Source: a virus. Taken from it: a stretch of 64,000 nucleotides of DNA. The notes below the pieces were generated by a model that saw only the letters and a program-made list of their open reading frames with translations, was not told the DNA's origin and did no database searches. Within the stretch, counting starts at the first letter, position 1. The number at the start of each line of letters is the position of its first letter. The DNA is taken from the IMG/VR virus record IMGVR_UViG_3300032050_000072, positions 19,618 through 83,617 of that record; one strand, given 5' to 3'. This document shows, piece by piece, positions 1 to 64,000 of this stretch. Position numbers and translations under genes: made by a program.

Positions 1-1976
1 GCCTGCATCAACGCACCTTTCTTGAGCGCGTCGAGAATCTTCGGCTTCATGCGGCCTTCCAGGTCGTCGCTCGCTTTGACCCAATCGTCGAGCCGGTCGA
101 TCACTTCCTCTTGCAGCGTGCGGACCATCAAGATCGCAGCCCGCCCCTTGGCGATCTTCTCGGGCTCGATCTCACGACAGCAGCCCAAGCAGGCCGAGAC
201 GATTTCCTCGTCGACATTGCCGCACTCGTCAGCCCCAGTGCCGTCCGGGTACAGCCGCACTTGCGACTCGCCGATCGACATCAGGTACGACTCCAGCAAA
301 ATCGCGGTATCTTCGTGGTCGCCACCGGCCCCGCGTGACGCCGCCTCGGCATCGTTGGCTGGCAGATCAGGAAACGCCTTGGCGAGATTCGCCTTGATCC
401 TCGTGGCCTGCTTCGAGAAATACTTCCGCAGCGTCGGCACGGTCGACGAAACCAGACCATCCAGGTCCGACTCAACCGATCGCGTGATCGTGGCAATCGC
501 CCGCTCGTCTTCCACGCAACTTGTTGCGGGCAGCTTTTCGTTGCAGCAGGTCGACCGCTGCCCGGCTTCGATATCACCGGACAGCGGCCTCCCTGTCTGC
601 GCTGACTTGGCAACCGGCACCGCGTCGGCATTGCTGCCGTCGATAGGCGGCTGGTTTTGATCGACTTGGTTCTGGTCTATTGGAGCCGCCGGATCGCCCT
701 GTGGAGCCGCCGCTGGCTTCATTTGGAGTTCATATAGCCAGCGCGGAACGTCGCCCCACGGCACCTTGGGCTCGCCTCGCTTCTCGCGGATTTCATTGAC
801 CGTCAGGATGCCCGTCAAGGCATCGCGGTTTTCGAGTTGGTTGTCGAGAGCCCGCTCGGCGGGGACCGGATTATCGAACTCGACGCACAGGTCGTCGCCG
901 AACTCGATCGCCAGCGACTTGTTGATCTTCTCTTGAATCTGCACCAGCCTCGGCCAGATCGTCTCCATTGCGAAGACGCGCTCTTGGCTCGCGGTGTTGC
1001 TGTTGTTGGCGTTCTCGACCACACCGGCCAGCAATGGCGGCACGCCGAAGATGCCCAGGATTTCGTCGCGCGTGAACGCCGCCGAATCTTTGAACGCCAT
1101 TTCGCCCCAGGCCCGCTGCGAAGCGATCGGCTTCACACCGCCATAGAGCAGCACCGGCATCCCGGCCTTGTTCACGCCCGTATGCCGCTCGATCAAGTTC
1201 GCCATCATCCTCTTCCAGCCCGGCTCGTCGAGCATCGAGTCGGTCGAGAAATAAAGGCTCGACAGGATATCCTGATCGAACGCCTTTAGCTGTGCCCGCT
1301 TGATCGAATCGTTGGCCGACTTCGCCTCGGCAGCCGCCGCCAGCGTCCCCCAGCCCCAGAAGCGATCGCGCGGATTGTCGTGCTTGATATGCACGATGTC
1401 GGCCCGTGGAATCTGGATCGCCTCGCCTCGGCCCGCCAGAAACTCGTAGCCCCAGAGAACCTCGCCGTCCGTGTGCAGCGGCCTGACGTACTGCGACGGC
1501 AGCACCCAAAGCTCGACCACCTTGCCTCGCCGGTCGCGAACCTTGAGCCAGATGGCATTGCCGGTCAACTCCAAGAACATCACCGTCTGCGACCAGAACT
1601 CGCTCTTGGTGTCGAGCGGGTTTGGGTTTTCGATCAGACGAACGAGTTCGTTCTTCGGGTCGGTGATCTCAACCGGCTTGTCGCCGTTACGGTTCATGCG
1701 GTAGACCCGCATTGGCACTCGCGCGACGCCATTGCGGATTCGATTGACCGCGACGAAGACCCAGCCGGTCATCGACTGGACTTGCTGTGCCACCGACAGG
1801 CCGTTTTGGGCCTTGGTGGTATTCTGGAACCCAAACGCCAGCCGCAGCCGCTCGTTCAAGGCTTCCATATCGGCAGCCCGTTGAATGAACTGCTGATTGG
1901 CGATCGGCGCGCAGAACTCCGCGCCAGGATAATCGCTTGCCTGCCCGTCCGTTCGGATTGTGATTTCGGTGCTCAA
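1..1976 (-). CDS. Phage portal protein (HK97-like) with long C-terminal extension; 3' end lies beyond the left edge of the window
   Basis: Missing from the ORF track because it runs off the window. Manual translation from TTG 1976 (SD-like AAGGGG upstream; alternative ATG 1868) gives WVFVAVNRIRNGVARVP, LIENPNP, LELTGNAIW, IVHIK, ILGIFGVPP, GILTVNEIREKRG, which are typical portal motifs. The frame stays open to position 3. Confidence 0.9.
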   Translation of the reverse strand, partial: MSTEITIRTDGQASDYPGAEFCAPIANQQFIQRAADMEALNERLRLAFGFQNTTKAQNGLSVAQQVQSMTGWVFVAVNRIRNGVARVPMRVYRMNRNGDKPVEITDPKNELVRLIENPNPLDTKSEFWSQTVMFLELTGNAIWLKVRDRRGKVVELWVLPSQYVRPLHTDGEVLWGYEFLAGRGEAIQIPRADIVHIKHDNPRDRFWGWGTLAAAAEAKSANDSIKRAQLKAFDQDILSSLYFSTDSMLDEPGWKRMMANLIERHTGVNKAGMPVLLYGGVKPIASQRAWGEMAFKDSAAFTRDEILGIFGVPPLLAGVVENANNSNTASQERVFAMETIWPRLVQIQEKINKSLAIEFGDDLCVEFDNPVPAERALDNQLENRDALTGILTVNEIREKRGEPKVPWGDVPRWLYELQMKPAAAPQGDPAAPIDQNQVDQNQPPIDGSNADAVPVAKSAQTGRPLSGDIEAGQRSTCCNEKLPATSCVEDERAIATITRSVESDLDGLVSSTVPTLRKYFSKQATRIKANLAKAFPDLPANDAEAASRGAGGDHEDTAILLESYLMSIGESQVRLYPDGTGADECGNVDEEIVSACLGCCREIEPEKIAKGRAAILMVRTLQEEVIDRLDDWVKASDDLEGRMKPKILDALKKGALMQ

Positions 1977-2030
1977 GGTTTAACCCCTTTGCACCGTCCC
2001 AGGTCTGCCTTGGCGGGCAGGTTGTATTTC

Positions 2031-2137
2031 GAGGTTCGGACAGCTTCGGTCTATTTGCTTAATTCAACCGGGCCACTCTCGAACGACTTGTCGTAAGCAA
2101 ATGCCGCAGTCGTCGCGAGCCTTTCGGCACGAACCTC
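2031..2137 (-). ncRNA. Candidate structured RNA A, directly 3' of tRNA-Trp
   Basis: Closing stem GAGGTTCG/CGAACCTC, GCC-GAAA-GGC hairpin, and internal 9-bp stem ATTTGCTTA/TAAGCAAAT. Confidence 0.5.
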
Positions 2138-2139
2138 AA

Positions 2140-2214
2140 GCATCCACCCAGGGAATCGAACCCCGCCACTCGCTTTTGGAGAGCAAGTCGCCAGCCTTGG
2201 TACATTGGCGGATA
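2140..2214 (-). tRNA. tRNA-Trp(CCA), atypical D-arm
   Basis: Acceptor TATCCGC/GTGGATG, anticodon loop CTCCAAA, T-loop GGTTCGATTCC. Confidence 0.7.
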
Positions 2215-2227
2215 TAGATCGCTGATC

Positions 2228-2335
2228 GGCGTTTGCGCTCGTACGTTTTCCAACGGCGGAATCCTTGTTTCGCGGGCGGCATTTCGCTCTAGCCTATAGC
2301 CTTGGCGACGTTCCGCTCGCACCCGGTTTGACGCC
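2228..2335 (-). ncRNA. Candidate structured RNA B between tRNA-Thr and tRNA-Trp
   Basis: Nested pairings GGCGT/ACGCC, TGCG/CGCA, ACGT/ACGT and CCAAGGC/GCCGTTGG form an irregular rod. Confidence 0.4.
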
Positions 2336-2369
2336 CGGTTTTCCGTTTATTCACCAATCAACGATCAAA

Positions 2370-2441
2370 AGCCAGCGGAGGGACTTGAACCCCCGACCCG
2401 CTGTTTACAAAACAGCCGCTCTGCCACTGAGCTACGCGGGC
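2370..2441 (-). tRNA. tRNA-Thr(UGU)
   Basis: GCCCGCGTAGCTCAGTGGCAGAGC...GCTGT-TTTGTAA-ACAGC...GGTTCAAGTCC; canonical cloverleaf. Confidence 0.93.
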
Positions 2442-2450
2442 AATTTCAGG

Positions 2451-2540
2451 CGGAAGCGGTAGGACTCGAACCCACAAGCCGATCTTTCGATTCGGCCACC
2501 TGTTTTCAGGACAGGCCCCTCATCCAGCCGGATCACTTCC
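2451..2540 (-). tRNA. tRNA-Ser(UGA), long variable arm
   Basis: Anticodon arm CCTGT-CCTGAAA-ACAGG, long variable hairpin, G73, T-loop GGTTCGAGTCC. Confidence 0.85.
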
Positions 2541-2547
2541 GTATCAG

Positions 2548-2618
2548 TGGACCGTCGCAGAATCGAACTGCGATCTCCCGGTTGCAGGCCGGGCGTCTTC
2601 CCGTTTGACCAACAGCCC
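2548..2618 (-). tRNA. tRNA-Ala(UGC)
   Basis: Acceptor GGGCTGT/ACGGTCC with G3:U70 and A73; anticodon arm CCCGG-CCTGCAA-CCGGG. Confidence 0.8.
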
Positions 2619-2626
2619 ATTATCAG

Positions 2627-2698
2627 AGTCGCGGGTGGGACTCGAACCCACGGCATCTAGTTTGGAAGACTAGCGTTCTGCCGCTGAACTACCACGAC
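2627..2698 (-). tRNA. tRNA-Gly(UCC)
   Basis: CTAGT-CTTCCAA-ACTAG anticodon arm, U73, T-loop GGTTCGAGTCC. Confidence 0.92.
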
Positions 2699-2706
2699 TT
2701 GTGCGC

Positions 2707-2840
2707 TGCACGGCGATCACATACGCGATCTTTAAGCGGATCAGCCCTAGTGGCAGGTCGACAACTGACTGAGGCTTGAGAATCCTTGTCGCCAGCGAGC
2801 AAGCTCGCGGACGCTGCGGCTAGTGCCGCGTCACCGTGCA
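2707..2840 (-). ncRNA. Candidate structured RNA C between tRNA(CAU) and tRNA-Gly
   Basis: A 10-bp closing stem TGCACGGTGA/TCGCCGTGCA encloses hairpins GCGGC-ACTA-GCCGC, GCGAGC/GCTCGC, CGACAA/TTGTCG and GATC/GATC. Confidence 0.55.
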
Positions 2841-2842
2841 AG

Positions 2843-2916
2843 TGTCAGGGGTGGGACTTGAACCCACGATCTCCAGCTTATGAGGCTGGCGAGATAGCCG
2901 ACTTCTCTACCCTGGC
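2843..2916 (-). tRNA. tRNA with CAU anticodon (Met or Ile2)
   Basis: CCAGC-CTCATAA-GCTGG, T-loop GGTTCAAGTCC; C2:A71 mismatch in the acceptor stem. Confidence 0.85.
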
Positions 2917-2926
2917 ATTGACTTCT

Positions 2927-2954
2927 ATCTTATGGCTATACCGAAATCGGTCAA
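2927..2954 (-). promoter_or_regulatory. Probable sigma70 promoter of the tRNA cluster
   Basis: TTGACC-16 nt-TAAGAT about 10 nt upstream of the first tRNA. Confidence 0.55.
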
Positions 2955-2992
2955 GGGTTTTCGAGCCTCGATGCCCGCAACTTGTTGCGGAT

Positions 2993-3024
2993 AAAAACCC
3001 CGGCCAGCACGAACTGGCCGGGGT
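2993..3024 (-). terminator. Rho-independent terminator
   Basis: CCCCGGCCAG-TTCGTG-CTGGCCGGGG followed by TTTTT, after ORF 3044..4279. Confidence 0.85.
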
Positions 3025-3043
3025 CGCCAAGAACCTGAGACGG

Positions 3044-4279
3044 TTAGGACCGTCCCACTAATGATCGCTTGATCGCCTCCCGTAGCGTAGTCCGCAGCGG
3101 CACCTTGATCTCGGGCGGCACCGTCTTCAAAAATCCTCGCGGCAAATTATCGACCAGAACCTCACTCCACTTGCCGCTTGCCGCGAGCCCGAGAATCTGC
3201 GGAGCGTGATGCCGACCCTCGCCAGCGTCGTACTTGCTGACCTCGATACTGCCGTCGCATCGAATCACCGCGCTGACCGTGAAGTCCTCGGACCATTCGA
3301 CGAACTTTAGCTCATTACTCCAGGCATTGACATCGAACCTCCTGAAATTGATCGCCGGATGGTTCGGCTTGGGCTGGAACGCAACCTCACGCCAGTGCCC
3401 AGGTGTCGCGGTGATCGCCTCAAGCTCCGCGATCGTCCACGGTGGCTTGCTGCCCGTTGCTTCGTAGAAAGCCTCGTTCGTTACGTCGCCGCTAGCATCG
3501 ACAAACCAAACGCGACCACTCACGGAGTCGGTATCGAGAAACTGGAACTTGGCACCTTTCGTCTCGAATCGCCGCACCTTGCTGAACGGCTTGATGACGT
3601 ACGGAATCCAGACGCCACGCCCCACATGCTTGTCGATCGTGCGAACGTCCCAGCTATCGACGCCTTCGGTGGGCTTGCCGTCGTGGCCGATCGCCACCGG
3701 AAACAGGCTGTCGCTCAACTGCTCAACGTAGTGGACCCGGCTCCAGATGCCCGTGAAATTATTGTACTTGTCGCCGTAGCCGACTCCAGAGAGTTCGCCG
3801 TTAAAGCTCTGAAAATAGATCGCCCGCTTCGGATAATGGTCGGCCTGCGGAGCGACCGCATTGGCGTGGTCGGCGGCGTAGATGACTTTCGAGTGTTCAC
3901 CGAACGTGTCGCGGTAAATCCTGTGGTTCGTCTGGTCGTTCCCGTGCCAGTCTTCGTTGATTCTGAAATCGACGGTGCCGTCCGGGTTGATCCGGTCGAT
4001 GCACTTAACGCCGCCAAAATCACGCTCGGCAAACAAGAACGGGTGATGATCGAAGACCTCGACAAAATCGCCTTGCACGACCGAACAGCAGACCGTAAAC
4101 GATCTTAAGGTCGATTGGAGACTACTGTCGTCAAAGTAGTGAGCCAGCCCGCCATGCTCGACGGCTTGTTCTTTGCTCTCGATCTGCCAGTAGAAGTTGC
4201 CGCGACGGTTTGGGTCGGTTGGCACGAATCGGCGTGGATATCGCCGCTCCTCGTTCAAAATATCCAGCACCTTGCTCAT
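3044..4279 (-). CDS. Hypothetical protein with C-terminal TLREAIKRSL tag
   Basis: 411-aa ORF with GGAG SD; no family recognised. Confidence 0.75.
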   Translation of the reverse strand: MSKVLDILNEERRYPRRFVPTDPNRRGNFYWQIESKEQAVEHGGLAHYFDDSSLQSTLRSFTVCCSVVQGDFVEVFDHHPFLFAERDFGGVKCIDRINPDGTVDFRINEDWHGNDQTNHRIYRDTFGEHSKVIYAADHANAVAPQADHYPKRAIYFQSFNGELSGVGYGDKYNNFTGIWSRVHYVEQLSDSLFPVAIGHDGKPTEGVDSWDVRTIDKHVGRGVWIPYVIKPFSKVRRFETKGAKFQFLDTDSVSGRVWFVDASGDVTNEAFYEATGSKPPWTIAELEAITATPGHWREVAFQPKPNHPAINFRRFDVNAWSNELKFVEWSEDFTVSAVIRCDGSIEVSKYDAGEGRHHAPQILGLAASGKWSEVLVDNLPRGFLKTVPPEIKVPLRTTLREAIKRSLVGRS

Positions 4280-4356
4280 GACATTCGCTCCAAAAGACAG
4301 CCACGGCGGCGACGCTCGCTAGCACCTGCCGCCGTGGCACACCACCACAGTGCTCC

Positions 4357-5001
4357 CTAGCTAAACTGCTCGTAGATATCCCGGCAGATCGACTCCCATT
4401 CGCTGAAATGGGCTTGCTCCTCCTCATTCAGCGGCTCTTTGTTCGCGGCTTTCGTGGCGGCACGCTCACCGATCTCGAAGACATGCTTCCAGTCTTGGCC
4501 CTTCTCGGCGGCGATCTGACGCAGCCGCTCGCGGCCCAGCATCCGGCATCGCATCATCGAAATGCCTTCACCGGCCTTGACGATGCTCAGACTGGATCGC
4601 ATCATTTCGCCGACGCTCTTGCGGATCGTCAACAGCATCGCCAGTGCCGACTCCAGAAGTACCCGGCTTTCGCCGTCGCTCGATGCCTTGTCGATCAGCA
4701 TCGGCTCGACCCGAGCCAAGTCGCGGTCGCACTCCTCTTTGCTGTCGTAATTGAGCGGCATGTCGTCGGTGCATTGCGTGAACCGGACTGCCGACTTCAT
4801 CAGCATGACGGCCAGCGTCATCATCGTGCTGCCGACCTCGGCCTTGCTGCACATGCCATCGGCGGATTCCCGCTCGATGTCCATCAGCGTCTCTTCGTAC
4901 ATCGCGAACGCCTCGTCGGCGATTGCGGCGATCGTCTTCGGCGCTGCAATCACAGCCTCGACCAACTCAACATCCTTGACTTCCTTCGCTGCGGCAACCA
5001 T
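4357..5001 (-). CDS. Hypothetical alpha-helical protein
   Basis: 214-aa ORF with GAGGAG SD. Confidence 0.7.
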   Translation of the reverse strand: MVAAAKEVKDVELVEAVIAAPKTIAAIADEAFAMYEETLMDIERESADGMCSKAEVGSTMMTLAVMLMKSAVRFTQCTDDMPLNYDSKEECDRDLARVEPMLIDKASSDGESRVLLESALAMLLTIRKSVGEMMRSSLSIVKAGEGISMMRCRMLGRERLRQIAAEKGQDWKHVFEIGERAATKAANKEPLNEEEQAHFSEWESICRDIYEQFS

Positions 5002-5034
5002 TGCTTGTTCTCCTCGAACTGTGGGGTGGAAAAT

Positions 5035-5247
5035 TTAACCGAACACGACCAGCCAGCCTCGAAAGCTCTCGATCATTGAAGCCCGCACCTTCAAGTGCGT
5101 GATCTCGGCCAGTGCGGCAGCCGCCCGACGCTTGCAGGCATCGCCGAACACCGAACCGCCGAACTTGATGTAACCATCGTTCGCATTGATCGAACCGCCG
5201 AACCGCTTGGCGATCAGCTTGACTTGCTCTAGAACTTGCTGGCTCAT
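5035..5247 (-). CDS. Small hypothetical early protein
   Basis: ATG follows the GAGATCAAGATC leader downstream of promoter 5292-5320. Confidence 0.7.
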   Translation of the reverse strand: MSQQVLEQVKLIAKRFGGSINANDGYIKFGGSVFGDACKRRAAAALAEITHLKVRASMIESFRGWLVVFG

Positions 5248-5291
5248 GATCTTGATCTCGCTTGACTGGTGGTTATCGTGTTGGCTCCCTA

Positions 5292-5320
5292 AGTATATCG
5301 TCACGCTAGACCAATGTCAA
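5292..5320 (-). promoter_or_regulatory. Sigma70 promoter / operator cassette 1
   Basis: TTGACA-17-TATACT with GTCTAGC..CGA spacer. Confidence 0.85.
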
Positions 5321-5344
5321 TAAGAAAAATCAGCCATTTGAAAA

Positions 5345-5947
5345 TTATCCGCAACTTGTTGCGGGCAAGGATCGCAACAGGCTCGCGCGAACGGCATCAC
5401 GAAGCGTCGGCTTGATTTCCACGGGCAACTCGACGGGCGGCTCGATCTCCACGGGCGTCGCGTTCACGACCGGCTCAAACCGCCAGCAGAACGGCCTGAC
5501 CAGATTGCCCTTGCGATTGATAATGCAGAGCGACGGGAAGTGATTCCGATCGTTATCCAGTACACTCTTGTCGAGTGACTTCTGGAAGTCTTCGCCGAGA
5601 CGAACGAACTCGAACTCGTCGCCATTCTCGCCATAGCAGCGATCGCGATCTGTCTCTATCAGCCGCATCTTGTCGCCCGGCTTGAGCCCGTCGACCCAGC
5701 GCAGGTCTTCCGGCAGCGAGTGCAGCTTGTTCGTGTGGAACAGCGGCTCGAAGAACGATATGAAGTCTGCGAGCCAAGCCGACCATGCCGTTCCGCGTAG
5801 CGTGAAGAGAATCGTATCTTTCCCGTGACACAAATCGCGTCCGGTGACTGTCTCGATATCACCGGGCTGGCAGTCTAACAGATTCTTGATGCAGCGAATC
5901 TTGTCGCCGACCTGCAAGCGGTAGACCCAAGTTGGTATCGCGGTCAT
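5345..5947 (-). CDS. Hypothetical protein, two W..L(K/Q)xGDK repeats plus C-terminal tag
   Basis: WVYRLQVGDKIR, WVDGLKPGDKMR; ends PTLRDAVRASLL. Confidence 0.75.
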   Translation of the reverse strand: MTAIPTWVYRLQVGDKIRCIKNLLDCQPGDIETVTGRDLCHGKDTILFTLRGTAWSAWLADFISFFEPLFHTNKLHSLPEDLRWVDGLKPGDKMRLIETDRDRCYGENGDEFEFVRLGEDFQKSLDKSVLDNDRNHFPSLCIINRKGNLVRPFCWRFEPVVNATPVEIEPPVELPVEIKPTLRDAVRASLLRSLPATSCG

Positions 5948-6741
5948 GATTCGGTTCCTTGTAGCAGATTGCGTCGGATCGCGTCGCGGAGCGTGAGCTT
6001 TGGCTCCGGTGGCGGCTCGACGCAGGGCTTGTATCTCCAGGCACAGCCATCGAGCGACTGCCGCCGCTTGCCGTCGAGATCATTGCAGTACAGGTAGCAG
6101 TTCTTGCCATCGCCAGCCTGATCGTTGTCATCGCTCATGTAGACCGCGATCGTCCCCGGCTTGGTATTCCTCGAAAACGGCTCGACGATCACCAGCTTGT
6201 CGCCCGGCTTGATCGTGTTGAGCCATTCCAGCCCCGGCAGCGGCTTCTCGAACCGCTTCGCCGCAGGCGTCGGAACATCGGGCTTCGGCGGATCGACCGG
6301 CTCGTAAAGGTATTCAAGCAAGCTCGTGCTCACGCCGAACATGCCACGCTCGTTCTTGATCGACAAGCCTCCAGAATCGGCTTTGACAACCTCAACTGTC
6401 TCGCCGCGCTGATAGCTCGCGTGCTGCGGCTCATCAACCAGCACCCGCAGTTTGTCGCCGCTCTTGACGCTTGCAATCCAGGCCGCACGCTGATCTTCGG
6501 GAATTTTCTTGCACCAGCGGTGGTCGTACTGGGCTGGCTGGAAATGCTCGGCAGCAGAACGGCACTCGAAAACCCAAGCCTGACCCGCATCGGCACCTGG
6601 GCAACCCGTCCAGAATATGTCGTCTTCGATCAGGCCGATCGTGACGATATCGCCAGCTTTAATCGGAGCACAATTCGGATCGTCGACTAGCACGACCAGC
6701 TTCATGCCGCAGTAGATATGCTTGACCCAGCCTGGATTCAT
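5944..6741 (-). CDS. Hypothetical protein, three KOW/SH3-like repeats plus C-terminal tag
   Basis: WVKHIYCGMKL, WIASVKSGDKL, WLNTIKPGDKL; ends LTLRDAIRRNLL; ATGA overlap with the next gene. Confidence 0.75.
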   Translation of the reverse strand: MNPGWVKHIYCGMKLVVLVDDPNCAPIKAGDIVTIGLIEDDIFWTGCPGADAGQAWVFECRSAAEHFQPAQYDHRWCKKIPEDQRAAWIASVKSGDKLRVLVDEPQHASYQRGETVEVVKADSGGLSIKNERGMFGVSTSLLEYLYEPVDPPKPDVPTPAAKRFEKPLPGLEWLNTIKPGDKLVIVEPFSRNTKPGTIAVYMSDDNDQAGDGKNCYLYCNDLDGKRRQSLDGCAWRYKPCVEPPPEPKLTLRDAIRRNLLQGTES

Positions 6742-7961
6742 TGGATGGCTCCCGCTAGACGTTGACGAACAAGTTCCCTGAGCGTCGGCGCGGTCGGCTT
6801 CTGCTTGGCCCGCTGCACCATCGGCTTAAACCACTTCACGAACCGGCCAGCCAGCACCGTGCCGTATTTCGTGCGAACCTTGATCTGAATCTTCGAGGCG
6901 TCGTTCTGAGTCTCGCTGTTTAGGCCCGCGATAATCGCCCGTCGTTTGGCTGGCGGTTCGACAAACTCGACGAACTCAACCTCGCCCGCATAGCCCTTGT
7001 CTTCGGTGTCGTACCACAGCCGGTCGCCCGGCTTGATGTCTTGCAGCCATGCGTACTCCTGCGGAATGTCTTCTAGACCGTCTTCGCGATACGCGATCTC
7101 TTCGAGCAATTCACCGGCTCTAGGCAACAGCCAATGCCACACGCCTCCGTTGCCATAAGCCTCTTTGCCGTCGACGCCGGTGGTCTTGAATTCGCATCCG
7201 CTAAATTCGACTACTCGCACTTTGGAGCCAATCGGCAGAAGATCGCTATGGATGCCTTGGCTGCTCACATCGCCCGTCACTTTGAGCCACATGCCGACCT
7301 TGACCCGCTGATGCCACGGCTCGTCTTTGACGAGTTCGACGTTCCAAAGGAACTCCTTGTTGAACGACCAGTATCCCGGCTTTTCAACATGAACCGACCA
7401 TTTCTGCTCTGAAAAAACATCACTAACGACCGCAATGTCGCCAGCTTTTAAGTTCGGCGGTGCATCTGGAAGTATATTCTCACGATCGAACCCGGCCCGC
7501 ACCAGGAGCTTGTCGCCGACCTTGATCTCCTCGGCGGTCGGGTGCTGCCAGTGATCTACCGGGCAGAACCATTTTTCGAGCGAAGCCATCGGCCAACTGT
7601 ATAAATGGCCTTTCGCGGTGATGCTTCCGCTGCCGACGGTATCGACCTCGATCTCGCCCGTCGCTGATATCGTACCGGCGCTCAGCGGCTTATCGACCAA
7701 AGCCATCAGCTTGTCGCCTGGCTTGAGTCGCTCCTTCCAGTCGTCCTTGACGTTCGCCAGCGGCTCGAAGCGGCTCGCGAAATAACACTGGTCTTTGTGG
7801 ATTTTGCCGATCTTCAAGGCTTGGCAGACCGGCTGGATGCCACCCTCCTTATTGACCATCGCCACGCGCGTGATCGTGCCTGCCGGAATCTTGCTATCAG
7901 GGAAGCCGTTGCAGGTCAGGTATTGGGAAACGCGAACTAGATCGCCGGGTTTGAGTGACAT
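6738..7961 (-). CDS. Hypothetical protein, about five KOW/SH3-like repeats plus C-terminal tag
   Basis: Start reassigned to ATG 7961 (MSLKPGDLV, AGGGAG SD); LKPGDKL, IKVGDKL, VKVGMWL, IKPGDRL; ends PTLRELVRQRL. Confidence 0.75.
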   Translation of the reverse strand: MSLKPGDLVRVSQYLTCNGFPDSKIPAGTITRVAMVNKEGGIQPVCQALKIGKIHKDQCYFASRFEPLANVKDDWKERLKPGDKLMALVDKPLSAGTISATGEIEVDTVGSGSITAKGHLYSWPMASLEKWFCPVDHWQHPTAEEIKVGDKLLVRAGFDRENILPDAPPNLKAGDIAVVSDVFSEQKWSVHVEKPGYWSFNKEFLWNVELVKDEPWHQRVKVGMWLKVTGDVSSQGIHSDLLPIGSKVRVVEFSGCEFKTTGVDGKEAYGNGGVWHWLLPRAGELLEEIAYREDGLEDIPQEYAWLQDIKPGDRLWYDTEDKGYAGEVEFVEFVEPPAKRRAIIAGLNSETQNDASKIQIKVRTKYGTVLAGRFVKWFKPMVQRAKQKPTAPTLRELVRQRLAGAIQ

Positions 7962-7963
7962 GA

Positions 7964-8314
7964 TTATGCTCCCTGGACCTTGCCACCCCAGTAGCGAGAG
8001 ATCACTCCCACCAATCCGGCAGCCAAGTCGTTCGTGTAGTGGTCTTGATTGCGTGTCATCACGTATAGGCAGTTGTCGGACGGCCAAACCTCGATCCAGC
8101 GTTCACCGGCTTCGTCCATGACCTCTTGGATCGACTTGCCGCTCGGGCTCAGCCGCTTGAATGGGCAAGACGGTTTGCCGTGCAGACTGACGATCCAGCG
8201 GTCACGATCCCAGTGGACGGTCCCGGCTTCACCGAAGTAGTCTCGCAGCAGTAGCGCAATGTCTTCGTTCTTCGGTTTCACCCTCGGCCAGTCGATGATT
8301 CGATCGCAGGACAT
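7964..8314 (-). CDS. Hypothetical protein
   Basis: Start at GGAGATCGAAAATG. Confidence 0.65.
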   Translation of the reverse strand: MSCDRIIDWPRVKPKNEDIALLLRDYFGEAGTVHWDRDRWIVSLHGKPSCPFKRLSPSGKSIQEVMDEAGERWIEVWPSDNCLYVMTRNQDHYTNDLAAGLVGVISRYWGGKVQGA

Positions 8315-8358
8315 TTTCGATCTCCGCAACTTGTTGCGTGTTTGGTGGTGGTTGTTGA

Positions 8359-8517
8359 TTATCGGCGGCTTTCGAGTTCCAGCCGAGCCGCCTCGCGACG
8401 CTCCTCGCGGCTGTCGAGAGCCATCATCGCCCGCAATTGAGCATCGCTCTTTTGGCTCAGCGAGAGTTCAAGGGTTTCTTGAGTGCGATCGCCGAGTGCT
8501 AGGTGTCGTGCGGTCAT
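8359..8517 (-). CDS. Small hypothetical early protein
   Basis: Downstream of promoter 8565-8593 and an ACAACCACCACC leader. Confidence 0.55.
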   Translation of the reverse strand: MTARHLALGDRTQETLELSLSQKSDAQLRAMMALDSREERREAARLELESRR

Positions 8518-8564
8518 GGTCGTGTTTCCTTGTGTTCGGTGGTGGTTGTCATCTGACGCTATTA

Positions 8565-8593
8565 AATATATCGTCAAGATAGACCTATGTCAA
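8565..8593 (-). promoter_or_regulatory. Sigma70 promoter / operator cassette 2
   Basis: TTGACA-17-TATATT; identical core to cassette 3. Confidence 0.85.
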
Positions 8594-8641
8594 CAGTCGT
8601 TTTCAAATAAATCCGAAAATTCTCTGATTTCCGATCGCCCA

Positions 8642-8923
8642 CTAGGTCAAGGCTGTGATGTTAATTTCGGTAACTTCGACGCCCAATTCGATGGCACGAG
8701 CGATGCTGGCGGAGATCGCCAAGCGACGGGCCTCCGGGTAGCCACTGGCCGGAACGAACAGCGGCTCGGCTTCGGTGAACAGGTCGCCGTGGTGATCGCC
8801 AACGTAAGCCTCGACCGAAAAGGCGTAGACGCCGTGGCCGCTCGGCTTCTTGCCGTGGGTCGCTTCGTACTCGTCCGTGAAGAAAGCGATGGCAGGCTTG
8901 GCGGTTTTGGTGGTGGCGGCCAT
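8642..8923 (-). CDS. Small hypothetical early protein
   Basis: HGKKPSGHGVYAF motif; follows promoter 8972-9000. Confidence 0.7.
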   Translation of the reverse strand: MAATTKTAKPAIAFFTDEYEATHGKKPSGHGVYAFSVEAYVGDHHGDLFTEAEPLFVPASGYPEARRLAISASIARAIELGVEVTEINITALT

Positions 8924-8971
8924 GATTGCGATTCCTTGTTTTTGGTGGTGGTTGTCGTTCTGACGATAGTG

Positions 8972-9000
8972 AATATATCGTCAAGATAGACCTATGTCAA
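8972..9000 (-). promoter_or_regulatory. Sigma70 promoter / operator cassette 3
   Basis: TTGACA-17-TATATT. Confidence 0.85.
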
Positions 9001-9047
9001 CAACAAAAATATGAAAAATCGAAAAAATCCCGCAACAAGTTGCGTGG

Positions 9048-10565
9048 CTATTTGAGCAAGTCGCTCATTTTCGGCAGGTCGCCAGCGCCAAGCGAAAGAA
9101 CGCCCGGCTCGCGCGTTTCACGGCTCTCAAGATAGGCCCCTGCGTAAGCCACGACATCGACCTGATCGTCATGCGATCCGCGCGGGAATTGCAGCAGTTC
9201 AGCCTCGAAGTCCGACAGCCACGCCGCACCCGATCGGTGGAATACCTTGTGCGATGCGTACCGCGTCAGAACCGCCTCGGATCGCGTGATCTTATCTCTG
9301 GACGCTTTGAGCGCCCGGAACGGCGTGCCGCGAACCTCGCCCGCCTGGATCAAGCCGATACCGGCACCCGTGTCTTCGATCGCCTGGAATGACAACTGCG
9401 GATAGAGCCGCCGCTGGGCAATCATCATCGCATACTGGTCGGGAATCGCCACCCGCTCGCGCCGCATATCGTAGACGAGCAGGTCGTGGTCGGGTGTTCG
9501 TAGAAACGTGCCGACGACCGTGAAGTCGTTTTCCTTGCCGGTCTTCTGGGCCGTGTCGCAGGTCTGGAACCAAGTGCATCGGCTGGCTTCGTATCGCCTT
9601 GAACCGGCATCATCATCGACCACGACGAACTCGACGCCATCGACAAACTCGATTGTGAAGTAGCGGAAGTCCTCCAGCCGGTAGATCGAGCCGGTCAGCG
9701 GGTTTGGTCGCTGCTGCAATTGGCCTGGCGCGTCGAAGCTGAGCCTGATCTTCGACTGATCGACCTTGGCCCTCGGATAAGCCTGCTCCCAGAGTAGTTC
9801 GCCATCGGTCGTGCGCGGATCGGTCCATCCGAGCGATGTCGGCTCCATGCGGTTCGGCTCGAACTCCATAGGCAGAATGATCTTCTCGTAGCCGCCCTGC
9901 CGAATAACGTGACCAGCCAGATCGTCTTCGTGGAGCCGCTGCATGACGATCAACCGCCGCACGCCACGGATTTCACCACGCATCGAGATCGTGCCATCCC
10001 ACCACTCGCGAACTCGCTGCCGCTTGAGCGGCGACCGTGAATCTTCGGCCTTGATCGGATCGTCGCAGATCACAAAGTCGGGATGCTCGCCCGTACCGCG
10101 ACCGCCAATGCTCGTCGCCAATCGCCAGCCGCCATCCGTGTTCTGAAAGCGGGTTTCCTTGTTCTGGTTTCTCAACAGCCGCCCGAACCGTTCACAGTAC
10201 CAGTCGCTCTCGATCACGCTGCGGCAGTTATTCGACGCCTTGGTCGACAAGTCCTGAGCATAGCTCGCCACCAGAAACCTTGCAGACGGCCACCACGTCC
10301 AGACCCAGGCCGGAAACAGAATCGAGCAGAGTAGCGTCTTGGTTGTTCCTGGCGGCTGGTTGATGAGCAGGTTGCCAATCTTGCCGCGAGCCATCGCCTC
10401 CAGGTGATCGCAGATCGCCTCGATGTGCCAATTGTCCATGTAGGTCGAATCTTCGACCTGATTCCAGGCCAACTGCACGAAGTCATAGAAACGACCGCAG
10501 CGACGCCGCGACTCGGCAATGACATCACCACGACCCGGCACAAGCGAGCTACGCATTTTCGCCAC
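9048..10565 (-). CDS. terL: Terminase large subunit
   Basis: NWHIEAIC, Walker A NQPPGTTKT, GTGEHPDFVICDDP, IVMQRLHEDDL, nuclease CDTA and FPRGSHDDQVD. Confidence 0.93.
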   Translation of the reverse strand: MAKMRSSLVPGRGDVIAESRRRCGRFYDFVQLAWNQVEDSTYMDNWHIEAICDHLEAMARGKIGNLLINQPPGTTKTLLCSILFPAWVWTWWPSARFLVASYAQDLSTKASNNCRSVIESDWYCERFGRLLRNQNKETRFQNTDGGWRLATSIGGRGTGEHPDFVICDDPIKAEDSRSPLKRQRVREWWDGTISMRGEIRGVRRLIVMQRLHEDDLAGHVIRQGGYEKIILPMEFEPNRMEPTSLGWTDPRTTDGELLWEQAYPRAKVDQSKIRLSFDAPGQLQQRPNPLTGSIYRLEDFRYFTIEFVDGVEFVVVDDDAGSRRYEASRCTWFQTCDTAQKTGKENDFTVVGTFLRTPDHDLLVYDMRRERVAIPDQYAMMIAQRRLYPQLSFQAIEDTGAGIGLIQAGEVRGTPFRALKASRDKITRSEAVLTRYASHKVFHRSGAAWLSDFEAELLQFPRGSHDDQVDVVAYAGAYLESRETREPGVLSLGAGDLPKMSDLLK

Positions 10566-11061
10566 CAGCCGTAGGAATCGCTTGCCCGCCGTACTCGCGC
10601 GAGAGCTTGTCGAGCAATGCTAGCTCTTGATTGCTCAGCTTGCTCAAGTCGATCTGTGCCGGTGGCGGCTCGGGCGGCTTCTGCGTGACCTCGACCTTGC
10701 TCTTGCGGCCCCAGCGATCCGGGTGCTTGCGTTCGAGATAGGTCATGCAAGCCTGCCAGCTTTCCTCCATGTGCTGATTGAGCTTGGCGACGACTCGAAC
10801 CTCGGCCTGAGCCTCGGCGTCTTTAACGGCTTGATGAAACTTTCCGTAGACGCTATTCGGCTTTTGCTCGCCGCGCGTCAGCCAGCGGCTTAGCGTTTCA
10901 GCCGGAATCCCGGCGAACTTCGCCGCCACGCAGAGGTAGTTCCCGGCGAGAATAGCCGAGACAATCCTGCTCTGAATCGCTGCTGTGAGTTTCGTCGGCG
11001 CGCCGCCCGGCCCGCCTTTGTAGTTTGCCATAATGCCCTCTTTGATTGTGCTGCCACGCAC
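10549..11061 (-). CDS. Probable terminase small subunit (HTH)
   Basis: GAPTKLT..IVSAILAGNY..AAKFAGI..TLSRW, WQACMTYLERKHPDRWGR; overlaps the terL start. Confidence 0.75.
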   Translation of the reverse strand: MRGSTIKEGIMANYKGGPGGAPTKLTAAIQSRIVSAILAGNYLCVAAKFAGIPAETLSRWLTRGEQKPNSVYGKFHQAVKDAEAQAEVRVVAKLNQHMEESWQACMTYLERKHPDRWGRKSKVEVTQKPPEPPPAQIDLSKLSNQELALLDKLSREYGGQAIPTAGGENA

Positions 11062-11076
11062 GAATACAACAGCTAT

Positions 11077-11748
11077 CTAGCCTTCGATCAGCCAGCCAGC
11101 GAAATCGCCAAACCTGAAAACCTCAACGGCGTGCTCGCCGAGAACCTTCGGGTCAATTGGCCTCTGGACGCCAATGAGTGAAATCTCTTTTGCGAGAACC
11201 TCATTGGCTGGAACACCTGATGCGATCTTGCCAGCCAGCGTAAGCCTAGAAAGAACCAGCGACGGATAGCCGCCAGTTGGGTTGCAGCGATCAAATACCA
11301 CGATCACGCCGCCCTTTCGGCAGCGGCATCGCAGCTTGTCCATGAGATCGCGACGCTTGTCGACCGGCACGAACATCAGCGACAGGAATAAGATCGCGAC
11401 ATCAAACGACTGATAATCAAACTTCTCGGCCTGGGCACAAACAAACTCGCCTGGGCCCTCGTATTTAGCCCGCATCGCCTCCGAGTTGTCTACGCCAACC
11501 AGCTTAGCGCCGCGGTCTTCGAGAGTGCCAGCGATCGCCTTGCCGATATTGCCGGTCGAGCAACCGATGTCGTAGACCAAGCCGCCGTCAGGGATATAGT
11601 GCCTTGCCACATGCGACACGACTCCGGTCGTCAAGTCATACCACGGCAACTGCTCGCGAACATGCCTGTCGAACCCGCTAGCGATATCTGCTGTCTTGAA
11701 TGTCCAGTTCCTTGGAATATCGAACCCGACTGCCCCTGCGGTTTCCAT
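11077..11748 (-). CDS. cmoA: CmoA-like SAM-dependent enzyme (candidate carboxy-SAM synthase)
   Basis: NWTF..FDRHVREQLPWYD, YDIGCSTG, GVDNSEAM, LSLMFVP, GGVIVVFDR parallel E. coli CmoA motifs. Start reassigned to ATG 11748 (GGAGG SD). Confidence 0.75.
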   Translation of the reverse strand: METAGAVGFDIPRNWTFKTADIASGFDRHVREQLPWYDLTTGVVSHVARHYIPDGGLVYDIGCSTGNIGKAIAGTLEDRGAKLVGVDNSEAMRAKYEGPGEFVCAQAEKFDYQSFDVAILFLSLMFVPVDKRRDLMDKLRCRCRKGGVIVVFDRCNPTGGYPSLVLSRLTLAGKIASGVPANEVLAKEISLIGVQRPIDPKVLGEHAVEVFRFGDFAGWLIEG

Positions 11749-11749
11749 G

Positions 11750-13117
11750 TCAGTCCTCCGGTAAGTAGCCAAACCTCTTGCGAAGCTCGGAGTTATAGAA
11801 TTTCGTCGGTGAAGCAATTCGCCTTGCGATCTCGTCGGCGACGCCACTGGCTCCTTGAAATGTGTCTTTTGGTCGATTGATGATCCACTTCGGCAAGATC
11901 GACTCTGCCGCCAGCTTGAGCAGTTTCTTGCCAGGAGGCGACTCCGACTTGGTTAATTGCACAGCCGACTCAACAAGCCTCTGCTCCATGAACGGCAGCC
12001 TGCACTCGACTCCGCCAGCCATGAACGCCTTATTGCACCTGACGAAGTTTCCGCGAGACATTTTGGCTAACTGCTCAAGCCTAAGCCGGATCACGCCGTC
12101 GTCGGTTTCGCGGCTGGCTTGGATGCAGAAGTTTCCGTATCCGCCAAACAACTCATCGGCGGCCTCGCCTGACAGGCAAGCCTTAAACCCCTCTGCTGCA
12201 ATCCTTTTCGCAAGCGGAACGCACAGCACGGCGATCTCTATCTGAGCCTTGGATGGAATCTCGATCGACTCCATCGCTTCGGCAATCCCGCGATCAGTTA
12301 TTCCGACAGGAACTTCAAACAGCTTTACCCCAAGGTCACTACACAAGCGTCTAGCACACAGCAAGTCATTAGAACGCTGATCGAAGCTCGCCGTAAAGGC
12401 TACGACCTCGCGACCAGTTTCAACAGCAAGGCCAAGGATTATGCTGCTATCAAGGCCGCCTGAAATTAAGCAGCAGACGGGAGCGTCGGCGCTAAGTCTC
12501 TTTGCAACACCGTCGCGAAGACGACCAAGCACATCGCCATGAGTACACCGTTCCACGCTGGGCATTGAGTACCACTTGCGCCACTCGCCTGTCGTTAAAT
12601 TGAAAGCGAATCCTGCTGGAACAGATATCGCCTTGACGCCAGCCGGAAACGCCTTTCTTTCCGATGCCCACAGATACCCACCGTTATGCTTTGCCACATA
12701 AACTGGAACCTTGCCGAACGAATCTCGCACTAGCCAGCTATCGCCTTTAGATGGAGTCCACGCGAACGCAAACATGCCGTCGAGCATCGGCAAGCAATCC
12801 ATGCCGTGCCTACCGAGCATTGCCGCCAAGACTTCCGTGTCCCCTGTTGTCGCAAACTTCTCACCAGATTCGGCTAGCATCAGCTTTAGCTCGCGGTGAT
12901 TCCAGATTTCGCCATTGAACGTCAGCGTCGACCCATTTCGCACGAACGGCTGAGACGAAAGCTCGGATAGATCAACCAGCGACAGCCGGACATGGCCATG
13001 CACGAAACCGCCATGATTCCTGACGCCGATCCCATCTGGTCCGCGATGCTTGATTTTCTCAAGCATTAAATGCACAGACGACTCAAGCCCGTTCGTCGCG
13101 CCAGCAATTCCGCACAC
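11750..13117 (-). CDS. asnB: Asparagine synthetase B-like glutamine amidotransferase
   Basis: GTG start giving N-terminal CGIAG (Ntn nucleophile), HRGPD, HVRLSLVD, FNGEIWN, LISGGLDSS PP-loop, SGEAADELFGGY, ECRLPF. Confidence 0.9.
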   Translation of the reverse strand: MCGIAGATNGLESSVHLMLEKIKHRGPDGIGVRNHGGFVHGHVRLSLVDLSELSSQPFVRNGSTLTFNGEIWNHRELKLMLAESGEKFATTGDTEVLAAMLGRHGMDCLPMLDGMFAFAWTPSKGDSWLVRDSFGKVPVYVAKHNGGYLWASERKAFPAGVKAISVPAGFAFNLTTGEWRKWYSMPSVERCTHGDVLGRLRDGVAKRLSADAPVCCLISGGLDSSIILGLAVETGREVVAFTASFDQRSNDLLCARRLCSDLGVKLFEVPVGITDRGIAEAMESIEIPSKAQIEIAVLCVPLAKRIAAEGFKACLSGEAADELFGGYGNFCIQASRETDDGVIRLRLEQLAKMSRGNFVRCNKAFMAGGVECRLPFMEQRLVESAVQLTKSESPPGKKLLKLAAESILPKWIINRPKDTFQGASGVADEIARRIASPTKFYNSELRKRFGYLPED

Positions 13118-13121
13118 AAAC

Positions 13122-14444
13122 CTACCCCTGTTTGATCTTCGACAAAATCTGATCTCGAATCGCCGCTGCCACATGCGACATCATTACCGGAGGCACGGCA
13201 CGCCCGAGCCGCTCCCATTGCTGGGCGTAGCTACCAGCTAGAATGAAGTCATCTGGAAATCCGCAGATGCGACGAAGCTCTGCAATCGAGAACTTGCGAC
13301 GCTCGGTTGGATGTGTCACGCCAGCAATTGAACCAGCGCCGCCAGCGGCAGTAATTGTTGGGCATGGTCCGTCTTGATCTGGCCGAACAAGCTGAAAGTA
13401 TTTTTCAGACTGACCTCCAGGGCCGATATTGTCCCACTCCTTGCCGATCGCGAAGCGACTGATATCAGCTTCCTTCTCAATGAAAAGCTGAGGCTTCGTG
13501 GTGACGCATGGCGACGGACGATCAGTGACTTCGCCGTGGCTAAAGCTAGGGTCGGGCGATCCGGTGTCGTGAACCGCCTTCAACTTAAATCCAGCGGTGG
13601 CCTCAACGACAGTTTGATGCTTGCCTTTTCCATTCATGCCGTGAGCCATAACGGTTGGCGAAGGATCGTCGGCGCTGTGCTGACTGACACCAAAGCCGGA
13701 CCTCGCACCAGTGTCGGGGTTGATGCCGGACTCGACGCTATTGATCCACGGAAGCGCGTCGCGAATCGAATAGCGATATGGCAACGGCTTCGGGTGAACC
13801 GGGTCAAGTCCGAGGTCGTTTCTAACGCCGACGAAGATCGTCCGCTGCCTCGCCTGCGGAACCCCGAGCCACTGTGCGTCAAGCACCTTGCACGACACGC
13901 GATAGCCGCACGACTTGAGCTTGGCGAGGATTTCTAGAAAGTACCCCTTGGCCGTGCCTTTGACCAATCCAGATACATTTTCAGCCACAAACGTCTTTGG
14001 CTGCAAGCCTTCGAGTAGCCGGGCGAACTCAAAGAACAGGTCGTCGGTTCGCTGCGCCTTGTCGCTATACTTCTTGACCTTGCCCCAGCCCTTTTCTCGC
14101 TTGCCAGCCGTCGAGAAAGACGCGCATGGCGGCGAACCGTCGAGCAGATCAAGTTCGCCTTGCCGGAGCCCTGTGGCATCAAGGATTTCACTGGCCTTGA
14201 CGAGCCTTATATCACGACCATCAAGAATCGTCGTTGCCGACTTATTGGCGGCATAGCTTTCACGCGCTGAGTCGATAAACTCAGAAGCCCAGACCACCTT
14301 GAACCCAGCCATGCGGTAGCCCAGTGAAGACCCGCCGCAGCCAGAGAATGTAGAAGCAACCTTAAAGCCATTCCAAGGCAGGCCAGCGATTTCAGCCATC
14401 GAAGGCACACGGTACGGTGGCTTGTTATCACTTGCCATTTTCAT
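13122..14444 (-). CDS. C5-cytosine DNA methyltransferase-family protein with motif X Asn->Arg (candidate carboxymethyltransferase)
   Basis: FSGCGG (I), GSPPCASFS (IV), ENVSGL (VI), PQARQR (VIII), RICGFPDDF (IX), LGRAVPP (X). Confidence 0.9.
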   Translation of the reverse strand: MKMASDNKPPYRVPSMAEIAGLPWNGFKVASTFSGCGGSSLGYRMAGFKVVWASEFIDSARESYAANKSATTILDGRDIRLVKASEILDATGLRQGELDLLDGSPPCASFSTAGKREKGWGKVKKYSDKAQRTDDLFFEFARLLEGLQPKTFVAENVSGLVKGTAKGYFLEILAKLKSCGYRVSCKVLDAQWLGVPQARQRTIFVGVRNDLGLDPVHPKPLPYRYSIRDALPWINSVESGINPDTGARSGFGVSQHSADDPSPTVMAHGMNGKGKHQTVVEATAGFKLKAVHDTGSPDPSFSHGEVTDRPSPCVTTKPQLFIEKEADISRFAIGKEWDNIGPGGQSEKYFQLVRPDQDGPCPTITAAGGAGSIAGVTHPTERRKFSIAELRRICGFPDDFILAGSYAQQWERLGRAVPPVMMSHVAAAIRDQILSKIKQG

Positions 14445-14468
14445 TGCTCCATCAAATCAATGTATTGC

Positions 14469-14999
14469 TCAACTAGACTTTCCACTCCACGAGTAGCCGC
14501 ACTTCGGGCAGCGATGGTCTGTGTTGATCGACTCGTCGACCTCTGGAAAATCAACAGGCGACTCGCTGAGTGGCTCCATTGCTGGAATGGCACCGGCCTT
14601 CTCGGCCAAGCTCGTCACGAGTTGCTGCAAACTCTCGTCACTAAACTGGACACTATCGAGCAACTGGGTCAAAGCACCGGCGTCGGAATCGGCCATCGCG
14701 CCAATTGGGTCCATCGTGGCCAGCAGTTTGTTGGCCTCAAATTCGTCGACATCGAGAATCAAAACAGGCACAAGCTCGTCGGCCCTCGACATGACATCGG
14801 CACGCAGGTGTCCGTCAATAATTTCAAGACGACCATCAATCTCACGGGCAATGACGGCGGAAGCCATTCCGATTTCGCCAATCGCGGCAACCAATGCTTC
14901 GCGCTGCCTGATTCCGTGCCTGCGCCAGTTCTTGTCATTTTCGACAAGATCACAAGCTGGAACCATCCTGAGTTCTTTGACTCGATTTTTAATCGACAT
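14469..14999 (-). CDS. ParB/Srx N-terminal-like protein with C-terminal CPKC zinc ribbon
   Basis: NDKNWRRH, EIIDGHLR, HRCPKCGYSW. Confidence 0.75.
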   Translation of the reverse strand: MSIKNRVKELRMVPACDLVENDKNWRRHGIRQREALVAAIGEIGMASAVIAREIDGRLEIIDGHLRADVMSRADELVPVLILDVDEFEANKLLATMDPIGAMADSDAGALTQLLDSVQFSDESLQQLVTSLAEKAGAIPAMEPLSESPVDFPEVDESINTDHRCPKCGYSWSGKSS

Positions 15000-15002
15000 A
15001 GG

Positions 15003-15296
15003 CTACTCCGGTTTCTTCGGCTGATACCCGCAGCGGATCGCCGCATCGCGCAGCGCCCAGCGGATCGTCTCAGCGTCGTGAACGAATCCCATGAAACTTT
15101 TTATCTGCTCGATCTGCTCGAACGTGTCCTTGGTGACACGGACATTGACCTGCGTAAGATAGTTGCCAACCGGAGGTCGGCCCATTGGTTTCTTCTCGCG
15201 GGCAGCTTTCGGTGCAACGTCGGACTTGGCAGCACGCTTTGGCATGGCGGTTTTCCTCTTGATTGTGTTTTGATTCACCATTGAACCGGCCTCCAA
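15003..15296 (-). CDS. Small putative ribbon-helix-helix DNA-binding protein
   Basis: MGRPP..QVNVRVTKDTFEQIEQI..AETIRWALRD pattern. Confidence 0.55.
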   Translation of the reverse strand: MEAGSMVNQNTIKRKTAMPKRAAKSDVAPKAAREKKPMGRPPVGNYLTQVNVRVTKDTFEQIEQIKSFMGFVHDAETIRWALRDAAIRCGYQPKKPE

Positions 15297-15400
15297 ATCT
15301 TACGTGCAAACTGCTAGCAAAGCAATGTCATTTTGTCTATCTCGCCATTTCCTCCTAGATAGACCTCATTTAGTCTATCATAAAGATATTTCGATGCAAG

Positions 15401-15946
15401 TCAGACCACGCCGGTTTTGATCCCATCGCGGAATTTATTGATTCGATCCACCAGCGACGGCAGGCCGATCAGGTAGCTGCCGAGCCGAATGATCTCACGA
15501 TTCGGCGAGTGCTCGTGCGGGCTCAGTAGCTTCATCGCCTCGTCGACCCCGTAGCGGATGGCCGCGATCACGACCGCCAGCGCCGAACTCCGGCTAATCC
15601 CCATGTGGCAGCAGACCAGCAATCGCCTGCGACCATCAGACCACTTGAGCGCGTGCTGCACTTGCTCCACGCGCGGAGCCCTCCAGTCGGCTTCGTCGCG
15701 TGAGACATCATCCATCGGCAGCCTGAGCGTCAGGCCATCGTTGCCGAAGACCGCAGCCGACAACTGCTTGACGAGTTGCCGCGTCTCTTCGCACGGTCGA
15801 TCTGGATGGTGCATCGCCGTATCGTGACAGGCGATCGCGTCCCACGGGCCTTGCTGGCGGAAATCGTGACCCTCCAGTCCAGTCAGCGCCCGAGCGGCCA
15901 CGGACATCGGCATGATTCTGATCTCGCTGCCGTCGTCGAAGATCAT
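15401..15946 (-). CDS. Predicted protein-tyrosine / dual-specificity phosphatase
   Basis: CX5R motif CHMGISRSSA, upstream MDD loop, HSPN. Confidence 0.8.
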   Translation of the reverse strand: MIFDDGSEIRIMPMSVAARALTGLEGHDFRQQGPWDAIACHDTAMHHPDRPCEETRQLVKQLSAAVFGNDGLTLRLPMDDVSRDEADWRAPRVEQVQHALKWSDGRRRLLVCCHMGISRSSALAVVIAAIRYGVDEAMKLLSPHEHSPNREIIRLGSYLIGLPSLVDRINKFRDGIKTGVV

Positions 15947-16554
15947 ACTCGCACCGCGACTTTCTTGCGACCACGCAACTTGTTGCGGGCAGTTTTCTTG
16001 CGAACCACGACAACCTTCCGCTTGGCGTTGAGCTTTACGCTGACCTCGCGGTGAACGCCTGACGACGGCTTGAAGTTGCCGTTATTGGCAATGATGTTTC
16101 GCAGGATCGCCGCCATGACCTGACGATCTCTGTCGTCTCGATCCCAACCGTCGCGGTCGCTGACGATCTCATTCCACGGCTCAAAATCGCTCGCCGAAGT
16201 CATGTGGAATCGCTCGTAGACATCCTCGATTTCAAGCAGCAAGCTACGATTGAAAACGTCTGCGAGTTTGTCTCTGACTTCAAATCCGCATGACGGAGCG
16301 ACTTTGCCATCTGGGTAATTGATCCAGCCGGTGTCGAATCTTCGCAATCGACCAACCAGCAGCGACCCGATCGCGCAGACCTCGCAGCCATTCAGGTCGC
16401 GTTTACTGCGGACCTCGGAGCCGTTGTCAAACGAGCCGCAAACGTAGACATGCGCTGGCTCGATTTTTCCATGCTCCAACTGCCACAGTGCGTCAGCGGC
16501 AATGTCGACAGCCATACGGTTCTTGCCTTTACGGCACTTGAATACTCGCTTCAT
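15943..16554 (-). CDS. Hypothetical protein
   Basis: CEVCAIGSLL; ATGA-coupled to neighbours. Confidence 0.65.
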   Translation of the reverse strand: MKRVFKCRKGKNRMAVDIAADALWQLEHGKIEPAHVYVCGSFDNGSEVRSKRDLNGCEVCAIGSLLVGRLRRFDTGWINYPDGKVAPSCGFEVRDKLADVFNRSLLLEIEDVYERFHMTSASDFEPWNEIVSDRDGWDRDDRDRQVMAAILRNIIANNGNFKPSSGVHREVSVKLNAKRKVVVVRKKTARNKLRGRKKVAVRV

Positions 16555-17066
16555 GCTCGTTGTCCTCCTCGTTTTTTGCCACGCAACTTGTTGCGGGCTG
16601 GCTTTTCGGAACTGGGAAATTTCGCGGTCGGATTCTCAATCAGCGTCGCTAGCCATTCGCCGATGAACTCGGCGGCGTCATCCGGGTGGGCGGTGTCGAA
16701 TCTTGCCTTGTAGCGATCCTCGACGACGCTTGAGTTGTTCGTTCTCAGCAACTCGACCTCCAGCCAAGTCGCACTCACCGGATCGGTCGAATTGTCAGTG
16801 CCGCTCGACGCACGAACACGAAGCTCGCCCTGCCGCCACGGAATCATCACATCAAACACCGCGACACCCGCGATCACCTTGGCCGGGCATGGCTCGTGCC
16901 GGTTGATATCAGGGCGAATCTCGAAGATCGGAGCAAGCTCGGCCTCGACCTCTCGCAGTACATTGATGGCTCGCGCCATCTTGACCTTAGCCAGCGATTC
17001 GATCTGATCTTTCTGCCACTTGATCTCGTCTGTCTTGCGGCTGAAAGCAGCCAGTGCTCGACTCAT
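16551..17066 (-). CDS. Hypothetical protein
   Basis: Start ATG 17066 with GGAGG SD. Confidence 0.6.
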   Translation of the reverse strand: MSRALAAFSRKTDEIKWQKDQIESLAKVKMARAINVLREVEAELAPIFEIRPDINRHEPCPAKVIAGVAVFDVMIPWRQGELRVRASSGTDNSTDPVSATWLEVELLRTNNSSVVEDRYKARFDTAHPDDAAEFIGEWLATLIENPTAKFPSSEKPARNKLRGKKRGGQRA

Positions 17067-17641
17067 GGTTGACCTCCCGGTGACTTTCTGGATTCTTCGA
17101 TCGTGCGAATCAACTCGAACGCTTCGTGGTCGGTCAGTTCGGCCCTGTGACCTTTGCCCGGCAGTCCCTTGACCTTGATCTTGTGCCGCCGAAAGCCGTT
17201 GTAGATACCCGAGCACTCGATGCCGTAATAGGCAGCGATCTGGCGCGGAATCGCACCCGACTCGCACGCCTCACGGGCAATGTCGAGATCGTACTTCCAG
17301 GTACAGTCTCGGCAGGTTTCGGCCTTGCGGCACTTGGTCTTGCCGCACCGGCAGCGGTCGTACATTTGCTTCTTCTGCGATTCGCGGCGCGTCTTTTGAC
17401 GGCACTTCTTCGAGCAATGCGACAGGCTTCCCTGGCGGAACTTTCGGACAAATGCCTTGCCGCAGACAACGCACTCGCACCGCAGACCAATCAGCCCATC
17501 GGCGTGGTGAGCAATCAAGTGCTGGTGAATACATTGCCGCGAGACGCCGAATCGCTCGGCGATCTTGGTGATCGGCATCAACTCGACCAGCCTGAGCCTG
17601 ACGGCCTCGGCTGGATCAACCTTCCTGGCATTGGCGACCAT
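17063..17641 (-). CDS. HTH and zinc-finger protein
   Basis: ITKIAERFGVSRQCIHQ, CVVCG..CSKKC, RQIAAYYGI. Confidence 0.65.
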   Translation of the reverse strand: MVANARKVDPAEAVRLRLVELMPITKIAERFGVSRQCIHQHLIAHHADGLIGLRCECVVCGKAFVRKFRQGSLSHCSKKCRQKTRRESQKKQMYDRCRCGKTKCRKAETCRDCTWKYDLDIAREACESGAIPRQIAAYYGIECSGIYNGFRRHKIKVKGLPGKGHRAELTDHEAFELIRTIEESRKSPGGQP

Positions 17642-17644
17642 TGA

Positions 17645-18061
17645 CTAACCCTCAATAGTGACGACGGCTCGATCTCGGACCACGAGCCGATAGCCGTCTG
17701 GGTGTGGAATCTTGGCGTTCACCAGCCCGCCGATCGCTTCGACCACGCCGGGCCGCATGATGTCATCGACAACTGCCTGCAAGTCGATGCCCATCACGCG
17801 CTCGATGTATCGCAGGATCGCGTGCTCGGTGACGATCGGCCCGCCCTGCCGGACCTCTTCGATCTCGGCGTCAACCTCTTGCAGTTCGAGCCGCTTGGCT
17901 TCGATCTTCTTGTCCATCGCCTCGATCGCAGCCTTGATGCCTTCATAGTTGGCGTGCATGTCGTCGAGTTCCTTGACGATTTTGGTTCGCTTAACGTGCA
18001 AGCCTTTGAGCTTGTGGGCGGTTGGCTTCGGTTTTTCGACGGTACTCATTGGGCTCTCCAT
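17645..18061 (-). CDS. Coiled-coil phage hypothetical protein
   Basis: Coiled coil followed by VTEHAILRYIERV. Confidence 0.65.
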   Translation of the reverse strand: MESPMSTVEKPKPTAHKLKGLHVKRTKIVKELDDMHANYEGIKAAIEAMDKKIEAKRLELQEVDAEIEEVRQGGPIVTEHAILRYIERVMGIDLQAVVDDIMRPGVVEAIGGLVNAKIPHPDGYRLVVRDRAVVTIEG

Positions 18062-18088
18062 GTGTCCGCAACTTGTTGCGTGGTTCAG

Positions 18089-18161
18089 CGACCCGAGCAG
18101 GATTCGGACCTGCGACCTGCGGTTTAGGAAACCGCCGCTCTATCCGCTGAGCTACCGAGTC
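18089..18161 (-). tRNA. tRNA-Arg(CCU)
   Basis: GACTCGGTAGCTCAGCGGATAGAGC, GCGGT-TTCCTAA-ACCGC, variant T-loop GTCCGAAT. Confidence 0.88.
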
Positions 18162-18279
18162 GAGTTTGGCTTGGGGCTTTTGTGCCGTTCGGACTATGAC
18201 CTAAGCAAAGGACCGCTGTCGCGATCTGACCAGCCACCCACAGGCTTGAACCTATGAGCCGCTTACCAAGCCAAATTTC

Positions 18280-18747
18280 CTAGCGATCGAACAGCCGTTG
18301 CGGAGCTTGGCCCTCTTCGGCTTGCCTTGGCTTGGGTCGGTTGTTCGCGCGCAGGTATTCAACCGTGTCACGGAGTTCAGTCGGAACCGAGACGCCAAGA
18401 TCATCAGCGACCTTACTGAGCACATCAAATAAGCCGACAATCGCCGACCAACCTGGGCTCATGTGACTACGACCTCCAGGCTTGCGAACCGCAAACGGAG
18501 AGCCGCCGCTCTTGGTCTTCCGCCGCGACTTGATCTCGACTCCGACGATCTCGCCAGCCTGACAGATCGAAGAGAATCCAACCGAGAACCCGAGCGACTG
18601 CACGGCAAGTGCAGTAATCACTTCGCGCTCCAGCGATCCGCTTCGCAGCTTGTCGGCATTTTGCTCGACCCAATCTTCAAGCTGACGAGCCTGCTTGCGC
18701 GTCAGCGTCCTCGCCTTGTTTCTGGCTCCGAGAATTTCAGCACTCAC
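18280..18747 (-). CDS. Hypothetical protein
   Basis: GTG start with GGAGG SD. Confidence 0.6.
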   Translation of the reverse strand: MSAEILGARNKARTLTRKQARQLEDWVEQNADKLRSGSLEREVITALAVQSLGFSVGFSSICQAGEIVGVEIKSRRKTKSGGSPFAVRKPGGRSHMSPGWSAIVGLFDVLSKVADDLGVSVPTELRDTVEYLRANNRPKPRQAEEGQAPQRLFDR

Positions 18748-19811
18748 GATTGACCTCCTTCAAGTGCGACCCGCTCACTGGCGAGATCGCGGTCATTGGC
18801 TTTGGCGGCAGAAAATGCGCTGCCGTATCGCTTCTTGAGCTTGGCGACGTTCCGCTCGATCACCGTCTCGCGTTCGACGCCGAGAATCTTGCGGCACATG
18901 CCCATGTAGAACTCGATCTGCCCGAGCACGCCCGCCGCCTTATCGACGCTGATCGGTCGAGCGTAGAACAGATTCTTCTTGACCAGATCGAGCAGTTCGC
19001 TCGTCTCGATCACCAGATTGCCGAGAGCGTTTTCGTAGGCATCCATTACCGCAGCCGGATCGCTCGGCGGATCGACGACTTTGTAGAACGAGAACATCGC
19101 CGCCCCGGCCACGATCTCGACGCGCGTCATGCCGATCGCCTGCCGCGCCAAGCTGGCGTAGAACTCCAGGTCGCCGAGTTCTTCGATGGCATTGATGCGG
19201 TCGAAGTTGACCGGATCAGGAACGCTCGCCCCGTGCAGCATTTCGCCAACCTCAGTCGACAGGCCCAGAGCCGCGTGCATTAGGTCGCCGGTTTTGCCGA
19301 TCGACTCCATGAAGTCAAAGCCGTCGCCGAGCCCCACGAAGTCCTCGATGGACTCGCCAGGATTCGTGCCCAGGCGTGCCAGGATTGCACCGTACGACGG
19401 TCGGCTGGTGAGTTGGGATACGAACTGGTCGTAGTCGGCATCGCCGCCTAGTGGGCCTGTGGCTGCGTCTGGTGCGTGTTCGGTATTTTGCTCGGTCATG
19501 TTCTCCAAGTCCTTTCGGTCAACAGGGTTATCGAGTTCGTTTTGTTCGGTGTTCGGTTCGGGTTTCGCATCGAACGAACAGCCGAACAGTTCGGTCAGCA
19601 GCTCGGTCGCCGCCTTGGTCATCGCGTAGCGGCGGGCCTCGAATTGTTTCTTCCGCAGGTAGTTGACCCGCTTCGCCATCACGTTCACGAGGTCGATCGC
19701 CTCGCCGCTGGTCGCCACCGCGATCGGCGGGGTTTCCATCGCGAGCATGGCTTCGACAAATGCCTGGGCCAGCCGATCTTGCGACAAGCCCAGGCAGGTT
19801 TCTGGAATCAT
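18744..19811 (-). CDS. MazG-like nucleotide pyrophosphohydrolase (one intact plus one degenerate domain)
   Basis: HAALGLSTEVGE..IEELGDLEFY; second copy IETSELLDLVKK..NVAKLKKRY. Confidence 0.8.
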   Translation of the reverse strand: MIPETCLGLSQDRLAQAFVEAMLAMETPPIAVATSGEAIDLVNVMAKRVNYLRKKQFEARRYAMTKAATELLTELFGCSFDAKPEPNTEQNELDNPVDRKDLENMTEQNTEHAPDAATGPLGGDADYDQFVSQLTSRPSYGAILARLGTNPGESIEDFVGLGDGFDFMESIGKTGDLMHAALGLSTEVGEMLHGASVPDPVNFDRINAIEELGDLEFYASLARQAIGMTRVEIVAGAAMFSFYKVVDPPSDPAAVMDAYENALGNLVIETSELLDLVKKNLFYARPISVDKAAGVLGQIEFYMGMCRKILGVERETVIERNVAKLKKRYGSAFSAAKANDRDLASERVALEGGQS

Positions 19812-19814
19812 TGT

Positions 19815-20681
19815 CTAGCACTCCACGAGATTCGCTTCACCGACCGCGAGCGGAATCAACTTGCGGATCGCTTCGAGCGCCGTCTTGCGGTTCCAGCAAT
19901 CCTCCACCATGATCGCGTTGGCATTGGCGATGTGGTGGATGAACGCCTTGCTGCCACGATGCTGGCCGAGCCCGTACTCCGGCGTGCGACCCTCGCAGAC
20001 ATTGACCAGCGAGAACAGAACGCTTCGGAAGAACCAACCGCTGATGCCGTTAATCAGGCTCGTAATATCGAGACGGTCGTTGTGCCGCTTGAGCCGCACG
20101 CCCATGAACAGACCGAAGCCGTCTCTAAACGCACCCGAAAGCGAACAGCAGGCCCAGAGTTCAACGCGGTAGCCAGCACGCTCCAGCACCTTGGCAGCCG
20201 AGACGGCGGCAACTCCCCGCCAGATCAAGGCTTCGTGGTCGATGTTGCAGTTTCCGCCTACGTCGACACAGATCGTTACGACGTTCGGCCCATTGCCCGA
20301 GCGGCGCTTGCTGGTTCGCCAGAACGGCGCTCCAGTGCGAAAGCGATCGAAGTTGAAATCGTCGCCATCGTCTTCGCTCCAGACACCCGTGCGGCGGCGG
20401 CTCTTGGGGGTCGGCAGTTGCTCGGCCTGAATGTCCGACTGCATCTTGTCGAATAGTTCAATGCCGTGCTGCCACTCGCTTAGCACCGCTTCACCAAGGG
20501 CGTCGTAGCTGGCAAGTTCACGGCCCCGAAATTCGGCTTCGTTGTCCGTGAACTTCAACTCGAACTTGCCGGTCTTGCCGCAGTTCGTGAACTCGCGGCC
20601 CCACTCGTAGGCTTCGATCGTGCCCCCGTCGCAGATCACAACACACTCTTTGGCTTTCGCATCTTGTTCGTAACTTCGCAT
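19815..20681 (-). CDS. vWA-like partner of the AAA ATPase
   Basis: VTICVDVGGNC, LERAGYRVEL; adjacent to a MoxR-type ATPase. Confidence 0.6.
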   Translation of the reverse strand: MRSYEQDAKAKECVVICDGGTIEAYEWGREFTNCGKTGKFELKFTDNEAEFRGRELASYDALGEAVLSEWQHGIELFDKMQSDIQAEQLPTPKSRRRTGVWSEDDGDDFNFDRFRTGAPFWRTSKRRSGNGPNVVTICVDVGGNCNIDHEALIWRGVAAVSAAKVLERAGYRVELWACCSLSGAFRDGFGLFMGVRLKRHNDRLDITSLINGISGWFFRSVLFSLVNVCEGRTPEYGLGQHRGSKAFIHHIANANAIMVEDCWNRKTALEAIRKLIPLAVGEANLVEC

Positions 20682-20731
20682 GATCTTGATCTCGTTTTGG
20701 TGGTGGTGGTGGTTGTCGTGTTGACTCTGTA

Positions 20732-20760
20732 AGTATATCGGCAGGATAGACCAAAGTCAA
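20732..20760 (-). promoter_or_regulatory. Sigma70 promoter / operator cassette 4
   Basis: TTGACT-17-TATACT. Confidence 0.85.
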
Positions 20761-20786
20761 TTAGAAAATCGTCGGTTTCTGAAAAT

Positions 20787-20830
20787 AAAAACCAGCCGGG
20801 TGCCGCACCCAAGGGACGCGACACCCGGCC
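20787..20830 (-). terminator. Probable intrinsic terminator
   Basis: GCCGGGTG..CACCCGGC stem followed by TGGTTTT. Confidence 0.6.
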
Positions 20831-20839
20831 CACCAAAGA

Positions 20840-22093
20840 TTAGACGCCAGCCTTGGCTTTCTTGGCCTCATCCTCCGGCCAGCCCGCGAAGATCGCATCG
20901 TCGATGTCGGTCATCGTGAAGCCGCCGTTGGTCAGCATGTCGTAGGCCGAGATCATCGTGCGGGTCGACATGATCCGCTCGAAGCGGTGCTTGCGAATCG
21001 CAGCCCGGTAGCCCCACAGCTTCTCGCGGAGCTTCTTGTTCGGGCAGACATGCTCCTCAAGGGCGGTGTCGTAGTCCATCGGCACTTGGCCGATCACGAA
21101 GCGATCAAGGAACGCGCCGTCGAGTTCGGTGCGACCGACGTATTGACGATCGGCACCGCGACCGAACGTATTGGCGGCGGCGATGAAGATGAAGTCAGCG
21201 TGACGCTGGATCACTTCGCCACCGTTACGCTCGACCGACAGCAAGCCGTTCGCCAGGGCCGAGTTGATAATCAGCAGCACGTTCGGGTCAGCCGCGTCGC
21301 ACTCGTCGGCCAGGAACACCCCGCCGTTCTCGAAGCACTTCACGAACTGCGTAATCTGATAGCAATCCTGGCCGGTATGGATGTTCGGCACATTGCGACC
21401 GACTAGCTTGCTTTCGGTGACGCCACCGGCCAGCGAGATCATGCCGAACGGCAAGCCGAGAGCCCGAGCGATCTGAGCCGCCAAGTGCGACTTGCCGCAA
21501 CCAGCCGGACCCGGCAGGAAAATGTTCTGGCGACGAGCCGCCAGCTTGACGATCTTGTCGAACGCCGGGTGGTAGATTTCGTTCTCCAGCTTGACGGCTT
21601 CACCGCCCTTGGGCTGAATCTTGATCGTACGCGGCAGACGAGCCTCCTCGATCCGCTGCTTGACGTAAGCCGCCATTTCGAGCGAGCTTTGTTCGAGCTT
21701 GCTGGTCACAACCTTGGCGACCGCACCAGCCAGTGACGAGATCGTGCTGTCGATCGTGCCGCTCAGCTTGTCGGCCAATTCGCCGCCAACTTCCAGCTTG
21801 ATCTTCTCGACCGCACCGGCGATGTATTTATCAACGACTTCCGAGTCAAACACAGGGCTTTCGGCCCCTTGTTGTACGGAACCGTGCTGCTCGCATTGGC
21901 CTTCAACTTGGGTGCATCCGTAGTGGACATTCCAGACGCTACCATTGAAACGAACCCGCTCCACTCGATCACCCTTGTTGATTTTGCAGCCGCAGCGAAC
22001 GCACTTCGGTCGGCTGAATTTAGCGAGGAAAATTGGGTTGCCAACTTCATCAAATCCTTCTGGCTTGTCGGTCTTTACGGTAACTGGTGTCAT
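20840..22093 (-). CDS. MoxR/CbbQ-type AAA+ ATPase
   Basis: Walker A GPAGCGKS, Walker B FLADECD, AAANTFG, LDGAFLDRF. Confidence 0.88.
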   Translation of the reverse strand: MTPVTVKTDKPEGFDEVGNPIFLAKFSRPKCVRCGCKINKGDRVERVRFNGSVWNVHYGCTQVEGQCEQHGSVQQGAESPVFDSEVVDKYIAGAVEKIKLEVGGELADKLSGTIDSTISSLAGAVAKVVTSKLEQSSLEMAAYVKQRIEEARLPRTIKIQPKGGEAVKLENEIYHPAFDKIVKLAARRQNIFLPGPAGCGKSHLAAQIARALGLPFGMISLAGGVTESKLVGRNVPNIHTGQDCYQITQFVKCFENGGVFLADECDAADPNVLLIINSALANGLLSVERNGGEVIQRHADFIFIAAANTFGRGADRQYVGRTELDGAFLDRFVIGQVPMDYDTALEEHVCPNKKLREKLWGYRAAIRKHRFERIMSTRTMISAYDMLTNGGFTMTDIDDAIFAGWPEDEAKKAKAGV

Positions 22094-22160
22094 GATCTTG
22101 ATCTCCTTGGGGTTGCTGTCGAAAGCGTTTGGTTGTTTGGTGGTTGCTTTCGATGGTTTT

Positions 22161-22189
22161 AATATATCGTAACGCTAGACGATTGTCAA
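22161..22189 (-). promoter_or_regulatory. Sigma70 promoter / operator cassette 5
   Basis: TTGACA-17-TATATT. Confidence 0.85.
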
Positions 22190-22209
22190 CAGGAAAAGTT
22201 CAGAAAAAT

Positions 22210-22434
22210 TTAGACGCGATCGGCCTGATAGGCGGCGAAACCGTGATCGAAGCCGAACAGCCAGGTCGACTTCTCTTCGCCTTCCAGCCAAGCCGGGCAG
22301 TAGGCTTCGGCGTGCGGGTTCGACCAGTCAGCCGAATAGCCAGCATCGAAACCTTGATTGTGCAGTTCGCGACGACGCTCATCGGTCATCGTCGAGGGGA
22401 GGCCGAACATGGCGTCGAGTTGTTGCTGGGTCAT
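22210..22434 (-). CDS. Small hypothetical early protein
   Basis: GAGATCAAGATCATG leader. Confidence 0.65.
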   Translation of the reverse strand: MTQQQLDAMFGLPSTMTDERRRELHNQGFDAGYSADWSNPHAEAYCPAWLEGEEKSTWLFGFDHGFAAYQADRV

Positions 22435-22481
22435 GATCTTGATCTCGCGTGTTTGGTGGTAGTTGCTGATTGACTCTACAA

Positions 22482-22510
22482 AGTATATCGTCCCGATAGA
22501 CCTAAGTCAA
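22482..22510 (-). promoter_or_regulatory. Sigma70 promoter / operator cassette 6
   Basis: TTGACT-17-TATACT with a perfect TATCG-N3-CGATA. Confidence 0.85.
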
Positions 22511-23338
22511 TCATGTTTTCCGAAAAAATCTGGAAAATAATCGGCCCGCAACAAGTTGCGTGGCAGCCTAGCGTTTTCGCCATTCGGCCAGCGATCGCAC
22601 GATAGATGCGACCGGAATCCCGATCGCCAGTGCGAGCAAAGAATAGGCCCCGAGCTTGATCGCGAACACCAAGTCTGGAACCAACCGCAGATAATCCCAG
22701 AGCAGCCGCAGGCCCTCACGATCGCCAATGTCGTTCACGGCTTACCAGCCTCCGGCCCAGAAAGTTCGCAGCCATTGCCACGCAGGCACCTTAAACAGAC
22801 CGCCGTACGTCAAGCCATCCATGACCACGACTGCGGCAGCCACCAGCAACAAAACGATCGCCCGCCATCGCCTCATGGTGCATCACCAACCTTGCCGCCG
22901 ATCCAGTTCGGTTTGTCGCCTAGCGGCTTAGGCTTGATCGGCTCGCGAGTTTCGCCATTCCAGACTTCGACATCAAAGCCCTTGCTGGTGAGCCGCACCA
23001 TCACGGCGCTATCGTCCGCTTCGATGTAGGTGGTCTTCGCGGTGATCTGCTTGACCGTCACCGGCCCGACAATCGGCGGAAACAGCTTCGCAACGACATA
23101 GACCGAGCCACAGGCGATCGCCGCCACAACGACAATCGTCTTGATCGCGAACTTGAAAAAATCGTCGCCGCCCATCATCGACCCCTCTTCGCCGCAAGGC
23201 GAAACAAAGCGAGCGAGCACATGACCAGCCCGATCGCGACCCACATATTGACCTGACGAAATGCCGCCAGTTCACTCGCCGCCTTCTCGATGGCCGCGAT
23301 CACTCGCTCGACGTTTTGAGCCCAGTCGGCCTGCATGA

Positions 23339-23830
23339 CTATGATCCGAATTGGTTTTCTTGCTGCACTCGATCCTTGCCCATCGCCCGCAGTAGATCGC
23401 CCAGGTGCTTGTCCCAGGCTTCAATCGTTTTCTGCTGCCGCTCGTCGGCCTTCTTCTCGATCGTCTCAAGGTGGGTGCGAAACTCGGCCCGCTCCGCTTT
23501 TGACTCGGCGATGAAGTCAGCCCGCGCTGATGCGTGACCGGCTTCGGCTTTCTGAATCACCGCCTCGTAGCTTGTCGCGATCTTCTCGATATGCGACGGA
23601 ATCACGACATAGCCAGCCCAGACCAAGCTGGCAATCACGACCAGTGCGAACTTGACCGTCTGCGGCAGTTCCTTGAAGAAATCAATGCCCGCCGAGATCA
23701 AGGCCCCGACCCACGTCTGCCCCCAGACCACCGTCTGCGGCTGTGGCTGCGATTGACTCGGCGCAGACGGGTAGCTTGTCGGCTTCGGAGCCGGAGCTTG
23801 CGGCGTCGGTGTAGAGTCGGCCCAGGACAT
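23339..23830 (-). CDS. Membrane protein with C-terminal coiled coil
   Basis: TM segment FALVVIASLVWAGYVVI followed by a charged helix. Confidence 0.65.
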   Translation of the reverse strand: MSWADSTPTPQAPAPKPTSYPSAPSQSQPQPQTVVWGQTWVGALISAGIDFFKELPQTVKFALVVIASLVWAGYVVIPSHIEKIATSYEAVIQKAEAGHASARADFIAESKAERAEFRTHLETIEKKADERQQKTIEAWDKHLGDLLRAMGKDRVQQENQFGS

Positions 23831-23843
23831 ATTCGAGCCCTCG

Positions 23844-23972
23844 CTATTTGGCTGGCAGGTTTTGATGCACGGCGATCACACCAGCGGCCAGCGGTCGATG
23901 ATCGGCATCGGCCTTTGGCTTGGCGGTGCAGCCCATGGAAAGCAGCAGCAGAATCACAATCGCGGTCTTCAT
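23844..23972 (-). CDS. Small putative lipoprotein (42 aa)
   Basis: MKTAIVILLLLSMGC lipobox-like start; fills the gap between the peptidase and the membrane protein; below the ORF-track cutoff. Confidence 0.5.
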   Translation of the reverse strand: MKTAIVILLLLSMGCTAKPKADADHRPLAAGVIAVHQNLPAK

Positions 23973-23975
23973 GGT

Positions 23976-25046
23976 TTATCCGTAGGCGTTGGAGATTTCC
24001 GGCAGCGACTTGCGCGGCCAGCCGTTCGCACCACTCAAGGCGATCAGCGACCGCCGTGAGACATCCTCCCACCGCGCCCAGAACGAGCCGAGCGGAATGT
24101 CGAAGTTGGTGCCCATGACTCGACGCGGCCCGCTGTTCCAGTTCGGCCCCCACGAGTTCAAGATCAGCACCAAGCCGCGTGTGCGGTAGTGCGTCTTGAC
24201 GATATCGCGGTCGTCAGCGCCGATCGCCGCCATCGCGTGTGCCCAGCTTCCCTGCTGCCGGGAGACGCCATTCTCGTCGCGCTGATTCGAGAAGCCCTCT
24301 CCACCACAGGTCGAGATACCGTAGCCGTTCGCCAGCATGTCGCGAACCGCCTCGAAGCTATTCAATTGCGTCGCGGTGCGAATCAGGTGCAGACGACCGA
24401 CTTCGGTGATCTTGTCCGGGGGTGGCGACGATCCCCATTTGCCAGCGGTGCCGCCGCTATATCGCGACAGATCGAAGCCCAGGTCGGCATAGTTCTGCCG
24501 AATCCACATCGCCGCCTCTTTGCGGACGACTTGTGCCGCCTCTTCGCATTGCCAGCCATCGCCGCCGTGCCGTCGATACCAGTAGATTGCCTCACTCGAA
24601 AACACGCCGTCGAGCAAGCCAGCCTGCGGAACTTCGGGGGCGACTTCGACCTTGCCCGTGACCTCATCGGCCCGGCCCGAAGCGATATCGCAAGCACAGG
24701 TGAACAGCACCGCATTGCGCGTGTCATGAGAAACGCAGTCACCCCGAGTTTGGGGGGATGCAGGCCAGCAGCCTGGAAAGACCCGTTCGTTGACGTGCCG
24801 CCATGTCGCGACCAATTGACCGGCAGCGCTATCGGCTAAGCCGTAGGCATGGCAAGCCTGCTCGCCGTCCGTCCAGCCACCTTCGGCGCGGATTGAGTCC
24901 CACAGGCTCGCAGCGGCTTCGTCGTCGTGATAACAGCCGGCGAAACCGGCGTTATACATTTTGACGACATCATCCGGCTCCCACTCTTGCAGGTCGCTAT
25001 GCTTCGGCCAGAACTGCATCCCAGCCGGAATTTTCTTTGCCCCCAT
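23976..25046 (-). CDS. Papain-like (C1-family) cysteine peptidase
   Basis: Q-TRGDCVSH (Gln/Cys), WAHAM (His), LNSWG (Asn). Confidence 0.8.
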   Translation of the reverse strand: MGAKKIPAGMQFWPKHSDLQEWEPDDVVKMYNAGFAGCYHDDEAAASLWDSIRAEGGWTDGEQACHAYGLADSAAGQLVATWRHVNERVFPGCWPASPQTRGDCVSHDTRNAVLFTCACDIASGRADEVTGKVEVAPEVPQAGLLDGVFSSEAIYWYRRHGGDGWQCEEAAQVVRKEAAMWIRQNYADLGFDLSRYSGGTAGKWGSSPPPDKITEVGRLHLIRTATQLNSFEAVRDMLANGYGISTCGGEGFSNQRDENGVSRQQGSWAHAMAAIGADDRDIVKTHYRTRGLVLILNSWGPNWNSGPRRVMGTNFDIPLGSFWARWEDVSRRSLIALSGANGWPRKSLPEISNAYG

Positions 25047-25061
25047 CGCTTGCCCCTTGTG

Positions 25062-25538
25062 CTAATTGATCTCCGCGAGCGCCGCCACGAACTCGATCAG
25101 CTTGTCGACGTTCGCCTTGTCGCCTTCCTTGCCGAAGACATCGACGAACGACTTCTCGACCGCTGGCCCATAGCCGTCGACTCGCTTGCCAAGCCCACGG
25201 GCGCTGGCATCGAGGTTGATGTATTGGTTGATCGCGTCCTTCGCTCGGGCGACATCGGGAATCTGCTGCTTGTTGGCAACCAACACTGATCCGAACTGCG
25301 ACCAACCGATTGCAATCGCCCGCACGGCCTCGCGATCATTCGCCGCCGCACAGAGCGACTTCACGCCAGCCACCGCGTCACGCATTTCGCGCGACGGAGC
25401 CGGGAGAATTAGCGGCGACGGGTTTGGCGACGGACTTGGAGCGATATCAGGAAGCGGCAGCTTTACGCCGTTCCAGTGCAGCAGCAAGACAGCCGCTCCG
25501 ACCCACAAAATCCAGCGACGATCATGCCCCTGATTCAC
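25062..25538 (-). CDS. Membrane-anchored protein
   Basis: N-terminal TM segment and Pro-rich linker. Confidence 0.65.
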   Translation of the reverse strand: MNQGHDRRWILWVGAAVLLLHWNGVKLPLPDIAPSPSPNPSPLILPAPSREMRDAVAGVKSLCAAANDREAVRAIAIGWSQFGSVLVANKQQIPDVARAKDAINQYINLDASARGLGKRVDGYGPAVEKSFVDVFGKEGDKANVDKLIEFVAALAEIN

Positions 25539-25807
25539 GGCGTCGGCTCCTTCTTCATTTCCTTCACAACAGCCGCCGCCACAATCGCGGCAAGCTCTGC
25601 CGGGCTCGGCTGCGGCACGGGCGGAACACTCGGCCCGGCGTCGTAGAAAAATCCCTTGATGAAATTCACGGCGGCATCGACATAGCCGAACACGATCGCT
25701 CGCGACTTCGGAAAGATCGACACCAACAAGAACACCGCCGCCAGCGCAGCGGTCACGACTGAAAATGGGTTCGACGAATCGAAATGCCCGTATGCCCCCA
25801 GGTCCAC
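25535..25807 (-). CDS. Small membrane protein (holin candidate)
   Basis: Hydrophobic segments; GAGGGGGTGA SD. Confidence 0.55.
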   Translation of the reverse strand: MDLGAYGHFDSSNPFSVVTAALAAVFLLVSIFPKSRAIVFGYVDAAVNFIKGFFYDAGPSVPPVPQPSPAELAAIVAAAVVKEMKKEPTP

Positions 25808-25828
25808 GAGATCACCCCCTCTCGGTTG

Positions 25829-26737
25829 TTAAGGCTTGAGCCACAGGGCTAGATCGCCCGCGCTCATAAAGCCGGTTGCCGTTTTGACCGCCTTGCTGCG
25901 GCCAATGCCACGAACGCCAGGATCAAGAATCATCGTTGTCGGACAAACCCGCACGCGATAGCGATCGAACGCAGCGTGATCCTCTTGCGAGTCCAAGTAG
26001 ACGAACTTGTACTTTTGCAGAGCCGCCTTGGCTGGCTCCTTGTCGAGTTCGGCCTTGAGTTTGCGACACGGCTCGCAGCCGACCATGCCGAATATCGCCA
26101 GCACTTTCTTGCCGTCCTGCTTGGCCTCGGCCAGAGCGGCGTCGAGCTTGTTATTGCCCCGAGCTTCCGGTTCGCGGTAGGAAATACGGCGGCACGACTG
26201 GCAACCCGACTGAACCTTGCTGGCTCGATTCGGACACGACTCGCACTGGCAGTCGCCGCACTTACACGGCCCGCCACTGAGCAAGCAAGTCACCCGCTGC
26301 GGCGTAATCGCCTCGCGATGGCACTCACTGCTCCAGCTTCCGTCAGCCTGCTGGCGGTAGATCACGAGCTTTTCGCCTTCGCCCCATTGCTCGTCGAGTT
26401 CCTTGCGGTACTTGCTCAGCACGCTCACTAGCACGGCCCTGTCGGCAGCCGGATGCAGCGTGTTGTCGCTCACCAGCACGGCCAGCGGCGTCTTGTCGGC
26501 CAGGGCCTTGTCGTAGGCAATCTTGTAATCGTCGACCGGCTCACGCTCGAAAGAACTATCAGGCGGCAGGCCGACATCGACAGCCACCGCAAGCTCATCG
26601 GCGCGCGACTCGAACACAGCCACGACCGGCTTCGACTCCGCAACAAGTTGCGTGACGGCTGGCTTGGCCTGGAGCGAGAACGAATTGAAAACGCAAACGA
26701 CGATCGCCGTCAGCAGCGAGAACTTTCCCGAGTTCAT
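25829..26737 (-). CDS. Secreted Cys-rich thioredoxin-fold protein
   Basis: Signal peptide, Cys cluster, AKQDGKKVLAIFGMVGCEPC, cis-Pro motif VCPT. Confidence 0.8.
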   Translation of the reverse strand: MNSGKFSLLTAIVVCVFNSFSLQAKPAVTQLVAESKPVVAVFESRADELAVAVDVGLPPDSSFEREPVDDYKIAYDKALADKTPLAVLVSDNTLHPAADRAVLVSVLSKYRKELDEQWGEGEKLVIYRQQADGSWSSECHREAITPQRVTCLLSGGPCKCGDCQCESCPNRASKVQSGCQSCRRISYREPEARGNNKLDAALAEAKQDGKKVLAIFGMVGCEPCRKLKAELDKEPAKAALQKYKFVYLDSQEDHAAFDRYRVRVCPTTMILDPGVRGIGRSKAVKTATGFMSAGDLALWLKP

Positions 26738-27096
26738 TGTCCGGCCTCTTTGTTTTGGAATCGCTTGAAGACTTGATAGGCCGACTCGGTGATATGCGGA
26801 ATCGCCGCCACAATGATCGGATCAAGCATCCACATCGGCAGCCACCATGCGACATAGAGTGACGGTCGCAGCGCCGCATACAGAGCCAGAATCGCTTTGT
26901 CGACCAGGGCCTTCTTGTCGGCACCGCTCATGCCCGCCAGCTTGCTCGCGGCTTCGACCGCTACACTCGCCGCTTCGTTGATCGTCGCCAGGATTTCGCC
27001 CAGCGTGAAGCCGCCTTCGGCCCGCTTCAAAGCGTTCTCGTAGACCGGCACTAGCAACGGGAATTGCGAGATCACATTGGGAATCGAGTCAGGCAT
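26734..27096 (-). CDS. Hypothetical (possible holin-like) protein
   Basis: Start ATG 27096; MSGADKKALV..WWLPMW. Confidence 0.55.
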   Translation of the reverse strand: MPDSIPNVISQFPLLVPVYENALKRAEGGFTLGEILATINEAASVAVEAASKLAGMSGADKKALVDKAILALYAALRPSLYVAWWLPMWMLDPIIVAAIPHITESAYQVFKRFQNKEAGQ

Positions 27097-27230
27097 AGAG
27101 CACCGTCTTGGTGATGGTGGAATCGCGGCGTCGGTGTCGGCGTGGCAACTGCACCGACGCCGCGACTTATGGCTAGTTGCCATGCTGGCGAATACCTTGA
27201 CGAATGTCCAGATCAAGACCACGCCGAATG

Positions 27231-27647
27231 TCAACATTCTCGCCCGCCGAGCACGCAGCCGTAGCACATTTGCTCGTTCGCGGTCGATGGATGGGCGCGG
27301 TTGCCGCAGCCAGGGCACTTGATCCAGCGGAACTCGTCGAACGGCGGCGACGGCGGAACGTCTTCGTCCTCGTCGATCTCACTCAGGCACTTGACGCGCA
27401 TCTCGATCGGCCCGCCCGCGTCAACTCGCTGCTCACCCGTGCAAATGCGATTGACCTGCCTCGGATTGAGGTCAAAGATATCGCCAAGCTCCTTGTAGCT
27501 CGGCTTGGTCGGCAAGGTGATTCTGAGCGTTCTGAGCAGCCTGATCTGGGCATTGCTCAGCTTGGCCTTGCCGTTGGTTTCTCCGGTGCGCGCGTACGAT
27601 GAAACACGCCTAGCACCTAGATGCTCCGTCTTCTTCGTCCCGACCAT
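27231..27647 (-). CDS. HTH / zinc-ribbon DNA-binding protein
   Basis: GETNGKAKLS, SYKELGDIFDL, CPGC..CYGC. Confidence 0.6.
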   Translation of the reverse strand: MVGTKKTEHLGARRVSSYARTGETNGKAKLSNAQIRLLRTLRITLPTKPSYKELGDIFDLNPRQVNRICTGEQRVDAGGPIEMRVKCLSEIDEDEDVPPSPPFDEFRWIKCPGCGNRAHPSTANEQMCYGCVLGGREC

Positions 27648-27683
27648 CCTTGACCTCCGACTGCCACGCCGAAGGTTTCTTGA

Positions 27684-28181
27684 CTACCTAGCCGCCAAGC
27701 TCCTAGCGACCGCCACTCTGCGGGCATATTCCGCCAGCAAAATCGCGTCCGCGCGTCCGTCGTGTTTTTTCAGCCGCAGCCATTCGGCTGAGTTCGGAAA
27801 CAGCAGCTTCGCGGTTTTGATCGAAGTCTCTTTGTCAGTGTGATGAACCCTCCCAAGGATGCACTTCTTCCAGACCTCGACCTTGACCACCTGCGGGTCG
27901 ATGCCGATCATCGTCAGCCCGAGCTTCCAGAATCCCTTGTTCTCGCCGAACGTGAACGCTCCTCGCCTGCCGTCGTGCGAGTAGGTGCCGACATCCTCGA
28001 TCACCGCTTCGAGGTAGGCGTAGCGGCTGCCGATGCCGGTCAGAATCCTTGCGAGCTTCTCCAGGTCCGGCTGCTTGCCGTCGAGCGGGAAGTCGTGAAT
28101 CTCAAGCACCGCCCGCTTGTTGACGACTGCGATCGCGCCGTACTTCCCTGGATCGACACCGGCATAGACATATTCGCTCAT
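27684..28181 (-). CDS. RuvC-like Holliday junction resolvase
   Basis: AGVDPGKYGA, VIED, WKK, HDGRADAILLA. Confidence 0.85.
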   Translation of the reverse strand: MSEYVYAGVDPGKYGAIAVVNKRAVLEIHDFPLDGKQPDLEKLARILTGIGSRYAYLEAVIEDVGTYSHDGRRGAFTFGENKGFWKLGLTMIGIDPQVVKVEVWKKCILGRVHHTDKETSIKTAKLLFPNSAEWLRLKKHDGRADAILLAEYARRVAVARSLAAR

Positions 28182-28612
28182 GCCAAGTCCCTCCAGTCGA
28201 CCATTGGCTTGTGGGAATATCGCTCGGCCTGAAAGACATCCGGCAGCCCAAGCAGCGGCGGGAGTTCGCGGTGGTAGATTGCCGCCATCTTCTCGGGCTC
28301 CCATTCGTGCGGATCGGCGACGAACTTCAACCAGAGCGTATGGCCCAGCGAAAGCTTCGGCAGCACGACTCCGCGTTCACGAATCGTCTCGCCCTCGGCC
28401 AGCCGGTGACAGCGTTCGCACAGCCGCAGTAGATTCCAAGGCTCGTCGCAGCGGTGCCGCGAGCGCTTGATAATGTGGTGAACCTGAATCCCCGGCCACC
28501 GATCCCGCTCGGCCTTGCGGTGGTCGATCCAGCAGCAAGCACATCGCGGCGACAGGCCCGCCCAGAGCTTCATGGATTCGCCAGCGGTGAGGTCGCCCTC
28601 GGTTTCGATCAT
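28178..28612 (-). CDS. HNH endonuclease
   Basis: CACC..VHHI..NLLRLCERCH. Confidence 0.8.
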   Translation of the reverse strand: MIETEGDLTAGESMKLWAGLSPRCACCWIDHRKAERDRWPGIQVHHIIKRSRHRCDEPWNLLRLCERCHRLAEGETIRERGVVLPKLSLGHTLWLKFVADPHEWEPEKMAAIYHRELPPLLGLPDVFQAERYSHKPMVDWRDLA

Positions 28613-29115
28613 GTTCCGCCCTCGGCCACGATGAACTCGAACTCGATCGCGTCTTGGTCGATCCCCTGATAGCAGGTCTTGTCGATCTTCACCGCCCAGA
28701 ATCCCATGCGACGCAGAAACAACTGGGCATCGAGACACGACTCCGGCACGATCGTCACGATTCGCTCGGCGTTGTCGAGAATCGCGCGAAACTTGACTTC
28801 GCGGATCAACAACTCGCCGACTCGATTGCGACGGTCTTCGGGCAGCACGGCGAACCGCAGCAAGCAGACATCGCCTTTCGACTGAGCACACAAGGCAAAC
28901 CCGGCCACGTTTCGCTCGATCGCGCGCCCTAGGTGATCGACCGCGAAGCCGTAGACTCGCGGCGTCTCGAAGACGCTTTTCATTTCCTTGCGAGACAGGG
29001 CACAGCCGGTCGGCATCGTGGCCCGCTCGATCGCCTGCACCTGTGTGAGATCGGTGTCGTACAGCTTCCGCGCGGCATACTTCGGGAAGTTGCCGACGAT
29101 GAGTTCTCCAGGCAT
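28609..29115 (-). CDS. GNAT (RimI-like) acetyltransferase
   Basis: DLTQVQAIE, FAVLPEDRRNRVG, AQLFLRRMGF. Confidence 0.8.
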   Translation of the reverse strand: MPGELIVGNFPKYAARKLYDTDLTQVQAIERATMPTGCALSRKEMKSVFETPRVYGFAVDHLGRAIERNVAGFALCAQSKGDVCLLRFAVLPEDRRNRVGELLIREVKFRAILDNAERIVTIVPESCLDAQLFLRRMGFWAVKIDKTCYQGIDQDAIEFEFIVAEGGT

Positions 29116-29125
29116 GGCTCGCCCC

Positions 29126-30196
29126 TTAGCCGATAGCATTGGTGAGCCGCTCCCATAGCTCGTGGACAATTCCCCGCACTAGGTAGCGGCGATCCTCGTC
29201 GTCCAGGTTTTGCTTGGCTTCGATCAGCTTGGCAGCGCGAATGATATCGTCGCCCATGAACTCAAAGCGATCCCGCCCACACTCAGGCCCGCAGACATCC
29301 TTGCCAGATTCGGACACGCAACAAGTTGCGGGCTCAGACTCCGGTGCCGCCTCGACCACTTCCTTTGGCTTTTCGACTGCCTTCTCTGGTACAGGATACA
29401 GGGTGTCGGTTGCTTTCACCAAGTCGGTTAGCTCCTCGCGGGTGTGACCGGCAGCGATCCAATCACTGACATCACCTTTCGGTGGCAGGCCCGGCAGCCG
29501 CACGATCTTGATCGACGACGCCTTACCGACCAGTGACTCGACAATATCGCGGGCGTGTTGCTCGCCGACTGAGTAGCCGAGCTTTTCGTCGACCGGATCG
29601 TTATCGGGCAACACGACCACATGACAGCCCTTGAGAAAATCCGAGTAGCCAGCGTTCCATTTGCCAGCACCCATCGGGTTACAGGTCGCCACCAGCCCGA
29701 GCCCGACCAGCGTCTCGACATCCTTCTCGCCTTCGGGCACGAACACCACTCGCTTCTTGGCGTTAGCGATCAACTCCGGCAGCCGGTAAAGCACCCGACG
29801 ACACTCACCCAGACCCCAGACCCAGCCGTCGCCTTCCGGTCGGCGCTGGCGAAACTGCTTGCCCTCTAGCCGCACGACTTGGTACAGCAGCTTGTGCTCT
29901 TCGTCGCGGTAGTCGTATGTCTTCTCGATGTTACTGCTCATCACCGTCCTCCTTCTCGGTTTCTGACTGTCAAAAAAATCGCTCGCCTTGAGTCCAATCG
30001 CCTGAATCACCTGCTGGAACGAACACCCTCGATGGCAGCGCATTAGCAGGCGGTTATTCTTGACCGCGATCGACAAGCTCGCGTTATGCTTGCCATCGGT
30101 TTCGTGGGCCGGGCAATGGGCCTCCCACCCCCAGCGACGTTCGCGGCACTTGTGCAGCTTCTCGAATACGCCAGAGAACTGCGGCGGATAATTCAC
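29126..30196 (-). CDS. DNA primase (zinc-binding plus TOPRIM)
   Basis: CPAHE..SLSI..CHRGC, YDYRDE, PEGEKD, LPDND, KGDVSDW. Confidence 0.88.
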   Translation of the reverse strand: MNYPPQFSGVFEKLHKCRERRWGWEAHCPAHETDGKHNASLSIAVKNNRLLMRCHRGCSFQQVIQAIGLKASDFFDSQKPRRRTVMSSNIEKTYDYRDEEHKLLYQVVRLEGKQFRQRRPEGDGWVWGLGECRRVLYRLPELIANAKKRVVFVPEGEKDVETLVGLGLVATCNPMGAGKWNAGYSDFLKGCHVVVLPDNDPVDEKLGYSVGEQHARDIVESLVGKASSIKIVRLPGLPPKGDVSDWIAAGHTREELTDLVKATDTLYPVPEKAVEKPKEVVEAAPESEPATCCVSESGKDVCGPECGRDRFEFMGDDIIRAAKLIEAKQNLDDEDRRYLVRGIVHELWERLTNAIG

Positions 30197-30939
30197 GCGG
30201 CAAACTCCTCTCGCATCTTCTGGCAATAGAGCGGGCTCTTGTCGATCAGCACGCAATGCCGACCAATTCTGCGGCATACCCGGCCTGTGGTTCCGGTGCC
30301 AGCAAACGGATCGACGACCAGATCGCCGGGCTGCGTGCAACTCAGAACGCACCGCTCGACCAAGCCCTCGTTGAGTTGGGTCTTGTGCCAGCTTCGGCGT
30401 TGCTTGCTGTTGCCTGTCACGCGCGGGAAGTCAAAGACATCGCCCGGCACCCGGCCACGCGGATCAGCCCGCTTGTCGCCGTTGAGTTGCCGCCAGCTTG
30501 GCACGCGAATGTTGTCGGCCAGCGTCTTGATCTTTGGGTCGCGGATTCGCCAGAGCGGTCGATGGTTGTTGCCGAAGTCGTGGTGATTGTGCTGACCAAA
30601 GGTGAACGTCTGCACCATCGGCGTGACCCATTCTCGGTCGTACATTTTGAAAAGACTGCTCGCAAACCCGAGCACCCATCGCGAGTTGAACGACAGCCAG
30701 AGCGTTTCGCATCGCACCGAAGCCACACCGACGAACTCGATCAACCAGTCGAGATACTCGCCATCGCTCATATTGTCTTCGTGGTTGTCGTACTCCAGGC
30801 CGATGTTGTCCGGTGGATCGGCAAAGATGCACTTGATCGGCGGCAGGCCCGCTGCTCTACGTCCGCTCGCCACGGAGCCCACAAGCTCGATCGCATCGCC
30901 ACAAAGCACGGTGGGCGTTAAGGTCGCGGTGATGGTCAT
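30193..30939 (-). CDS. N6-adenine/N4-cytosine DNA methyltransferase (beta class) with DPPD motif
   Basis: FADPPDNIG before VVDPFAGTGTTG. Confidence 0.85.
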   Translation of the reverse strand: MTITATLTPTVLCGDAIELVGSVASGRRAAGLPPIKCIFADPPDNIGLEYDNHEDNMSDGEYLDWLIEFVGVASVRCETLWLSFNSRWVLGFASSLFKMYDREWVTPMVQTFTFGQHNHHDFGNNHRPLWRIRDPKIKTLADNIRVPSWRQLNGDKRADPRGRVPGDVFDFPRVTGNSKQRRSWHKTQLNEGLVERCVLSCTQPGDLVVDPFAGTGTTGRVCRRIGRHCVLIDKSPLYCQKMREEFAA

Positions 30940-30941
30940 GT

Positions 30942-31235
30942 CTATCGCTCCAGTAGTTTGAACGTCTTGACCTCTTCAAAGCCGCGACCATCATCGGTGT
31001 GCAGCTTGCGGCAGTTCCTCGTCTCCGACTCAATCGCCTGCTCGCGCTGCTTCGCGGTGTGATACCATCGCGTATAGCTGAACGGCTTGCCGGTGGACCA
31101 TGTTGCCCGCAGCTTGAACGTCAATGTGACCTCGACCCCAAATCGTCGCCTGCCGTCACGCCTGCTATCTCGTTTGAGTCCCCTCGCCGGATCATCACCA
31201 CCGCGAACTTGACTTCGCTTCTTCGTTGGTTTCAT
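30942..31235 (-). CDS. Small basic hypothetical protein
   Basis: Start reassigned to ATG 31235 (AGGA SD). Confidence 0.55.
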   Translation of the reverse strand: MKPTKKRSQVRGGDDPARGLKRDSRRDGRRRFGVEVTLTFKLRATWSTGKPFSYTRWYHTAKQREQAIESETRNCRKLHTDDGRGFEEVKTFKLLER

Positions 31236-31262
31236 GGGCTTCGTCCTGCGTGATTCCAGTTT

Positions 31263-31559
31263 CCAGTTGGATGGGAGCGTAGTGCGGCCTTGGACGGAGG
31301 CCCGAAGGTCGCATTGAAGCGATACCTTTGCCGGGCTAGCCAAACCTCTTTGCCGATTTCAGGTCTGGTCTATGGATCGGTCACTCGTACGTCGGCGATT
31401 TCAACCAACTCAGCCAGCCCATGTGTCGATCGGCTAACCAAATCGAAGGTAAGGCGCGCTACAGCGAAACCCTTCGACGAATCCGTCCCTTTTGTGACTC
31501 AGCTTTATCGGGCTTCCGCCGCTGCTGGTACTGAGTCCGTTGAACCATTTGCCATCTGG
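31263..31559 (-). ncRNA. Candidate ~300-nt structured ncRNA with pseudoknot
   Basis: Closing helix CCAGATGG/CCAACTGG; stems GACTCAG/CTGAGTC, TCGAAGG/CCTTCGA, GGTTAGCC/GGCTAGCC, GCCGA/TCGGC, AAGGT/ACCTT, GGCCT/AGGCC; long-range GGACGG/CCGTCC. Confidence 0.6.
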
Positions 31560-31572
31560 GGCTAGTCGTCAA

Positions 31573-31625
31573 TGATGGCAACGGGAGTCGAACCCGCCAG
31601 CGCTCCCAAGCGAGCGTCGCCACCA
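31573..31625 (-). ncRNA. D-arm-less tRNA-like element
   Basis: Acceptor-like GGTGGCG/TGCCATC-A, one hairpin CGCTC/GAGCG, canonical T-arm GCGGG-TTCGACT-CCCGT. Confidence 0.55.
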
Positions 31626-31643
31626 GCCGCAACAAGTTGCGGA

Positions 31644-31964
31644 CTAAAAATTTGCCGCAGTCTCATTCTCGACGACTGCACTTGCCGCCTCGAATGGCAG
31701 TTCCTTCTGACCATCCAACGGCTCCACTCGCGGCACGCCGTCAACCATTCGCTCGACGGCTTCTAGCACCGCCGTGATTGCCTGCGAAGCCTCCGATGCG
31801 TCTTCGCCGATCTGGTCAACGTCGTACATGGCACCGCCGATCGCCGACAGTATTTCCCTGGCTCGGAGGAGAACGTCGACATCCCGCTTGCCGAGCTTGA
31901 GTCGCGGCTTCCTTCCACCGCCAATTAGAATCTGCATGATAAATGCTCCAGTGAATTGAGTCAC
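31644..31964 (-). CDS. Hypothetical protein
   Basis: Short ORF; likely start at the internal ATG (MQILIG) with GGAG SD. Confidence 0.55.
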   Translation of the reverse strand: MTQFTGAFIMQILIGGGRKPRLKLGKRDVDVLLRAREILSAIGGAMYDVDQIGEDASEASQAITAVLEAVERMVDGVPRVEPLDGQKELPFEAASAVVENETAANF

Positions 31965-31995
31965 ATCAATCTATCACAACGATACACGTAAGACG

Positions 31996-33396
31996 CTAAG
32001 CGTCAACGGATAATTTGCGAAGATTCTGATTTAGGTGCGGCCATTCGTGGTAGCTGTGAATGGAGGCGAAGACGCCCCAGCAAGCGTGACCCAAATGGTC
32101 TTCGCTTCGGTCGCCGCCGAGCCACAAGAACAGGTGCCGAATCGCGTGATTGAGTAAGTCGCTGACAGGAAATCCACGTAACCAATTATGGTCACTATAT
32201 TTGTCGGCTCCTTCCTTGTAGACCGCCGCCAATCGCTCCATGCCACGGAACGGCAGCCCGTCACCACAGAACTCGCCGCCTTCAATCTCGTTGATCGCAT
32301 CGAGCAGGCAGTATGCCGCACGCTCTAGCTGGCCCGAATCCCATTGACCATAAGACGCCAGTAGCATTGCGTCGCACGCCGTCTCGACAAGCTCGCTCGC
32401 TTTCTTGGCGACATCGACGAAACGCCGTTGGTGCTTGCGGATTTCACGCAAGGCGACCGGCGTGATGAGATCAAATCGCACGCCATCGGCGTCCGTGCTG
32501 CGCGTGGCTCCGGTTTCGTGCGTGCGACGGTCGGCCTCTGGCTTTGGCGATGTTTCGATCGTTCCAGATTGGCACGGCTCACCCGGTATTCCGCTGAGAG
32601 TCTCGAACTCGCGAGTATCCAGACGGCCTTCCCATGAATCGACAGCCACACCTGGACCGATCACCGCGACAGCGTGAGCCCAGCCGCTCGCCTCCGCAAC
32701 TTGTTGCGGTGTCATGTCGACCGGCTTTAGCTGCGGCTTGATGGCGGCACTGAGTTCGCAGAAGACCTCCAGAAATAACTGCTCGGCGTCTTCCCACTCC
32801 AGACATTGCAGCGGCTCCCAGCCGCCAGCGAGCAGATCGCTCGTGCCGTTCCAGGCCCACGTTTCGCCACGGTCGGCCATGATGCACTTCGACTCGTAGC
32901 GAGTCACATCGTTGTCGGCCTGCTTGACGAAGCCAGCCACTTGAACATTGTCGGTCAACTCGCCGACTCCGGTGTGCTCGTCAATCAACCGCTGCACCTT
33001 GCGGTCGAGTTCATCCAAGAACCGATAGCAATCTGGGAATCGCCTCTGGAGCATACGCTTGCGCGGTCGAATCATGTCTTGGTTGTAGGCTTCGTGGCCG
33101 TCGTGCATCAAAGCGAGCATCGCGATCCCATTGAGCGGAACCTCGCCACTGATGCCAGCCGACTTGGCAATCTCGACCGCCCGCTTGCTGACCAGCACGC
33201 TATGCTGGGCATTGGAATAGAACACCTGGCAAGCCCCGTTGTAGCGACAGGTCAAGGCTAGAGCGTGAGCAATGTGCTCGATATCCACATCGTCGATCGT
33301 CATCTTGGTCGGCGTCACGAGCGGACCTTTGTAGGTCACTGTGCCACCGTCTTCGCTCACCAAGCCGTCAATCGTTTCATCTGCTTTGCGAATCAT
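31996..33396 (-). CDS. HD-domain (YfbR-like) nucleotidase fused to DUF5664-type dNTP diphosphohydrolase domains
   Basis: IAHAL..CRYNG..YSNAQHS..LMHDGHEAY; GATRS..RFDLITP; EGADKYSDHNWLRG..HAIRHL..EDHLGHA. Confidence 0.8.
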   Translation of the reverse strand: MIRKADETIDGLVSEDGGTVTYKGPLVTPTKMTIDDVDIEHIAHALALTCRYNGACQVFYSNAQHSVLVSKRAVEIAKSAGISGEVPLNGIAMLALMHDGHEAYNQDMIRPRKRMLQRRFPDCYRFLDELDRKVQRLIDEHTGVGELTDNVQVAGFVKQADNDVTRYESKCIMADRGETWAWNGTSDLLAGGWEPLQCLEWEDAEQLFLEVFCELSAAIKPQLKPVDMTPQQVAEASGWAHAVAVIGPGVAVDSWEGRLDTREFETLSGIPGEPCQSGTIETSPKPEADRRTHETGATRSTDADGVRFDLITPVALREIRKHQRRFVDVAKKASELVETACDAMLLASYGQWDSGQLERAAYCLLDAINEIEGGEFCGDGLPFRGMERLAAVYKEGADKYSDHNWLRGFPVSDLLNHAIRHLFLWLGGDRSEDHLGHACWGVFASIHSYHEWPHLNQNLRKLSVDA

Positions 33397-33410
33397 AATA
33401 ACCTCGCGAG

Positions 33411-35072
33411 TTATGTTGCCGTCGCCGACACTCGGCGACTAATCCTAGGATTGATCTCGTCCGTGATCCGCTTTGCCGCCTCGGCCTTGGTGACATTGGT
33501 GTCGTAGCCGTAGGCAGCGAGCAGCTTGGCTTGCTGCGCGGTGCATAGACCAGCCGACTGACGGCGTTTTAGCTCGTCGATCAGCTTGGTTGCTTTGTGG
33601 AGCGAAAGCGTCTCGGGATTGCGGACCCCGTTGCTTCGCAGGTAGGCTCGCTGCCTTTCGGTCGATGGCTTGCCGCGCAAGTAGCCCGGCTCGCGGCCTG
33701 CCCGAATGTCGAACAGGTCAAACGGACTGACATCGCGAACGAAGTAGCTGGCCTGGGCGATCAGCTTGGCCCGCTCCTCGCGGCGACGTTCCGCCATTTG
33801 CTCCTCGACCCACTTCATCGCCTCAAGTACATCGGTGTCGACGCCCTTGGCGGCACGCTCGCGAATTTTCTTCTCGGCTTCTTCGACGATCTCGTCGGAG
33901 TATTTGCCGCCGAGAACATCGCTGGCGTGAATCAGCTTGTGCCTACCCGAGTTGCCGACGAAATCCACGATCACGCAGTCCGGCTTGCTTGAGCGAGCGA
34001 TCGCCGCTCTGCGAGCATCGGCGCTGTCGTGGTGGTCGTCGATTCGAGCTTCGGGCAGCGGTCGTGTGCCTCGGCCAGCAATCTGGGCATACAGGCTGCG
34101 GCTCTTGGTTGGTCGAGCCATGATGATATTGCGGACGTTCGGCAGATCGGTCCCCTCGGTCAGCACGGCACAGTTGACGATCACCTGAATCCGGCCATCC
34201 TTGAACTGCCGCAGATAATGTCGCCGCTTTTCCTTCTCGGTTTCGCCGTCGATCGCAACTGCCATGCCTTGTCGATGACGGTTGAAAATGTCAGCCATCT
34301 GGTGAGCGTGCGAAACACCAGCCGCAAAGACCAGCGTCGGCTGGTCGCCTATCAATTCGATCGACGGCGACACGACCTTGTGCAGCATTGACTCTTCGGT
34401 CATCACCGCTTCAAGCTCGGCAGCATTAAGATCGCCACCAGTCGTCTTGACTCGCGACAGGTCTAGATCACCAACCGTCACCAATCGCTGCCGCACCGGC
34501 ACCAGCCAGCCGCCCTCGATTGCATCTTGAACGCCGAACTCAAACGCCACTGAATCGAACGTCTCGCCGAGCGCCATTTCGTCGGCCCGATCCGGCGTTG
34601 CAGTGATCCCGAAAATCTTGAGGCTTGGATTCTGCGTGAAGTGCCGAACGATACTCATGTAGCTCTTAGCACACCCCGCTGCGTGATGGGCTTCGTCTAT
34701 GATAAGAAGCCCATAGTCCGCTGGATCGTGTTTCATCAACCTGCGACTTTGGCAAAGCGACTGCACGCTCGCGACAATCCCCGGCGAACGAAACATGCCA
34801 CCGCCACTTGCCGCGCTATACTCTGCCATTTCAACCTCAAAGCTCGCCCCGCTCATTTCGTCGAGACGTTGCTTACTCTGCATCACGAGTTCTTCGCGGT
34901 GAGCAATCATGCAGACCCGACCACGATTCAGCGCAAGCCATTTTCTGACGATCTCTCCTGCTATTGCGGTCTTGCCAGTTCCGGTCGCGCTGACTGCAAG
35001 TGTAGAACGCTGCGTTTCGAACTCGCGAAACACGCTCTCAATACATTCTGTTTGATAGGGGCGTATCTTCAT
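33411..35072 (-). CDS. SF2 DEAH-box DNA helicase
   Basis: RPYQ, ATGTGKT, DEAHH, TATPDR, LTEGTD, QIAGRGTR. Confidence 0.93.
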   Translation of the reverse strand: MKIRPYQTECIESVFREFETQRSTLAVSATGTGKTAIAGEIVRKWLALNRGRVCMIAHREELVMQSKQRLDEMSGASFEVEMAEYSAASGGGMFRSPGIVASVQSLCQSRRLMKHDPADYGLLIIDEAHHAAGCAKSYMSIVRHFTQNPSLKIFGITATPDRADEMALGETFDSVAFEFGVQDAIEGGWLVPVRQRLVTVGDLDLSRVKTTGGDLNAAELEAVMTEESMLHKVVSPSIELIGDQPTLVFAAGVSHAHQMADIFNRHRQGMAVAIDGETEKEKRRHYLRQFKDGRIQVIVNCAVLTEGTDLPNVRNIIMARPTKSRSLYAQIAGRGTRPLPEARIDDHHDSADARRAAIARSSKPDCVIVDFVGNSGRHKLIHASDVLGGKYSDEIVEEAEKKIRERAAKGVDTDVLEAMKWVEEQMAERRREERAKLIAQASYFVRDVSPFDLFDIRAGREPGYLRGKPSTERQRAYLRSNGVRNPETLSLHKATKLIDELKRRQSAGLCTAQQAKLLAAYGYDTNVTKAEAAKRITDEINPRISRRVSATAT

Positions 35073-35173
35073 CGCGTCACCTGAGTGGAATAAATAACCC
35101 GGCTTGAGCTACCGGGCGGGAGCGATTCGGGAGGAGCGAATCGACAAGCGTGGATCACGCAACTTGTTGCGGA

Positions 35174-36127
35174 CTAGAACGCGGCTGCCGGATTCGACCA
35201 GCGTTCGCGATCCTCTTCGCTGGCGAGATCGAACACGCCACGCGGAATCCAGCCCATGCCACGGCATTGATTGCAGCAGTCGCCGTTGCAATGCGGGCAG
35301 ACGGTGTACGGTGCCATCGTCTTGAGTTCTTTCTCAAGGCTCTTGCTCGCGGCGTTCATTTCCGGCAAAGCTCGCTCCAGGTAAGCACCGGCAGCGGTAT
35401 CGCAGAGAACCTTCACTCGCTTGCGGAAATCACGCTGCAAGGCACACAGAGCGTCGAACTCTTTGAGCATGTCCCAGCACTCGCGCAAGTCGGCTGGAAT
35501 TTCGTGGCCGAGTTCGTCGGTCGTGATCTCGTCCTGCTCGTCTTCATCGGGAACGCCCGGCGCGTCGTCGCTTTCCTTGCCGCCCATCAAGTCATCGCCA
35601 AGCTCGTCGATGATCGTTCGCAGCTTCACATCGCCGTTGACGACTTTCTTGAACAGGTCCGGCCTTTCGACTCGCAGCTTGTCAGCGAATCGCAGGTAGC
35701 GGCGATTGGTGCCGATCTGCTTGGCGAGATCGTCAAGCTCCTCGTCAACCGGCTTCGGCTTCGGCGTTGGTTCCCCTGGCTTGGCTGGTTTTGCTTCCTT
35801 CTCGGCAGCGTCACGCAGTCGTCGCTGAATTGACATCGCTTGGCAAGCCACGGCAGCGCGCTGACTGCTCGATAGATGCCTGCGGCTAGCGTTGAGCGAC
35901 ATCACGAACGACACGATCTGATCTTCGGTCCCGGTGTATTCTTGAGTTGGGCACTCGATCCCAAGCTCCTGGCAGCAAATGAAACGGTGCCTGCCGTCGA
36001 TGACCTGATCCTTCCAGACCCAGACCGGAATCCGCACGCCGTTCTGGCGAATGTCTTCGAGCATGGCCCGCTTTTCGTCGGGGTCCATTTCTGGGAATAG
36101 CGTGCAAACCTCATGAAACTTCAACAT
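35174..36127 (-). CDS. ParB-N domain protein with HTH and C-terminal zinc finger
   Basis: FPEM..DIRQNG..VIDGRHR..SLNASRRHL; CPHCNG..CRGMG. Confidence 0.8.
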   Translation of the reverse strand: MLKFHEVCTLFPEMDPDEKRAMLEDIRQNGVRIPVWVWKDQVIDGRHRFICCQELGIECPTQEYTGTEDQIVSFVMSLNASRRHLSSSQRAAVACQAMSIQRRLRDAAEKEAKPAKPGEPTPKPKPVDEELDDLAKQIGTNRRYLRFADKLRVERPDLFKKVVNGDVKLRTIIDELGDDLMGGKESDDAPGVPDEDEQDEITTDELGHEIPADLRECWDMLKEFDALCALQRDFRKRVKVLCDTAAGAYLERALPEMNAASKSLEKELKTMAPYTVCPHCNGDCCNQCRGMGWIPRGVFDLASEEDRERWSNPAAAF

Positions 36128-36147
36128 AAAGACTCCTCCAAAAAAAA

Positions 36148-36966
36148 TTACTTGCCTGCGTTCAATTCCACCGAACGCACTGAGATCATTTCGCCTAATT
36201 GTTCCAACTCTGGCCCTGAGAAGCCGTAGGTGGACTTCGCAAACTCATTGCCAAGCTGAGCCAGCTTCGCCAGATCGGCAGCCCTGGCGATCGCCGCCTC
36301 GGCCCGCTTGAGTAGCATTTGCTTGTTGCTCTTGGCTTGATCGGCGCTCTGCGGCCTCGCCGGATTCGACATTGCCTGGGTGGCATTGCGTCGGCCAGCA
36401 CCAGCAGCGCCCGCTGGCCTGCGGTCGGACGGCTTTCGCTCCGGCACGCGGTCGTCGTGGTCGCTGTCGTCCATGTCGCCCTCTTCGACCGGGATGCACA
36501 GCCCGAGCGTCATGGCATACTTGTAGGCAACGCTGTGGGCCTTGTTCGCCGCCTTGTCGCCGTTGTGATCGCAGGCCGAACCGAACGCCTCGAAGCTGAC
36601 ATTCGATCCGTCTGGCGCGTAGAGCGTGACCCGCAGGTGAATCTTGGCGAAGATTACCCAGCGGAACTTGGCTTTCAGACGCAGCCATTCATCCAGCTTT
36701 GCCAGTCGAGGGTCTTCGGTCGCCACAAGGTCTTCGGTCGCGGAGACGATCGCAGTCGAGAGTGTGATGCCGCACTTGGTCAGCGCCGGACCCACGGCAT
36801 TGAGAATGTCGTCGATCCCTCGGAAGCGATAACCCTGGCTGTCGTTTTTCTTGGCTTTGACGATCGCGCCGATCTCGGCCCGCACCATCGGAACCAGCCG
36901 GAAGATTTCAGGCCCGCAACTTGTTGCCGCTGGCTCCGGCGTCTCTTCTGCATTTTCACGGATCAC
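36148..36966 (-). CDS. ERF-family ssDNA-annealing protein
   Basis: QGYRFRGIDDI, DKAANKAHSVAYKYA, DSD. Confidence 0.8.
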   Translation of the reverse strand: MIRENAEETPEPAATSCGPEIFRLVPMVRAEIGAIVKAKKNDSQGYRFRGIDDILNAVGPALTKCGITLSTAIVSATEDLVATEDPRLAKLDEWLRLKAKFRWVIFAKIHLRVTLYAPDGSNVSFEAFGSACDHNGDKAANKAHSVAYKYAMTLGLCIPVEEGDMDDSDHDDRVPERKPSDRRPAGAAGAGRRNATQAMSNPARPQSADQAKSNKQMLLKRAEAAIARAADLAKLAQLGNEFAKSTYGFSGPELEQLGEMISVRSVELNAGK

Positions 36967-37862
36967 GATTCGATCTCCTGTTGTTCGGTTGCTTCGCCGC
37001 TGTAGCCGAGAACCTCAATCTCGATCACTCCGCGATCGGTTTCGCTCGGCCACGGATATTTGTCGAAGTTCGGCTGGCCTTTGAGTTGTGCGATCTCGTC
37101 GACGATGGCCCGCATTTCGACTGACGCCTCAAGCATCGTCTTCGGACCCAGCCGATAGACCGCCGTATCGTGCGGCCATTGATTGCCGACGACCAAAAAA
37201 TAAAAGCCTTGCAGGTAATCCTCGGGCATCCCGAACGCGAGATTCCTGCCCTCGCAGTACAGTGCCGCCGACAGGTCGTAACGGAACTGCCGCACAGCCC
37301 GCCGAAAGCCAGCCGGACTTGGATCGGCAAGGCACTTGATATCGAGCACCGTGCCGATGATGCCGTCGTCGATCACGCGATCGAACCGGCACTTGAGCGG
37401 CAGGCCGCAGACCGGCTCGGTCCAGAACAGCGAAAGCTCATTGGCTCCCTGCTGTTGAAGTAGCCGCCCGGCCTCCTCGTGATCCCACAGCGAGTTCGCC
37501 ATGATCTCGATCCGCTCCAGGTCTTTCTCTTCGATCGCAACCTGATGCGGCTGGAGCTTGTCGGCAAACTCGCGGAACGCCTTGCTAGCCGATCCATGCG
37601 AACAGACCTGAACTATCGACCCGAACTCACTCGGCTCCAGCACCGCAGCGTGAACCGCCGTGCCGATATTCGCCGAGTAGCCGATTTTCTTAGACTCGCG
37701 ATCTTTCTTGATCCGGTAGTGCCAGTATTCTTTCGGGCTCTTGGCGAACAGCTTGAGCGTCGAACTGCTGTCGTGCTCCGTGCCGTGGTACTCGTGATTC
37801 GGCATCGCCTCAATCACTTCCAAGGCACCGACCGCTCGAATTGTGTCAGCTATGTTTTGCAT
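36963..37862 (-). CDS. PD-(D/E)XK exonuclease (RecE / exonuclease VIII-like)
   Basis: EYH..SSSTLK, GTAVHAAVLEP, ELSLFW, KCRFD..LDIK. Confidence 0.85.
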   Translation of the reverse strand: MQNIADTIRAVGALEVIEAMPNHEYHGTEHDSSSTLKLFAKSPKEYWHYRIKKDRESKKIGYSANIGTAVHAAVLEPSEFGSIVQVCSHGSASKAFREFADKLQPHQVAIEEKDLERIEIMANSLWDHEEAGRLLQQQGANELSLFWTEPVCGLPLKCRFDRVIDDGIIGTVLDIKCLADPSPAGFRRAVRQFRYDLSAALYCEGRNLAFGMPEDYLQGFYFLVVGNQWPHDTAVYRLGPKTMLEASVEMRAIVDEIAQLKGQPNFDKYPWPSETDRGVIEIEVLGYSGEATEQQEIES

Positions 37863-37868
37863 ATCGTC

Positions 37869-37897
37869 ACTATATCACAGAGATAGACCATTGTCAA
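37869..37897 (-). promoter_or_regulatory. Sigma70 promoter / operator cassette 7 (leaderless, recombination/replication operon)
   Basis: TTGACA-17-TATAGT, 6 nt before ATG 37862. Confidence 0.8.
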
Positions 37898-38032
37898 CAG
37901 TTAAAAAATCGGTTTTGGTAAGGCAAATTATTTTGCGTCAGAATTATCGCCCGTTCTGGTGGTTTCCTGCTAGGTAGATTGCCTATAGAATGTCAGTAAA
38001 TAGGGGCTTACTCCAGCCAGCAAAGGTGCCCT

Positions 38033-38380
38033 ATGGGTGAGTGGATGTCGTCGCGTGATATCGAATCGTCTTTTACGGAACCGCTGCTCAAGTTCGTCGG
38101 CTCAATCAATTCCATCTGCGATCGGATGCGTGACCGCCAAGCGCCTCCGATACTCCTAAATACCGCCCAGGCTCGCCGCTCAATTCAGCACTTGTGCTTC
38201 GAGTTCTTGCACGAGCTTGAAGGCAAGAATCGGCAAGACGAACTCGGGATGCTTCGCCGCCGTGGTGCGTCCGACAAGCCCGAAGACGATGAGCCAAAGC
38301 CTTCGCGGCCCGGTCGCGGCAGCAAGAAACCGCAAGCCGCTCGCAAAGCCAAGCGACCACCGAAGCGAAAAGCGGCCTGA
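38033..38380 (+). CDS. Hypothetical protein with basic tail (possible regulator)
   Basis: Divergent from promoter 7; AAGG SD; followed by a hairpin and T-run. Confidence 0.55.
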   Translation: MGEWMSSRDIESSFTEPLLKFVGSINSICDRMRDRQAPPILLNTAQARRSIQHLCFEFLHELEGKNRQDELGMLRRRGASDKPEDDEPKPSRPGRGSKKPQAARKAKRPPKRKAA

Positions 38381-38466
38381 CCGCCCATCTGGGTGATTGG
38401 TTTTTTCTCTGGCAGATTGCATGATATTCGCCAGAGGATTCGCCAACCCTGAATGGAGTAAATCTC

Positions 38467-38751
38467 ATGGTTTCCGCCGCCCCGAAAGGTCGCCGCCTCG
38501 GCTCAAAGAACAAGCCCAAGGACGTTTCACTCACGCGCGTCATCGCCGAGAACCGGGCATACGAACGCGACACGCTGCTATCAATCACCGGCATCAGCCG
38601 CCAGCTATTCGAGCAAATGAGGCGCGACGGATTGCCCGCCACGAAGCTCGGCAAGAAGACCTGGATTCTCGGCAAATACTTTCTCGCCTGGATCGACAGC
38701 CAATGCACGACCACCGCGTCTACGTCGTCGAGCCAGCCGGACGAAAACTGA
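38467..38751 (+). CDS. Excisionase-like HTH protein
   Basis: TGISRQLFEQMRRDGLPATKLGKKTWI winged-HTH pattern, GGAG SD, immediately upstream of int. Confidence 0.7.
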   Translation: MVSAAPKGRRLGSKNKPKDVSLTRVIAENRAYERDTLLSITGISRQLFEQMRRDGLPATKLGKKTWILGKYFLAWIDSQCTTTASTSSSQPDEN

Positions 38752-39899
38752 TCCTCAAGTGGTTTTGCCCGCACAAGCGTCGTTGGGTGACTCGCTCGAC
38801 TCGCACGAATGATCGCAAAGAGGCGAACCGGCAGGCCCGCCAATTGCAGGCCGAGTTGATCGCCGGAACTTACACGACCGCAGGCGAAACGCCTTGGCCC
38901 GAGTTTCGTGCCGCCTATACCGAGTTCACCGTCAGCAGCGGCATGTCGCGCAATGGCAAGATCAAGGCCGAGTCGGTGCTCAATGCGGTCGAGAACATCC
39001 TTAGACCGACCACGATCGGCGACGTAGCCAGCAAACCAGCCTTGCGAAAGTTCCGCAGCGACTTTGGCGCGACGATCTCGCCTAAGACCGGCAGCACACG
39101 CTCGCCGAACACGGTTCGCTCGGCCATGCGAACCCTGATGGCAGCCTTGCGATGGGCAGCCAATGAAGCTGACATGATCGACGAGGCTCCCAAGATCGGC
39201 AAGGTCGCGGTCGATTCGGTCGACCCGATGCGTGGCAGGCCATTGAGCGAAGCCGAACTGAAAATGATGCTGGATATCATCCCGTCCGTCGTCGGCCCAT
39301 TGCGGGCAACTGAGTGGGCCAGAATCGTGAATGGGCTGGTTGCCAGTGGGCTCCGGCTCGGCGAAGCTCTCGACGCCCATTGGACCGACGACGACCGCAT
39401 CCGGCCCATTAAGACCGGCTCGTCCTGGCGACTGGTGATCCCGGCGTCGCAGCAGAAAAGCCGCCGCGATAACTCGATCCCGGTCACGCCACAGATGGCC
39501 GCGATCCTCGACGCCGAGACTGACCGCACCGGCTTCGTCTTCCGCGTGCTGAACGCCAAGCAGCAGCGACCGACACCCGACACGGCCTGCCGCACCATTA
39601 GCGAGTTCGGCAGGCGCGCATCGGTCATCGTTAAAGCCAGCGCCTCGTCGCCGCAGTATGCCACGGCCCACGACCTGAGACGGACCTGTGCCCAGCGGTT
39701 GCTGTCGGCGGGAGTTTCGCCCTTGACGGTCCAGCGGATCATGCGTCACAGTAGCCTCGCCGTCACGCTCGCCCACTACTCGCAGGCGGTCATCGAAGAC
39801 GACGCCCGTGAGTTGGAGTCGAAACTTGGTCGCACTTTTGGTCGCACTCATACCACACCACCCGATAGCGAGTCAGATAAAAATGCAGCAAGTGACTGA
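38703..39899 (+). CDS. int: Tyrosine integrase
   Basis: Catalytic R (SGLRLGE), K (QKS), HxxR (HDLRR), H (MRHS), Y (HYS); start ATG 38703. Confidence 0.92.
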   Translation: MHDHRVYVVEPAGRKLILKWFCPHKRRWVTRSTRTNDRKEANRQARQLQAELIAGTYTTAGETPWPEFRAAYTEFTVSSGMSRNGKIKAESVLNAVENILRPTTIGDVASKPALRKFRSDFGATISPKTGSTRSPNTVRSAMRTLMAALRWAANEADMIDEAPKIGKVAVDSVDPMRGRPLSEAELKMMLDIIPSVVGPLRATEWARIVNGLVASGLRLGEALDAHWTDDDRIRPIKTGSSWRLVIPASQQKSRRDNSIPVTPQMAAILDAETDRTGFVFRVLNAKQQRPTPDTACRTISEFGRRASVIVKASASSPQYATAHDLRRTCAQRLLSAGVSPLTVQRIMRHSSLAVTLAHYSQAVIEDDARELESKLGRTFGRTHTTPPDSESDKNAASD

Positions 39900-40100
39900 A
39901 AAATAACGACTTACGACAACTTGGCCCAGTGGCGGAATAGGCAGACGCAAAGGACTTAAAATCCAACGGCCTATCTTGATGCTATACTGATCTTCGGCAG
40001 ATCGCTAGAACGCCTTGGTTTTAACTGGCAGAATCATCGGCAGATTCCAATGCTTTTGCCAGTTGATTGCAGTTCTTGGTCGCACTTCTTGTCGCACTCA
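39826..40100. other. attP: 5' half of tRNA-Leu(UAA) (39923-39964) flanked by tandem arm-type repeats
   Basis: GGCCCAGTGGCGGAATAGGCAGACGCAAAGGACTTAAAATCC then diverges; TTGGTCGCACT tandem pairs at 39826-39850 and 40076-40100. Confidence 0.8.
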
Positions 40101-40101
40101 A

Positions 40102-40311
40102 TCAGTCACCGCACCTGCACGCCGCAGGCATCTTGCCGCACTCTTCGCACGGCTTAACATCGTCTTCGACGCACTCGCAAACGCCAGCCCGCTTGTCGCA
40201 GAGCCAGCAGATCAAGCCGGAGCCAAGACAGTCGATACATCGACCACCGGACTCGTAGCGGCCCTTGCCGTTGCACCAGATGCAAGGTCGGCGGATCATG
40301 ATTGTGGTCAT
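40102..40311 (-). CDS. Small Cys-rich zinc-finger protein (DnaJ-like CxxCxGxG)
   Basis: CIWCNGKG, CIDCLGSG. Confidence 0.55.
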   Translation of the reverse strand: MTTIMIRRPCIWCNGKGRYESGGRCIDCLGSGLICWLCDKRAGVCECVEDDVKPCEECGKMPAACRCGD

Positions 40312-41021
40312 TTGCGAACCTCGTGCCAGTGATCCCTGTGCGTAGCCGGGTCCAAAATGCCGTCCAGCGGATCGCCGACCCACAGGCGGCAATGCTGATG
40401 CTCGGCGTGCCACTCCGGCCCAGGGCAGTACGTGCCGCCATCGGCTCCGATATTCTGGGCGCGGCTCAAGACCGGATAGACCTGATAGCGGTCGCCACGA
40501 ATGTGCTTGTTGACTCCGATATCCCACGGGTGATAGCCCCAGTTCTTCTTCATTTCGACGAAGCGATCCTCCCAGGTGCCCCAGCCCCAGGGCGAGAACC
40601 ATTGGTCGCGGCCCAATTCCTTGAACATGCCGCGATGGTGTCGATCGGTGCGGTTGTTCCAGGCCGTCACCGTGAAGACTTCGCGGTCGTCGCGGTAGGC
40701 GTTGTTCATCCAGGTGAACATTTCCAGGGCGTCTTCGCCGAGCAGCACATCGTCCTCGACATGTACGACGAACGAGCCGTGATCGAACCCGAGCGACAAG
40801 GCTTGCAGCGTGTTCTCGCCGCAGCCGAGCTTCTGGCGATTCTCGACCAGTACCACATCGCAGGGAATCGTCTCGATCGCCGCGATGATCTCGCCCTTGA
40901 ACTCACTCGGCTCGATGCAGGCGATCAGTGTGGAATTGCCGATGCCACGAACCTTCGCCAGTGCGGCAGCCCATTTTCGCGTGTAGACCGGACGGTTGAA
41001 TTGGCAGGTTGTCAGTATCAT
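40308..41021 (-). CDS. GT-A fold glycosyltransferase
   Basis: FNRP, HVEDD, FSPWGWGTW, SRAQNIG. Confidence 0.75.
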   Translation of the reverse strand: MILTTCQFNRPVYTRKWAAALAKVRGIGNSTLIACIEPSEFKGEIIAAIETIPCDVVLVENRQKLGCGENTLQALSLGFDHGSFVVHVEDDVLLGEDALEMFTWMNNAYRDDREVFTVTAWNNRTDRHHRGMFKELGRDQWFSPWGWGTWEDRFVEMKKNWGYHPWDIGVNKHIRGDRYQVYPVLSRAQNIGADGGTYCPGPEWHAEHQHCRLWVGDPLDGILDPATHRDHWHEVRK

Positions 41022-41037
41022 TTCTCGCGCCTATACT
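41009..41037 (+). promoter_or_regulatory. Plus-strand sigma70 promoter for a moron-like gene
   Basis: TTGTCA-17-TATACT. Confidence 0.6.
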
Positions 41038-41078
41038 TTGGTGAATGTCAATCTATTCGCCACCTGGAGTCAATCAGC

Positions 41079-41288
41079 GTGCAACCAGCACAAATGTCTC
41101 GCTTCTGCAAAGTCTGCGACCGAAAGACGCTGCACACTGAGGAACAACGCGGCTGCGGACACCTGATCTTTGCTCTCGTGCTCGCGATCCCGACCGCAGG
41201 CTTGTCGCTGCTCTGGCTGGCGGTGATCGGCTTTGTGCCGACCGTCAAGCGATGCCAAACCTGCGGAACCGGACGAATCCGAATCTGA
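41079..41288 (+). CDS. Small CxxC-TM-CxxC (LITAF-like) membrane protein
   Basis: GGAG SD, GTG start; FCKVC..hydrophobic hairpin..RCQTCG. Confidence 0.6.
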   Translation: MQPAQMSRFCKVCDRKTLHTEEQRGCGHLIFALVLAIPTAGLSLLWLAVIGFVPTVKRCQTCGTGRIRI

Positions 41289-41388
41289 AAATATGACCAG
41301 TGCCGCTCTCGCGGAAACGGCACCGGCCCCTGCGGTAGATGGTAGTTGCAATGCCGCAGGCCAATTGCAAGCTCCGCAACTTGTTGCG

Positions 41389-41808
41389 TTAAAACGGAAT
41401 GTCTTCGCCGCCGCCGTGATCTTCACCGGCACCGGCTGGTGCTGGCTCACGCTGCGGAGCGCCGCCGCCTTCACGCTTCGACCCGACCATCTGCATCCGG
41501 TCGCCGATCACCTTGAGCTTCTGCCGACGCTGACCGCTTTCGCGGTCGGTCCATTGCTCCAGCTTGAGCTTGCCCTCGATCAAAACCGACGAACCTTTCT
41601 TGAGGTACTCGGCAGCGACCTCGGCTTGACGCTCGAACAACGTGACATCGACGAACGTCGTCTCGTCGACCCATTGACCGCTCGCGTCTTTGCGGCGATC
41701 GTTTACCGCGATCCCAAGATCGCAGACGGCCTTGCCTCCCGGCGTGTAGCGGAGTTCAATGTCCCGCGTCACGTTGCCCATCAGAATCACTCGATTGAAA
41801 CTACTCAC
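41389..41808 (-). CDS. ssb: Single-stranded DNA-binding protein
   Basis: FNRVILMGNVTRDIELRYTP, YLKKGSSVLIEGKL, acidic tail EDIPF. Confidence 0.95.
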   Translation of the reverse strand: MSSFNRVILMGNVTRDIELRYTPGGKAVCDLGIAVNDRRKDASGQWVDETTFVDVTLFERQAEVAAEYLKKGSSVLIEGKLKLEQWTDRESGQRRQKLKVIGDRMQMVGSKREGGGAPQREPAPAGAGEDHGGGEDIPF

Positions 41809-41818
41809 GTTCGATCTC

Positions 41819-42625
41819 CTACCTGTAGAACTTGCTTCGTAACGAACGCGGCACACTTGGCAAAGAGGCCACCAGAATGGCTCTGATGCCTTCCGCCATT
41901 GCAGCCGCACACTTGGAACCCCTGCCGTAAATTTCGATCGACTTGCGAATCCCCTTGGCCTGTGCCGTCTTGAGAATCCCGACCACCCTCCTGTCGTCAA
42001 CTCCTATGTCGATCGAACGAACCGAGAACTCAAAGATGGCCCTCAAAACCTCGCCAGAAATAAGCTCGCCTGGGCGAGTAATTTCAAGCATTGTGTCGAC
42101 GGACTTCTTGGCATTTTCGATCCTGTCTTCGCGCTCAATCATCTTCTCGATCACTCTCCAGCAGCGAACGGTCTTGTACTGGCCGATCACGTTCCTGCCG
42201 TCACTAAAACGATACCCATGCGACAGAAACTTTTCTCGGATGTCGATCAAGGCTTGATTTCCAGCCGTGACCAAGTTTGTCGCCAATGAATTTGGCGTCC
42301 ACGGGCTTCGCGTCGTTTCTATGCGGTACGCTTCGGCTGCACGGTCTGCTCTTGTTTCAATGTCAACCACATTGCAAGTCAGCGACTTGATGCACATCAT
42401 TTCTGCGGCCATTCTCCTGGCCTTGCCATCAAGAACGACGTACATGCCATCTGGCCTTTTGGCAGCACTGATCGCGGTGTACTTTGCGTCGCACCACGAG
42501 AACGCAAGTGCCTCCGCACGCCATCCGTACTCGGCCTGTCTTCCAACTCCGTCTTCGACGATCAGCCGATCGAGAGGAACGCTCTCGATTCGAGGCATTG
42601 GGATTGCATCCACGCTAGGCTCCAT
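41819..42625 (-). CDS. ParB-N-like protein
   Basis: VPLDRL, YVVLDGKARRMAA. Confidence 0.6.
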   Translation of the reverse strand: MEPSVDAIPMPRIESVPLDRLIVEDGVGRQAEYGWRAEALAFSWCDAKYTAISAAKRPDGMYVVLDGKARRMAAEMMCIKSLTCNVVDIETRADRAAEAYRIETTRSPWTPNSLATNLVTAGNQALIDIREKFLSHGYRFSDGRNVIGQYKTVRCWRVIEKMIEREDRIENAKKSVDTMLEITRPGELISGEVLRAIFEFSVRSIDIGVDDRRVVGILKTAQAKGIRKSIEIYGRGSKCAAAMAEGIRAILVASLPSVPRSLRSKFYR

Positions 42626-42833
42626 TCAAAAACGACTTCAACTCGATCCCCAAAAACTCGCACAGCCGCATGATCCGCTGGACCTGCACCAGCGACTTGG
42701 TGTTGTTCTCGAACTCGTAGATCACGCTCGCTGGCACGCCGGTCTGCGAGCAAAGCTCGACTGCCGACAGGCCAGCCGCCTTGCGTCGCTTGCGGAGTTC
42801 GCTGCCGAGCGTGCTTTCTTCGATCTTGTTCAT
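42615..42833 (-). CDS. XRE-family HTH regulator (Cro/CI-like)
   Basis: LRKRRKAAGLSAVELCSQTGVPASVIYEFEN. Confidence 0.8.
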   Translation of the reverse strand: MNKIEESTLGSELRKRRKAAGLSAVELCSQTGVPASVIYEFENNTKSLVQVQRIMRLCEFLGIELKSFLNGA

Positions 42834-43081
42834 GGCTGAACCTCCTCGGCGAAGATATGCCAGATCAGGCCATCGTTCGTGACGGTCCCGATGTAATCGC
42901 CGCCTCTAAGCGGTCTTCCAGTCCAGATGCAATGAAACTTGTACCGCACCAGATTGTTGGTGGTGTCGACGATCGCCCAGACACACGGAACGCCCTCAAG
43001 GTCTTTGCCGACGTTGACGAACTTCGCTCCGGCGTGAATATCGCAGTCGCGGTCGAGTCGATACTTGTAAACGGTTTGCAT
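42830..43081 (-). CDS. Conserved phage hypothetical protein
   Basis: MQTVYKY..CVWAIVD..TG..YIGT..WHIF. Confidence 0.7.
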   Translation of the reverse strand: MQTVYKYRLDRDCDIHAGAKFVNVGKDLEGVPCVWAIVDTTNNLVRYKFHCIWTGRPLRGGDYIGTVTNDGLIWHIFAEEVQP

Positions 43082-43084
43082 GGC

Positions 43085-43267
43085 TTACTCCGCTGCGATT
43101 GCCAAGCGACGATCGGCGACTTCGGCGCTGATCGCGTGACGGGTGAGGGTATTGAGCAGCACGGTCGTGTTGACGTAGAACGCACCGCGAAAGCCAGTCT
43201 CGGCCAACTCGATGAGTTGCTCGGTGGTCATGTCGGCGAACGCGGCGATTTGTTGGGCTTGGGTCAT
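43085..43267 (-). CDS. Small hypothetical early protein
   Basis: GAGATCAAGATCATG leader. Confidence 0.65.
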   Translation of the reverse strand: MTQAQQIAAFADMTTEQLIELAETGFRGAFYVNTTVLLNTLTRHAISAEVADRRLAIAAE

Positions 43268-43315
43268 GATCTTGATCTCACTGTGTTTGGTGGTGGTTGT
43301 CGTGTTGACTCTTAA

Positions 43316-43344
43316 AGTATATCGTCCCGATAGACAGTTGTCAA
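43316..43344 (-). promoter_or_regulatory. Sigma70 promoter / operator cassette 8
   Basis: TTGACA-17-TATACT with a perfect dyad. Confidence 0.85.
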
Positions 43345-43859
43345 CAAGTAAAACGGAAAAAATCGAAAAGATTTTACGCTCGATGAACTGCCAGAATCTC
43401 GTCCAGGTCGTGCTCGACCGTCTCGCCATTTGCCAACCTGACGTAGACCGTATCGTCGCGACGACCCGCGAACATCCCGGTGACACCGTGCTCGGCCAAG
43501 TGCGATCGAAAGCTATCCTCGGTCGGCTCGACGCCGCCCTGAAATTCAAACGGCAGGATCAGCAGCCGATCGCCGCGCTTGAGTTGGTCGATCTGCTGCA
43601 TCAGTTGAACGGTCTTCATTCTGGCGACCCCCAGATCAGTTCGTGGATTCGGTCGAGCAGCCGCCGAGCGATCCCACGGTATCGGCACATGAATTGAGAT
43701 CGCTGCATTTCATAGACGATGTAGCCGTCAAAGAACGGCCTGTTGCTGCTGATATACTCGCCGGAATCGGTGATCGCCAAGACCTTTACAACCGCTGGCA
43801 TCCCGTCAATTCGAGCCCACCAGCGTTCGCCGACTTTTGGATCAAGCATCGCCAACCTC

Positions 43860-44528
43860 CTAGTTGAGACTCGGCTTCGACTTGGCCGAACGATCGACCG
43901 CATCGAGGCGAACCTGTTGCAACAGCTTCTCGATATCAGGCGACCTGCCGTGGAACGCCCAGGCACCATTGATCGCTAGCCAGTCACGATCGCCGTCCTT
44001 CTTTTCGTGCCGCATGGAAGCCGACCACATCGCGTGATCGTAGGCACTCAGCACGCTCACGGTCAGCAGTATGTCGTGGCCGACTCGGACTACTTCGTCG
44101 ATCTGGCCGTGGCCGATCTCGTCAGCGACTTCGTTGGCCTTTTGGCGAAGCTCGACTTCAAGCTCCTCCCGAGTCTCGGCGTCGGTCTTCAACTTCACGC
44201 CTACGGCCAGCGCCACGATGCCGACGTAATCGCAGCCGCCGAGAAGCATGGCCCGCACGCCTTGAATCAGGTACTTCTGATGCTCGTGAATCGACTCGCC
44301 TTTCGGAATCACCGCGACCTGAAAGCCGCAGTTGCCTTGCGGGTCGAACTTCGCGCCGATCAAGTGGCCGAATAGCTGTCCGTCCCGCTCGACAGTTTCC
44401 TCGGCGACCGCCACGCACTTGCTGGCGACCCTCATCATTAGAGCCTTGTCGCCACTCGGCTTCGGCTTCTCGGCTCCGCTGGCCGGGGACTTGCCTGCGA
44501 AGTCTCCCGGCTTAAAACGACTGGTCAT
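43860..44528 (-). CDS. Hypothetical protein
   Basis: 222 aa, AGGAG SD. Confidence 0.65.
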   Translation of the reverse strand: MTSRFKPGDFAGKSPASGAEKPKPSGDKALMMRVASKCVAVAEETVERDGQLFGHLIGAKFDPQGNCGFQVAVIPKGESIHEHQKYLIQGVRAMLLGGCDYVGIVALAVGVKLKTDAETREELEVELRQKANEVADEIGHGQIDEVVRVGHDILLTVSVLSAYDHAMWSASMRHEKKDGDRDWLAINGAWAFHGRSPDIEKLLQQVRLDAVDRSAKSKPSLN

Positions 44529-44539
44529 GGTTCGTGCTC

Positions 44540-45490
44540 CTAGATCAAAGTTGGTTTGTAGGTTGGGTGGATCGACTCCATCGCGATCTTGTGAGCCCAG
44601 AACATTTGCTCGGCGGTCAACTTGCCGAACTGGCGGTACTTGGCGAACAGATTGCGTCCGAAGTTGTTCGTGGTGATCCGCAGGTGCTCGACGGCTTGGG
44701 CATTGGTCAAGATCGTTTCGACCTTCTCGCCCTTCTTCGACGCCAGCACGCGGGCTTCGCTGCCGACATCCTTGAACTCGTTGTCGAAGCCTTTGTGCTC
44801 GGCCTCGCCAGTCGGCTTGCCGTCGCCCTCGCCTTGATCGCCACCTTCCGATCGCTCGTTGTTTCGCTCTTGCTCGCCCGACTCGCCCTGGCCCTCGCCT
44901 TGTTGTTCCTCGGGCTCATCTTGCTTTCCGGCCAGTGCGTCGAGCATCTTCTCGATCATCTTCTGCTCGAACTTGCCTGCGTCGGTATCCGGCAGGCCCT
45001 CGCGGTCTTCGGGTTCGAGTTGGCACTCGGCGGATTGATCGCCCTGGCCCGACTCGCCTTGGCTGCCGCCTTGCTGACCGGCACTCTGGCCTTTGCCATC
45101 GCCGCTTGCCTGCTCGCTGGCTTGCTGGCCCGACTCGCCTTGCTCCTGCGACTCGTCCGACTTGCCGCCATCGCCTTGCTGCTGATCGGACTCCTGGCCG
45201 TCTTTCGGCTTTTGCTGATCGTCCGACTTTTGGCTTTCGTTCTGCTTGTCGCCCTGCTCTTGCTCGGACTTGTTTTGCTTGTTCGGCTTCTGCTCGCCCT
45301 TCTCGCCCTTGCCGTCCTGCTCGTCTTCGCCCGCTTGATCGTCGTCGCCTTGGCTCGGTGGAGGCGGCATCAAGGCAGCCATCATCGCCGCTTCGAGTTC
45401 GCTGGCGGTCGGTTTCTCCTCGGGTGCCTTAAAGGCATTGGTGGCATAGTTGATAACTCGCGCCGGTCGTTCTGCGATTGCTGTGGTCAT
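44540..45490 (-). CDS. Protein with long Q/E/G-rich low-complexity region
   Basis: Leader GAGATCACGATCATG; disordered centre, folded-looking C-terminus. Confidence 0.7.
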   Translation of the reverse strand: MTTAIAERPARVINYATNAFKAPEEKPTASELEAAMMAALMPPPPSQGDDDQAGEDEQDGKGEKGEQKPNKQNKSEQEQGDKQNESQKSDDQQKPKDGQESDQQQGDGGKSDESQEQGESGQQASEQASGDGKGQSAGQQGGSQGESGQGDQSAECQLEPEDREGLPDTDAGKFEQKMIEKMLDALAGKQDEPEEQQGEGQGESGEQERNNERSEGGDQGEGDGKPTGEAEHKGFDNEFKDVGSEARVLASKKGEKVETILTNAQAVEHLRITTNNFGRNLFAKYRQFGKLTAEQMFWAHKIAMESIHPTYKPTLI

Positions 45491-45534
45491 GATCGTGATC
45501 TCGTTTTGGTGGTGGTTGTCGTGTTGACTTGCTT

Positions 45535-45563
45535 AGTATATCGTCGTGCTAGACCATTGTCAA
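45535..45563 (-). promoter_or_regulatory. Sigma70 promoter / operator cassette 9
   Basis: TTGACA-17-TATACT. Confidence 0.85.
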
Positions 45564-45689
45564 TTAGAAAATTTGGCGTTTTCTCGATTTTCAGGTCGAC
45601 TGTCAGGTGCCCCGATCCTTGTGAGAGCGTGGGATTTAACCGTGCTGGCCCTGGGCGGCTCCTCACCGCCCGCCAAACTTTCCATTGAA

Positions 45690-45884
45690 CTAGACTTGCT
45701 GACGACGACGAAGCTCCATCGAGCAGTAGCAAACCTCGTCGGCATAGTAGCCGTTGTTCGGGTTGCTCGGGTTCGCCGCGATCGCCTCCTGGGCGTCCTT
45801 GATCGTGAACATCAGAGCCGCGACATCCATCGTGCGGCACTTGCGTTGGTAAGCTGCGTGATTCATTTGCTTGTCGGCGACCAT
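45690..45884 (-). CDS. Small hypothetical early protein
   Basis: Follows promoter 10 and the leader motif. Confidence 0.7.
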   Translation of the reverse strand: MVADKQMNHAAYQRKCRTMDVAALMFTIKDAQEAIAANPSNPNNGYYADEVCYCSMELRRRQQV

Positions 45885-45930
45885 GATCGTGATTCCTGTT
45901 TTTGGTGGTGGTTGTCAGTTGACTCTACTA

Positions 45931-45959
45931 AGTATATCGTCACGATAGACGCAAGTCAA
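45931..45959 (-). promoter_or_regulatory. Sigma70 promoter / operator cassette 10
   Basis: TTGACT-17-TATACT with a perfect dyad. Confidence 0.85.
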
Positions 45960-46259
45960 CAACAAAAACAAAAAAATCCGAAAAATTATCGCTCGGCGTA
46001 GACGCCCCAGCGGACATGATAGAACGCCCACCAAGTCGACCAGATGATCGCGATCGGCAGCCCGCCGATCAGGTATCCCGACATCGCCCCGACGAAGAAC
46101 CACAGGGCGGCGACCTTCCGCAGCAGGCGGCGATTCTCGACGGCGGCTGCCTGCACTCTGGCCCGCAGGTCGCGATTATGGTTCACGAACTCGCTGGCGA
46201 TCTCTGGCGGCGCGTATTGAGCCAACCAGCGAACCGCCGCAACTTGTTGCGGAGTCAGA

Positions 46260-46697
46260 TCATCGTCGCGGTGGTTGTGCATTGGGCTCTCCGTTGCTGA
46301 TCGTGATGAACAGGTCGGCCAGCCCGAGTTGCACCTTCGGGTGCTGGCCCGCTTCGGGAAAGCGAACATGCAGCGGCACGCCCATTTGACTGAGCTTGAG
46401 GCACAAGTCGATCAGGCCCATCAGTCGCACGACATTGCCGTCGAGTTTGCGGACCCGATCGGCACTAAAGCCGTCGATCTCGGCGACTCCCAGACAATAC
46501 AGCAGCCACGCCTGTGTGTTGTCGTGCAGTCGATTGACGAGGCTGCCGTGATGCTGGGCAACTTCGGCGTCGATCATAATCGCCCGCTTGACCTCAATCG
46601 GTTCGAGCATCTGGCCCGAACGAGCCAGCAGCGTGAACGGCTTTGCCGGGATGAAGTGCGTATCGTCGCCGACCTTGAGTTCGATGGTTTCGCTCAT
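46260..46697 (-). CDS. Hypothetical protein
   Basis: 145-aa ORF in the minus-strand operon. Confidence 0.55.
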   Translation of the reverse strand: MSETIELKVGDDTHFIPAKPFTLLARSGQMLEPIEVKRAIMIDAEVAQHHGSLVNRLHDNTQAWLLYCLGVAEIDGFSADRVRKLDGNVVRLMGLIDLCLKLSQMGVPLHVRFPEAGQHPKVQLGLADLFITISNGEPNAQPPRR

Positions 46698-47595
46698 CGC
46701 TTGTCGCCTTTCCTTTGCTGTTTCATGTTTTCGGAGTGCTTGCTTATTTCAAGCCCTCGCAGATACTCTCGTGCGAGAATCTTCAAAGCCTCTAGCGATC
46801 GGCTCCCGTCGTAGAAGCGAACGCCGACTTGCTCGTCGAGCTTGAATTTCTTGATGGCTTCGTCGATCGTCATGACTCCTTCTCCGGTAATTCCGCCACA
46901 CCTTCGGGTCGCATCTTGATCCAGACCGCTTCGGCCTGAGCCAGCGCCTCGCGTAGCTTTTCGAGTTGATTGGCCGAGCCTTGGCGGCTGCCGTGGTGTT
47001 CGGTCAGCGTCGCCACCGACTCGGTGAAGAATGGCACGCTCACGCCCTGGTCACTCATTGCAATTCCTCCTTGCCAGTCAGCCGGTCGACCACCTGCTCC
47101 AGTTCGAGCACCCGCTTTTCAAGCTGATCCATTTTGACGACCTGAGTTATCATGATTCGCTCCATCGTCTCGTCGTAGTCGTCGGATGGCCTGCCAATCA
47201 CCGCACCGATCTCCTCTAAATGAACCCATCGGACCTCTCCGCTTTTGACCTCGACAGTGCTTTTCTGTCGCCTCACACGAAACCCAGTAACGACGCCGCG
47301 ACTCAATCCAGCTTTCCAGGCCCGGCTTCCTTCTTTGATAATCACCGTATCGCCAATGCTGATCTGGCTAATATCGAGACTCATCGCACGATCTCCAATT
47401 GAGCCCGAGCGACGACGTAGCCGGTCGGTGCGGTGTAGATTCCGGTGACGCCGTGCTCGATGGTCGCCGCCGCGCGGGACTGGCAGCGGCAACCAAGGAG
47501 CGACAAGACGGCGATCATCAACAACATCCAGCCGGTGAACCCGATCGCCGCATAGACGAGCGAGTAGAAGCCAGCAAACGGATCACGCGGTGGCA

Positions 47596-47970
47596 TCAGA
47601 TCACCCCGCTTTCTTTGAACGACTGCCGCAGGTAGGCGTCCTCGCACATGGCCTCGATCACTCGCTCGCTGATATCCGTCCATTCTTCGCTGTCGAGTTG
47701 ATCGTAGACGCCCAGGCATTTGTCGCCCGGCTCGTTACCGTAATCGCCCACGACCGCAATGCGATCGCCAGCCCAGGAGCCGATGATCGGATTGGTACTC
47801 GACAGGTCGCCGCCGCCTCGGTTGTTGTGACACGCCAGCAGAATCGCCAGCCCGGTCATCGTGCCGCAGCCCGACGAGCCGAACTCCAGCAGCTTGAGCC
47901 CGTCGCCGAACTTGTGCGGGTGCAGAAATTCCTTCTTGTCCAGATTCGCGATCTTGTGGTATTGACCCAT
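47596..47970 (-). CDS. Conserved phage hypothetical protein
   Basis: MGQYHKIANLDKKEF..GSWAGDRIAVVGDY; leader GGAGATCAAGTCATG. Confidence 0.75.
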   Translation of the reverse strand: MGQYHKIANLDKKEFLHPHKFGDGLKLLEFGSSGCGTMTGLAILLACHNNRGGGDLSSTNPIIGSWAGDRIAVVGDYGNEPGDKCLGVYDQLDSEEWTDISERVIEAMCEDAYLRQSFKESGVI

Positions 47971-48018
47971 GACTTGATCTCCTGAGATTGGTGGTGGTTG
48001 CCCGCAACTTGTTGCGGG

Positions 48019-48450
48019 TTAGTTGACGGTCGCCGGTTCGTTGATGATCTCTTCGATCTGCACCTTGCAGCGGACGGCACCGGCTCGCATCTTCGGCGGC
48101 AGGGCTCGCGTGATCTCCTGCACTCGCTTCTCGGCCTTCTCCAAGTCCTTAATGCGGTCGACGATCGAATCTTCCGGCTCGGTTTCGCACTCCAGGGCTT
48201 CGGTCATGGCTTCGATCAGCATGTCGGCAGCCGCCTCGCGGGTGATGCCGCACTTTTCGAGCAAGATCGCCATCGTGGCCTTGAGCGGGATGCTCGTGGT
48301 TGGTGTGTATTCCGAATCCGCTGACTTGCTGACTTCTCCGGTCAGCCGCAGAATCACGACCTGATCCAGCGTGTGTTTGCCGACCGGAATCGAGCCGCTG
48401 GCGAGTTCACCGATCTTTGCTTCGATTGCCATGGCGATGATGGCTTCCAT
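48019..48450 (-). CDS. Hypothetical early protein
   Basis: Follows promoter 11. Confidence 0.7.
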   Translation of the reverse strand: MEAIIAMAIEAKIGELASGSIPVGKHTLDQVVILRLTGEVSKSADSEYTPTTSIPLKATMAILLEKCGITREAAADMLIEAMTEALECETEPEDSIVDRIKDLEKAEKRVQEITRALPPKMRAGAVRCKVQIEEIINEPATVN

Positions 48451-48496
48451 GATTTTGATCTCCGTGTTTGGTGGTGGCTGTCTCTTGACCCTAGTA

Positions 48497-48525
48497 AGTA
48501 TATCGTACCGATAGACCAATGTCAA
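48497..48525 (-). promoter_or_regulatory. Sigma70 promoter / operator cassette 11
   Basis: TTGACA-17-TATACT with a perfect dyad. Confidence 0.85.
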
Positions 48526-48546
48526 CAAGAAAAAAACGAAATTTTT

Positions 48547-49302
48547 TCATCGCATAGAGGCCAGCAGCCGCTCGCGAACCGCCTGTCGGATCGTCGGATT
48601 TTCGACCGCACTTGCCGGGAACCCGATTGGAGCCCAGCCTTCGCAATCGAACTTCCTGTCTTTGCTGTTATGCCAGAACAGCCTGTGCCCAAGCCCGCAG
48701 GCTAGATAATCCTTGGCAAATTCGAGTGAGTTCGTGAATCGCATGAACACCTGCGTCTCGCCGGTTTTGCTGTGCCTGAGCAGCGTTCCCGGCTTGGCCG
48801 TCAGCAGCCATGCGTACTCCGACTTTCGCCACGCCGATTCGGACGGCTTCCAGAGGCAGTTCTTGGGATTACCCCAGCCGTTATTCGGCCCGACGACATT
48901 CGCAAATTCCTTCGGTGCATAGGTCCAAGTCCACTCGTCATCGCCGAAGCCAAAAACATCGACGCCGCCGATCGTCGTGATCGTTCCCTCCTTGATATTG
49001 ACGCCCCTGTACTCCATCGAGACAACCATTTCGATCTCGTCGCCGATCTTCCATTCTGGCTCTGGCAGCGAATCGTGAATTGGTTCCAGAAAATCAGGAT
49101 CAAACCAGCCGTCATCGGCAACAAGAAACGGCACTGTCATTTCGGTTCTGACGAGCGCCACGTTGCCATAGCCGCCGCCATTCGGCCTCATTGCCGGTGG
49201 TGCGATCCTGTCAATCGTTCCAGGGCTAAATACGGCGTTGCCGATATAGACGCTGCTCTTGAACCGCACTCGCTGGCCGACCTTGAATTGATCTGACTTC
49301 AT
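48547..49302 (-). CDS. Hypothetical protein with KOW/SH3-like repeats plus C-terminal tag
   Basis: FKVGQRV, WKIGDEI, WLLTAKPGTLL; ends PTIRQAVRERLL. Confidence 0.7.
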   Translation of the reverse strand: MKSDQFKVGQRVRFKSSVYIGNAVFSPGTIDRIAPPAMRPNGGGYGNVALVRTEMTVPFLVADDGWFDPDFLEPIHDSLPEPEWKIGDEIEMVVSMEYRGVNIKEGTITTIGGVDVFGFGDDEWTWTYAPKEFANVVGPNNGWGNPKNCLWKPSESAWRKSEYAWLLTAKPGTLLRHSKTGETQVFMRFTNSLEFAKDYLACGLGHRLFWHNSKDRKFDCEGWAPIGFPASAVENPTIRQAVRERLLASMR

Positions 49303-49643
49303 GACGGACACTCCTCGGTTGGCAACCGCACCGGCTTGCAGCGTCGGTAACTACGTTCGAGCCGCTCGCCCTGCTCCAGCATGAAGACAGCATGCAGCAT
49401 CCCCTCGGAATTGCCGCTGCTTTCGATCTCCTTGATTGCCATCGCGCCGGACATAATTGCGGTCAGTCGCGACTTGGCAGCGCCAAGCTCCTTGCGGCCC
49501 TCGCGTACCGCTGCCGCGATCTGGTCGCGAGTGACATCGTATTTCAGCTTGCGGGTCAGGCGGTACATTTTCATGCCGTGGAGAATCGCCATCGTCTCCT
49601 CTTTGAGATTCGGGAATCGTTGGCGGAATGGGCTTTCTGACAT
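49299..49643 (-). CDS. Hypothetical protein
   Basis: GAGGA SD, ATG 49643. Confidence 0.6.
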   Translation of the reverse strand: MSESPFRQRFPNLKEETMAILHGMKMYRLTRKLKYDVTRDQIAAAVREGRKELGAAKSRLTAIMSGAMAIKEIESSGNSEGMLHAVFMLEQGERLERSYRRCKPVRLPTEECPS

Positions 49644-49659
49644 GGTGGTTGTCCTCGGG

Positions 49660-49872
49660 TTAGATGGTGATGGTTTCGTCGATAAAGCCAGCGACCAGCA
49701 GGCAAACCTGCTCGACCGCATCGTCTTGCGAATCGGCCTCGATATCACGGTAGAAGTGCCAGTCGCCGAACCACTCGTACCATGACGAGTAGCGACCGTC
49801 GCCGGTTTCCAGAATCCCGAACACTGTGCCGTCAAAGGCGGCAAAAACACGGTCGAACTTTGGCCGTTGCAT
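49660..49872 (-). CDS. Small hypothetical early protein
   Basis: Follows promoter 12. Confidence 0.6.
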   Translation of the reverse strand: MQRPKFDRVFAAFDGTVFGILETGDGRYSSWYEWFGDWHFYRDIEADSQDDAVEQVCLLVAGFIDETITI

Positions 49873-49925
49873 CAGATTGATCTCCTGTGGTGGTGGCGTC
49901 CGCAACTTGTTGCGTGACTGTATTA

Positions 49926-49954
49926 AGTATATCGCCTGTATAGCTGCATGTCAA
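49926..49954 (-). promoter_or_regulatory. Sigma70 promoter cassette 12 (divergent operator)
   Basis: TTGACA-17-TATACT; a 14-bp palindrome copy lies just downstream. Confidence 0.8.
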
Positions 49955-50020
49955 CAGCTAATCCGACGAAAATCTTAAAAAATCTCATGGCAAATGCAAT
50001 AGAATTTGCCACCCAAAAAC

Positions 50021-50057
50021 AAAAAAAATTCCGGCCAAGCGACTAGCTCGACCGGAA
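50021..50057 (-). terminator. Rho-independent terminator
   Basis: TTCCGGTCGAGC..GCTTGGCCGGAA followed by T8. Confidence 0.85.
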
Positions 50058-50134
50058 CCGTCGTTCTGTGCCGGAGATCAATCGAGCACAGGACAACCAC
50101 CGTCTCCAAATTTACCCAAACTGCCGCCGATCGT

Positions 50135-51208
50135 CTAGCGGCAAAACACCGGCATGACTCGCGTCATCCCACGATCCCGGTCGATCACCGCGCAGGTCTG
50201 CACGGGCGGCTCGTAATCGCAGCCGCAGCCCAAAGCGTAGGCGTTGTAGCCGATCACGGAGCCATTGCTCACGAACCTCGCCGGAGCGTACCAGCCGAAC
50301 GTGTGGAAGTGACCCGAGAAGTCATAATGAGCCCGCTTGGCCTTGTTCCATTGGGCGATCTTCTTCGAGTACGGAATGGTCAGACCGCCGACGCCGCCCT
50401 GGTAGCGAATCTTGTCGCCGTGGTGAAAGCGGCAGTCGTATCCCAGTACGTTGAGCCAGTTGTGGTACGACTCGCCGATCTGCCATTTGAGCTTCGGGTG
50501 ATCGAGCGAGTCCCGCAGGCTCAGATACATATCCTGCTCGTAGCTGTGATCCGCCGCCGTGGCTGATCTCATCTTGTGGGTGTCGCGCCCGTGGTTGCCG
50601 TAGCTGGTCAGCACGATCAGTTCATCGAAACCGCCATTCTCCAAGACCATCTGGATGCCCGATCGCAATCGCTGCTTGACCCAGCGAGCCTCGGCCAGCG
50701 GACTGGCCCAGGTGTTCTCCAGAAGCTCCTCGTGAATGTGCCCGGTAATCAAGTCGCCGCCGAGCCAGAGCACGCCCGTCTTGACGTTCGCCAGATTCCT
50801 GGCGTCTTCGGTCAGCAGCAGCCACCGCTCGAAGACCTGCCGCAGCGAGCGGTCGGCAATCTCCTCGTGGTACTCGTTCAATCCGTTGACCGTCCGTGGA
50901 TCGACGATCTCGGCAGCGTGCAGATCGCTCAGCAGCAGAATCGACGCAGCCGCACCGTGCTTGACCCGCTTCGGAGCCGACCATTTGCGGACCTTGGCCT
51001 TGTCGTCCATGCCGGTCAGCGACTCAATCCGCTGCTGGGCAGCAAGTAGATCGCGCTCCTGAGCGGCGTATTTGGCCTCTAGCGACTTGCTTTTCTCGAT
51101 CGCCTGTTGGAGTTGCCGCTCCAGCTTTCGTACCTCTGCGACACTAACCCCCTGGACTTCCATAGACTTAGCGAACGCCTCGACGTTCGGCTTGTTTACT
51201 TTCGACAT
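50135..51208 (-). CDS. Calcineurin-like metallophosphoesterase with N-terminal coiled coil
   Basis: SDLH, GGDLI, GNHG, HHGD, GHFH. Confidence 0.85.
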   Translation of the reverse strand: MSKVNKPNVEAFAKSMEVQGVSVAEVRKLERQLQQAIEKSKSLEAKYAAQERDLLAAQQRIESLTGMDDKAKVRKWSAPKRVKHGAAASILLLSDLHAAEIVDPRTVNGLNEYHEEIADRSLRQVFERWLLLTEDARNLANVKTGVLWLGGDLITGHIHEELLENTWASPLAEARWVKQRLRSGIQMVLENGGFDELIVLTSYGNHGRDTHKMRSATAADHSYEQDMYLSLRDSLDHPKLKWQIGESYHNWLNVLGYDCRFHHGDKIRYQGGVGGLTIPYSKKIAQWNKAKRAHYDFSGHFHTFGWYAPARFVSNGSVIGYNAYALGCGCDYEPPVQTCAVIDRDRGMTRVMPVFCR

Positions 51209-51235
51209 GCGACTGCCCTCGCGGTGGTGGTGGTA

Positions 51236-51496
51236 TTACTTCGGCTCGCGGAGAAACTTGCGGAACTGCGTTTCGCCGACCTGCACGCCCAGGTGCTCGA
51301 CGGCGTTTCGCCAGTAGTCGACGATTTTCCAGCCGCCCCGGTTGGCCCGAAAATCCTCACGGGCTTGCAGCAGCGCCTCGCGGACCTCGGGCGATAATTC
51401 ACGCAGCCAGATGCAGCCTCCAGCACGCGGTCGCGAGCCAGCGAGATTCTTGCGGAAGGCGGCAATATCAGGCTTGGCTTTCTTGATTCTCTTCAT
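51236..51496 (-). CDS. Small basic hypothetical protein
   Basis: ATG 51496. Confidence 0.55.
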   Translation of the reverse strand: MKRIKKAKPDIAAFRKNLAGSRPRAGGCIWLRELSPEVREALLQAREDFRANRGGWKIVDYWRNAVEHLGVQVGETQFRKFLREPK

Positions 51497-51827
51497 CGGT
51501 CCACTTCCTCTTGATCCAGTTGAAGATGGTGCCATACAGATCGTCGTGCTCAGAAACGTCGCCGACGTGTAACAGGTGCATCCTGAGAGCGTGTGCCCAC
51601 TCTTCCCAGAGCGTTGTCTGGGTTTCTCGCCAGTTGAGACTGCGGTCGATGTGAATGACAAAGCGAGTTGGCGGGCAGCCGTCGTCTTCGTAGATCACGC
51701 AGCAATGCCCTTGCCCACCGCCAGGAACCCGACCGCGATCGACCAATATCACTCGGCACGGATAAAGCAGCGGAAAGTGCTTCCGCAGCCAGCGCAGCCA
51801 CCGATGAAAAGCCTTGCGGTCGGTCAT
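51468..51827 (-). CDS. Zincin-like small protein
   Basis: TLWEEWAHA..HDDLYG (HExxH variant). Confidence 0.55.
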   Translation of the reverse strand: MTDRKAFHRWLRWLRKHFPLLYPCRVILVDRGRVPGGGQGHCCVIYEDDGCPPTRFVIHIDRSLNWRETQTTLWEEWAHALRMHLLHVGDVSEHDDLYGTIFNWIKRKWTDEENQESQA

Positions 51828-51889
51828 GCCAGCCCCCTATACGCATTGCGTTTCGCCCATTAGACCGCACCGCTGGTCGCGGCGTAGCC

Positions 51890-52747
51890 TCAGTGCTGAA
51901 AGACCGCTCCGCTCTGCATTGAAATCACAGGCTTGCCGCTGGTTCGTGCTATCACCGCCGCTGAATCGTCGTGTGACTCAATGAACAAATGGCACGGCAG
52001 GTCGCGGTAGGTTTCACCCTTCCAGCGAGCCGCCCCGTACTTGCGGCGCTCGTCTGGATCAGCGAACGGTGCCATGTGCATCCGGTCGAGCAACCGCACG
52101 CCATTGCGATCCAGCCAGCGCTCGCTCACGGCCCTCCGTGCCTCCAGCCTTCCGGTGACGATATTGCGAATTGGCACGCTCGGCAGATAGAACGGACAGG
52201 CTTGGTCGAGCGATGCCAAATAGGCCGCATCCTCGCCCGGTGAGTAGGGTGGGTCGTAGCAGAGTACGCCGTCGAAGTCGAACGCCGTGGTGGCAAGCTC
52301 GCTGTGGCCGAAGAGATTCCAGGCAAAATATCGCGGCTTCGGAATCGTCTGGTGCGTCAACACTTTGTAGTGCTCGCAATAGTCGCTGCCGTAGATTGCC
52401 GCAGGAACGTAAGCCCACGAGCCACGGCACTTGCGAGCCTCGAACGCCTGGATGGCCCGCCGCATGGCCGAGCCCGAGTGAATCGAATCGTCCAGCAGCA
52501 CGACCACACCCTCGGTCGGTCGCGCACAGTTGAACCGCTCGCCACCTTCGTGCCGCGTGAAGCCATGCTCGCAGAACTCCGGCAGCGTTACGACCGGCAG
52601 ATTCAAGTGCAGGCCGATCATTTCGGCGGGGATGTTCCCGCTGCGTGGAACCGAGACGATGCCGACGATCGCGTCTCGCCGCATCCAGGCCGAGAACTCC
52701 AAGCAGTCGCGCCAAAGCTGCGAATAGGTGACGTAGCTGATTTTCAT
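51890..52747 (-). CDS. Phosphoribosyltransferase domain fused to a HAD-family phosphatase
   Basis: VPRSG, LLDDSIHSG (PRPP loop); FDFDGVLC, VTGR, FIES. Confidence 0.8.
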   Translation of the reverse strand: MKISYVTYSQLWRDCLEFSAWMRRDAIVGIVSVPRSGNIPAEMIGLHLNLPVVTLPEFCEHGFTRHEGGERFNCARPTEGVVVLLDDSIHSGSAMRRAIQAFEARKCRGSWAYVPAAIYGSDYCEHYKVLTHQTIPKPRYFAWNLFGHSELATTAFDFDGVLCYDPPYSPGEDAAYLASLDQACPFYLPSVPIRNIVTGRLEARRAVSERWLDRNGVRLLDRMHMAPFADPDERRKYGAARWKGETYRDLPCHLFIESHDDSAAVIARTSGKPVISMQSGAVFQH

Positions 52748-53079
52748 ACCGCAAGCCTCCTGCCGAACTTCTTATTGACAGCGGTGATCGCGAACTCCAG
52801 AAAAATATCCGCCACCACACGACCGCCGTCGTCGTTGAAGACATGCGATGGCACTTTCGTATTGACGCTCAGACAGCCCTTGCCCGAGTCGGCCAGCTTC
52901 GATCGGTAGCAGTAGCCGTTACGAAGTTCGCCGTACTCCTCGATCAGATCATCAAGCTGAATCTCAATCGCCGCCTCGATCTCGGCGCGGTCGGCGGTTT
53001 CCAGCCACTCGCCGTCGAGACTGACCTCGATCAGCAGCTTTTCGGGTCCAGTAAACCACTCGGCCTTGGTCGCTGTCAT
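52744..53079 (-). CDS. Hypothetical protein
   Basis: Coupled by overlapping stop/start codons. Confidence 0.55.
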   Translation of the reverse strand: MTATKAEWFTGPEKLLIEVSLDGEWLETADRAEIEAAIEIQLDDLIEEYGELRNGYCYRSKLADSGKGCLSVNTKVPSHVFNDDGGRVVADIFLEFAITAVNKKFGRRLAV

Positions 53080-53588
53080 TTAACGCCTCGCATCCCCAGC
53101 CCCACTGGCCCGTGGTCGTAACCTCGCGGCTTGGTGAGCTTCGATCGCTGCACGAACCCGGCCCGCCGCAAGCAGTCGCCGAGATACTCCGCATCGAATG
53201 TCGCGCGGTGGTGATTCGCCAGATCGCCGTAGGCGTAGAGCCTGCCGTTGATCCACTTCATCGGGTCGCCCTCGGGATTGTCCCGTCGCCACGAATCGCC
53301 GCAGGTGCGATAGCGGTAGCACTCGACGATGTACTCGAAGTCGGGAACCCAAACCTCGATCGAGCCGCCTGGCTTGAGTATGCGGTAAGCCTCGGCCAGT
53401 GCGTCGCCGGTCTTCTGCCACGGCACATGCTCCAGCACATGACTGGCGTAGATCAAGTCGACCGAGTTGTCATCGAACGGCAGCCGATCGACGCCCCAGC
53501 AAGCCCAGTGATTCGGCGCGCCAACGCAATCAACCGACTCGAAGCCATCTAGCGGATAAGGCCCTGGCCCGATCTCAATCTGCCGCAT
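53076..53588 (-). CDS. Class I SAM-dependent methyltransferase
   Basis: EIGPG, LPFDDNSVD..SHVLEH..RILKPGG. Confidence 0.85.
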   Translation of the reverse strand: MRQIEIGPGPYPLDGFESVDCVGAPNHWACWGVDRLPFDDNSVDLIYASHVLEHVPWQKTGDALAEAYRILKPGGSIEVWVPDFEYIVECYRYRTCGDSWRRDNPEGDPMKWINGRLYAYGDLANHHRATFDAEYLGDCLRRAGFVQRSKLTKPRGYDHGPVGLGMRGVK

Positions 53589-53902
53589 GATCTTCCCTCC
53601 AGAAAATCGCCGCCAGCGTCCACAGCACGCTATAGGTCATCATGGCGCAGGCGTTGCTCCCGGTGGCAATGCCGCAGGACAGAGCCGCCACAAAAGAACT
53701 TATCCAGAACACAAGCATCCTTCCGTTCATTCGATCACCACCGCTTCCAGAATCGCCCTGGCCTTTGGGTTTGTCCGGCCCTCTGGATGCTTGGCGTAGT
53801 AGGCACCGTCTCGAACTCCCTCGCGGTATGCCAGTCGATTGCATCGCAGCGCCGCCGCGACAACGATCGCGAACGAAACAAGAGACATCACGCAGTCCGT
53901 GT

Positions 53903-54925
53903 TCATGACTCCATCAACTCCAGCCACTTGGTCGTGTGAATCTCCGGCCTGAACCGATCGGCCACGCCGTACTCGACGCGCGGCATCCAGAGTTGCATCG
54001 CCGCAGCCATCGCCTCAATGTCGCCTGGATTGACCACAACGAGGCCCTCCAGCCCGCGAAACTCTTCATAGGCAATCCCGGTCCCCGCGTAGACGATCGC
54101 CGGTCGACAGCGAGCCAGAGCCTCACAGGCCGACATGCTCAAGCCCCAGGTCTGATAGCTCGGCACGATCGCCCCAGTGCTCGCATCAAGCAGCCCAGGA
54201 ACCTTGTTCGGCCCGCTGCCTGCGACGACTTGCACCGCGTAGCCAGCCAACTCTCCAGCCCGTTCGGCGTCGCGGTGTCCGTGTCGATGCGTGAATGGTG
54301 AACTGGCGACCAAAAAGCAGGGTCGCTGCGGCATCTTGTCGGATCGCGGTCGGAAGAACCGGCTGCCGACCGGGTTGTAGACTAGGGCCAGCTTGGCACC
54401 CGGATAGTATTGCTCGCCGTCCATCAGGTCTTTGCGGCAAGTCACCGCCACATGATCGAAGCTCAGCACCGCCGCCAACTCGGCCCGCAGCCTCGCATCG
54501 CCGACAAGCTCGCTCGGAATCCGCCTGATCTTGTCGTGGGCGTAGAGTGCGTCGATCGTCTTGAGCCAGCCGAGCAATGACTCATGCAGCGTGCAGCCGA
54601 TTCGCCTAACGCAGCCCGGCCTTGACTCCCACCAACGGAGCGTCGGCTCGAAGTCTTCCAGGTGCAGAATGTCCGGCTTGATCGCCTCGCAGATCGCCCG
54701 ACACTCCTCGGCGAAGCGCCCCGACCAACGGCCCGGCTGACCCTCGCAATGATGCACGGCCAGCCCGTCGAAGTCTTGGCGAACGCCCACCTGCGGGTCG
54801 CCGGTCGTGATCGCGTGGACCTCGTGACCAAGCGATGCTAGCTCTTGCGCCCTGATCTCGCAGGTATTTTCCCGCGCCGATCGGCGGTGAGTCGTCCAGG
54901 TCGATGATACGAGTGCAATCCGCAT
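53903..54925 (-). CDS. GT-B (GT4-like) glycosyltransferase
   Basis: MRIALVS, LGHEVHAI, KPDILHL, VYNPV, PSYQTWGLSMSACEALA. Confidence 0.8.
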   Translation of the reverse strand: MRIALVSSTWTTHRRSARENTCEIRAQELASLGHEVHAITTGDPQVGVRQDFDGLAVHHCEGQPGRWSGRFAEECRAICEAIKPDILHLEDFEPTLRWWESRPGCVRRIGCTLHESLLGWLKTIDALYAHDKIRRIPSELVGDARLRAELAAVLSFDHVAVTCRKDLMDGEQYYPGAKLALVYNPVGSRFFRPRSDKMPQRPCFLVASSPFTHRHGHRDAERAGELAGYAVQVVAGSGPNKVPGLLDASTGAIVPSYQTWGLSMSACEALARCRPAIVYAGTGIAYEEFRGLEGLVVVNPGDIEAMAAAMQLWMPRVEYGVADRFRPEIHTTKWLELMES

Positions 54926-54995
54926 TAGGCTCCCTTTCGTCTATCGGGAACCTAGCACGGATCGAGGAAACTCGCCCGGCACGGACCTCGCTAAC

Positions 54996-55184
54996 CTAAG
55001 CGCCAGTCTCGGGGTCGATGTCCCATTTTTTTATTTCGCCAGATCGAACACGTTCTCCAAGATCGTGCTCGTGGTCTTCGAGAATCTCGAAAATCTCGTG
55101 CTTCATCAGACCAATGCGTCGAAGCAACTCAAATTGAGCCACTATCGACTCTTCGGCTGCGAGTTGTGCCTTACCTGTACTCAT
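54996..55184 (-). CDS. Small hypothetical protein
   Basis: GAGATCAAGATAATG leader. Confidence 0.55.
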   Translation of the reverse strand: MSTGKAQLAAEESIVAQFELLRRIGLMKHEIFEILEDHEHDLGERVRSGEIKKWDIDPETGA

Positions 55185-55222
55185 TATCTTGATCTCCGTG
55201 GTGGGTGGTGGTTGGCTGGCGG

Positions 55223-55426
55223 CTACTCGCCTCGACGCTCGCGAACCTCGCGCAGCAGGTCATAGGCCATGTCGTTCATGTGATCGAGCAGCATATCCGA
55301 GCCGCTCAGTTCGGTTTCGCTAGCACTCGCCAGTTCGCTATCACTCAGGCGTGCCAGTAGCTCCTTGAGCTTCTCGACCGTCGTCTTGTTGTCTCGTTCG
55401 TAGGCTTGAAATTTATTCTCGGACAC
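55223..55426 (-). CDS. Small hypothetical protein
   Basis: GTG start after the CCACCACC leader. Confidence 0.55.
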   Translation of the reverse strand: MSENKFQAYERDNKTTVEKLKELLARLSDSELASASETELSGSDMLLDHMNDMAYDLLREVRERRGE

Positions 55427-55463
55427 GGCTTCGATTCCTGTTTTTGGTGGTGGTGGTTGATTT

Positions 55464-55691
55464 CTAGAACTTGTTGACGGCATACTCGGTGGCCTTGATT
55501 GCCAAAGCCTTCTGGCGGAGCTTATCGAACTTGGCTTGATCGCAGGATTCGACCTGGATGCAGAAGCCGACACATTCGCCGCTGCCGTTGAATTCAGGGC
55601 TGAACGACGGCTTGTTGTGATCGCCGAGAGCTTCGCAAATTTGAGCAGCGATTTCAGCGGTTTTGACGAAGCAGAGTCCGGTGGTTTTCAT
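55464..55691 (-). CDS. Small hypothetical early protein
   Basis: Follows promoter 13. Confidence 0.6.
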   Translation of the reverse strand: MKTTGLCFVKTAEIAAQICEALGDHNKPSFSPEFNGSGECVGFCIQVESCDQAKFDKLRQKALAIKATEYAVNKF

Positions 55692-55732
55692 GGCTTTGAC
55701 TCTTGTTTGATTGGTGTCGTGTTGACTATCTA

Positions 55733-55761
55733 AGTATATCGGCAGGATAGACCTATGTCAA
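55733..55761 (-). promoter_or_regulatory. Sigma70 promoter / operator cassette 13
   Basis: TTGACA-17-TATACT. Confidence 0.85.
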
Positions 55762-55813
55762 CAGTGTTTTCAAAAAAATACGAAAAATAACCGGCCACGC
55801 AACTTGTTGCGGA

Positions 55814-56440
55814 TTAGGTCCAGTGAACCATTTCTGGCTGGCAGAGTTCAGCCCATTTCTGCGAACCCTTGAGTCGATCCCACTTGAGTTCTCCGAACTG
55901 CGATAGGGCATCGTGAACCTGGGCATAGTCGCTCAGAATCTCTGGGAAGTAGACGAACCGAAACGGCACGCGATTTTCCGCCATCGCCTGCACGGCACTC
56001 AACAAGTCGCCGTTGAGCCGAGCAATCTGCTCGCCCTCGGTCGCGGTTCGCCAGTAGTCGATCGACGAAAAGAACGCCTCACGGCTCGACCTGACGGCGG
56101 CTCGAACTTCGCGGTGCGAGATCACCACCCGTAGGTCTTTGCGTAGCGTCGCCCAGACGCGCATCACACCGGGATGTCTGACGAACCTCGGGTCTTTGAC
56201 GACGCGCGGCTTGAACGCCATGATCTTCGCCGCTAGATCGCCCTCCAGGGCCTCGGCCAGCCGCCGCTGCCTGCCAAGCTCATTGATCCGGTCGTTGATC
56301 TCGACGCACTCCCGGCTCTCCCAGCCCGCGTTGATCGACTTGTCCCAGCCGCCGCCGATCCCTTTGTCGTAGCCGAGTTCGCGGCAAAGCTGAGCCAGTA
56401 GCGACGTACCGCAGCGGCCCGTTCCGGTGATGATTAGCAT
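55814..56440 (-). CDS. Sulfotransferase-family (P-loop) protein
   Basis: MLIITGTGRCGTSLL, VKDPR, HRE..AVRS. Confidence 0.7.
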   Translation of the reverse strand: MLIITGTGRCGTSLLAQLCRELGYDKGIGGGWDKSINAGWESRECVEINDRINELGRQRRLAEALEGDLAAKIMAFKPRVVKDPRFVRHPGVMRVWATLRKDLRVVISHREVRAAVRSSREAFFSSIDYWRTATEGEQIARLNGDLLSAVQAMAENRVPFRFVYFPEILSDYAQVHDALSQFGELKWDRLKGSQKWAELCQPEMVHWT

Positions 56441-56448
56441 GGCCCGCC

Positions 56449-58101
56449 TCAGTTGTGAGTGAACAGCGTATTCTGGACGTGAACGAGATTCTCCTCGCCG
56501 TAGCGTTCGATGATCCGTTCGATGTAGGTCCAGTCGGCGTCCTTGGCCTTGTCGAGCCAGCCCGCCTCGATCGCGACCTCGCGCTGCACCATCACGCAGC
56601 CGCAGTCGATATTGCCGTGGTGCAGGACCGATCTCAGCGGCTTCCATTGCCAGTAGTTATGCGTCATGTCGCAATAGCCACCAACCGCGCCTGGCTGCTT
56701 CTCGATCGCGTTGACCATGATGTCGCAGAAGCCCGGCGCGTAGTAGTTGTCGCCGTTCGTAATCACCACATAGTCGCCAAGCTCCATCTTGCTGACGATA
56801 TTGAGCCCAAGCTGCCGCAGCGTGTGCCCCCAGTCGTTGTACCGCTTGCGTGTCGTGTACTGGAGAATCCTCGGCTCGCAAACCCGCCGCAGCTTGGCGA
56901 CGACCGGCTCCGGCTTAACCAGCGGCCCATCGTGATAGAGCACCAGCTTCCAGTCTTTGTGCCGCTGATCCAGCAGCGACTCGATCAAGACCGGGTAATA
57001 CTCGTAGAACGGCGCAATGAACGTCACGGTTCGCCCGCGCTCGGCTGGCGATTCCAAGGCTGTGATCGGCACCGGCGTCGGCTCGTCGTGGATCGCCGCA
57101 GGCTCACTCGGCAGATCGAGTTCGTCTTCTGCGAACTTCTTCCGCTGCCTGCCTTGAGCGATCGCCGCCAGGGCCTCGATCGTTTCGCTGGTGATGTTCT
57201 GACCTCGCTCGACGGCCAGCATCGCCACTCGCTCGACGATATCAGGAAGCTCGTCGAACCGCTCGGACGGCTTGCCGTACAGTGCCGCCGCCGTGAAGCT
57301 CCGCAGGTGGATTCGACGTTCGTCCTCTTCGATCTCGCCGGTCGTTTCTTCGCCGACGATGATCGCGTTGAGACTGGCGTCTTTGAGCATTTCGTTGATG
57401 AGCACTTCCGTGTCAGCCCGCTGCGTCTCTTCGCCGGACTCCCACAGGTGCCGATAGTTATTCACCAAGCGGCGAATCGTCCAGCCCGCCTTGATCCGGT
57501 CGATCTGCGGCATGTGCCAGAGCGAAAGCGTATGCGACAGCATCCCCTGCCACCACTCGCATCCTGATCGCGGGATGCTTTGATAGCCGATCGCCGCCGC
57601 CATTTCGCGGTCACAGCGTTCAATCCATTCCTCGACAAGGTTCTGCTGCGTGACGAGGCAGTCCGAATGAACCGTGAGCATCCACTCGGTCTGCACGCAA
57701 GCCTGCCCGGCCTCCATCGCGATCGACACCAACTCGGACGAGTGTCGACCACCGTGGCAGTTGATCTGATGGACTTCGAGGTCATCGGCCCGCAGCGCCA
57801 GCACGTCGTCGAGCATCGAGTCTTGCGTGCCCGTGTCGACCACCACGATATAGACCGGCTCGGTCTGACTGCGCAGCATCGCCACACAGAGCTTGAGCAG
57901 GTCCGGCGTATTGCAATGCGGCACGACCGCCGTCACGCGATGCTGCCAAGGTTTCTTCTCGATCGCCCCTTCCCAGGGTGCCTGCGTGACAGTCGCCCGC
58001 CACGTCGCCGGACAGACAAGCTCGTCGCGGGTGAATTTGCTGTTCGGTTGCCGTGTCTGCGATAGGCGGCGATTGATCGCCTGGGAGATTTTGCGGCTCA
58101 T
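56449..58101 (-). CDS. Tandem GT2 glycosyltransferase
   Basis: VVPHCN..VVDTG..HSD; second domain IAPFY..YHDG..NGDNYY..DADW. Confidence 0.8.
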   Translation of the reverse strand: MSRKISQAINRRLSQTRQPNSKFTRDELVCPATWRATVTQAPWEGAIEKKPWQHRVTAVVPHCNTPDLLKLCVAMLRSQTEPVYIVVVDTGTQDSMLDDVLALRADDLEVHQINCHGGRHSSELVSIAMEAGQACVQTEWMLTVHSDCLVTQQNLVEEWIERCDREMAAAIGYQSIPRSGCEWWQGMLSHTLSLWHMPQIDRIKAGWTIRRLVNNYRHLWESGEETQRADTEVLINEMLKDASLNAIIVGEETTGEIEEDERRIHLRSFTAAALYGKPSERFDELPDIVERVAMLAVERGQNITSETIEALAAIAQGRQRKKFAEDELDLPSEPAAIHDEPTPVPITALESPAERGRTVTFIAPFYEYYPVLIESLLDQRHKDWKLVLYHDGPLVKPEPVVAKLRRVCEPRILQYTTRKRYNDWGHTLRQLGLNIVSKMELGDYVVITNGDNYYAPGFCDIMVNAIEKQPGAVGGYCDMTHNYWQWKPLRSVLHHGNIDCGCVMVQREVAIEAGWLDKAKDADWTYIERIIERYGEENLVHVQNTLFTHN

Positions 58102-60947
58102 TTTTTCTGCGAGTAAACTCGGCTATTGGCGGTCATGGGCTGTCGGCACATGATGTCGAAGATACCCTCCGGCCCGCCATCCGTAACCTCGACGACCTCG
58201 CAATCGGTCAGATCGAACGGCACCTTGATCGCCACGATCGCCGTCCCGGTGAACGTCGTCTCACTGGAGCCGGATAGACCTTCGCCTAGCCACACCTTAT
58301 TAACGCCGCCGCGAACAACTTTGATCTTGAACGCACCCTGACTGACGCCGAGTGAGTTTTTCAGCAGCACGTACCTGCCGACGTGGGTTTGATCGAACGT
58401 AAAGTCGCCGGTCGTCACTGGCTTGAGCCAGTAGATATCCTTCTCGTACAGCGTCGCAGTTCCATCAACCAAGTCCCAGCCAACCGGGTTGCAGACGTGA
58501 ACATTCAGCCTCGCACAGCCTTCGACCACTTCCTCTATCGTTCGCGTGCCGCCAAAGGTTGTCGGCAGACTCCCTAAAGGCAGATCGCACGACGTAATCT
58601 CCAGCGTCCTGCCGACATCAACGGCCTTGAACGGCCTGGCTGTCGAGGTGACCCAATAGCCGCGATTCAGCACCGGATCGGCCTTGCCACCGCCAAACGG
58701 ATTCTCGGCACTCACCAAGTCGGTGTAGGTGATCTCAGCTAGTGTGTCTGTCTCGAATGTCGCGGCAAACTCATTGCCGATCTGGCCCTCGAAGTAAGAC
58801 AGCTTAACCCAGTCGCCCGGCTGGAGCTTTAGTGCCTCGTGACACGACTTGAACTTGACGTTTCGATACAGTCGCTTGTACCGCGTAAGGTAGAACTGAG
58901 CCACTGTCGAGACATGCGGAAACCTGCGATAAATCCAGAGCGGCATTTCGAGCGGCTGATTGCCGTAAGCCTGTTGCATGTCGCTATCGAACTCGATATG
59001 CGTGTTGTTCTTGTTGCCGTAGATATCATCCCACGAACGGCGGTAGGTGCCGATAATCATCGTGGTCAGTTCTTCGAGCGGCGAATCAGTGTACTCCAGC
59101 GAGTTCTCCAGAATCTTGTCGCGGTTGAAATGCACCACATGACCAGGGCTGGTGTTGCTCAGCCGCTTGATCCTGATCTTACCTTGATCGAAGAACAGCA
59201 CGCACCGGCATTGCCGCGCGATATCTTGCAGTAGAGCCAGCCCGTCGATGTTGTCGATCTGAGCAAACCCGCAGACTATCGTCGAAAGCTCACCGGCCAC
59301 GGCGTTGAAGCTCGAAGCGTCGATGAACTCATCGGCCACGGCCATCAGATTGTCGTTTTGCAGATACTCGGCAATGATGCCTGCCGGATTGGTAATCAAG
59401 TCGCCAGTGGCGTCGCCTTGATCCTCGATCCCGTCGAGCGTGACCCAAATGCGATCATCACGCAGCCCGCCCTGAGTCATACTTGGTGCCGCGTCAAATG
59501 TGATCGTGGTGATTCTGCGGCCCAGTTCGGTTTCCCAGGTGTTGTCGTTGAGATTCACCGTGTACGGGCTCGCCACGAAGTCGGTCACTTCGACCGTGCC
59601 GCTCAATTCGTCGCTCGTGATCCCGCCCAGGTAGACAAAATCCTCCCGATCGCCACCGCCCGCCCCTTTGGTCTTGCCGAAGCCCTCGACCCGCGTCACC
59701 GACTTGCTCGGCAGAGCATTGACGGCGTAAATGTACTTGCCCGGCCCGGTCGCGCCAGACACCGACCTGATCTGAGCACCCGAGTTGGCCGGTTTCTGCT
59801 GGGCGGTTGAGTTCAAAAACCTGATCGGCTGCCCAGCCGTGAAGTCGTCGCTGTGCGTGGTGAGCGTGATCTCGTAGCTGCCGACCGTGGGCGAATCGGG
59901 CGTAATCGTGGCAATCGTATCAGCGACCCACGAGCCGCCGACCAGAATTTCAACATCGGCACCAGCCGGAAAATCACTCGCCAGCGTGTTGTAGAGCCCT
60001 GCTGGCGAGATCGTGTCGGCCTGGATCACACCGCTACGAGTTGGCGAGAATCCGAATGATTGCGAAATCGTCGCGGTCGCCACAGCGGTCGCGCTGAATC
60101 CGGTGATCGTCACCGTGCTATCGGTCGTGTCCGGCGTGCCTGACGCCGAGACGTAGCCCTCGGCCTTGTCGCCATTGATCCAGATTTCAATCGGCGAACC
60201 GACCGTGCCGCCAGGAAACTCGCCGCCGATGCCGATCTCGTCGGGGTGGCTCGCGATCTGAACCGTGAACGGCGGCGAACTGCTGGCGGGAATCGGCACA
60301 GCGGTCCTCGTGCTCCACGGTGCCGAGATCAAGACCGCCTCGACTCGTTCGCACTTGCCCCACACGACCGGAACCATCTTGCCGCGCGATTCGAGTGGAC
60401 AGTTCGGAAAAATATCTTTGTCGATCCGCAGCCCGACGTTGCCCATGATCCGCCGAGAGATATCCTCCAGTGGAATCGAGATCGTGTTGTCGGCCTCCGA
60501 CCACGAATAGGGCTTGATCGCACCGGCGAAAATCAAGGCTTTGTCGTCATCCCAGACCACATCGTCTTCGTCCCACATGCGATAGATTTTGACGACCTCG
60601 CGCTGCTGCACCGCGTCGTCGAGAAAGCCGCGAATCTCGCCCAGCGTGTCTTCGAGCTTGATCGTCAGATCATCCACCGCGCCGACCTGCCCCTCGCGTA
60701 GCGACAGCTTCACGCTTCCCCAGTCGACGACTCGGCACTTGCTCAAGCCAGCGTCGTAGCCAGGGCAGCGATCCGCCGCCAGGGCGTCGAACTGCGACAG
60801 CGGACGGTCGATGTAATATCGCGTCTTGACGTAGTTCGTCTGCTTGTACGCTTCGCTGTTGACGTACCAGTCGATCTGCAAAACGAGGTAGGGCCTGCTT
60901 GATCGCTTGTTGAGTTGGCTCAAGAACGGCGTGGTGAATGTGCGCAT
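58098..60947 (-). CDS. Tail tip / baseplate-hub-like structural protein
   Basis: Follows the tape measure; MVPVVWG, TNPAGII, LLQDIARQC..GKIRI, LQPGDWV. Confidence 0.7.
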   Translation of the reverse strand: MRTFTTPFLSQLNKRSSRPYLVLQIDWYVNSEAYKQTNYVKTRYYIDRPLSQFDALAADRCPGYDAGLSKCRVVDWGSVKLSLREGQVGAVDDLTIKLEDTLGEIRGFLDDAVQQREVVKIYRMWDEDDVVWDDDKALIFAGAIKPYSWSEADNTISIPLEDISRRIMGNVGLRIDKDIFPNCPLESRGKMVPVVWGKCERVEAVLISAPWSTRTAVPIPASSSPPFTVQIASHPDEIGIGGEFPGGTVGSPIEIWINGDKAEGYVSASGTPDTTDSTVTITGFSATAVATATISQSFGFSPTRSGVIQADTISPAGLYNTLASDFPAGADVEILVGGSWVADTIATITPDSPTVGSYEITLTTHSDDFTAGQPIRFLNSTAQQKPANSGAQIRSVSGATGPGKYIYAVNALPSKSVTRVEGFGKTKGAGGGDREDFVYLGGITSDELSGTVEVTDFVASPYTVNLNDNTWETELGRRITTITFDAAPSMTQGGLRDDRIWVTLDGIEDQGDATGDLITNPAGIIAEYLQNDNLMAVADEFIDASSFNAVAGELSTIVCGFAQIDNIDGLALLQDIARQCRCVLFFDQGKIRIKRLSNTSPGHVVHFNRDKILENSLEYTDSPLEELTTMIIGTYRRSWDDIYGNKNNTHIEFDSDMQQAYGNQPLEMPLWIYRRFPHVSTVAQFYLTRYKRLYRNVKFKSCHEALKLQPGDWVKLSYFEGQIGNEFAATFETDTLAEITYTDLVSAENPFGGGKADPVLNRGYWVTSTARPFKAVDVGRTLEITSCDLPLGSLPTTFGGTRTIEEVVEGCARLNVHVCNPVGWDLVDGTATLYEKDIYWLKPVTTGDFTFDQTHVGRYVLLKNSLGVSQGAFKIKVVRGGVNKVWLGEGLSGSSETTFTGTAIVAIKVPFDLTDCEVVEVTDGGPEGIFDIMCRQPMTANSRVYSQKK

Positions 60948-60971
60948 GGTTACTCCGCAACAAGTTGCGTG

Positions 60972-63900
60972 CTAGCCTCCCTGTTTGGCGAACGTCGAAT
61001 CGCTGCGGCTAAAGAACCGATTGCGGGTATTGCTTCGCGCGGTGCCGCGACGATCCAGAGCGCCTTCGAGTTGCTTGGCGAACTCGGCATGATCCGTGAC
61101 GCCGTTGAAGTTTTGTACCACAGTGGTCGAACCGGAATCGTGAACCGACATCGCCCCGTACTGACCGGCCTGCGACCCGCGATTGCCGCCGATCGGAGCC
61201 GCCGCTGGCTTGTTCTTGGCAGCCCGCGCGCGATCCTCGGCCTTGCTGCGAGCGTCGGCTTCCTCCCACCAGAGCTTGTTCTTTTGTCGCTGGAGTAAGT
61301 CGAGTTCCTCTTGGACATTGACCTCGGCGCGACGGCTTTCCATGCTGCCCGTGACGGCTGTGTTGTGCATCATCATGCCAGCCTTGGCTTGCAGATTGCC
61401 GATCATCATGTCGAGCCGCTGCATCGGGCTCGCCTCTTCGAGGGCTTGATTAAAGCTCGCCATTCCAGCCCCAATGCCCTGCACCGCCCCGTTGAAGAGG
61501 TTCGTTAGACCAAAGCTCATCTGCATGATCTGCGTCATGGCGCTGCCGACCTGATCGGTGTAGATCGGTGCCCCATTGCCGGTGCCGCCAGCCGACAGAC
61601 TGATGCCGTTGCCTTGATTGGTCAACTTGCGACCACCAGCATAAGTGACGCTGCCGTTGACCATCGAAGCGCCAGAGCCTCCCGCCCCTACCGATTGACT
61701 GGCTGCCTGCTTTTCGATCGCCGCCGATTTTGCATTGGAGACTTCCTGCTCACGGCCCTTCTTGTCGGCCTGAACTCGGCGATCGCTTTCGGCGATTTCC
61801 TTGTCTGCCGTCGCCTTTGCGGTATTCACCTTGGCATCGCCAGCCGTTTTGGCTTGCTCGGTTTCGGCCTTGTAGGTGCCTGCAATCTTGTCGCTGATCT
61901 TCTGGTACGTTGCCGCATACTTGCTTTCAAGCTCTCCGAGCGAGGCGACCATTTCGCCGCGAGCCTCGCCGCTGGCCTGCTTGGCAGCCTGCATGGTTTG
62001 AATAATCTGCTGCCGCAAGCGATCCATTTCGGCAAGGTCTTTGCCTTCGACGCTGCTCGTGCCGCCGCCAGCTTCCTCACGACCCTTGCGTCGGCGCAGG
62101 GCGTCGATCGTGCCCATGCTCATGCGATTAAAGTTGCCGACGTTCTCTTGGATTTGGTTTCGGCTCATCGAAGACCAGTCGCCGTCCAGGTACTTGCCGT
62201 GATCCCCCGGCAGCCCAGGCAGCCCGCGCTTCGCCTCGGCAATCGGCTCATTGACTCGCTCGGCAGGGATTGACGCAGCGCCGCCAGCTTGAGCTTCTGG
62301 TGCAGCCTTGTTTTTGGCGGCAGCCTTCGCTTCTTTGGCTTTATCTTCTCGCTCCTCCCGCTCAAACCGTTCGCGCGAGCGTCGCATTTCGGCAGCGCCT
62401 TCCCGGTCGGCCTTTCGCTTTTCGTTGTCGGCGACAATACTCTCGGCCATCTTGTCCTGCTCTCGCAGAGCAGCCTGACCTTTGGCTCGCTCCTGAGTCG
62501 CTCGCTTGTTGCTGAGATTCGCGCCAGCTTCGTCGCCGATCGCTCGCTTGGCCTCGGCCATTGCGTCGTGGAACGTCGCCAGTGCGTCGTGATAGATTTT
62601 CTTGAGCCCAAGCCCGATCGTTTCGAGCCTGCGAAAGTCGCCGTTGAGCGCATCGAGCCCAGTCTCAATCACGAACATCAGGCTCTCGAAAGCACTCTTG
62701 ATAACGCCGATTGCCCACTCGCCCGCGCTGCCAAACTTACCCCAGGCATCCGACTGCGAAACCAGATTGACGATGTTCGTAATCACGACACCGATATTGA
62801 TCGCCAACTCGCCGAGCTTCTCGACGATCCTCTGCAAGCTGTCGGCGTTCTCAGAAGCCCACTTGCTCAGGCCAGCGCCGACATTTCCAAACAGGTCCAT
62901 GAAGGCGCTCTTGGCTTTCGTGGCCCACTGAACCACGTTGTCCCAGACGAACTTGCCGCGAGCGGCATACTCGTCCGACGACTGCATGGCCTGACGAATC
63001 GCCAAGGCAATCGCACCGATTGCAACCGTGTAAGGATTGACGATCGTCAACACCGTGCCGATCGACCCACCAACGGCGGTCGTCGCGGTCGCAAACATAC
63101 TGGCTGCGGTCGACAGCATCGAGAACGGATTGACCAGATTGCCGATGATCGTAAGCAGCCCGCCTATAATCGGCGTCATCGGCCCGATTGCCCGCAGAGC
63201 CAGGCTCACAGCACTCATCGCGGCACCTAGCGACAGTAAGCCCTGCACGCTCGGCGGCAGCTTGTCAAATAGCGCAAAGAGCCCGCTGACGCCGCTCACT
63301 AATGGCCCAGAAAATTTGTCGACCAGCATCCCGATAACGCGAACGGCTTCGGTGCCACCACGAACGAGACGGTCAACCGCAGAGTCAATCCCCTGACCAA
63401 GCCATTGCTGGTTTTTATCAATCCAAGCCGTCATGGCATCGACGCCGGATCGCAGGGCAGGAGTGAGCCCTTGGCCGAATCGCAGCCGCAGTCCTTCTGT
63501 GGCATTATCCAGCTTCGTGAAGCTGCCGATCAGATTGTCGAGCATTGTCTTGGCGATTCGACTCGCCGTTCCATCGGCAGCTTTGAGAGCTTCCTCCATC
63601 TTGCCGATGGCCTCGCCTCCGGTCGAAGACAGCGCAGCCAGGGCGGTCGCCGAGCGAACGTCCATCGCCGCCGAAGCCTTGGTAATCATCTGCTCGCTGC
63701 TCATGCCCTGACGCTTCATTGAGGCGTCAATGTCTTTGATGATATCCAACAGGTCGCGCATCGCGCCACTCGGCTTGCGCGTCTCGACCCCCATATCGTC
63801 GAAGAATTTCTTCGTGGTCTTGTCGAGCCTCGCCACGTCGGTCATCAGCGACCGCAGTCCAGTGCCAGCCGTACTGCCGTCGAGCCCCTTGTTCTGCATG

Positions 63901-64000
63901 GCCTGCATCAGAGCGATCAGCCGCTCCATCGACATGCCGCTCATCGTCGCAATCGGCCCGACGTATTTCAGGCCCTCGCCGATGCCAAGAATGTCGGTTT
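60972..64000 (-). CDS. Tail tape measure protein (TP901-type core); 5' end lies beyond the right edge
   Basis: Frame open to the edge (IGEGLKYVGPIA..GLDGSTAGTGLR..GTASRIAKTMLDNL); long Ala/Gly-rich helical protein. Confidence 0.92.
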   Translation of the reverse strand, partial: TDILGIGEGLKYVGPIATMSGMSMERLIALMQAMQNKGLDGSTAGTGLRSLMTDVARLDKTTKKFFDDMGVETRKPSGAMRDLLDIIKDIDASMKRQGMSSEQMITKASAAMDVRSATALAALSSTGGEAIGKMEEALKAADGTASRIAKTMLDNLIGSFTKLDNATEGLRLRFGQGLTPALRSGVDAMTAWIDKNQQWLGQGIDSAVDRLVRGGTEAVRVIGMLVDKFSGPLVSGVSGLFALFDKLPPSVQGLLSLGAAMSAVSLALRAIGPMTPIIGGLLTIIGNLVNPFSMLSTAASMFATATTAVGGSIGTVLTIVNPYTVAIGAIALAIRQAMQSSDEYAARGKFVWDNVVQWATKAKSAFMDLFGNVGAGLSKWASENADSLQRIVEKLGELAINIGVVITNIVNLVSQSDAWGKFGSAGEWAIGVIKSAFESLMFVIETGLDALNGDFRRLETIGLGLKKIYHDALATFHDAMAEAKRAIGDEAGANLSNKRATQERAKGQAALREQDKMAESIVADNEKRKADREGAAEMRRSRERFEREEREDKAKEAKAAAKNKAAPEAQAGGAASIPAERVNEPIAEAKRGLPGLPGDHGKYLDGDWSSMSRNQIQENVGNFNRMSMGTIDALRRRKGREEAGGGTSSVEGKDLAEMDRLRQQIIQTMQAAKQASGEARGEMVASLGELESKYAATYQKISDKIAGTYKAETEQAKTAGDAKVNTAKATADKEIAESDRRVQADKKGREQEVSNAKSAAIEKQAASQSVGAGGSGASMVNGSVTYAGGRKLTNQGNGISLSAGGTGNGAPIYTDQVGSAMTQIMQMSFGLTNLFNGAVQGIGAGMASFNQALEEASPMQRLDMMIGNLQAKAGMMMHNTAVTGSMESRRAEVNVQEELDLLQRQKNKLWWEEADARSKAEDRARAAKNKPAAAPIGGNRGSQAGQYGAMSVHDSGSTTVVQNFNGVTDHAEFAKQLEGALDRRGTARSNTRNRFFSRSDSTFAKQGG

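Follow-up and report, generated by a model that had tools for sequence, protein, structure and literature searches.

What this locus raises is the question of why one exact palindrome, CGCAAC(TT/AA)GTTGCG, recurs along a viral genome, and what might read it. The DNA analysed, referred to here as the window, is a stretch of 64,000 nt corresponding to positions 19618-83617 of a virus record of 83,617 bases. In a temperate, uncultured 83-kb phage an exact palindrome of 14-18 bp recurs about every 3 kb, most likely to provide landing sites for one of the phage's own DNA-binding proteins. Repeats of this type are already known in phages; the present analysis adds the 18-bp unit, the packing between stop codons and Shine-Dalgarno (SD) sequences, the over-even spacing and the weakness of the RNA hairpin. 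Dyad repeats that span whole phage genomes have been on record since at least 2015 with no function assigned to them, and the present case adds three constraints: an 18-bp unit with symmetric flank classes, over-even spacing, and a complete ParB/Noc-type candidate reader encoded beside one copy.

Definition of the repeated site

The initial annotation reported 20 exact 14-mers and one variant in the window. All 20 coordinates were confirmed, from 515-528 to 60956-60969 (Table 1), as was the variant at 36915-36928, the single copy with one mismatch, and extending the motif scan to the whole record raised the total to 26 exact copies. A chance origin was ruled out, since none of 100 dinucleotide-preserving shuffles of the window contained any match, compared with 20 real copies. 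The centre is AA or TT in every copy, as had been noted (on the + strand of the window, TT in 14 and AA in 6), and never AT or TA. Across the whole record 26 copies have no mismatch, one has one, two have two and five have three, the last class comparing with ~6.6 expected by simple arithmetic. Half-sites that stand alone are few: 11 were counted, whereas 6-mers of equal composition occur 62 times on average.

The functional site is 18 bp long, YM-CGCAAC-WW-GTTGCG-KR, with Y at position -2 in 47 and M at position -1 in 50 of the 52 half-sites, classes that are symmetric on both halves. The flank classes (A/C)...(G/T) of the initial annotation were thereby upheld, but its extension of the dyad to 16 bp by pairing was not, since the flanks are complementary in only 6/26 copies, all six among the 20 of the window (C..G 6, A..G 8, C..T 10, T..G 2, A..T 0), compared with ~13 expected from the marginals. 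Symmetric flank classes without pairing fit two protein subunits that each read YMCGCAAC, rather than a stem. The A..T combination is significantly absent (Fisher P=0.0095), and the A and C flanks of the two half-sites are anti-correlated, a hint of asymmetry that so far has no explanation. Three copies share longer flanks, GAAAA.CTGCC-site-TGG.

Table 1. Palindrome copies, variants and genes discussed in the text, in window coordinates.
Feature	Coordinates	Strand	Context
Site copy	515..528	.	deep within portal gene, frame ..PATSC..
Site copy	2976..2989	.	intergenic; straight after canonical terminator (-24.3 kcal/mol), upstream of tRNA array
Site copy	5350..5363	.	end of ORF 5345-5947, final codons ..PATSCG*; cassette -35 lies 30 nt downstream
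Site copy	8325..8338	.	5'UTR, abuts SD (GCGGAG..ATG); in relative, 350-bp indel immediately after
Site copy	9031..9044	.	3 nt past terL stop; 30 nt upstream of cassette -35
Site copy	15974..15987	.	ORF 15943-16554, 9 codons ahead of stop; ..ARNKLRG.. basic tail
Site copy	16582..16595	.	ORF 16551-17267, 9 codons ahead of stop; ..ARNKLRG.. basic tail
Site copy	18067..18080	.	7 nt past 3' end of tRNA-Arg (18088-18161, minus)
Site copy	22547..22560	.	7 nt past stop codon; 36 nt upstream of cassette -35
Site copy	26639..26652	.	deep within ORF 25829-26737 (thioredoxin-like)
Site copy	29317..29330	.	deep within primase gene 29126-30352
Site copy	31628..31641	.	2 nt past stop of ORF 31644-31964
Site copy	32695..32708	.	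deep within ORF 31996-33396 (C-terminal dATP/dGTP diphosphohydrolase-like domain)
Site copy	35158..35171	.	2 nt past stop of ParB/Noc-like gene (35174-36127)
1-mismatch variant CGCAACTTGTTGCC	36915..36928	.	last base C; only one in genome; within ERF gene
2-mismatch variant	37536..37549	.	may be chance (0.5 expected genome-wide, simple arithmetic)
Site copy	41375..41388	.	0 nt from stop codon of SSB gene 41389-41811
Site copy	46238..46251	.	8 nt past stop of ORF 46260-46697; possibly in start of small ORF (ambiguous)
Site copy	48003..48016	.	2 nt past stop of ORF 48019-48528; then CAACCACCACC leader and SD
Site copy	49901..49914	.	5'UTR; 11 nt downstream of CGATATACT -10-like box, ~+5 of transcript
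Site copy	55798..55811	.	2 nt past stop of ORF 55814-56647; 36 nt upstream of cassette -35
Site copy	60956..60969	.	2 nt past stop of tape-measure-like ORF 60972-63944; 8 nt ahead of next start codon
P0003, ParB-N-like protein	14469..14999	-	C-terminal zinc ribbon; beside DNA-modification genes
P0001, ParB/Noc/KorB-type protein	35174..36127	-	N-domain with DGRHR and NxxRR motifs, HTH, C-terminal CxxC zinc finger
Basic-tailed 115-aa ORF	38033..38380		precedes integrase
Tyrosine integrase	38397..39899	+	opposite strand
P0002, ParB-N/DUF6551-like protein	41819..42625	-	start overlaps end of Xre gene
P0004, Xre/Cro-type HTH protein	42615..42833	-	72 aa; alternative reader

Placement, spacing and orientation

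Although only ~16% of the genome is non-coding, 17 of the 26 copies lie between genes (P=1.9e-8). Copies are squeezed into the interval from a stop codon to the following SD sequence, which several of them abut; ten lie 0-3 nt past a stop codon, and eight of the 26 sit at exactly stop+2 nt, the tightest packing that still preserves the Y-M flank. One copy lies 7 nt past a tRNA and two are at about +5 of transcripts. The positions after stop codons given in the initial annotation were all correct: terL (+3 nt), ORF 31644 (+2), the ParB-like gene (+2), the SSB gene (+0; Pfam SSB match, 6.7e-35), ORF 48019 (+2), a weakly sulfotransferase-like ORF (+2) and a tape-measure-like ORF (+2). Nine copies had been assigned to genes; in the window seven were found within ORFs (515, 5350, 15974, 16582, 26639, 29317 and 32695) and one more is ambiguous (46238), while the differing frames were as described (PATSC/PATCC, RNKLR, PQQVA/TQLVA). 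Four copies lie deep within ORFs. The earlier view that selection acts on the DNA itself is well founded: 26 perfect copies compare with one carrying a single mismatch, three frames are used, and four of four syntenic copies are kept in a relative.

The density is ~1 copy per 3.2 kb. Gaps between copies range from 608 to 6943 bp, with a CV of 0.53 compared with 0.95 for random placement, and this over-even spacing is significant relative both to uniform placement (P=0.00055) and to random gene ends (P=0.00045). The longest stretch free of copies, 9045-15973, is the modification cassette. One strand carries all but ~10 of the ~107 ORFs, which gives every copy the same sense of transcription. 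Both orientations occur, at 18:8 in the mRNA sense (P=0.076), giving CAAG loops in 18 copies and CUUG loops in 8, and along the genome the orientation of the centre falls into 6 runs where 11.5 were expected (P=0.017).

The phage does have canonical terminators (-19 to -32 kcal/mol), two of which adjoin a palindrome copy. The palindrome itself was rejected as an intrinsic terminator: its stem amounts to -3.3 to -6.6 kcal/mol, and the T-rich tracts behind 5/26 copies are the upstream parts of promoter cassettes.

Conservation and distribution

Eighteen sequencing runs were listed with phage DNA, all of them contigs and none RNA, and four were compared. In a relative that is 85-96% identical, all four syntenic copies are perfect, with 85.5% identity around two of them, and copy 32695 is unchanged in a strain contig that diverges by 4.4%. 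One indel that separates the phage from the relative begins right at the 3' boundary of copy 8325; it is bounded by GGAG, and its far end lacks a copy. A second indel lies between two promoter cassettes and not between copies.

No DNA match was found among the INPHARED phages by megablast and blastn with queries of 20 kb and 3 kb. A scan of IMG/VR with the 14-mer returned mostly single chance matches among the matches listed. The 18-mer returned 19 stretches, of which only L059 (four copies) and L187 (two copies) were multi-copy; both are the same phage or a close variant. TerL relatives were found at 26 IMG/VR loci and 36 JGI metagenome loci, with only L059 and L141 close (99% in TerL). The 25 IMG/VR loci besides L059 had no recurring 12-mer containing the palindrome word, and the metagenome loci L142, L158 and L160 had no exact copy. 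Scans with P0001 and with the helicase as query found no relatives; P0005, on an 83,944-bp NCBI contig, is 62% identical to P0001, and P0006 is 54% identical. Three viral contigs and four contigs from MAGs that encode distant P0001 homologues (L199-L201 and L191-L194) showed no repeated dyad in 15-21 kb, which counts against P0001 as the reader. The repeat at a further such locus, L202, is a hairpin of another kind whose loops vary; it was rejected as the same element and taken for a promoter-type element.

Planctomycetota genomes (5 + 401) contained at most three copies each, like a reversed-word control, in a phylum that was guessed from distant homologues and may not be that of the host. 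A host-wide generic repeat was rejected for this phylum as sampled, with no enrichment in the 406 genomes. The literature searched held no description of the palindrome word, and the Cluster O paper (PMC4351075) was its one relevant item on phage-wide palindromes in connection with ParB-like proteins.

Candidate readers

Three ParB-like proteins had been pointed out in the initial annotation. P0001 does have the full ParB/Noc architecture of N-domain and HTH; P0002 and P0003 have only the ParB-N/Srx part, and no HTH was detectable in P0002. The family profile of P0001 aligns to Noc, Spo0J and ParB over the N-domain and HTH (E 2.3e-10), its alignment to the ParB family shows likeness in the GxxR and NxxRR motifs, and the best Foldseek chains for its AF2 model (pLDDT 90.9) are ParB, Spo0J, Noc and KorB. 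Single-sequence PDB searches of P0001, P0002 and P0003 gave nothing informative, and a word-based search for P0002 homologues gave none. A perfect copy directly follows the P0001 gene, and the 1-mismatch variant lies 0.8 kb upstream of it. On the grounds of its sequence and model, P0001 is the best candidate reader of the sites, still unproven; ParB-like genes are common in phages, so its co-occurrence with the palindrome is weak support. The Xre HTH gene adjoins P0002 and not P0001. Further candidate binders are P0002, P0004, P0012 and the 97-aa product of ORF 15003-15296.

Proposed function

The palindrome probably serves a phage-encoded dimeric protein as its docking site on double-stranded DNA, with P0001 as the likeliest reader. 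The analysis shows how the sites are built, placed, spaced and conserved, together with the fold class of P0001; binding, the identity of the binder and the effect of binding are inferred. The general suggestion of a protein-binding site in the initial annotation has gained features that fit it, namely symmetric unpaired flanks, no orientation rule, a weak RNA hairpin and even spacing, and binding as such is predicted. A dimeric, sequence-specific phage protein would recognise the 18-bp dyad-symmetric site, and selection would maintain one copy per ~3.2 kb, each fitted into the free bases between a stop codon and a ribosome-binding site or otherwise encoded in the reading frame. If P0001 is the reader and resembles its relatives, each site would be a loading point from which it spreads or slides across the adjacent kilobases, whereby an even lattice of loading sites would cover the entire chromosome; genome-wide silencing or organisation of temperate phage DNA might be the outcome.

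Docking leaves the strict AA/TT centre unexplained if a symmetric dimer ignores the centre, and the orientation runs are unexpected for a fully symmetric function. Placement past stop codons, past a tRNA and at ~+5 of two transcripts would suit an RNA element as well.

Tentatively, the lattice may consist of loading sites for a phage ParB/Noc-type CTP clamp that coats the whole chromosome as a KorB-like switch or self-mark, the same device as the Cluster O repeats and similar lattices of uncultured phages of 75-100 kb, although we regard this as doubtful. If true, clamp loading at such lattices would be a new viral route to silence, organise or mark a whole chromosome and would account for a feature that recurs in many uncultured phages. 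If false, the sites still offer a compact protein-DNA (or protein-RNA) pair that is easy to assay.

Comparison with known systems

The closest described system is the 17-bp dyad repeat TGTTCGGNNNCCGAACA of Cluster O mycobacteriophages such as Corndog, for which the authors predict a dimeric DNA-binding protein and, in the part of the paper concerned with the repeat, assign no function (Cresawn et al. 2015, PMC4351075). According to that part, the phage shares with Cluster O dozens of copies across a siphovirus genome of ~70-80 kb, invariant arms with very few 1-mismatch copies, an A/T-rich asymmetric centre (TTT/AAA in 29/34 copies in Cluster O), the lack of an orientation rule relative to transcription, many intergenic copies with about one-third within genes, and repeats that are distinct from SigA-like promoters (PMC4351075). 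Corndog copies are denser towards the right end, whereas those of the phage are evenly spaced, and Cluster O phages, as portrayed there, have no integrase (PMC4351075). Other differences are the unrelated sequence and phage, the 2-bp and strictly AA/TT centre, and the exact fit of copies between stop codon and SD. Cluster O phages also encode a ParB-N plus HTH protein, and Corndog gp90 shows a remote likeness to P0001 (hhalign 72%, E 3.4e-5).

ParB-family HTH proteins read palindromes of 14-16 bp (parS/ParB, Noc/NBS and SopB of prophage N15). Chromosomal parS clusters near the origin; Noc sites and N15 SopB sites are dispersed and not clustered. Unlike chromosomal parS, to which the initial annotation had likened them along with NBS, the sites are evenly distributed along the entire genome and not confined to one centromere or origin-proximal region. 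Their density over the whole genome is far higher than in the parS, Noc and N15 systems, and no ParA was found among the ~60 of ~107 ORFs scanned with Pfam and PHROGs. We know of no sequence likeness of the phage word to parS or NBS.

The IncP plasmid RK2 carries 12 OB sites. On this ~60-kb replicon KorB, a ParB-family protein with an HTH, binds the dispersed short palindrome OB and slides as a CTP clamp, acting up to 1.5 kb away, as the relevant part of the study describes (McLean et al. 2025, PMC11790492). The phage likewise has dispersed short palindromes on one replicon, and the fold matches of P0001 include KorB chains. It differs from KorB, as outlined in that part, in the word and in the zinc-finger C-terminus of P0001, for which clamp behaviour and a KorA-like locking partner would be by analogy only.

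Alternative explanations

A rather unlikely explanation is that a small HTH repressor, bound at the 26 sites in a lysogen, blocks elongating RNA polymerase and keeps the one-strand lytic genome silent. An integrase is encoded, and the phage is hence temperate, making silencing of this kind possible. The repressor could be the Xre-type P0004, the HTH_23 protein at 17063-17641, or a protein not recognised as one, for example P0012 next to the integrase. Dimers of the Cro/CI type typically have 14-bp dyads as their sites, and the stoperators read by L5 gp71, to which the initial annotation had likened the sites, are 13 bp long. The 17 copies in short intergenic gaps and the two at ~+5 of transcripts agree with this explanation. 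As far as they are described in the source, the stoperators of Cluster A mycobacteriophages resemble the phage sites in numbering two to three dozen and in lying mainly in the small gaps between genes of a temperate phage, whose genome they are believed to silence, but they are asymmetric and oriented with transcription (PMC4351075). The stoperator analogy fails on this point, as the phage sites are dyads in both orientations (18:8). No immunity repressor was identified in the phage, nor a repressor gene opposite the lytic strand; the divergent region 37863-38032, which adjoins the integrase module, is free of copies, and roadblocks do not require even spacing.

Action as RNA is improbable. 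The transcripts would form a stem-loop with a CAAG/CUUG tetraloop that serves as operator for an RNA-binding protein or a hairpin-specific endoribonuclease, or that stabilises or couples cistrons. CUUG is a known stable tetraloop, and this possibility would suit the uniform sense of transcription as well as the positions just past stop codons and the tRNA, against SD sequences and at ~+5. However, the hairpin is worth just -3.3 to -6.6 kcal/mol, compensatory changes are absent, as all 26/26 copies have invariant arms, and the flanks pair less often than expected. The loop differs by orientation, four copies are deep within ORFs, and copy 2976 comes after a genuine terminator. An Rfam search returned tRNAs only, with no family match for the palindrome.

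It is very unlikely that the palindrome acts through DNA structure or recombination, whether as a single-stranded hairpin or cruciform (in priming, replication or packaging), as module-boundary homology for ERF and exonuclease, or as a self-spreading palindromic insert. The intergenic copies do resemble inserts of 16-18 bp between stop codon and SD, three copies have the common longer flanks, orientation occurs in runs, one indel begins at the edge of copy 8325, and the phage encodes ERF, two exonucleases, a primase and a Holliday-junction resolvase. That indel, however, has GGAG boundaries and no second copy, the other indel lies between promoter cassettes, a stem of 5-6 bp is too weak for extrusion, and no transposase-like or HUH gene was found among the ORFs scanned. 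At the Cluster O repeats few if any rearrangements are described in the part of the paper that covers them (PMC4351075).

Finally, a target or decoy for modification or restriction, in which the word contains the site of a phage DNA methyltransferase-like enzyme, a host nuclease or a host regulator, is extremely unlikely despite the DNA methyltransferase-like gene at 30193-30939 (PHROGs) and the ParB-N protein beside a DNA methyltransferase-like gene: methyltransferase sites are normally 4-8 bp and need neither 14-18 invariant bases nor even spacing, nothing ties the phage enzymes to the word, and the longest copy-free stretch is the modification cassette itself.

A palindrome repeated throughout the genome

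The palindrome CGCAAC(TT/AA)GTTGCG is real and under strong selection. All 20 exact copies listed in the initial annotation were found in the window where it had placed them, and the entire record (83,617 bases, a single contig), of which the window forms the final 64 kb, contains 26. None of 100 dinucleotide-preserving shuffles of the window gave any match to the word. A mismatch search of the window returned one copy with a single mismatch (36915) and one with two (37536), while over the whole genome the 26 perfect copies are accompanied by one, two and five copies with one, two and three mismatches, respectively, the last being the number that chance gives by our own arithmetic. The palindrome family is all-or-none. 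Away from full sites the half-word CGCAAC is rare: the two strands together hold 11, whereas 6-mers with its base composition average 62 (sd 28).

Site anatomy was determined by alignment of all 26 copies with their flanks. Position -2 was C or T in 47 of 52 half-sites and position -1 was C or A in 50 of 52; since this preference is identical on both sides, the functional unit is 18 bp, YM-CGCAAC-WW-GTTGCG-KR. The centre was AA or TT in every copy and never AT or TA, as had been proposed. The proposal that the flanks extend the dyad held insofar as both sides are constrained, but they are complementary in just 6 of the 26 copies, all C..G, where about 13 are expected from marginal frequencies, and the A..T combination is absent from all 26 (Fisher P=0.0095).

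The first 258 bp of the record recur at its end (genome 1-258 = 83360-83617; window 63743-64000), and the metagenome contig L187 crosses the terminal junction. This leaves 83,359 bp of unique sequence and, since L187 bridges its ends, the record represents either a closed circle or a genome with terminal redundancy. Around the circular map, gaps between neighbouring copies (26 in all) range from 608 to 6943 bp with a CV of 0.53. The mean CV was 0.95 for random placement (P=0.00055) and 0.94 for random choice of gene ends (P=0.00045), so that the copies are more evenly spaced than by chance. In the mRNA sense 18 centres read CAAG and 8 CTTG (P=0.076), an imbalance no greater than the coding-strand bias of A over T would predict. 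The orientations of successive copies were clustered in runs (6 vs 11.5 expected, P=0.017, by a post hoc test), with four consecutive copies in the same orientation at window 22547-31641.

Placement among genes and level of action

Since about 97 of about 107 ORFs scored lie on the minus strand, all copies are transcribed in one sense. Each of the 26 copies was classed by placement, using the positions of stop codons and coding scores for each reading frame. Eight begin exactly 2 nt past a stop codon, one 3 nt past (terL), one immediately after (SSB) and two 7-8 nt past, one of which (46238) may be inside the start of a small ORF; one follows a tRNA-Arg by 7 nt. Four occupy other intergenic positions, two of them 11 nt past a CGATATACT -10 box, at about +5 of the transcript. 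Four lie deep within ORFs (portal, thioredoxin-like, primase and a 466-aa dATP/dGTP diphosphohydrolase-like-domain protein), four within the final 14 codons of an ORF, and one placement is ambiguous. Intergenic copies thus number 17 of 26, whereas about 16% of the genome is non-coding (P=1.9e-8). A distance of 2 nt is the nearest approach of a TAG, TAA or TGA codon that leaves the Y-M flank intact, and the K-R flank often serves also as the start of a Shine-Dalgarno sequence (GCG-GAG); the unit of 18 bp thus occupies the shortest gap that can hold it. The adjacent minus-strand genes 15943-16554 and 16551-17267 share a basic C-terminal tail, ..A-RNKLRG-(K/R)K.., with the palindrome exactly nine codons ahead of the stop in both; copy 515, in the portal gene, has the same extended nucleotide flank (GAAAA.CTGCC-site-TGG) in another frame.

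The simplest reading is that the copies form a lattice of putative sites at which a DNA-binding protein of the phage docks. A double-stranded DNA site, whether bound by a ParB-type protein or by a conventional repressor, is probable; which protein reads the sites and what its binding brings about, we infer. Positions after stop codons and after a tRNA, next to Shine-Dalgarno sequences and at +5 of transcripts would also suit an element acting at the RNA level, but the RNA fold of the word is weak (-3.3 kcal/mol, or -6.6 with a C..G flank), whereas canonical terminators elsewhere in the genome reach -19 to -32 kcal/mol, and two of these stand near copies: one directly precedes copy 2976, and one follows copy g12472, upstream of the window, at about 65 nt. 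Moreover, compensatory changes are absent from the arms, pairing is avoided in the flanks, the two orientations have different loops, four copies are buried within genes, and Rfam returned no match to the palindrome. Action as RNA is accordingly unlikely.

Candidate DNA-binding proteins

Several phage proteins are candidates for binding the DNA site. The N-terminus of P0001 gave a weak ParB-like match in PHROGs. The profile of its family (50 full-length members) matched Noc (7ng0) over profile positions 16-202 (E 2.3e-10) and also Spo0J and ParB, covering the N-domain as well as the HTH; DGRnR aligned opposite GERRxRA, NlxRR opposite ENLQR, and the HTH opposite that of Spo0J. The AF2 model was confident (pLDDT 90.9), and its best Foldseek chains were pNOB8 ParB-N, Spo0J, M. 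xanthus ParB, Noc and KorB. A CxxC zinc finger replaces the usual dimerisation domain at the C-terminus. One perfect copy lies 2 nt past the P0001 stop, and the sole one-mismatch copy and a two-mismatch copy lie within 2.4 kb upstream of the gene. No ParA was seen among the approximately 60 of 107 or so ORFs scanned. Since a tyrosine integrase is encoded, the phage is temperate.

Coordinates of candidate DNA-binding proteins, promoter-leader cassettes and other features (window positions)
Feature	Position	Strand	Remarks
P0001	35174-36127		317 aa
P0002	41819-42625		DUF6551/ParB-N-like (ESM Atlas); orphan by sequence search
P0003	14469-14999		ParB-N + zinc ribbon
P0004			Xre-type DNA binder
HTH_23 protein	17063-17641		other DNA binder
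Tyrosine integrase	38397-39899	plus	preceded by 115-aa ORF with very basic C-terminal tail
115-aa ORF + integrase	38033-39899	plus	only clear plus-strand unit
Divergent region	37863-38032		cassette-type promoter just 6 nt from exonuclease-gene ATG
Cassette	5236-5365	minus
Cassette	8504-8619	minus
Cassette	8906-9048	minus
Cassette	20674-20769	minus
Cassette	22189	minus
Cassette	22412-22564	minus
Cassette	37897	minus
Cassette	43242-43382	minus
Cassette	45478-45572	minus
Cassette	45866-45995	minus
Cassette	48438-48541	minus
Cassette	55688-55788	minus
3-4 further cassettes	upstream of window	minus
tRNA-Arg(CCT)	18088-18161		solitary
Six-tRNA array	2140-2916		Trp, Thr, Ser, Ala, Gly, Met
466-aa protein	31996-33396	minus	C-terminal PF18909, 5.7e-14
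Second DNA methyltransferase-like gene	30193-30939	minus	phrog_67, 8e-27
Surface-modification-type genes (putative)	53076-58101		just upstream of tail genes

Relatives and described systems

Readable relatives were metagenome fragments only, L059 and L141 being 85-96% and L187 100% identical. L059 spans four copies, all perfect and in syntenic positions, including two within a region of 85.5% identity, and copy 32695 is unchanged in a freshwater strain (sequencing run X9) whose contig is 4.4% divergent. Beyond the phage and its close variants, no IMG/VR contig carried the 18-mer more than once, and INPHARED phages gave no DNA match. Distant P0001 homologues occur mostly in Planctomycetota MAGs; in this phylum, sampled by way of those homologues, the word was found at most three times per genome in five homologue-bearing and 401 other genomes, without excess over a reversed-word control, and the host of the phage may be of another phylum.

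Phage-wide dyad repeats are of an already described type, so far unexplained, and the present word is a further example. The nearest described counterpart is found in Cluster O mycobacteriophages, which carry a dyad repeat of 17 bp (PMC4351075). Corndog has 34 copies with invariant arms and three one-mismatch copies, and a TTT/AAA centre in 29 of 34 without an orientation rule; many copies are intergenic and about one third lie inside genes (PMC4351075). The authors assign the repeat no function, predict a dimeric DNA-binding protein and remark on the ParB-like gp90 (PMC4351075). Corndog gp90 aligned with the P0001 family over the N-domain and HTH (hhalign probability 72%, E 3.4e-5). By mechanism, KorB on RK2 would by analogy be the best model; it is described as a CTP clamp of the ParB family; loading takes place at dispersed palindromes, from which it slides over distances of up to 1.5 kb (PMC11790492). 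Stoperators resemble the present sites in placement and temperate setting but are asymmetric and oriented (PMC4351075), unlike the dyads here.

Promoter-leader cassettes

Apart from the palindrome, 16 near-identical sigma70-type promoter-leader cassettes form a second repeat family on the minus strand, with the layout TTGACa-N3-5-GTCTAnC-..-CGATATACT, then a CAACCACCACC leader, then GAGATCAAGATCATG. In five cases a palindrome copy precedes a cassette -35 by 20-36 nt. This distance is variable, and no cassette interrupts a series of six successive copies (22.5-35.2 kb), so the two families are independent. Conservation of GTCTAnC in the cassette spacer suggests that a regulator has a second, separate site there. 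An indel between the phage and L059 was mediated by one cassette pair. In L202 (IMGVR_UViG_3300024054_000362), a viral contig of 221 kb that encodes a weak ParB-N homologue, GATCGC-N4-GCGATC occurs seven times in 20 kb (1113-19683) with variable loops and conserved downstream sequence; it looks like a hairpin-containing promoter/operator family distinct from the CGCAAC palindrome.

Other genome features

The C-terminal part of the 466-aa protein matches a dATP/dGTP diphosphohydrolase N-terminal domain, of a family associated with 2-aminoadenine (Z) genomes. The second methyltransferase-like gene overlaps the primase gene start in the ORF list. Contigs from other organisms reached very high depth over the tRNA-Arg stretch in each of the four sequencing runs mapped. 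Glycosyltransferase (GT4, GT2), SAM-methyltransferase and weak sulfotransferase-like genes form a cluster that may serve in virion or host-surface modification.

What the first reader, a model, noticed from the sequence alone, without database searches (positions are those of the whole stretch)
11077..14444. Three-gene operon predicting a hypermodified base: C5-cytosine carboxymethylation followed by amidation
Seen: three tightly coupled genes (gaps of 4 and 1 nt) encoding a C5-MTase homolog, an AsnB-like enzyme (intact Cys1 glutaminase plus SGGLDS adenylation loop) and a CmoA-like protein. Established: CmoA makes carboxy-SAM from SAM and prephenate; AsnB enzymes adenylate a -CH2-COO- group and amidate it with glutamine-derived ammonia; C5-MTases can transfer a carboxymethyl group from Cx-SAM when the motif X Asn becomes basic. 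Inference: CmoA-like makes Cx-SAM, the MTase homolog makes 5-carboxymethyl-C in DNA, and AsnB-like converts it to 5-carbamoylmethyl-C. The carboxymethyl arm mimics the Asp side chain, so the chemistry fits. From memory, phage carboxymethyl-C has been reported with an amino-acid amide ligase (needs checking); a glutamine-amidotransferase route would give a different product. The likely role is anti-restriction or a packaging mark.
Basis: partly seen in the sequence, partly recalled or inferred. Interest (0 to 1): 0.93.

Follow-up and report, generated by a model that had tools for sequence, protein, structure and literature searches.

The report
Phage cytosine carboxymethylation-amidation gene cassette
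This uncultured phage carries the recently published gene set that puts a carboxymethyl group on DNA cytosines, in the glutamine-using version that should cap the group as a simple amide; that final base has been predicted in print but never measured, so this is a clean new example and not a discovery.

Summary
Three tightly packed minus-strand genes, with gaps of 4 nt and 1 nt, encode a C5-MTase homologue, an AsnB-like amidotransferase and a CmoA-like protein.

The MTase is a CmoX. Its best solved relative is SpCmoX (8YF3, E 1.4e-68, against 1.3e-23 for the next). It has the SPPC motif, and Arg415 sits where SpCmoX has Arg350 and ordinary C5-MTases have Asn.

The AsnB-like protein keeps every glutaminase and ATP-site residue I checked. 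It is 36% identical (E 3e-79) to A0A7T0Q3R0 of Streptomyces phage TurkishDelight. That protein represents the ligase cluster for which Yang et al. (Nat Commun 2025, PMC12783734) already proposed glutamine-derived ammonia, but could not assay.

The cassette really has four genes, because a ParB-like gene (14469-14999) travels with it. In IMG/VR relatives CmoA follows in 40 of 40 loci and an Arg-type CmoX precedes in 38 of 40; the other two are cut by contig ends. None of 72 ordinary AsnB homologues in cellular genomes has these neighbours.

One caveat: the CmoA-like protein has Glu at E. coli Arg199, but so does the experimentally verified SpCmoA.

Verdict: a new member of a known kind. The predicted product, 5-carbamoylmethylcytosine, is still unmeasured. 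This scan has already met the same glutamine variant on other DNA (e1-3546082, e1-5344285).

The parts
14469..14999 (-). ParB-like protein (176 aa) with a conserved C-terminal tail ...P.DF.E.DE.I.T[DE]H.CP.CGY.WSG. It is the fourth, previously uncounted gene of the cassette.
   Evidence: phrog_620 ParB-like E 6.6e-14. Pfam ParB_N is weak, E 0.0017. Found upstream of CmoX in 43 of 46 relatives. The tail residues P148, F151, T160, C164, P165, C167, G168 and S172 are invariant in 21 of 21 aligned proteins. The tail is seen in 43 of 44 loci that hold a CmoX, and also in Moraxella phage Mcat8 and TurkishDelight gp122.
13122..14444 (-). CmoX-type DNA cytosine C5-carboxymethyltransferase homologue (440 aa). 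Key residues: FSGCGG 33-38, SPPC 104-107 (Cys107 nucleophile), ENV 155-157, and GRAVPP 414-419 with Arg415 in motif X.
   Evidence: PF00145 E 1.8e-55. Best PDB hit is 8YF3 (SpCmoX) at E 1.4e-68, against 1.3e-23 for HaeIII. Arg415 aligns with SpCmoX R350 and with the Asn of HaeIII and DNMT1. Identity is 44% to SpCmoX and 59% to TurkishDelight gp123.
11750..13117 (-). Glutamine-type CmoY: an AsnB-like amidotransferase/PP-loop ligase (455 aa). It has an N-terminal Ntn glutaminase domain (Cys2) and a C-terminal synthetase domain (SGGLDS 219-224), with KAQIE 290-294 where AsnB has VTTIR.
   Evidence: Pfam Asn_synthase, GATase_6 and GATase_7. 1CT9 (E. coli AsnB) E 1.8e-41. Residue map. 36% identity, E 3e-79, to A0A7T0Q3R0 = TurkishDelight gp124. 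phrog_16728 E 2.6e-118.
11077..11748 (-). CmoA-like protein (223 aa), the predicted carboxy-SAM synthase.
   Evidence: phrog_4752 E 4.6e-44, the same and only PHROG hit of E. coli CmoA, SpCmoA, Mcat8 and TurkishDelight gp125. Its top three PDB sequence hits are CmoA/YecO. Foldseek top hits are 4GEK, 1IM8 and 4IWN at TM 0.78-0.81. Against: TIGR00740 scores only 52.9 bits against a cut-off of 193.3, and Glu188 stands at the Arg199 position.
9048..11061 (-). Terminase small (10549-11061) and large (9048-10565) subunit genes. These are context only and not part of the cassette.
   Evidence: phrog_4102 E 3.4e-27 and phrog_38 E 3.3e-82. Not conserved next to the cassette: TerS in 0 of 46 relatives, TerL in 3 of 46.

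Best explanation
This is a four-gene, mobile phage DNA-hypermodification cassette of the published CmoA/CmoX/CmoY kind, in its glutamine-dependent form. The proposed mechanism runs as follows.

1. The CmoA-like enzyme converts SAM and host prephenate into carboxy-SAM. This step is inferred.
2. The CmoX homologue attacks cytosine C6 with Cys107 and transfers the carboxymethyl group to C5. Arg415 holds the donor carboxylate. The result is 5-carboxymethylcytosine in duplex DNA. This is inferred by close homology to the crystallised and assayed SpCmoX.
3. The AsnB-like enzyme adenylates that carboxylate at its PP-loop site and amidates it with ammonia, which is released from glutamine by the Cys2 Ntn domain and channelled to the synthetase site. 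The product is 5-carbamoylmethylcytosine. This is inferred from AsnB chemistry and gene context. It is also proposed in PMC12783734 but has never been assayed.
4. The ParB-like protein with its conserved CP.CGY tail accompanies CmoX. Its role is unknown.

The likely purpose is protection of phage DNA from host restriction.
For: **CmoX.**
- 8YF3 is by far the best solved relative (E 1.4e-68, against 1.3e-23).
- SPPC and Arg415 align to SpCmoX SPPC and R350, while HaeIII and DNMT1 show GNAVP at that place.
- The paper defines candidate CmoX by exactly these two features. It shows that R350 contacts the Cx-SAM carboxylate, and that the enzyme uses Cx-SAM and not SAM.

**Ligase.**
- The window protein and 39 of 39 family members keep C1, H29, R49, N74, G75, E76 and D98. 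They also keep SGGLDS, S346, G347, E348, D351, R387 and K449 (E. coli AsnB numbering).
- All 39 have KAQ[IV]E where AsnB has VTTIR.
- A0A7T0Q3R0 is TurkishDelight gp124, and the window protein matches it at 36% identity, E 3e-79.
- TurkishDelight has the same gene order: ParB, ParB, MTase, GATase-domain protein, methyltransferase.

**CmoA.** It shares phrog_4752 with E. coli CmoA (1.4e-101) and the assayed SpCmoA (7.4e-71). Y37, D60, G62 and F126 match the SAM-site residues Y39, D62, G64 and F137.

**Linkage in IMG/VR.** Among 40 loci whose CmoY is at least 51% identical:
- CmoA follows in 40 of 40.
- CmoX precedes in 38 of 40; the other two are cut by contig ends.
- All 38 CmoX carry GR[AS]VPP.

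**Linkage in GTDB genome contigs.**
- 7 of 79 AsnB-homologue loci carry KAQxE.
- 6 of the 6 with upstream room have an Arg-type CmoX.
- 7 of 7 have a CmoA-like gene.
- 0 of the other 72 have either gene.

**Prephenate.** The phage has no chorismate mutase, so prephenate must come from the host.
Against: **No biochemistry.** There is none for this protein or for any glutamine-type CmoY. The paper's authors could not obtain soluble enzyme.

**Weak link to the assayed ligase.** SpCmoY is only a distant relative: 26% identity over 129 aa, E 4e-5. It sits in a different PHROG, 26038 against 16728. So its DNA-directed activity transfers only weakly to this enzyme.

**The CmoA-like protein is the least secure part.**
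- It fails the NCBIfam CmoA cut-off (52.9 against 193.3 bits).
- It has Glu188 where E. coli CmoA has Arg199, the only side chain reported to contact the Cx-SAM carboxylate (PMC4482062 and PMC3663124 passages; alignments). The assayed SpCmoA also has Glu there, so this does not disqualify it.
- Its predicted fold matches the CysG/BelI carboxylate O-methyltransferases (TM 0.75-0.81) about as well as CmoA (0.78-0.81).

**Other gaps.**
- The DNA target motif is unknown.
- One close relative (L044) has Val in place of the glutaminase Asn74.
Confidence: 0.72

Rival explanations
1. The cassette makes 5-carboxymethylcytosine as described, but the AsnB-like enzyme does not end at the plain amide. It may couple another amine. 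Or the amide may be an intermediate that this enzyme or another phage enzyme processes further.
For: Ligases associated with CmoX are diverse, and the paper expects several different amines. E. coli AsnB D384 is Asn357 here. AsnB K376 is variable in the family: Q, L, A or S. The VTTIR to KAQIE change shows that the acceptor pocket has been rebuilt.
Against: All seven glutaminase residues checked are invariant in 39 of 39 members. That would be pointless if ammonia were not the nucleophile. No further conserved gene travels with the cassette: TerS and 10 other flanking ORFs of the window occur in 0 of 46 relatives, and TerL in only 3.
Confidence: 0.1
2. The CmoA-like protein is not a Cx-SAM synthase. 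It would be an ordinary methyltransferase, for example a carboxylate O-methyltransferase like CysG/BelI, or it would make a different SAM derivative. The host's own CmoA would then supply Cx-SAM.
For: Glu stands at the Arg199 position. The protein scores below the TIGR00740 cut-off. Foldseek scores for CysG/BelI nearly tie with those for CmoA. E. coli's own CmoA was enough to feed SpCmoX in vivo.
Against: The assayed SpCmoA has the same Glu and was more active than E. coli CmoA. The His-His pair targeted by the CysG H121/H122 mutant entries aligns with Met125-Phe126 here, and Phe126 matches CmoA's invariant F137. The window protein's only PHROG hit at E up to 0.001 is the family that also holds E. 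coli CmoA and SpCmoA. A methyl-esterifying enzyme would compete with the amide ligase for the same carboxylate.
Confidence: 0.08
3. The order of steps is reversed. The AsnB-like enzyme amidates free Cx-SAM to a carbamoylmethyl-SAM, and the MTase homologue then transfers the finished group to DNA.
For: Nothing direct. The end product would be the same, and the sequence data cannot fix the order.
Against: The motif X Arg, which binds the donor carboxylate in the SpCmoX crystal, is kept in 38 of 38 neighbouring CmoX. It is also kept in the ligase-free cassette of Moraxella phage Mcat8. SpCmoY acts on 5cxmC already in DNA.
Confidence: 0.05
4. The three genes are unrelated neighbours: a plain 5mC methyltransferase, an auxiliary metabolic asparagine synthetase, and a generic methyltransferase.
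For: The AsnB-like protein scores close to the TIGR01536 cut-off (261.2 against 267.1 bits). It keeps the AsnB ATP-site and glutaminase-site residues.
Against: The linkage is strict: 40 of 40 and 38 of 40 in IMG/VR, and 0 of 72 for ordinary AsnB homologues. Arg replaces the motif X Asn. AsnB's VTTIR segment is replaced by KAQIE in all 39 members. The protein is below both AsnB equivalog cut-offs.
Confidence: 0.03

Closest known systems
CmoA-CmoX-CmoY system of Synechococcus phage S-B43 (Yang et al., Nat Commun 2025;17:281, PMC12783734; SpCmoX structure 8YF3)
   Same: It has a Cx-SAM synthase homologue, a C5-MTase homologue with SPPC and the motif X Arg, and an ATP-dependent PP-loop amide ligase, all adjacent to each other. 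Window CmoX is 44% identical to SpCmoX, and 8YF3 is its best solved relative.
   Different: SpCmoY is 271 aa, has no glutaminase domain and ligates glycine. The window ligase is 455 aa with an intact Ntn glutaminase domain. It is only distantly related to SpCmoY (26% over 129 aa) and sits in a different PHROG. The gene order differs: A-Y-X in S-B43, ParB-X-Y-A here. No ParB-annotated gene lies in the roughly 5 kb on either side of the S-B43 cmo genes. The window CmoX has a longer variable region, so its DNA target (GC in S-B43) need not be the same.
Streptomyces phage TurkishDelight gp121-125, whose gp124 is UniProt A0A7T0Q3R0, the named representative of the paper's second-largest ligase cluster
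   Same: The gene order is the same: ParB-like, CmoX, glutamine-type ligase, CmoA-like. Identities are 36% for the ligase (E 3e-79), 59% for CmoX and 28% for CmoA. The ligase has the same KAQ.E signature, and the ParB tail is the same.
   Different: It comes from a different phage lineage with an actinobacterial host. TurkishDelight has two ParB-like genes. Neither enzyme has been assayed; the paper reports that enzymes of this cluster were insoluble.
Escherichia coli asparagine synthetase B (1CT9)
   Same: The two-domain architecture is the same. The glutaminase residues and the PP-loop/AMP-site residues are conserved. The chemistry is the same: a -CH2-COO- group is adenylated and then amidated with glutamine-derived ammonia.
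   Different: The window protein is about 100 residues shorter (455 against 554 aa). It is below both NCBIfam AsnB cut-offs. The VTTIR segment, residues 320-324 in Cys1 numbering, reads KAQIE. From memory only, that segment contains residues implicated in beta-aspartyl-AMP formation. D384 is Asn here. The presumed substrate is a modified base in DNA, not free aspartate.
Engineered M.MpeI N374K carboxymethyltransferase (cited in PMC12783734 as the earlier 'unnatural' 5cxmC maker; original paper not read here)
   Same: A basic residue at the motif X Asn position lets a C5-MTase use Cx-SAM.
   Different: It is engineered Lys against natural Arg. It has CG specificity and no follow-on ligase.

Membership tests
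CmoX (DNA cytosine C5-carboxymethyltransferase, PMC12783734) | SPPC catalytic motif (S95-C98 of SpCmoX) | tested here: met
   SPPC at 104-107, aligned to SpCmoX SPPC.
CmoX (DNA cytosine C5-carboxymethyltransferase, PMC12783734) | Arg at the position of SpCmoX R350, which is Asn304 in M.HhaI motif X | tested here: met
   Arg415 in LGRAVPP aligns with VGRMVPP of 8YF3. HaeIII and DNMT1 show GNAVP at the same place. The Arg is invariant in 24 of 24 aligned relatives and in 38 of 38 neighbouring CmoX.
CmoX (DNA cytosine C5-carboxymethyltransferase, PMC12783734) | Closer to SpCmoX than to ordinary C5-MTases | tested here: met
   8YF3 scores E 1.4e-68 (235 bits). The next hit, HaeIII, scores 1.3e-23 (86.8 bits).
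CmoX (DNA cytosine C5-carboxymethyltransferase, PMC12783734) | Uses Cx-SAM and not SAM; product is 5cxmC | not testable with these tools
   Needs an enzyme assay or LC-MS.
CmoA (carboxy-SAM synthase) | Scores over the NCBIfam equivalog cut-off (TIGR00740 / NF011995) | tested here: not met
   52.9 bits against 193.3, and 33.5 against 285. CmoA is still the best-scoring family.
CmoA (carboxy-SAM synthase) | Arg199 salt bridge to the Cx-SAM carboxylate (PMC3663124, PMC4482062) | tested here: not met
   Glu188 aligns with Arg199. The column reads E in 39, A in 1 and a gap in 1 of 41 family members. The assayed SpCmoA also has Glu there, so the feature does not hold for phage CmoAs. The neighbouring Lys (E. 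coli K198) is kept in 40 of the 41 family members (one gap) and in SpCmoA, Mcat8 and TurkishDelight.
CmoA (carboxy-SAM synthase) | Same sequence family as the assayed CmoAs, with SAM-site residues kept | tested here: met
   phrog_4752 is the only PHROG hit of the window protein (E up to 0.001). It is also the only one, at E up to 1e-5, for E. coli CmoA, SpCmoA, Mcat8 and TurkishDelight gp125. Y37, D60, G62 and F126 correspond to Y39, D62, G64 and F137.
CmoA (carboxy-SAM synthase) | CmoA fold | tested here: inconclusive
   The model has pLDDT 85.6. Foldseek ranks 4GEK, 1IM8 and 4IWN first at TM 0.78-0.81, but the CysG/BelI O-methyltransferases reach 0.75-0.81.
Glutamine-type CmoY (ligase cluster of A0A7T0Q3R0, PMC12783734) | Similarity to A0A7T0Q3R0 at the level of the paper's network (threshold 1e-56, about 30% identity) | tested here: met
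   A0A7T0Q3R0 is TurkishDelight gp124. BLASTP gives 36% identity over the full length, E 3e-79. This is a pairwise E-value, so it is not strictly the same scale as the paper's.
Glutamine-type CmoY (ligase cluster of A0A7T0Q3R0, PMC12783734) | Intact glutamine-hydrolysing Ntn domain plus PP-loop synthetase domain | tested here: met
   C2, H24, R44, N68-G69-E70 and D93 are present, as are SGGLDS 219-224, E318, D321, R360 and K417.
Glutamine-type CmoY (ligase cluster of A0A7T0Q3R0, PMC12783734) | Encoded next to CmoX and CmoA | tested here: met
   Gaps of 4 nt and 1 nt. Linkage in 38 of 40 and 40 of 40 IMG/VR relatives.
Glutamine-type CmoY (ligase cluster of A0A7T0Q3R0, PMC12783734) | Amidates 5cxmC in DNA | not testable with these tools
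   Never assayed for any member.
Asparagine synthetase B (true AsnB) | Scores over the equivalog cut-offs and keeps the aspartate-side residues | tested here: not met
   TIGR01536 scores 261.2 against 267.1, and NF006949 scores 242 against 499. VTTIR 320-324 reads KAQIE, and D384 is N, in 39 of 39. The role of those AsnB residues is recalled, not taken from a call.

The most novel reading that the evidence does not exclude
The phage DNA carries 5-carbamoylmethylcytosine, a natural DNA base that nobody has yet measured. It would be made by the first glutamine-dependent amidotransferase known to act on a base inside duplex DNA. The ParB-like protein, with its invariant CP.CGY.WSG tail, would be an obligatory fourth component that brings the transferase to DNA. 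The glutamine-type ligase would also be a separate recruitment from AsnB, independent of the glycine ligase SpCmoY.
Probability: 0.6. Interest if true: 0.5.

Novelty: new member of a known kind. Interest (0 to 1): 0.3.

Why it matters
The pathway was published in December 2025, and that paper already flags the glutamine-type ligase cluster. So this window adds an example, not a concept.

Its practical value is as a reagent lead. The paper's authors could not get a soluble enzyme from this cluster. The window enzyme and its roughly 40 IMG/VR relatives are only 36% identical to the representative of that cluster. They offer fresh candidates for showing the predicted base, 5-carbamoylmethylcytosine.

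Two smaller points may be new relative to the main text and are worth a test:
- The ParB-like partner carries a sharply conserved C-terminal tail wherever a CmoX of this lineage occurs.
- The acceptor-site segment VTTIR of AsnB is replaced by K..xE in both ligase types.

The paper's supplements could not be seen, so either point may already be recorded there.

Tried and rejected
**Asparagine synthetase as an auxiliary metabolic gene.** Rejected on three grounds:
- the strict linkage to CmoX and CmoA;
- none of 72 ordinary AsnB homologues has these neighbours;
- the acceptor segment is changed.

**Packaging mark.** Rejected. The terminase genes do not travel with the cassette.

**CysG/BelI-type O-methyltransferase reading of the CmoA-like protein.**
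- I considered it because Foldseek nearly ties the two families.
- I judged it unlikely because the His-His pair of CysG aligns to Met-Phe here.
- My search of PMC11408123 for the CysG residue names returned 0 occurrences.
- So the role of those histidines rests only on the PDB entry titles.

**Fold as a discriminator for CmoA.** Inconclusive.

**Phage-encoded prephenate supply.** No chorismate mutase (PF01817) in the 83.6-kb genome.

**Direct evidence of modification from sequencing data.**
- All 17 runs that hold the stretch are kept as assembled contigs, none as raw reads. Base-calling signatures could therefore not be examined, and I did not use read laying.
- The runs are labelled fungus metagenome (2019, possibly the source) and freshwater metagenome.
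- I laid none of them, so I draw no habitat conclusion from the small-share rows.

**DNA target motif.** Not attempted; no tool here can give it.

**IMG/VR loci L046-L049** (25-39% identity). They have no CmoX, CmoA or KAQxE and are a different kind of AsnB homologue.

**Literature.**
- 'carbamoylmethylcytosine' and 'acetamidocytosine' gave 0 occurrences among the 30 papers listed.
- CmoX and CmoY in this sense appear only in PMC12783734 (30 of 188 hits listed).
Its Supplementary Fig. 8 (ligase active-site residues) and Supplementary Table 1 may already contain the KAQxE or ParB-tail observations.

**What I read of each paper.**
- PMC12783734: outline, abstract, all of Results and Discussion, and search passages.
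- PMC10491745, PMC4482062 and PMC3663124: search passages only.
- PMC11408123 and PMC7261163: search listing only.
- The AsnB mutagenesis work, the original CmoA paper (Kim et al. 2013) and the M.MpeI N374K paper are recalled or known through citations in the above. I did not read them.

Full report
**What is there**

The window is bases 19618-83617 of an 83,617-bp IMG/VR virus record that CheckV rates 100% complete. Every long ORF lies on the minus strand.

At the finding's coordinates three genes are packed head to tail:
- a C5-cytosine methyltransferase homologue, 13122-14444, 440 aa;
- an asparagine-synthetase-like gene, 11750-13117, 455 aa;
- a small class I methyltransferase, 11077-11748, 223 aa.

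Four bases lie between the first stop and the GTG start of the second gene. One base lies between the second stop and the ATG of the third, which has GGAGGA six bases upstream.

The GTG start is the functional one. It puts Cys directly after the initiator, and 38 of 40 close relatives begin [M/V]-C-G at that point. Of the other two, L044 reads V-C-G-M and L045 is cut by the contig end.

Pfam assigns DNA_methylase (E 1.8e-55) to the first gene. It assigns Asn_synthase plus GATase_6/7 (1.6e-40, 8.6e-29, 1.1e-27) to the second, and only generic methyltransferase domains to the third.

Downstream come terminase small and large subunit genes. Upstream, 24 nt away, is a ParB-like gene.

**The system is in print**

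A search for carboxymethylcytosine and phage led to Yang et al., Nat Commun 2025 (PMC12783734). I read its Results and Discussion.

In Synechococcus phage S-B43 the paper shows three steps:
- a phage CmoA makes carboxy-SAM;
- a C5-MTase homologue, CmoX, makes 5-carboxymethylcytosine at GC sites;
- an asparagine-synthetase-like ligase, CmoY, attaches glycine.

In the CmoX crystal structure (8YF3), Arg350 replaces the motif X Asn and contacts the donor carboxylate.

The authors mined IMG/VR v4, UniProtKB and MGnify. They collected 5,615 candidate CmoX, defined by SPPC plus that Arg. On the same contigs they found 4,257 CmoA, 2,251 ligases and 1,660 ParBc proteins.

[quoted passage not shown] They add that no soluble enzyme could be obtained.

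It has not been demonstrated.

**The methyltransferase is a CmoX**

Against all PDB sequences the best hit is 8YF3 at E 1.4e-68. The next is HaeIII at 1.3e-23.

In that alignment the window's SPPC (104-107) lies on SpCmoX SPPC. LGRAVPP lies on VGRMVPP, so Arg415 corresponds to Arg350. HaeIII and DNMT1 show GNAVP in the same column (positions).

Identity is 44% to SpCmoX, 59% to TurkishDelight gp123 and 52% to the Mcat8 homologue. Both published criteria are met.

**The ligase is the glutamine type**

I aligned the window protein with E. coli AsnB and 38 IMG/VR relatives. In all 39 family members, with numbering from the mature Cys1 of E. coli AsnB:
- The glutaminase residues are kept: C1, H29, R49, N74, G75, E76, D98.
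- The PP-loop SGGLDS is kept, along with S346, G347, E348, D351, R387 and K449.
- The segment V320-T-T-I-R324 reads K-A-Q-[IV]-E.
- D384 is Asn.

TurkishDelight has KAQVE at the same segment, and the glycine ligase SpCmoY has KTHFE. From memory, not from a call, that AsnB segment holds residues implicated in forming beta-aspartyl-AMP. The change fits a different carboxylate substrate.

The protein falls just under the TIGR01536 cut-off (261.2 against 267.1 bits) and far under NF006949 (242 against 499).

An exact look-up shows that A0A7T0Q3R0 is gp124 of Streptomyces phage TurkishDelight. The window protein matches it at 36% identity over the full length, E 3e-79. TurkishDelight has the same order of genes: ParB, ParB, MTase, GATase-domain protein, methyltransferase.

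The assayed SpCmoY, by contrast, is 271 aa and aligns only with the window protein's C-terminal synthetase domain, so it has no glutaminase domain. It matches the window protein only weakly, at 26% over 129 aa, E 4e-5. It also belongs to another PHROG: 26038, against 16728 for the window protein, TurkishDelight gp124 and E. coli AsnB.

Two consequences follow. The experimental result for SpCmoY transfers only loosely to this enzyme. And the two ligase types may have been recruited separately.

**The CmoA-like protein is the weakest link**

CmoA is its best NCBIfam family, but at 52.9 bits against a cut-off of 193.3. Its top three PDB sequence hits are CmoA/YecO, at E 1e-9 to 1.3e-8.

E. coli CmoA Arg199 is reported as the only side chain that contacts the Cx-SAM carboxylate (passages of PMC4482062 and PMC3663124). 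It aligns with Glu188 here. In 41 family members the column reads Glu in 39, Ala in 1 and a gap in 1.

This would be a serious objection, except that SpCmoA was assayed, was faster than E. coli CmoA, and also has Glu in that column. The adjacent Lys (E. coli K198) is invariant.

phrog_4752 is the only PHROG hit of the window protein (4.6e-44). At E up to 1e-5 it is also the only hit of E. coli CmoA (1.4e-101), SpCmoA (7.4e-71), Mcat8 (1.2e-58) and TurkishDelight gp125 (3.8e-48).

An AlphaFold model built on 24 sequences reaches mean pLDDT 85.6. Foldseek ranks CmoA entries first (TM 0.78-0.81), but the CysG/BelI carboxylate O-methyltransferases reach 0.75-0.81. The fold therefore does not discriminate.

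The His-His pair that the CysG mutant entries target aligns with Met125-Phe126 of the window protein. Phe126 matches CmoA's invariant F137. I give the non-CmoA reading about 8%.

**Linkage, with a control**

A scan of IMG/VR with the ligase returned 44 loci. Forty have a ligase at least 51% identical, one of them a 99% fragment of the same phage. Among these 40:
- a CmoA-like gene follows in 40 of 40;
- a CmoX precedes in 38 of 40, the other two (L015, L045) beginning at or inside the ligase gene;
- a ParB-like gene is found in 37 of 40.

All 38 CmoX carry GR[AS]VPP. SPPC is present in 37 of 38, and the remaining one is truncated. The four distant loci (25-39% identity) have none of these genes.

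In GTDB genome contigs, a profile scan returned 79 loci. Seven carry KAQxE. They come from MAGs labelled Gammaproteobacteria, Gemmataceae (two) and Methylobacteriaceae, and from Nonomuraea, Streptomyces and Streptosporangium genomes. Of these seven:
- 6 of the 6 with upstream room have an Arg-type CmoX;
- all seven have a CmoA-like gene, six by tblastn and L054 by a family HMM at 2.7e-51.

None of the other 72 AsnB homologues has a CmoX, CmoA or ParB match within 4 kb. One caveat applies: KAQxE was one of the two scanning patterns, so the seven were partly selected by it.

**The unit has four genes and is mobile**

In 46 relatives the window's ligase, CmoA, CmoX and ParB-like proteins find matches in 46, 45, 44 and 43 loci. 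TerS and ten other flanking ORFs find none, and TerL finds three. The cassette therefore moves between phage backbones. Its position next to the terminase genes here is incidental.

The ParB-like protein is only about 30% identical across most relatives. Yet its last 30 residues, P.DF.E.DE.I.T[DE]H.CP.CGY.WSG, are nearly invariant:
- P148, F151, T160, C164, P165, C167, G168 and S172 are identical in 21 of 21 aligned proteins.
- The tail is seen in 43 of the 44 loci that hold a CmoX.
- It is also present in TurkishDelight gp122 and in the ligase-free cassette of Moraxella phage Mcat8.

So the tail goes with CmoX, not with the ligase.

**Rest of the genome**

- The CmoX gene is the only PF00145 match.
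- There is one N6/N4 methyltransferase elsewhere.
- There is no chorismate mutase, so prephenate must come from the host.
- Runs that hold the stretch are labelled fungus metagenome (possibly the source) and freshwater metagenome. All are kept as contigs, so they say nothing about modification.

**Verdict**

The system and the glutamine inference are both published.

This scan has also already met the same variant on other DNA (notes e1-3546082 and e1-5344285). Those are unchecked notes that I did not rely on.

It is a new member of a known kind. What remains open is experimental: whether the final base really is 5-carbamoylmethylcytosine, which DNA motif is hit, and what the ParB-like partner does.

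Noticed in passing
window 14469-14560 (C-terminal about 30 residues of the ParB-like protein); also L001:2137-2730 and L003:3445-3945: The ParB-like partner ends in an acidic stretch followed by CP.CGY.WSG. This tail is far better conserved than its ParB domain. It occurs with Arg-type CmoX in proteobacterial-type phages, in contigs of actinobacterial genomes, in TurkishDelight and in the ligase-free Mcat8 cassette. It has a single CxxC, so it could be half of a zinc site or a docking peptide.
   Followed up: partly
window 13400-13760 (CmoX residues about 230-350) and the CmoX genes of L006-L057: The variable (target-recognition) region of CmoX differs in length and sequence among otherwise close relatives. 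The open frames run from 339 to 481 aa, and many tblastn matches stop at residue 231. This suggests swapped DNA specificities within one cassette type.
   Followed up: no
window about 30217-30837, minus strand (G000:C1:49834-50454): A second, ordinary DNA methyltransferase of the N6/N4 family (PF01555, E 1.2e-30) lies elsewhere in the phage genome.
   Followed up: no
window 2140-2916 and 18088-18161, minus strand: The phage carries seven tRNA genes. Six form an array (Trp, Thr, Ser, Ala, Gly, Met), and a lone tRNA-Arg(CCT) lies about 3 kb upstream of the cassette.
   Followed up: no
L044:4778-6259 (IMG/VR relative): This ligase is 51% identical to the window's. It keeps Cys1 but reads VGE instead of the NGE of the glutaminase site. 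It may be a member that has lost, or is losing, glutamine use.
   Followed up: no
L031:1187-2320, L012:3952-5010 and other relatives: In several relatives the ParB/CmoX and CmoX/CmoY reading frames overlap by a few bases, which fits translational coupling of all four genes.
   Followed up: no
L003:3445-5645 (Moraxella phage Mcat8, KR093632.1): A cultured prophage-type phage of a human respiratory bacterium carries ParB-like, Arg-type CmoX and CmoA-like genes, all annotated as hypothetical, directly upstream of its terminase and with no ligase. It is predicted to stop at 5-carboxymethylcytosine.
   Followed up: partly

Follow-up and report, generated by a model that had tools for sequence, protein, structure and literature searches.

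A CmoX-type DNA cytosine carboxymethyltransferase homologue and its putative Cx-SAM cassette in an uncultured phage

Modification of cytosine in DNA with carboxy-SAM (Cx-SAM) as the cofactor has recently been described in Synechococcus phage S-B43, in which the enzyme CmoX (SpCmoX) is a DNA carboxymethyltransferase that makes 5-carboxymethylcytosine (5cxmdC) (Yang et al., Nat Commun 2025, PMC12783734). In the 1.9 A crystal structure of SpCmoX (PDB 8YF3), Arg350 contacts the carboxymethyl group/carboxylate of Cx-SAM and replaces Asn304 of HhaI, an equivalence taken from a structural overlay, and the R350N variant is inactive (PMC12783734). The same study reports that SpCmoA makes Cx-SAM faster than the CmoA of Escherichia coli (EcCmoA) and that 5,615 CmoX candidates exist; ParBc proteins are found on many CmoX contigs, with no role assigned to them in its main text. 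In EcCmoA, Arg199 is the only residue that contacts the carboxylate of Cx-SAM (PMC4482062). In M.HhaI, Gln82, Tyr254 and Asn304 are the residues beside the transferable group; the Q82A variant has an approximately 16-fold lower methylation, while larger cofactors are helped by this change (PMC3526304).

The locus described here is part of a window of 64,000 nucleotides (positions 19,618 to 83,617 of IMG/VR virus record IMGVR_UViG_3300032050_000072) within a complete phage record of 83.6 kb. The phage is uncultured and known from this IMG/VR record, and its CmoX is known here from sequence alone. The CmoX-type gene cassette forms a tight operon in the order ParB-like, CmoX, glutamine-amidotransferase AsnB-like (CmoY type) and CmoA-like, in which the CmoA-like gene lies two genes downstream of CmoX; the terminase genes are located just downstream of the cassette. 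The features of the locus are listed below, in window positions.

14469..14999, minus strand: ParB N-terminal-domain-like protein, 176 aa, with a C-terminal CxxC, first cassette gene (weak Pfam match to PF02195, E 0.0017, 18.8 bits, below the 26.3 cut-off)
13122..14444, minus strand: CmoX-type DNA cytosine C5-carboxymethyltransferase homologue, 440 aa (PF00145, TIGR00675, PDB 8yf3)
14121..14135, minus strand: CmoX motif IV, S104-P-P-C107-A108, catalytic Cys with Ala replacing the usual Gln (aligned with SpCmoX S95-P-P-C98-S99 and Dcm G-F-P-C177-Q178)
13974..13982, minus strand: CmoX motif VI, E155-N-V157 (invariant in the alignment with Dcm, SpCmoX and TurkishDelight gp123)
13842..13856, minus strand: CmoX motif VIII, Q197-A-R199-Q-R201 (Q, R and R invariant in the alignment with Dcm and SpCmoX)
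13188..13208, minus strand: CmoX motif X, L-G-R415-A-V-P-P, with CGT at 13200..13202 (R415 corresponds to SpCmoX R350 and Dcm N436)
11750..13117, minus strand: AsnB-like, CmoY-type amide ligase whose N-terminal domain is a glutamine amidotransferase, 455 aa with GTG 13117 as its start (PF00733, PF13522, PF13537)
11077..11748, minus strand: CmoA-like (carboxy-SAM synthase-like) protein with a class I methyltransferase fold, 223 aa from ATG 11748 (TIGR00740, CmoA structures)
11161..11187, minus strand: CmoA segment K-E-I-S-L-I-G-V-Q-R, with E221 at the EcCmoA Arg199 column and R229 eight columns on, in the numbering of the long ORF 11077..11847 (71-row alignment)
10549..11061, minus strand: 170-aa protein directly downstream of the cassette, probably the small terminase, as judged from its position
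9048..10565, minus strand: large terminase, on the same strand downstream of the cassette (weak PF17289 Terminase_6C match, E 0.0053)

The 170-aa protein has no Pfam match. In Moraxella phage Mcat8, the terminase genes are placed beside the cassette in the same way. A megablast search with the 11 kb around the CmoX gene against 50,697 phage records gave zero matches, and the relatives among these records are found at the protein level only. The reading favoured here, with a probability of roughly 0.85, is that the CmoX-type enzyme of this four-gene cassette would write 5-carboxymethylcytosine (5cxmC) into the phage's own DNA, using Cx-SAM instead of SAM.

CmoX matches the C-5 cytosine DNA methylase family PF00145 with an E-value of 1.8e-55 and 189 bits (cut-off 22) over positions 1-322 of 324, and it is the sole match to this family in the 83.6-kb record. 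In NCBIfam it matches the dcm superfamily TIGR00675 (E 1.2e-46), and its best PDB relative is SpCmoX itself (8yf3, E 1.4e-68). On the minus strand, positions 13208..13188 read ctc ggg cgt gcc gtg cct ccg, giving L G R A V P P, in which the CGT codon at 13202..13200 encodes residue 415 of the 440-aa ORF. The first-pass annotation had pointed to this unusual motif X and had placed its arginine at the normally invariant asparagine. The motif is indeed read directly from the sequence, and the placement is confirmed by two types of alignment: in HMMER alignments, Arg415 is opposite the Asn of HaeIII ('iGNAVP') and DNMT1 ('vGNAVPP') and opposite the Arg of 8yf3 ('vGRmVPP'), and in a MAFFT alignment, it is opposite Dcm Asn436 and SpCmoX Arg350. 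The change from Asn (AAT/AAC) to CGT requires two base changes in the codon table, as had been argued. Moreover, an Arg occupies this column in 74 out of 80 related viral loci, in 12 out of another 14 and in 68 of the 150 representatives that remain after clustering at 50% identity, so that the motif X Arg is neither a read error nor chance, in line with the earlier view that a sequencing error was unlikely.

The other motifs had been described as intact, which is correct for FxGxG (F33-G38), PC (C107), ENV (155-157) and QxRxR (197-201); the residues F33/G35/G37, C107, E155-N-V and Q197/R199/R201 all align with Dcm and SpCmoX. The description needs one qualification at motif IV, where the conserved Gln after the catalytic Cys (Q178 in the PCQ of Dcm) is replaced by Ala108. 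In addition, S104-P105-P106-C107 of CmoX stands in the same columns as S95-P96-P97-C98 of SpCmoX, and both sequence features used by Yang et al., SPPC and Arg350, are thereby present in the window enzyme. The variable region of CmoX holds three copies of a D-x-P-[SC]-P-[TC]-[VI] motif, approximately 50 residues apart. The segments around these copies align weakly (z of 4.3, 1.7 and 1.0 for the three pairs), too weakly to support a claim of tandem target-recognition modules.

Since all C5-methyltransferase catalytic motifs are present, the window enzyme could also be read as an ordinary SAM-dependent 5-methylcytosine methyltransferase that tolerates the motif X Arg and has no connection with its neighbouring genes; M.CviPI variants engineered to carry Lys/Arg still methylate with SAM (PMC13288465). 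However, wild-type SpCmoX took Cx-SAM only (PMC12783734), and the motif X type is closely linked to the neighbouring genes. This linkage was studied in 80 IMG/VR loci with a CmoX relative of 49-68% identity, of which 74 are Arg-type and 6 Asn-type. A CmoA homologue, defined as a match of any of four CmoA queries in the locus flank by tblastn at E <= 1e-5, is present in 74/74 Arg-type and 0/6 Asn-type loci. Fourteen further loci gave 12/12 for the Arg type, 0/1 for the Asn type and 0/1 for a Glu/Asp type. Over the 94 related viral loci, CmoA is therefore found beside 86/86 Arg-type transferases, compared with 0/7 Asn-type and 0/1 Glu/Asp-type (0/8 others together), which bears out the expectation that a GR motif X co-segregates with cmoA neighbours. 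The same CmoX/CmoA adjacency is seen in the cultured phages TurkishDelight, Mcat8 and PaBG. ParB-like homologues, identified using tblastn, adjoin the transferase in both types (67/74 Arg-type and 6/6 Asn-type loci).

The six Asn-type loci fall into a single (starred) clade of a 78-row tree, which covers 74 of the 80 loci (6 Arg-type loci are absent) together with the window, TurkishDelight, S-B43 and Dcm; the co-segregation count therefore reflects one or two events. The seven Asn-type loci known in total are mostly one clade, and independent events are few. The long S-B43 branch is drawn into the Asn-type clade, which is probably an artefact. Using two Asn-type representatives as queries, 11 loci were obtained, 10 of the Arg type and one of the Asn type (L098, with approximately 0.7 kb covered downstream). 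A protein-pattern scan for Glu/Asp-type relatives yielded Arg-type loci only, and a DNA pattern yielded one locus (L090), in which no CmoA or AsnB homologue is found.

The residue after the catalytic Cys varies together with motif X. It is A or S in 71/71 Arg-type rows and Q in 6/6 Asn-type rows, and among the 150 representatives, Arg is combined with the motif IV Gln in 0/68 cases, while Asn is combined with Gln in 50/64. An independent-pairs test on a FastTree phylogeny (145 of the 150 representatives plus the window; in 6 cases a column was unreadable) is underpowered, with 7 pairs for Arg versus Gln loss, of which about 4 change in the same direction, 0 in the opposite direction and about 3 show no difference (median p 0.125). 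The Gln that is most important for methyl transfer in M.HhaI is also lost in the window CmoX, and together with the linkage to CmoA this makes an ordinary methyltransferase very improbable. With Ala108 where Gln is usual, there is probably more space in the pocket, and the transfer of a plain methyl group is probably disfavoured. The loss of this Gln alongside the gain of Arg suggests why SAM is rejected by the natural enzymes, whereas the variants engineered from Asn to Lys/Arg still methylate; this idea lends itself to direct testing and bears on the sequencing tools derived from enzymes of this kind. The terms 'Gln', 'PCQ' and 'motif IV' do not occur in the main text of PMC12783734.

The first-pass annotation had proposed that the enzyme is a natural version of the engineered carboxymethyltransferases, working with the neighbouring CmoA-like protein. 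This proposal is supported, as the class has been experimentally shown in SpCmoX, which has 43-44% identity to the window protein and the same types of neighbours. The M.MpeI N374K change, on which the proposal drew, is documented in two papers; its companion, 'Dcm N436K', was not found among the methyltransferase papers searched. The cofactor use of the window protein is inferred by homology.

The CmoA-like gene starts with ATG 11748, 1 nt past the stop codon TGA (11752..11750) of the CmoY gene, and its homologues are 212-214 aa long. The best NCBIfam match of the protein is TIGR00740 CmoA (E 6.2e-14), with 52.2 bits and hence below the equivalog cut-off of 193.3, and NF011995 gives 33 bits against a cut-off of 285. 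The best PDB matches are the CmoA structures 4gek, 1im8 and 4iwn (E 1e-9 to 2e-8). These scores, the 21% identity to EcCmoA and the presence of a Glu at the Arg199 column would fit an alternative in which the protein makes another SAM derivative or is an ordinary methyltransferase, and in which the transferase moves another group or depends on Cx-SAM from the host. Nevertheless, CmoA is the top-scoring family as well as the top-scoring structure for this protein, and the window transferase retains the carboxylate-binding Arg. In a 71-row alignment that includes EcCmoA and SpCmoA, D93, G95 and G99 of the DxGxSxG motif are present in 71/71 rows and S97 in 64/71. Also, F50, F59, F159, R165, K207 and K220 are present in 71/71 rows, W48, P68 and M125 in 70/71 and Y70 in 69/71.

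In a four-sequence MAFFT alignment, EcCmoA Arg199 is opposite a Glu in both the window protein and SpCmoA, and the 71-row alignment repeats the same column. In this column, 50 rows, including the window, have E and 17 have R. Eight columns further, a basic residue is present in 50/50 Glu rows (R in 49, K in 1), so that the pairs are E,R in 49 rows, R,V in 16 rows and E,K in the active SpCmoA. This faster Cx-SAM maker also has a Glu at the column, with a Lys eight positions on where the window class has Arg; Arg199 may therefore be relocated or dispensable, in which case its replacement would not speak against function. In addition, CmoA genes of the window class and of the E. coli class are found at the same place next to Arg-type transferases and are interchangeable there. 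The alternative of another SAM derivative or another transferred group is accordingly regarded as improbable, and synthesis of Cx-SAM by the window protein remains the preferred reading. The aligned residues place the putative CmoA of the window in a divergent class, marked by a Glu where EcCmoA has Arg199, that would widen the sequence definition of Cx-SAM synthases.

The CmoY gene starts with GTG (13117..13115), 4 nt past the CmoX stop, and its product begins with M-C-G-I-A-G. The protein matches PF00733 (E 1.8e-40) and the E. coli AsnB structure 1ct9 (E 1.8e-41), has 261.2 bits for TIGR01536 (cut-off 267.1) and only 242 bits for the AsnB equivalog NF006949 (cut-off 499). By these scores it is a relative of AsnB and not an AsnB orthologue. 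The residues R44, N68, G69, E70 and D93 align with R49, N74, G75, E76 and D98 of AsnB and, together with the N-terminal Cys2, are kept in 28/28 full-length homologues. The PP-loop SGGLDS (residues 219-224) is kept in 29/29 long homologues, and E318 is conserved in all full-length homologues of the GATase type (28/28 or 29/29). Glutamine-derived ammonia has been predicted by Yang et al. for this ligase cluster, the 'second largest' CmoY cluster, for which no soluble enzyme was obtained according to the main text (PMC12783734). The architecture of the window CmoY fits their account of the A0A7T0Q3R0 cluster, with which it was compared by description only.

The product of this ligase, predicted in print for the class, is fairly likely to be 5-carbamoylmethylcytosine, a base for which the literature search found no paper reporting it in DNA. 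It is also possible, although unlikely, that CmoX makes 5cxmC and that the AsnB-like enzyme does not form a simple amide, because it uses another amine or another substrate or is an auxiliary asparagine synthetase; the final base would then be 5cxmC or another amide. The sole characterised CmoY, that of S-B43, attaches glycine, lacks the amidotransferase domain and is 20% identical to the window protein, and the ammonia step is a prediction for this ligase class. Furthermore, 40/74 Arg-type loci have no ligase in the flanking stretch covered, which indicates that 5cxmC can be an end product. Against this, the CmoY gene is flanked closely by CmoX (4 nt away) and CmoA (1 nt away), and a CmoY-type gene has the same place in 27/74 Arg-type loci and in TurkishDelight. 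All glutaminase residues and the N-terminal Cys are kept, which is sensible only if ammonia is the nucleophile, and the distance from AsnB in length (approximately 100 aa shorter) and in equivalog score speaks against an asparagine synthetase. A glutamine-dependent amide ligase is thus the preferred reading of CmoY.

On the basis of the sequence features, homology and gene linkage found here, and with the chemistry of the first two steps and a glycine version of the third taken from S-B43, the following pathway is proposed. The CmoA-like protein would make Cx-SAM from SAM and host prephenate; no chorismate mutase (PF01817) match is present within the 83.6-kb record, and prephenate must therefore be host-derived. 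Cys107 of CmoX would then attack C6 of a flipped-out cytosine, and the carboxymethyl group would be transferred to C5, resulting in the formation of 5cxmC, with Arg415 forming a salt bridge with the carboxylate of Cx-SAM. In the third step, CmoY would hydrolyse glutamine at Cys2 and adenylate the carboxylate of 5cxmC at the PP-loop, after which ammonia would cap it. The window orthologues are presumed to perform the same chemistry as those of S-B43. As the terminase genes follow just downstream of the cassette, the DNA is probably marked before or during packaging; the mark would most likely serve to blunt host restriction. A more inclusive reading would have the DNA carry 5-carbamoylmethylcytosine, made by a glutamine-dependent CmoY acting on 5cxmC, with a two-residue switch (motif IV Gln to Ala/Ser, motif X Asn to Arg) behind the strict Cx-SAM preference, other pairs (Glu/Asp, Asp/x) possibly marking further cofactor chemistries, and a divergent CmoA whose carboxylate-binding Arg has moved eight positions. 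As a whole, this combination is tentative and stands at somewhat less than even odds.

That a DNA carboxymethyltransferase dependent on Cx-SAM exists in nature was settled in December 2025 with another phage; the idea of the first-pass annotation is supported, in a system that had already been published, and the window adds one of several thousand candidates. Three points go beyond the main text of Yang et al. and are suggested by the comparisons made here: the loss of the motif IV Gln, the Glu-type CmoA class and the glutamine-using CmoY with its predicted 5-carbamoylmethylcytosine product. The window locus is a complete and compact example of the glutamine-using ligase version, and since the published representative is insoluble, its CmoY and 27 relatives are fresh candidates for expression.

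Compared with S-B43, the window shares the C5-methyltransferase fold with SPPC and the carboxylate-binding Arg, the adjacent CmoA-type and AsnB-superfamily genes, and the nearby ParB-like gene that is also found on many contigs. At 43-44% identity to SpCmoX, the window CmoX has a variable region that is approximately 60-70 aa longer. The gene order is CmoA-CmoY-CmoX in S-B43 and ParB-CmoX-CmoY-CmoA beside the terminase in the window. The S-B43 ligase makes a glycine adduct, whereas an amide is predicted for the window ligase with its glutamine amidotransferase domain. The target in S-B43 is GC, and its CmoA is 22% identical to that of the window.

A closer match in organisation is Streptomyces phage TurkishDelight (NC_073473.1), in which gp121-125 have the order ParB, ParB, GR-type transferase, GATase/AsnB-like and CmoA-like, and their annotations go no further than ParB-like, methyltransferase and glutamine amidotransferase domain. 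Its transferase is 54-59% identical to the window CmoX over 99% of the length. The other proteins are more distant (CmoY 37% and CmoA 28-30% identical), and its CmoA has Ala/Arg instead of Glu at the Arg199 region. The top-scoring solved relatives of the two neighbouring genes are E. coli CmoA (PDB 4GEK) and AsnB (PDB 1CT9), which share the SAM-binding motif and the aromatic/basic residues of CmoA, and the glutaminase and PP-loop residues of AsnB. They differ in that the window proteins are under the NCBIfam equivalog cut-offs, Arg199 is a Glu, CmoY is the shorter protein, and its presumed substrate is a DNA base and not aspartate.

In the engineered enzymes M.MpeI N374K and M.CviPI Y205K/R (Kohli laboratory; PMC13288465), the use of Cx-SAM is likewise enabled by a cationic side chain, placed where the structure corresponds to the motif X Asn. 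These variants keep SAM methylation, whereas the natural family combines the Arg with a missing motif IV Gln, and Cx-SAM is the only cofactor of SpCmoX. Finally, in the steric M.HhaI variants Q82A/Y254S/N304A, designed to take extended SAM analogues (Lukinavicius et al., NAR 2012, PMC3526304), the same two group-flanking positions are changed as in natural CmoX; the M.HhaI variants open space with Ala at both positions, whereas CmoX has an Arg at motif X for the carboxylate.

The minus strand at 13208..13188 reads ctc ggg cgt gcc gtg cct ccg, that is, L-G-R-A-V-P-P, and the CGT at 13202..13200 is codon 415 of the ORF 13122..14444(-) (440 aa). This direct reading confirmed the first-pass annotation, which had reported a C5-methyltransferase with Arg in place of the motif X Asn. 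The ORF matches Pfam PF00145 (C-5 cytosine DNA methylase; E 1.8e-55, model positions 1-322 of 324) as well as the NCBIfam dcm superfamily model, and it is the only PF00145 gene in the phage record. In HMMER alignments to solved structures, Arg415 lies opposite the Asn of M.HaeIII and DNMT1 and opposite the Arg of 8yf3_A, the closest solved structure (E 1.4e-68; runner-up E 1e-23). In a MAFFT alignment of the window protein, E. coli Dcm, the S-B43 enzyme and TurkishDelight gp123, R415 shares its column with Dcm N436 and SpCmoX R350, and S104-P-P-C107 falls on SpCmoX S95-P-P-C98. The other motifs had been described as intact, but Ala108 stands where a Gln (Dcm Q178) is usual, next to the catalytic Cys on its C-terminal side.

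Structure 8YF3 is SpCmoX from Synechococcus phage S-B43 (Yang et al., Nat Commun 2025, PMC12783734), which converts the cytosine of GC motifs to 5-carboxymethylcytosine (5cxmC) using carboxy-SAM (Cx-SAM) supplied by a phage CmoA (PMC12783734). The wild-type enzyme accepts Cx-SAM only; the 1.9 A structure shows its Arg350, which stands in place of HhaI Asn304, touching the carboxymethyl group, and R350N is inactive (PMC12783734). From IMG/VR, UniProt and MGnify, 5,615 CmoX candidates were collected on the basis of SPPC and Arg350, and their contigs carried 4,257 CmoA, 2,251 ligases and 1,660 ParBc proteins (PMC12783734). Because the window transferase has both SPPC and the Arg350 equivalent, the earlier proposal of a natural Cx-SAM-using DNA carboxymethyltransferase is supported, and such an enzyme was already in print (PMC12783734).

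The motif D-x-P-[SC]-P-[TC]-[VI], normally single and located before motif IX, occurs three times in the variable region of the window transferase (residues 259, 308 and 358, about 50 residues apart). Most family rows have one copy and 10 of 78, including the window, have at least three. The surrounding segments align weakly with each other (z 4.3, 1.7 and 1.0) and may represent a duplicated target-recognition module.

The source record (83,617 bases, rated complete by CheckV) has almost all its genes on the minus strand. GC content is 0.554-0.559 at 12-16 kb versus about 0.57-0.62 elsewhere (overall about 55-62%). The transferase comes second in a compact cassette on the minus strand; the cassette is directly followed by a gene for a 170-aa protein and then the large terminase. 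Upstream of the cassette, a 181-aa ORF contains C-H-M-G-I-S-R-S, which by eye resembles the CX5R signature of Cys-based phosphatases. The phage has seven tRNA genes.

Features of the cassette and its surroundings
15401..15946, minus: 181-aa ORF with C-H-M-G-I-S-R-S
14469..14999, minus: ParB-N-like protein, first cassette gene (weak Pfam match, E 0.0017)
13122..14444, minus: CmoX
GTG start 13117, minus: AsnB-like (CmoY-type) protein, four bases past the CmoX stop; N-terminus M-C-G-I-A-G, typical of class II amidotransferases
ATG start 11748, minus: CmoA-like protein, 223 aa, one base past the AsnB-like stop TGA 11752..11750
2140..2916, minus: six-tRNA cluster (Trp, Thr, Ser, Ala, Gly, Met)
18088..18161, minus: tRNA-Arg(CCT), apart from the cluster

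The AsnB-like protein contains Asn_synthase and GATase domains (Pfam) and matches E. coli AsnB 1ct9 with E 1.8e-41. The residues aligning with AsnB R49, N74, G75, E76 and D98 are retained, as is the SGGLDS PP-loop, and full-length homologues from related loci keep the glutaminase residues (28/28) and the PP-loop (29/29). The protein is about 100 aa shorter than AsnB and scores under the equivalog cut-offs for asparagine synthetase. In S-B43, CmoY is an asparagine-synthetase homologue that joins glycine to the carboxylate, and the second-largest ligase cluster has a glutamine-hydrolysing domain with predicted ammonia use, for which the authors did not obtain soluble enzyme (PMC12783734). Judged from its domains and residues, the window protein is read as this glutamine-using CmoY type.

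The best family for the CmoA-like protein is TIGR00740 (CmoA; E 6.2e-14) at 52 bits (cut-off 193), and the top structures are 4gek, 1im8 and 4iwn. Its length is near that of its homologues (212-214 aa), and its identity to EcCmoA (E. coli) and SpCmoA (S-B43) is 21-22%. In EcCmoA, Arg199 is the sole residue contacting the Cx-SAM carboxylate (PMC4482062). In a 71-row alignment, this column holds Glu in 50 rows, including the window, and Arg in 17, and it covaries with column +8 (E,R in 49 rows; R,V in 16). Since SpCmoA, active by experiment, has E at the Arg199 column and K at +8, and since Glu-class and Arg-class genes occupy the same position beside Arg-type transferases, the window protein is taken to be a putative Cx-SAM synthase of a divergent class, itself scoring below the curated CmoA cut-off.

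The co-occurrence of motif X Arg with CmoA was examined in 80 IMG/VR loci with relatives at 49-68% identity; at motif X, 74 of them have Arg and six have Asn. A CmoA homologue (tblastn, four CmoA queries, E <= 1e-5) was found in the flank of 74/74 Arg loci versus 0/6 Asn loci, with at least 2.4 kb of downstream flank searched in all six. Among 14 further loci from other queries, CmoA was present in 12/12 Arg loci, 0/1 Asn-type and 0/1 Glu/Asp-type, so that the predicted co-segregation was observed. In a tree of 78 rows, the six Asn-type loci group together in a single well-supported clade, and the contrast therefore reflects one or two events. Within the stretch examined, 27 of the 74 Arg loci have an amidotransferase-type ligase, seven a short S-B43-like ligase and 40 none.

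Few columns fully split Arg-type from Asn-type sequences in an alignment of 71 and 6 rows. Apart from motif X, they comprise the position just behind the catalytic Cys (A or S versus Q) and five in the motif IV-V loop (S127, D128, R132, T133 and D135). How the residue behind the Cys pairs with motif X was counted in 150 representatives from clustering at 50% identity.

Residue after the catalytic Cys / motif X residue: representatives
Q / N: 50
A / R: 44
S / R: 18
T / R: 3
C / R: 2
G / R: 1
T / N: 7
V / N: 5
E / N: 2
E / D: 7
D / L, Q, Y or M: 4
A / Q: 1
Unreadable: 6

None of the 68 Arg representatives has Gln after the Cys. In phage PaBG and an Erwinia jumbo phage, Lys takes this place. A phylogenetically controlled test of Arg against Gln loss was weak, with seven independent pairs, none opposite (median p 0.125). 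In M.HhaI, Gln82, Tyr254 and Asn304 surround the transferable group, and Q82A lowers methylation about 16-fold but favours the use of larger cofactors (PMC3526304). Methylation with SAM persists in engineered Lys/Arg variants of M.CviPI, whose other pocket residues are unchanged (PMC13288465). We infer that nature joined a space-opening change after the Cys to a cationic change at motif X, and this combination may be the reason SpCmoX rejects SAM. Yang et al. (PMC12783734) do not mention this post-Cys residue in their main text.

Seven representatives (P0084, P0087, P0098, P0117, P0124, P0133 and P0142) combine Glu after the Cys (SPPCE) with Asp at motif X (GD[AS]VP). A viral contig of this type (L090, 8583..10460(-)) has the order HNH, ParB, transferase, TerS, TerL, and no CmoA or AsnB homologue was found in this locus. 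Because Q and E, like N and D, are isosteric, these relatives may be ordinary methyltransferases or may use a different cofactor.

For the Arg-type cassette of the window, homology to the tested enzymes makes it most likely that CmoA would convert SAM and host prephenate to Cx-SAM, and that CmoX would move the carboxymethyl group onto C5 by the usual covalent mechanism, using Cys107, with Arg415 gripping the carboxylate. No chorismate mutase was found in the phage record. Based on domain content and the published prediction (PMC12783734), CmoY would then most likely adenylate the new carboxylate and amidate it with glutamine-derived ammonia, resulting in 5-carbamoylmethylcytosine, for which literature searches found no report in DNA. 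The cassette precedes the terminase genes, which points to marking of the DNA ahead of its packaging. By analogy with 5cxmC DNA, which is protected against HhaI (PMC12783734), the mark presumably protects against restriction.

Erwinia phage pEa_SNUABM_13 (L087, 4019..6154) encodes a 711-aa Arg-type transferase whose catalytic Cys site is split as SPP|C...HN|CKGFS, which looks like an intein insertion at the catalytic Cys; no CmoA homologue was found within 4 kb. Related cassettes are present in several cultured phages. The CmoX-CmoA pairs of Moraxella phage Mcat8 and Pseudomonas phage PaBG, whose hosts are clinically studied, are annotated as 'hypothetical' or 'tRNA (cmo5U34)-methyltransferase'. 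Mcat8 (L085, 4022..5729) has ParB-like, CmoX, CmoA, one small gene and terminase, and its CmoA belongs to the class of the window (49.5% identity). PaBG (L086, 3983..7137) has ParB, CmoX, CmoA, one small gene and a short ligase, and its CmoA is of the E. coli-like class, unlike that of the window. The gene order in Streptomyces phage TurkishDelight (ParB, ParB, transferase, amidotransferase, CmoA-like) is like that of the window, whose transferase joins a system already known from phage S-B43 (PMC12783734).
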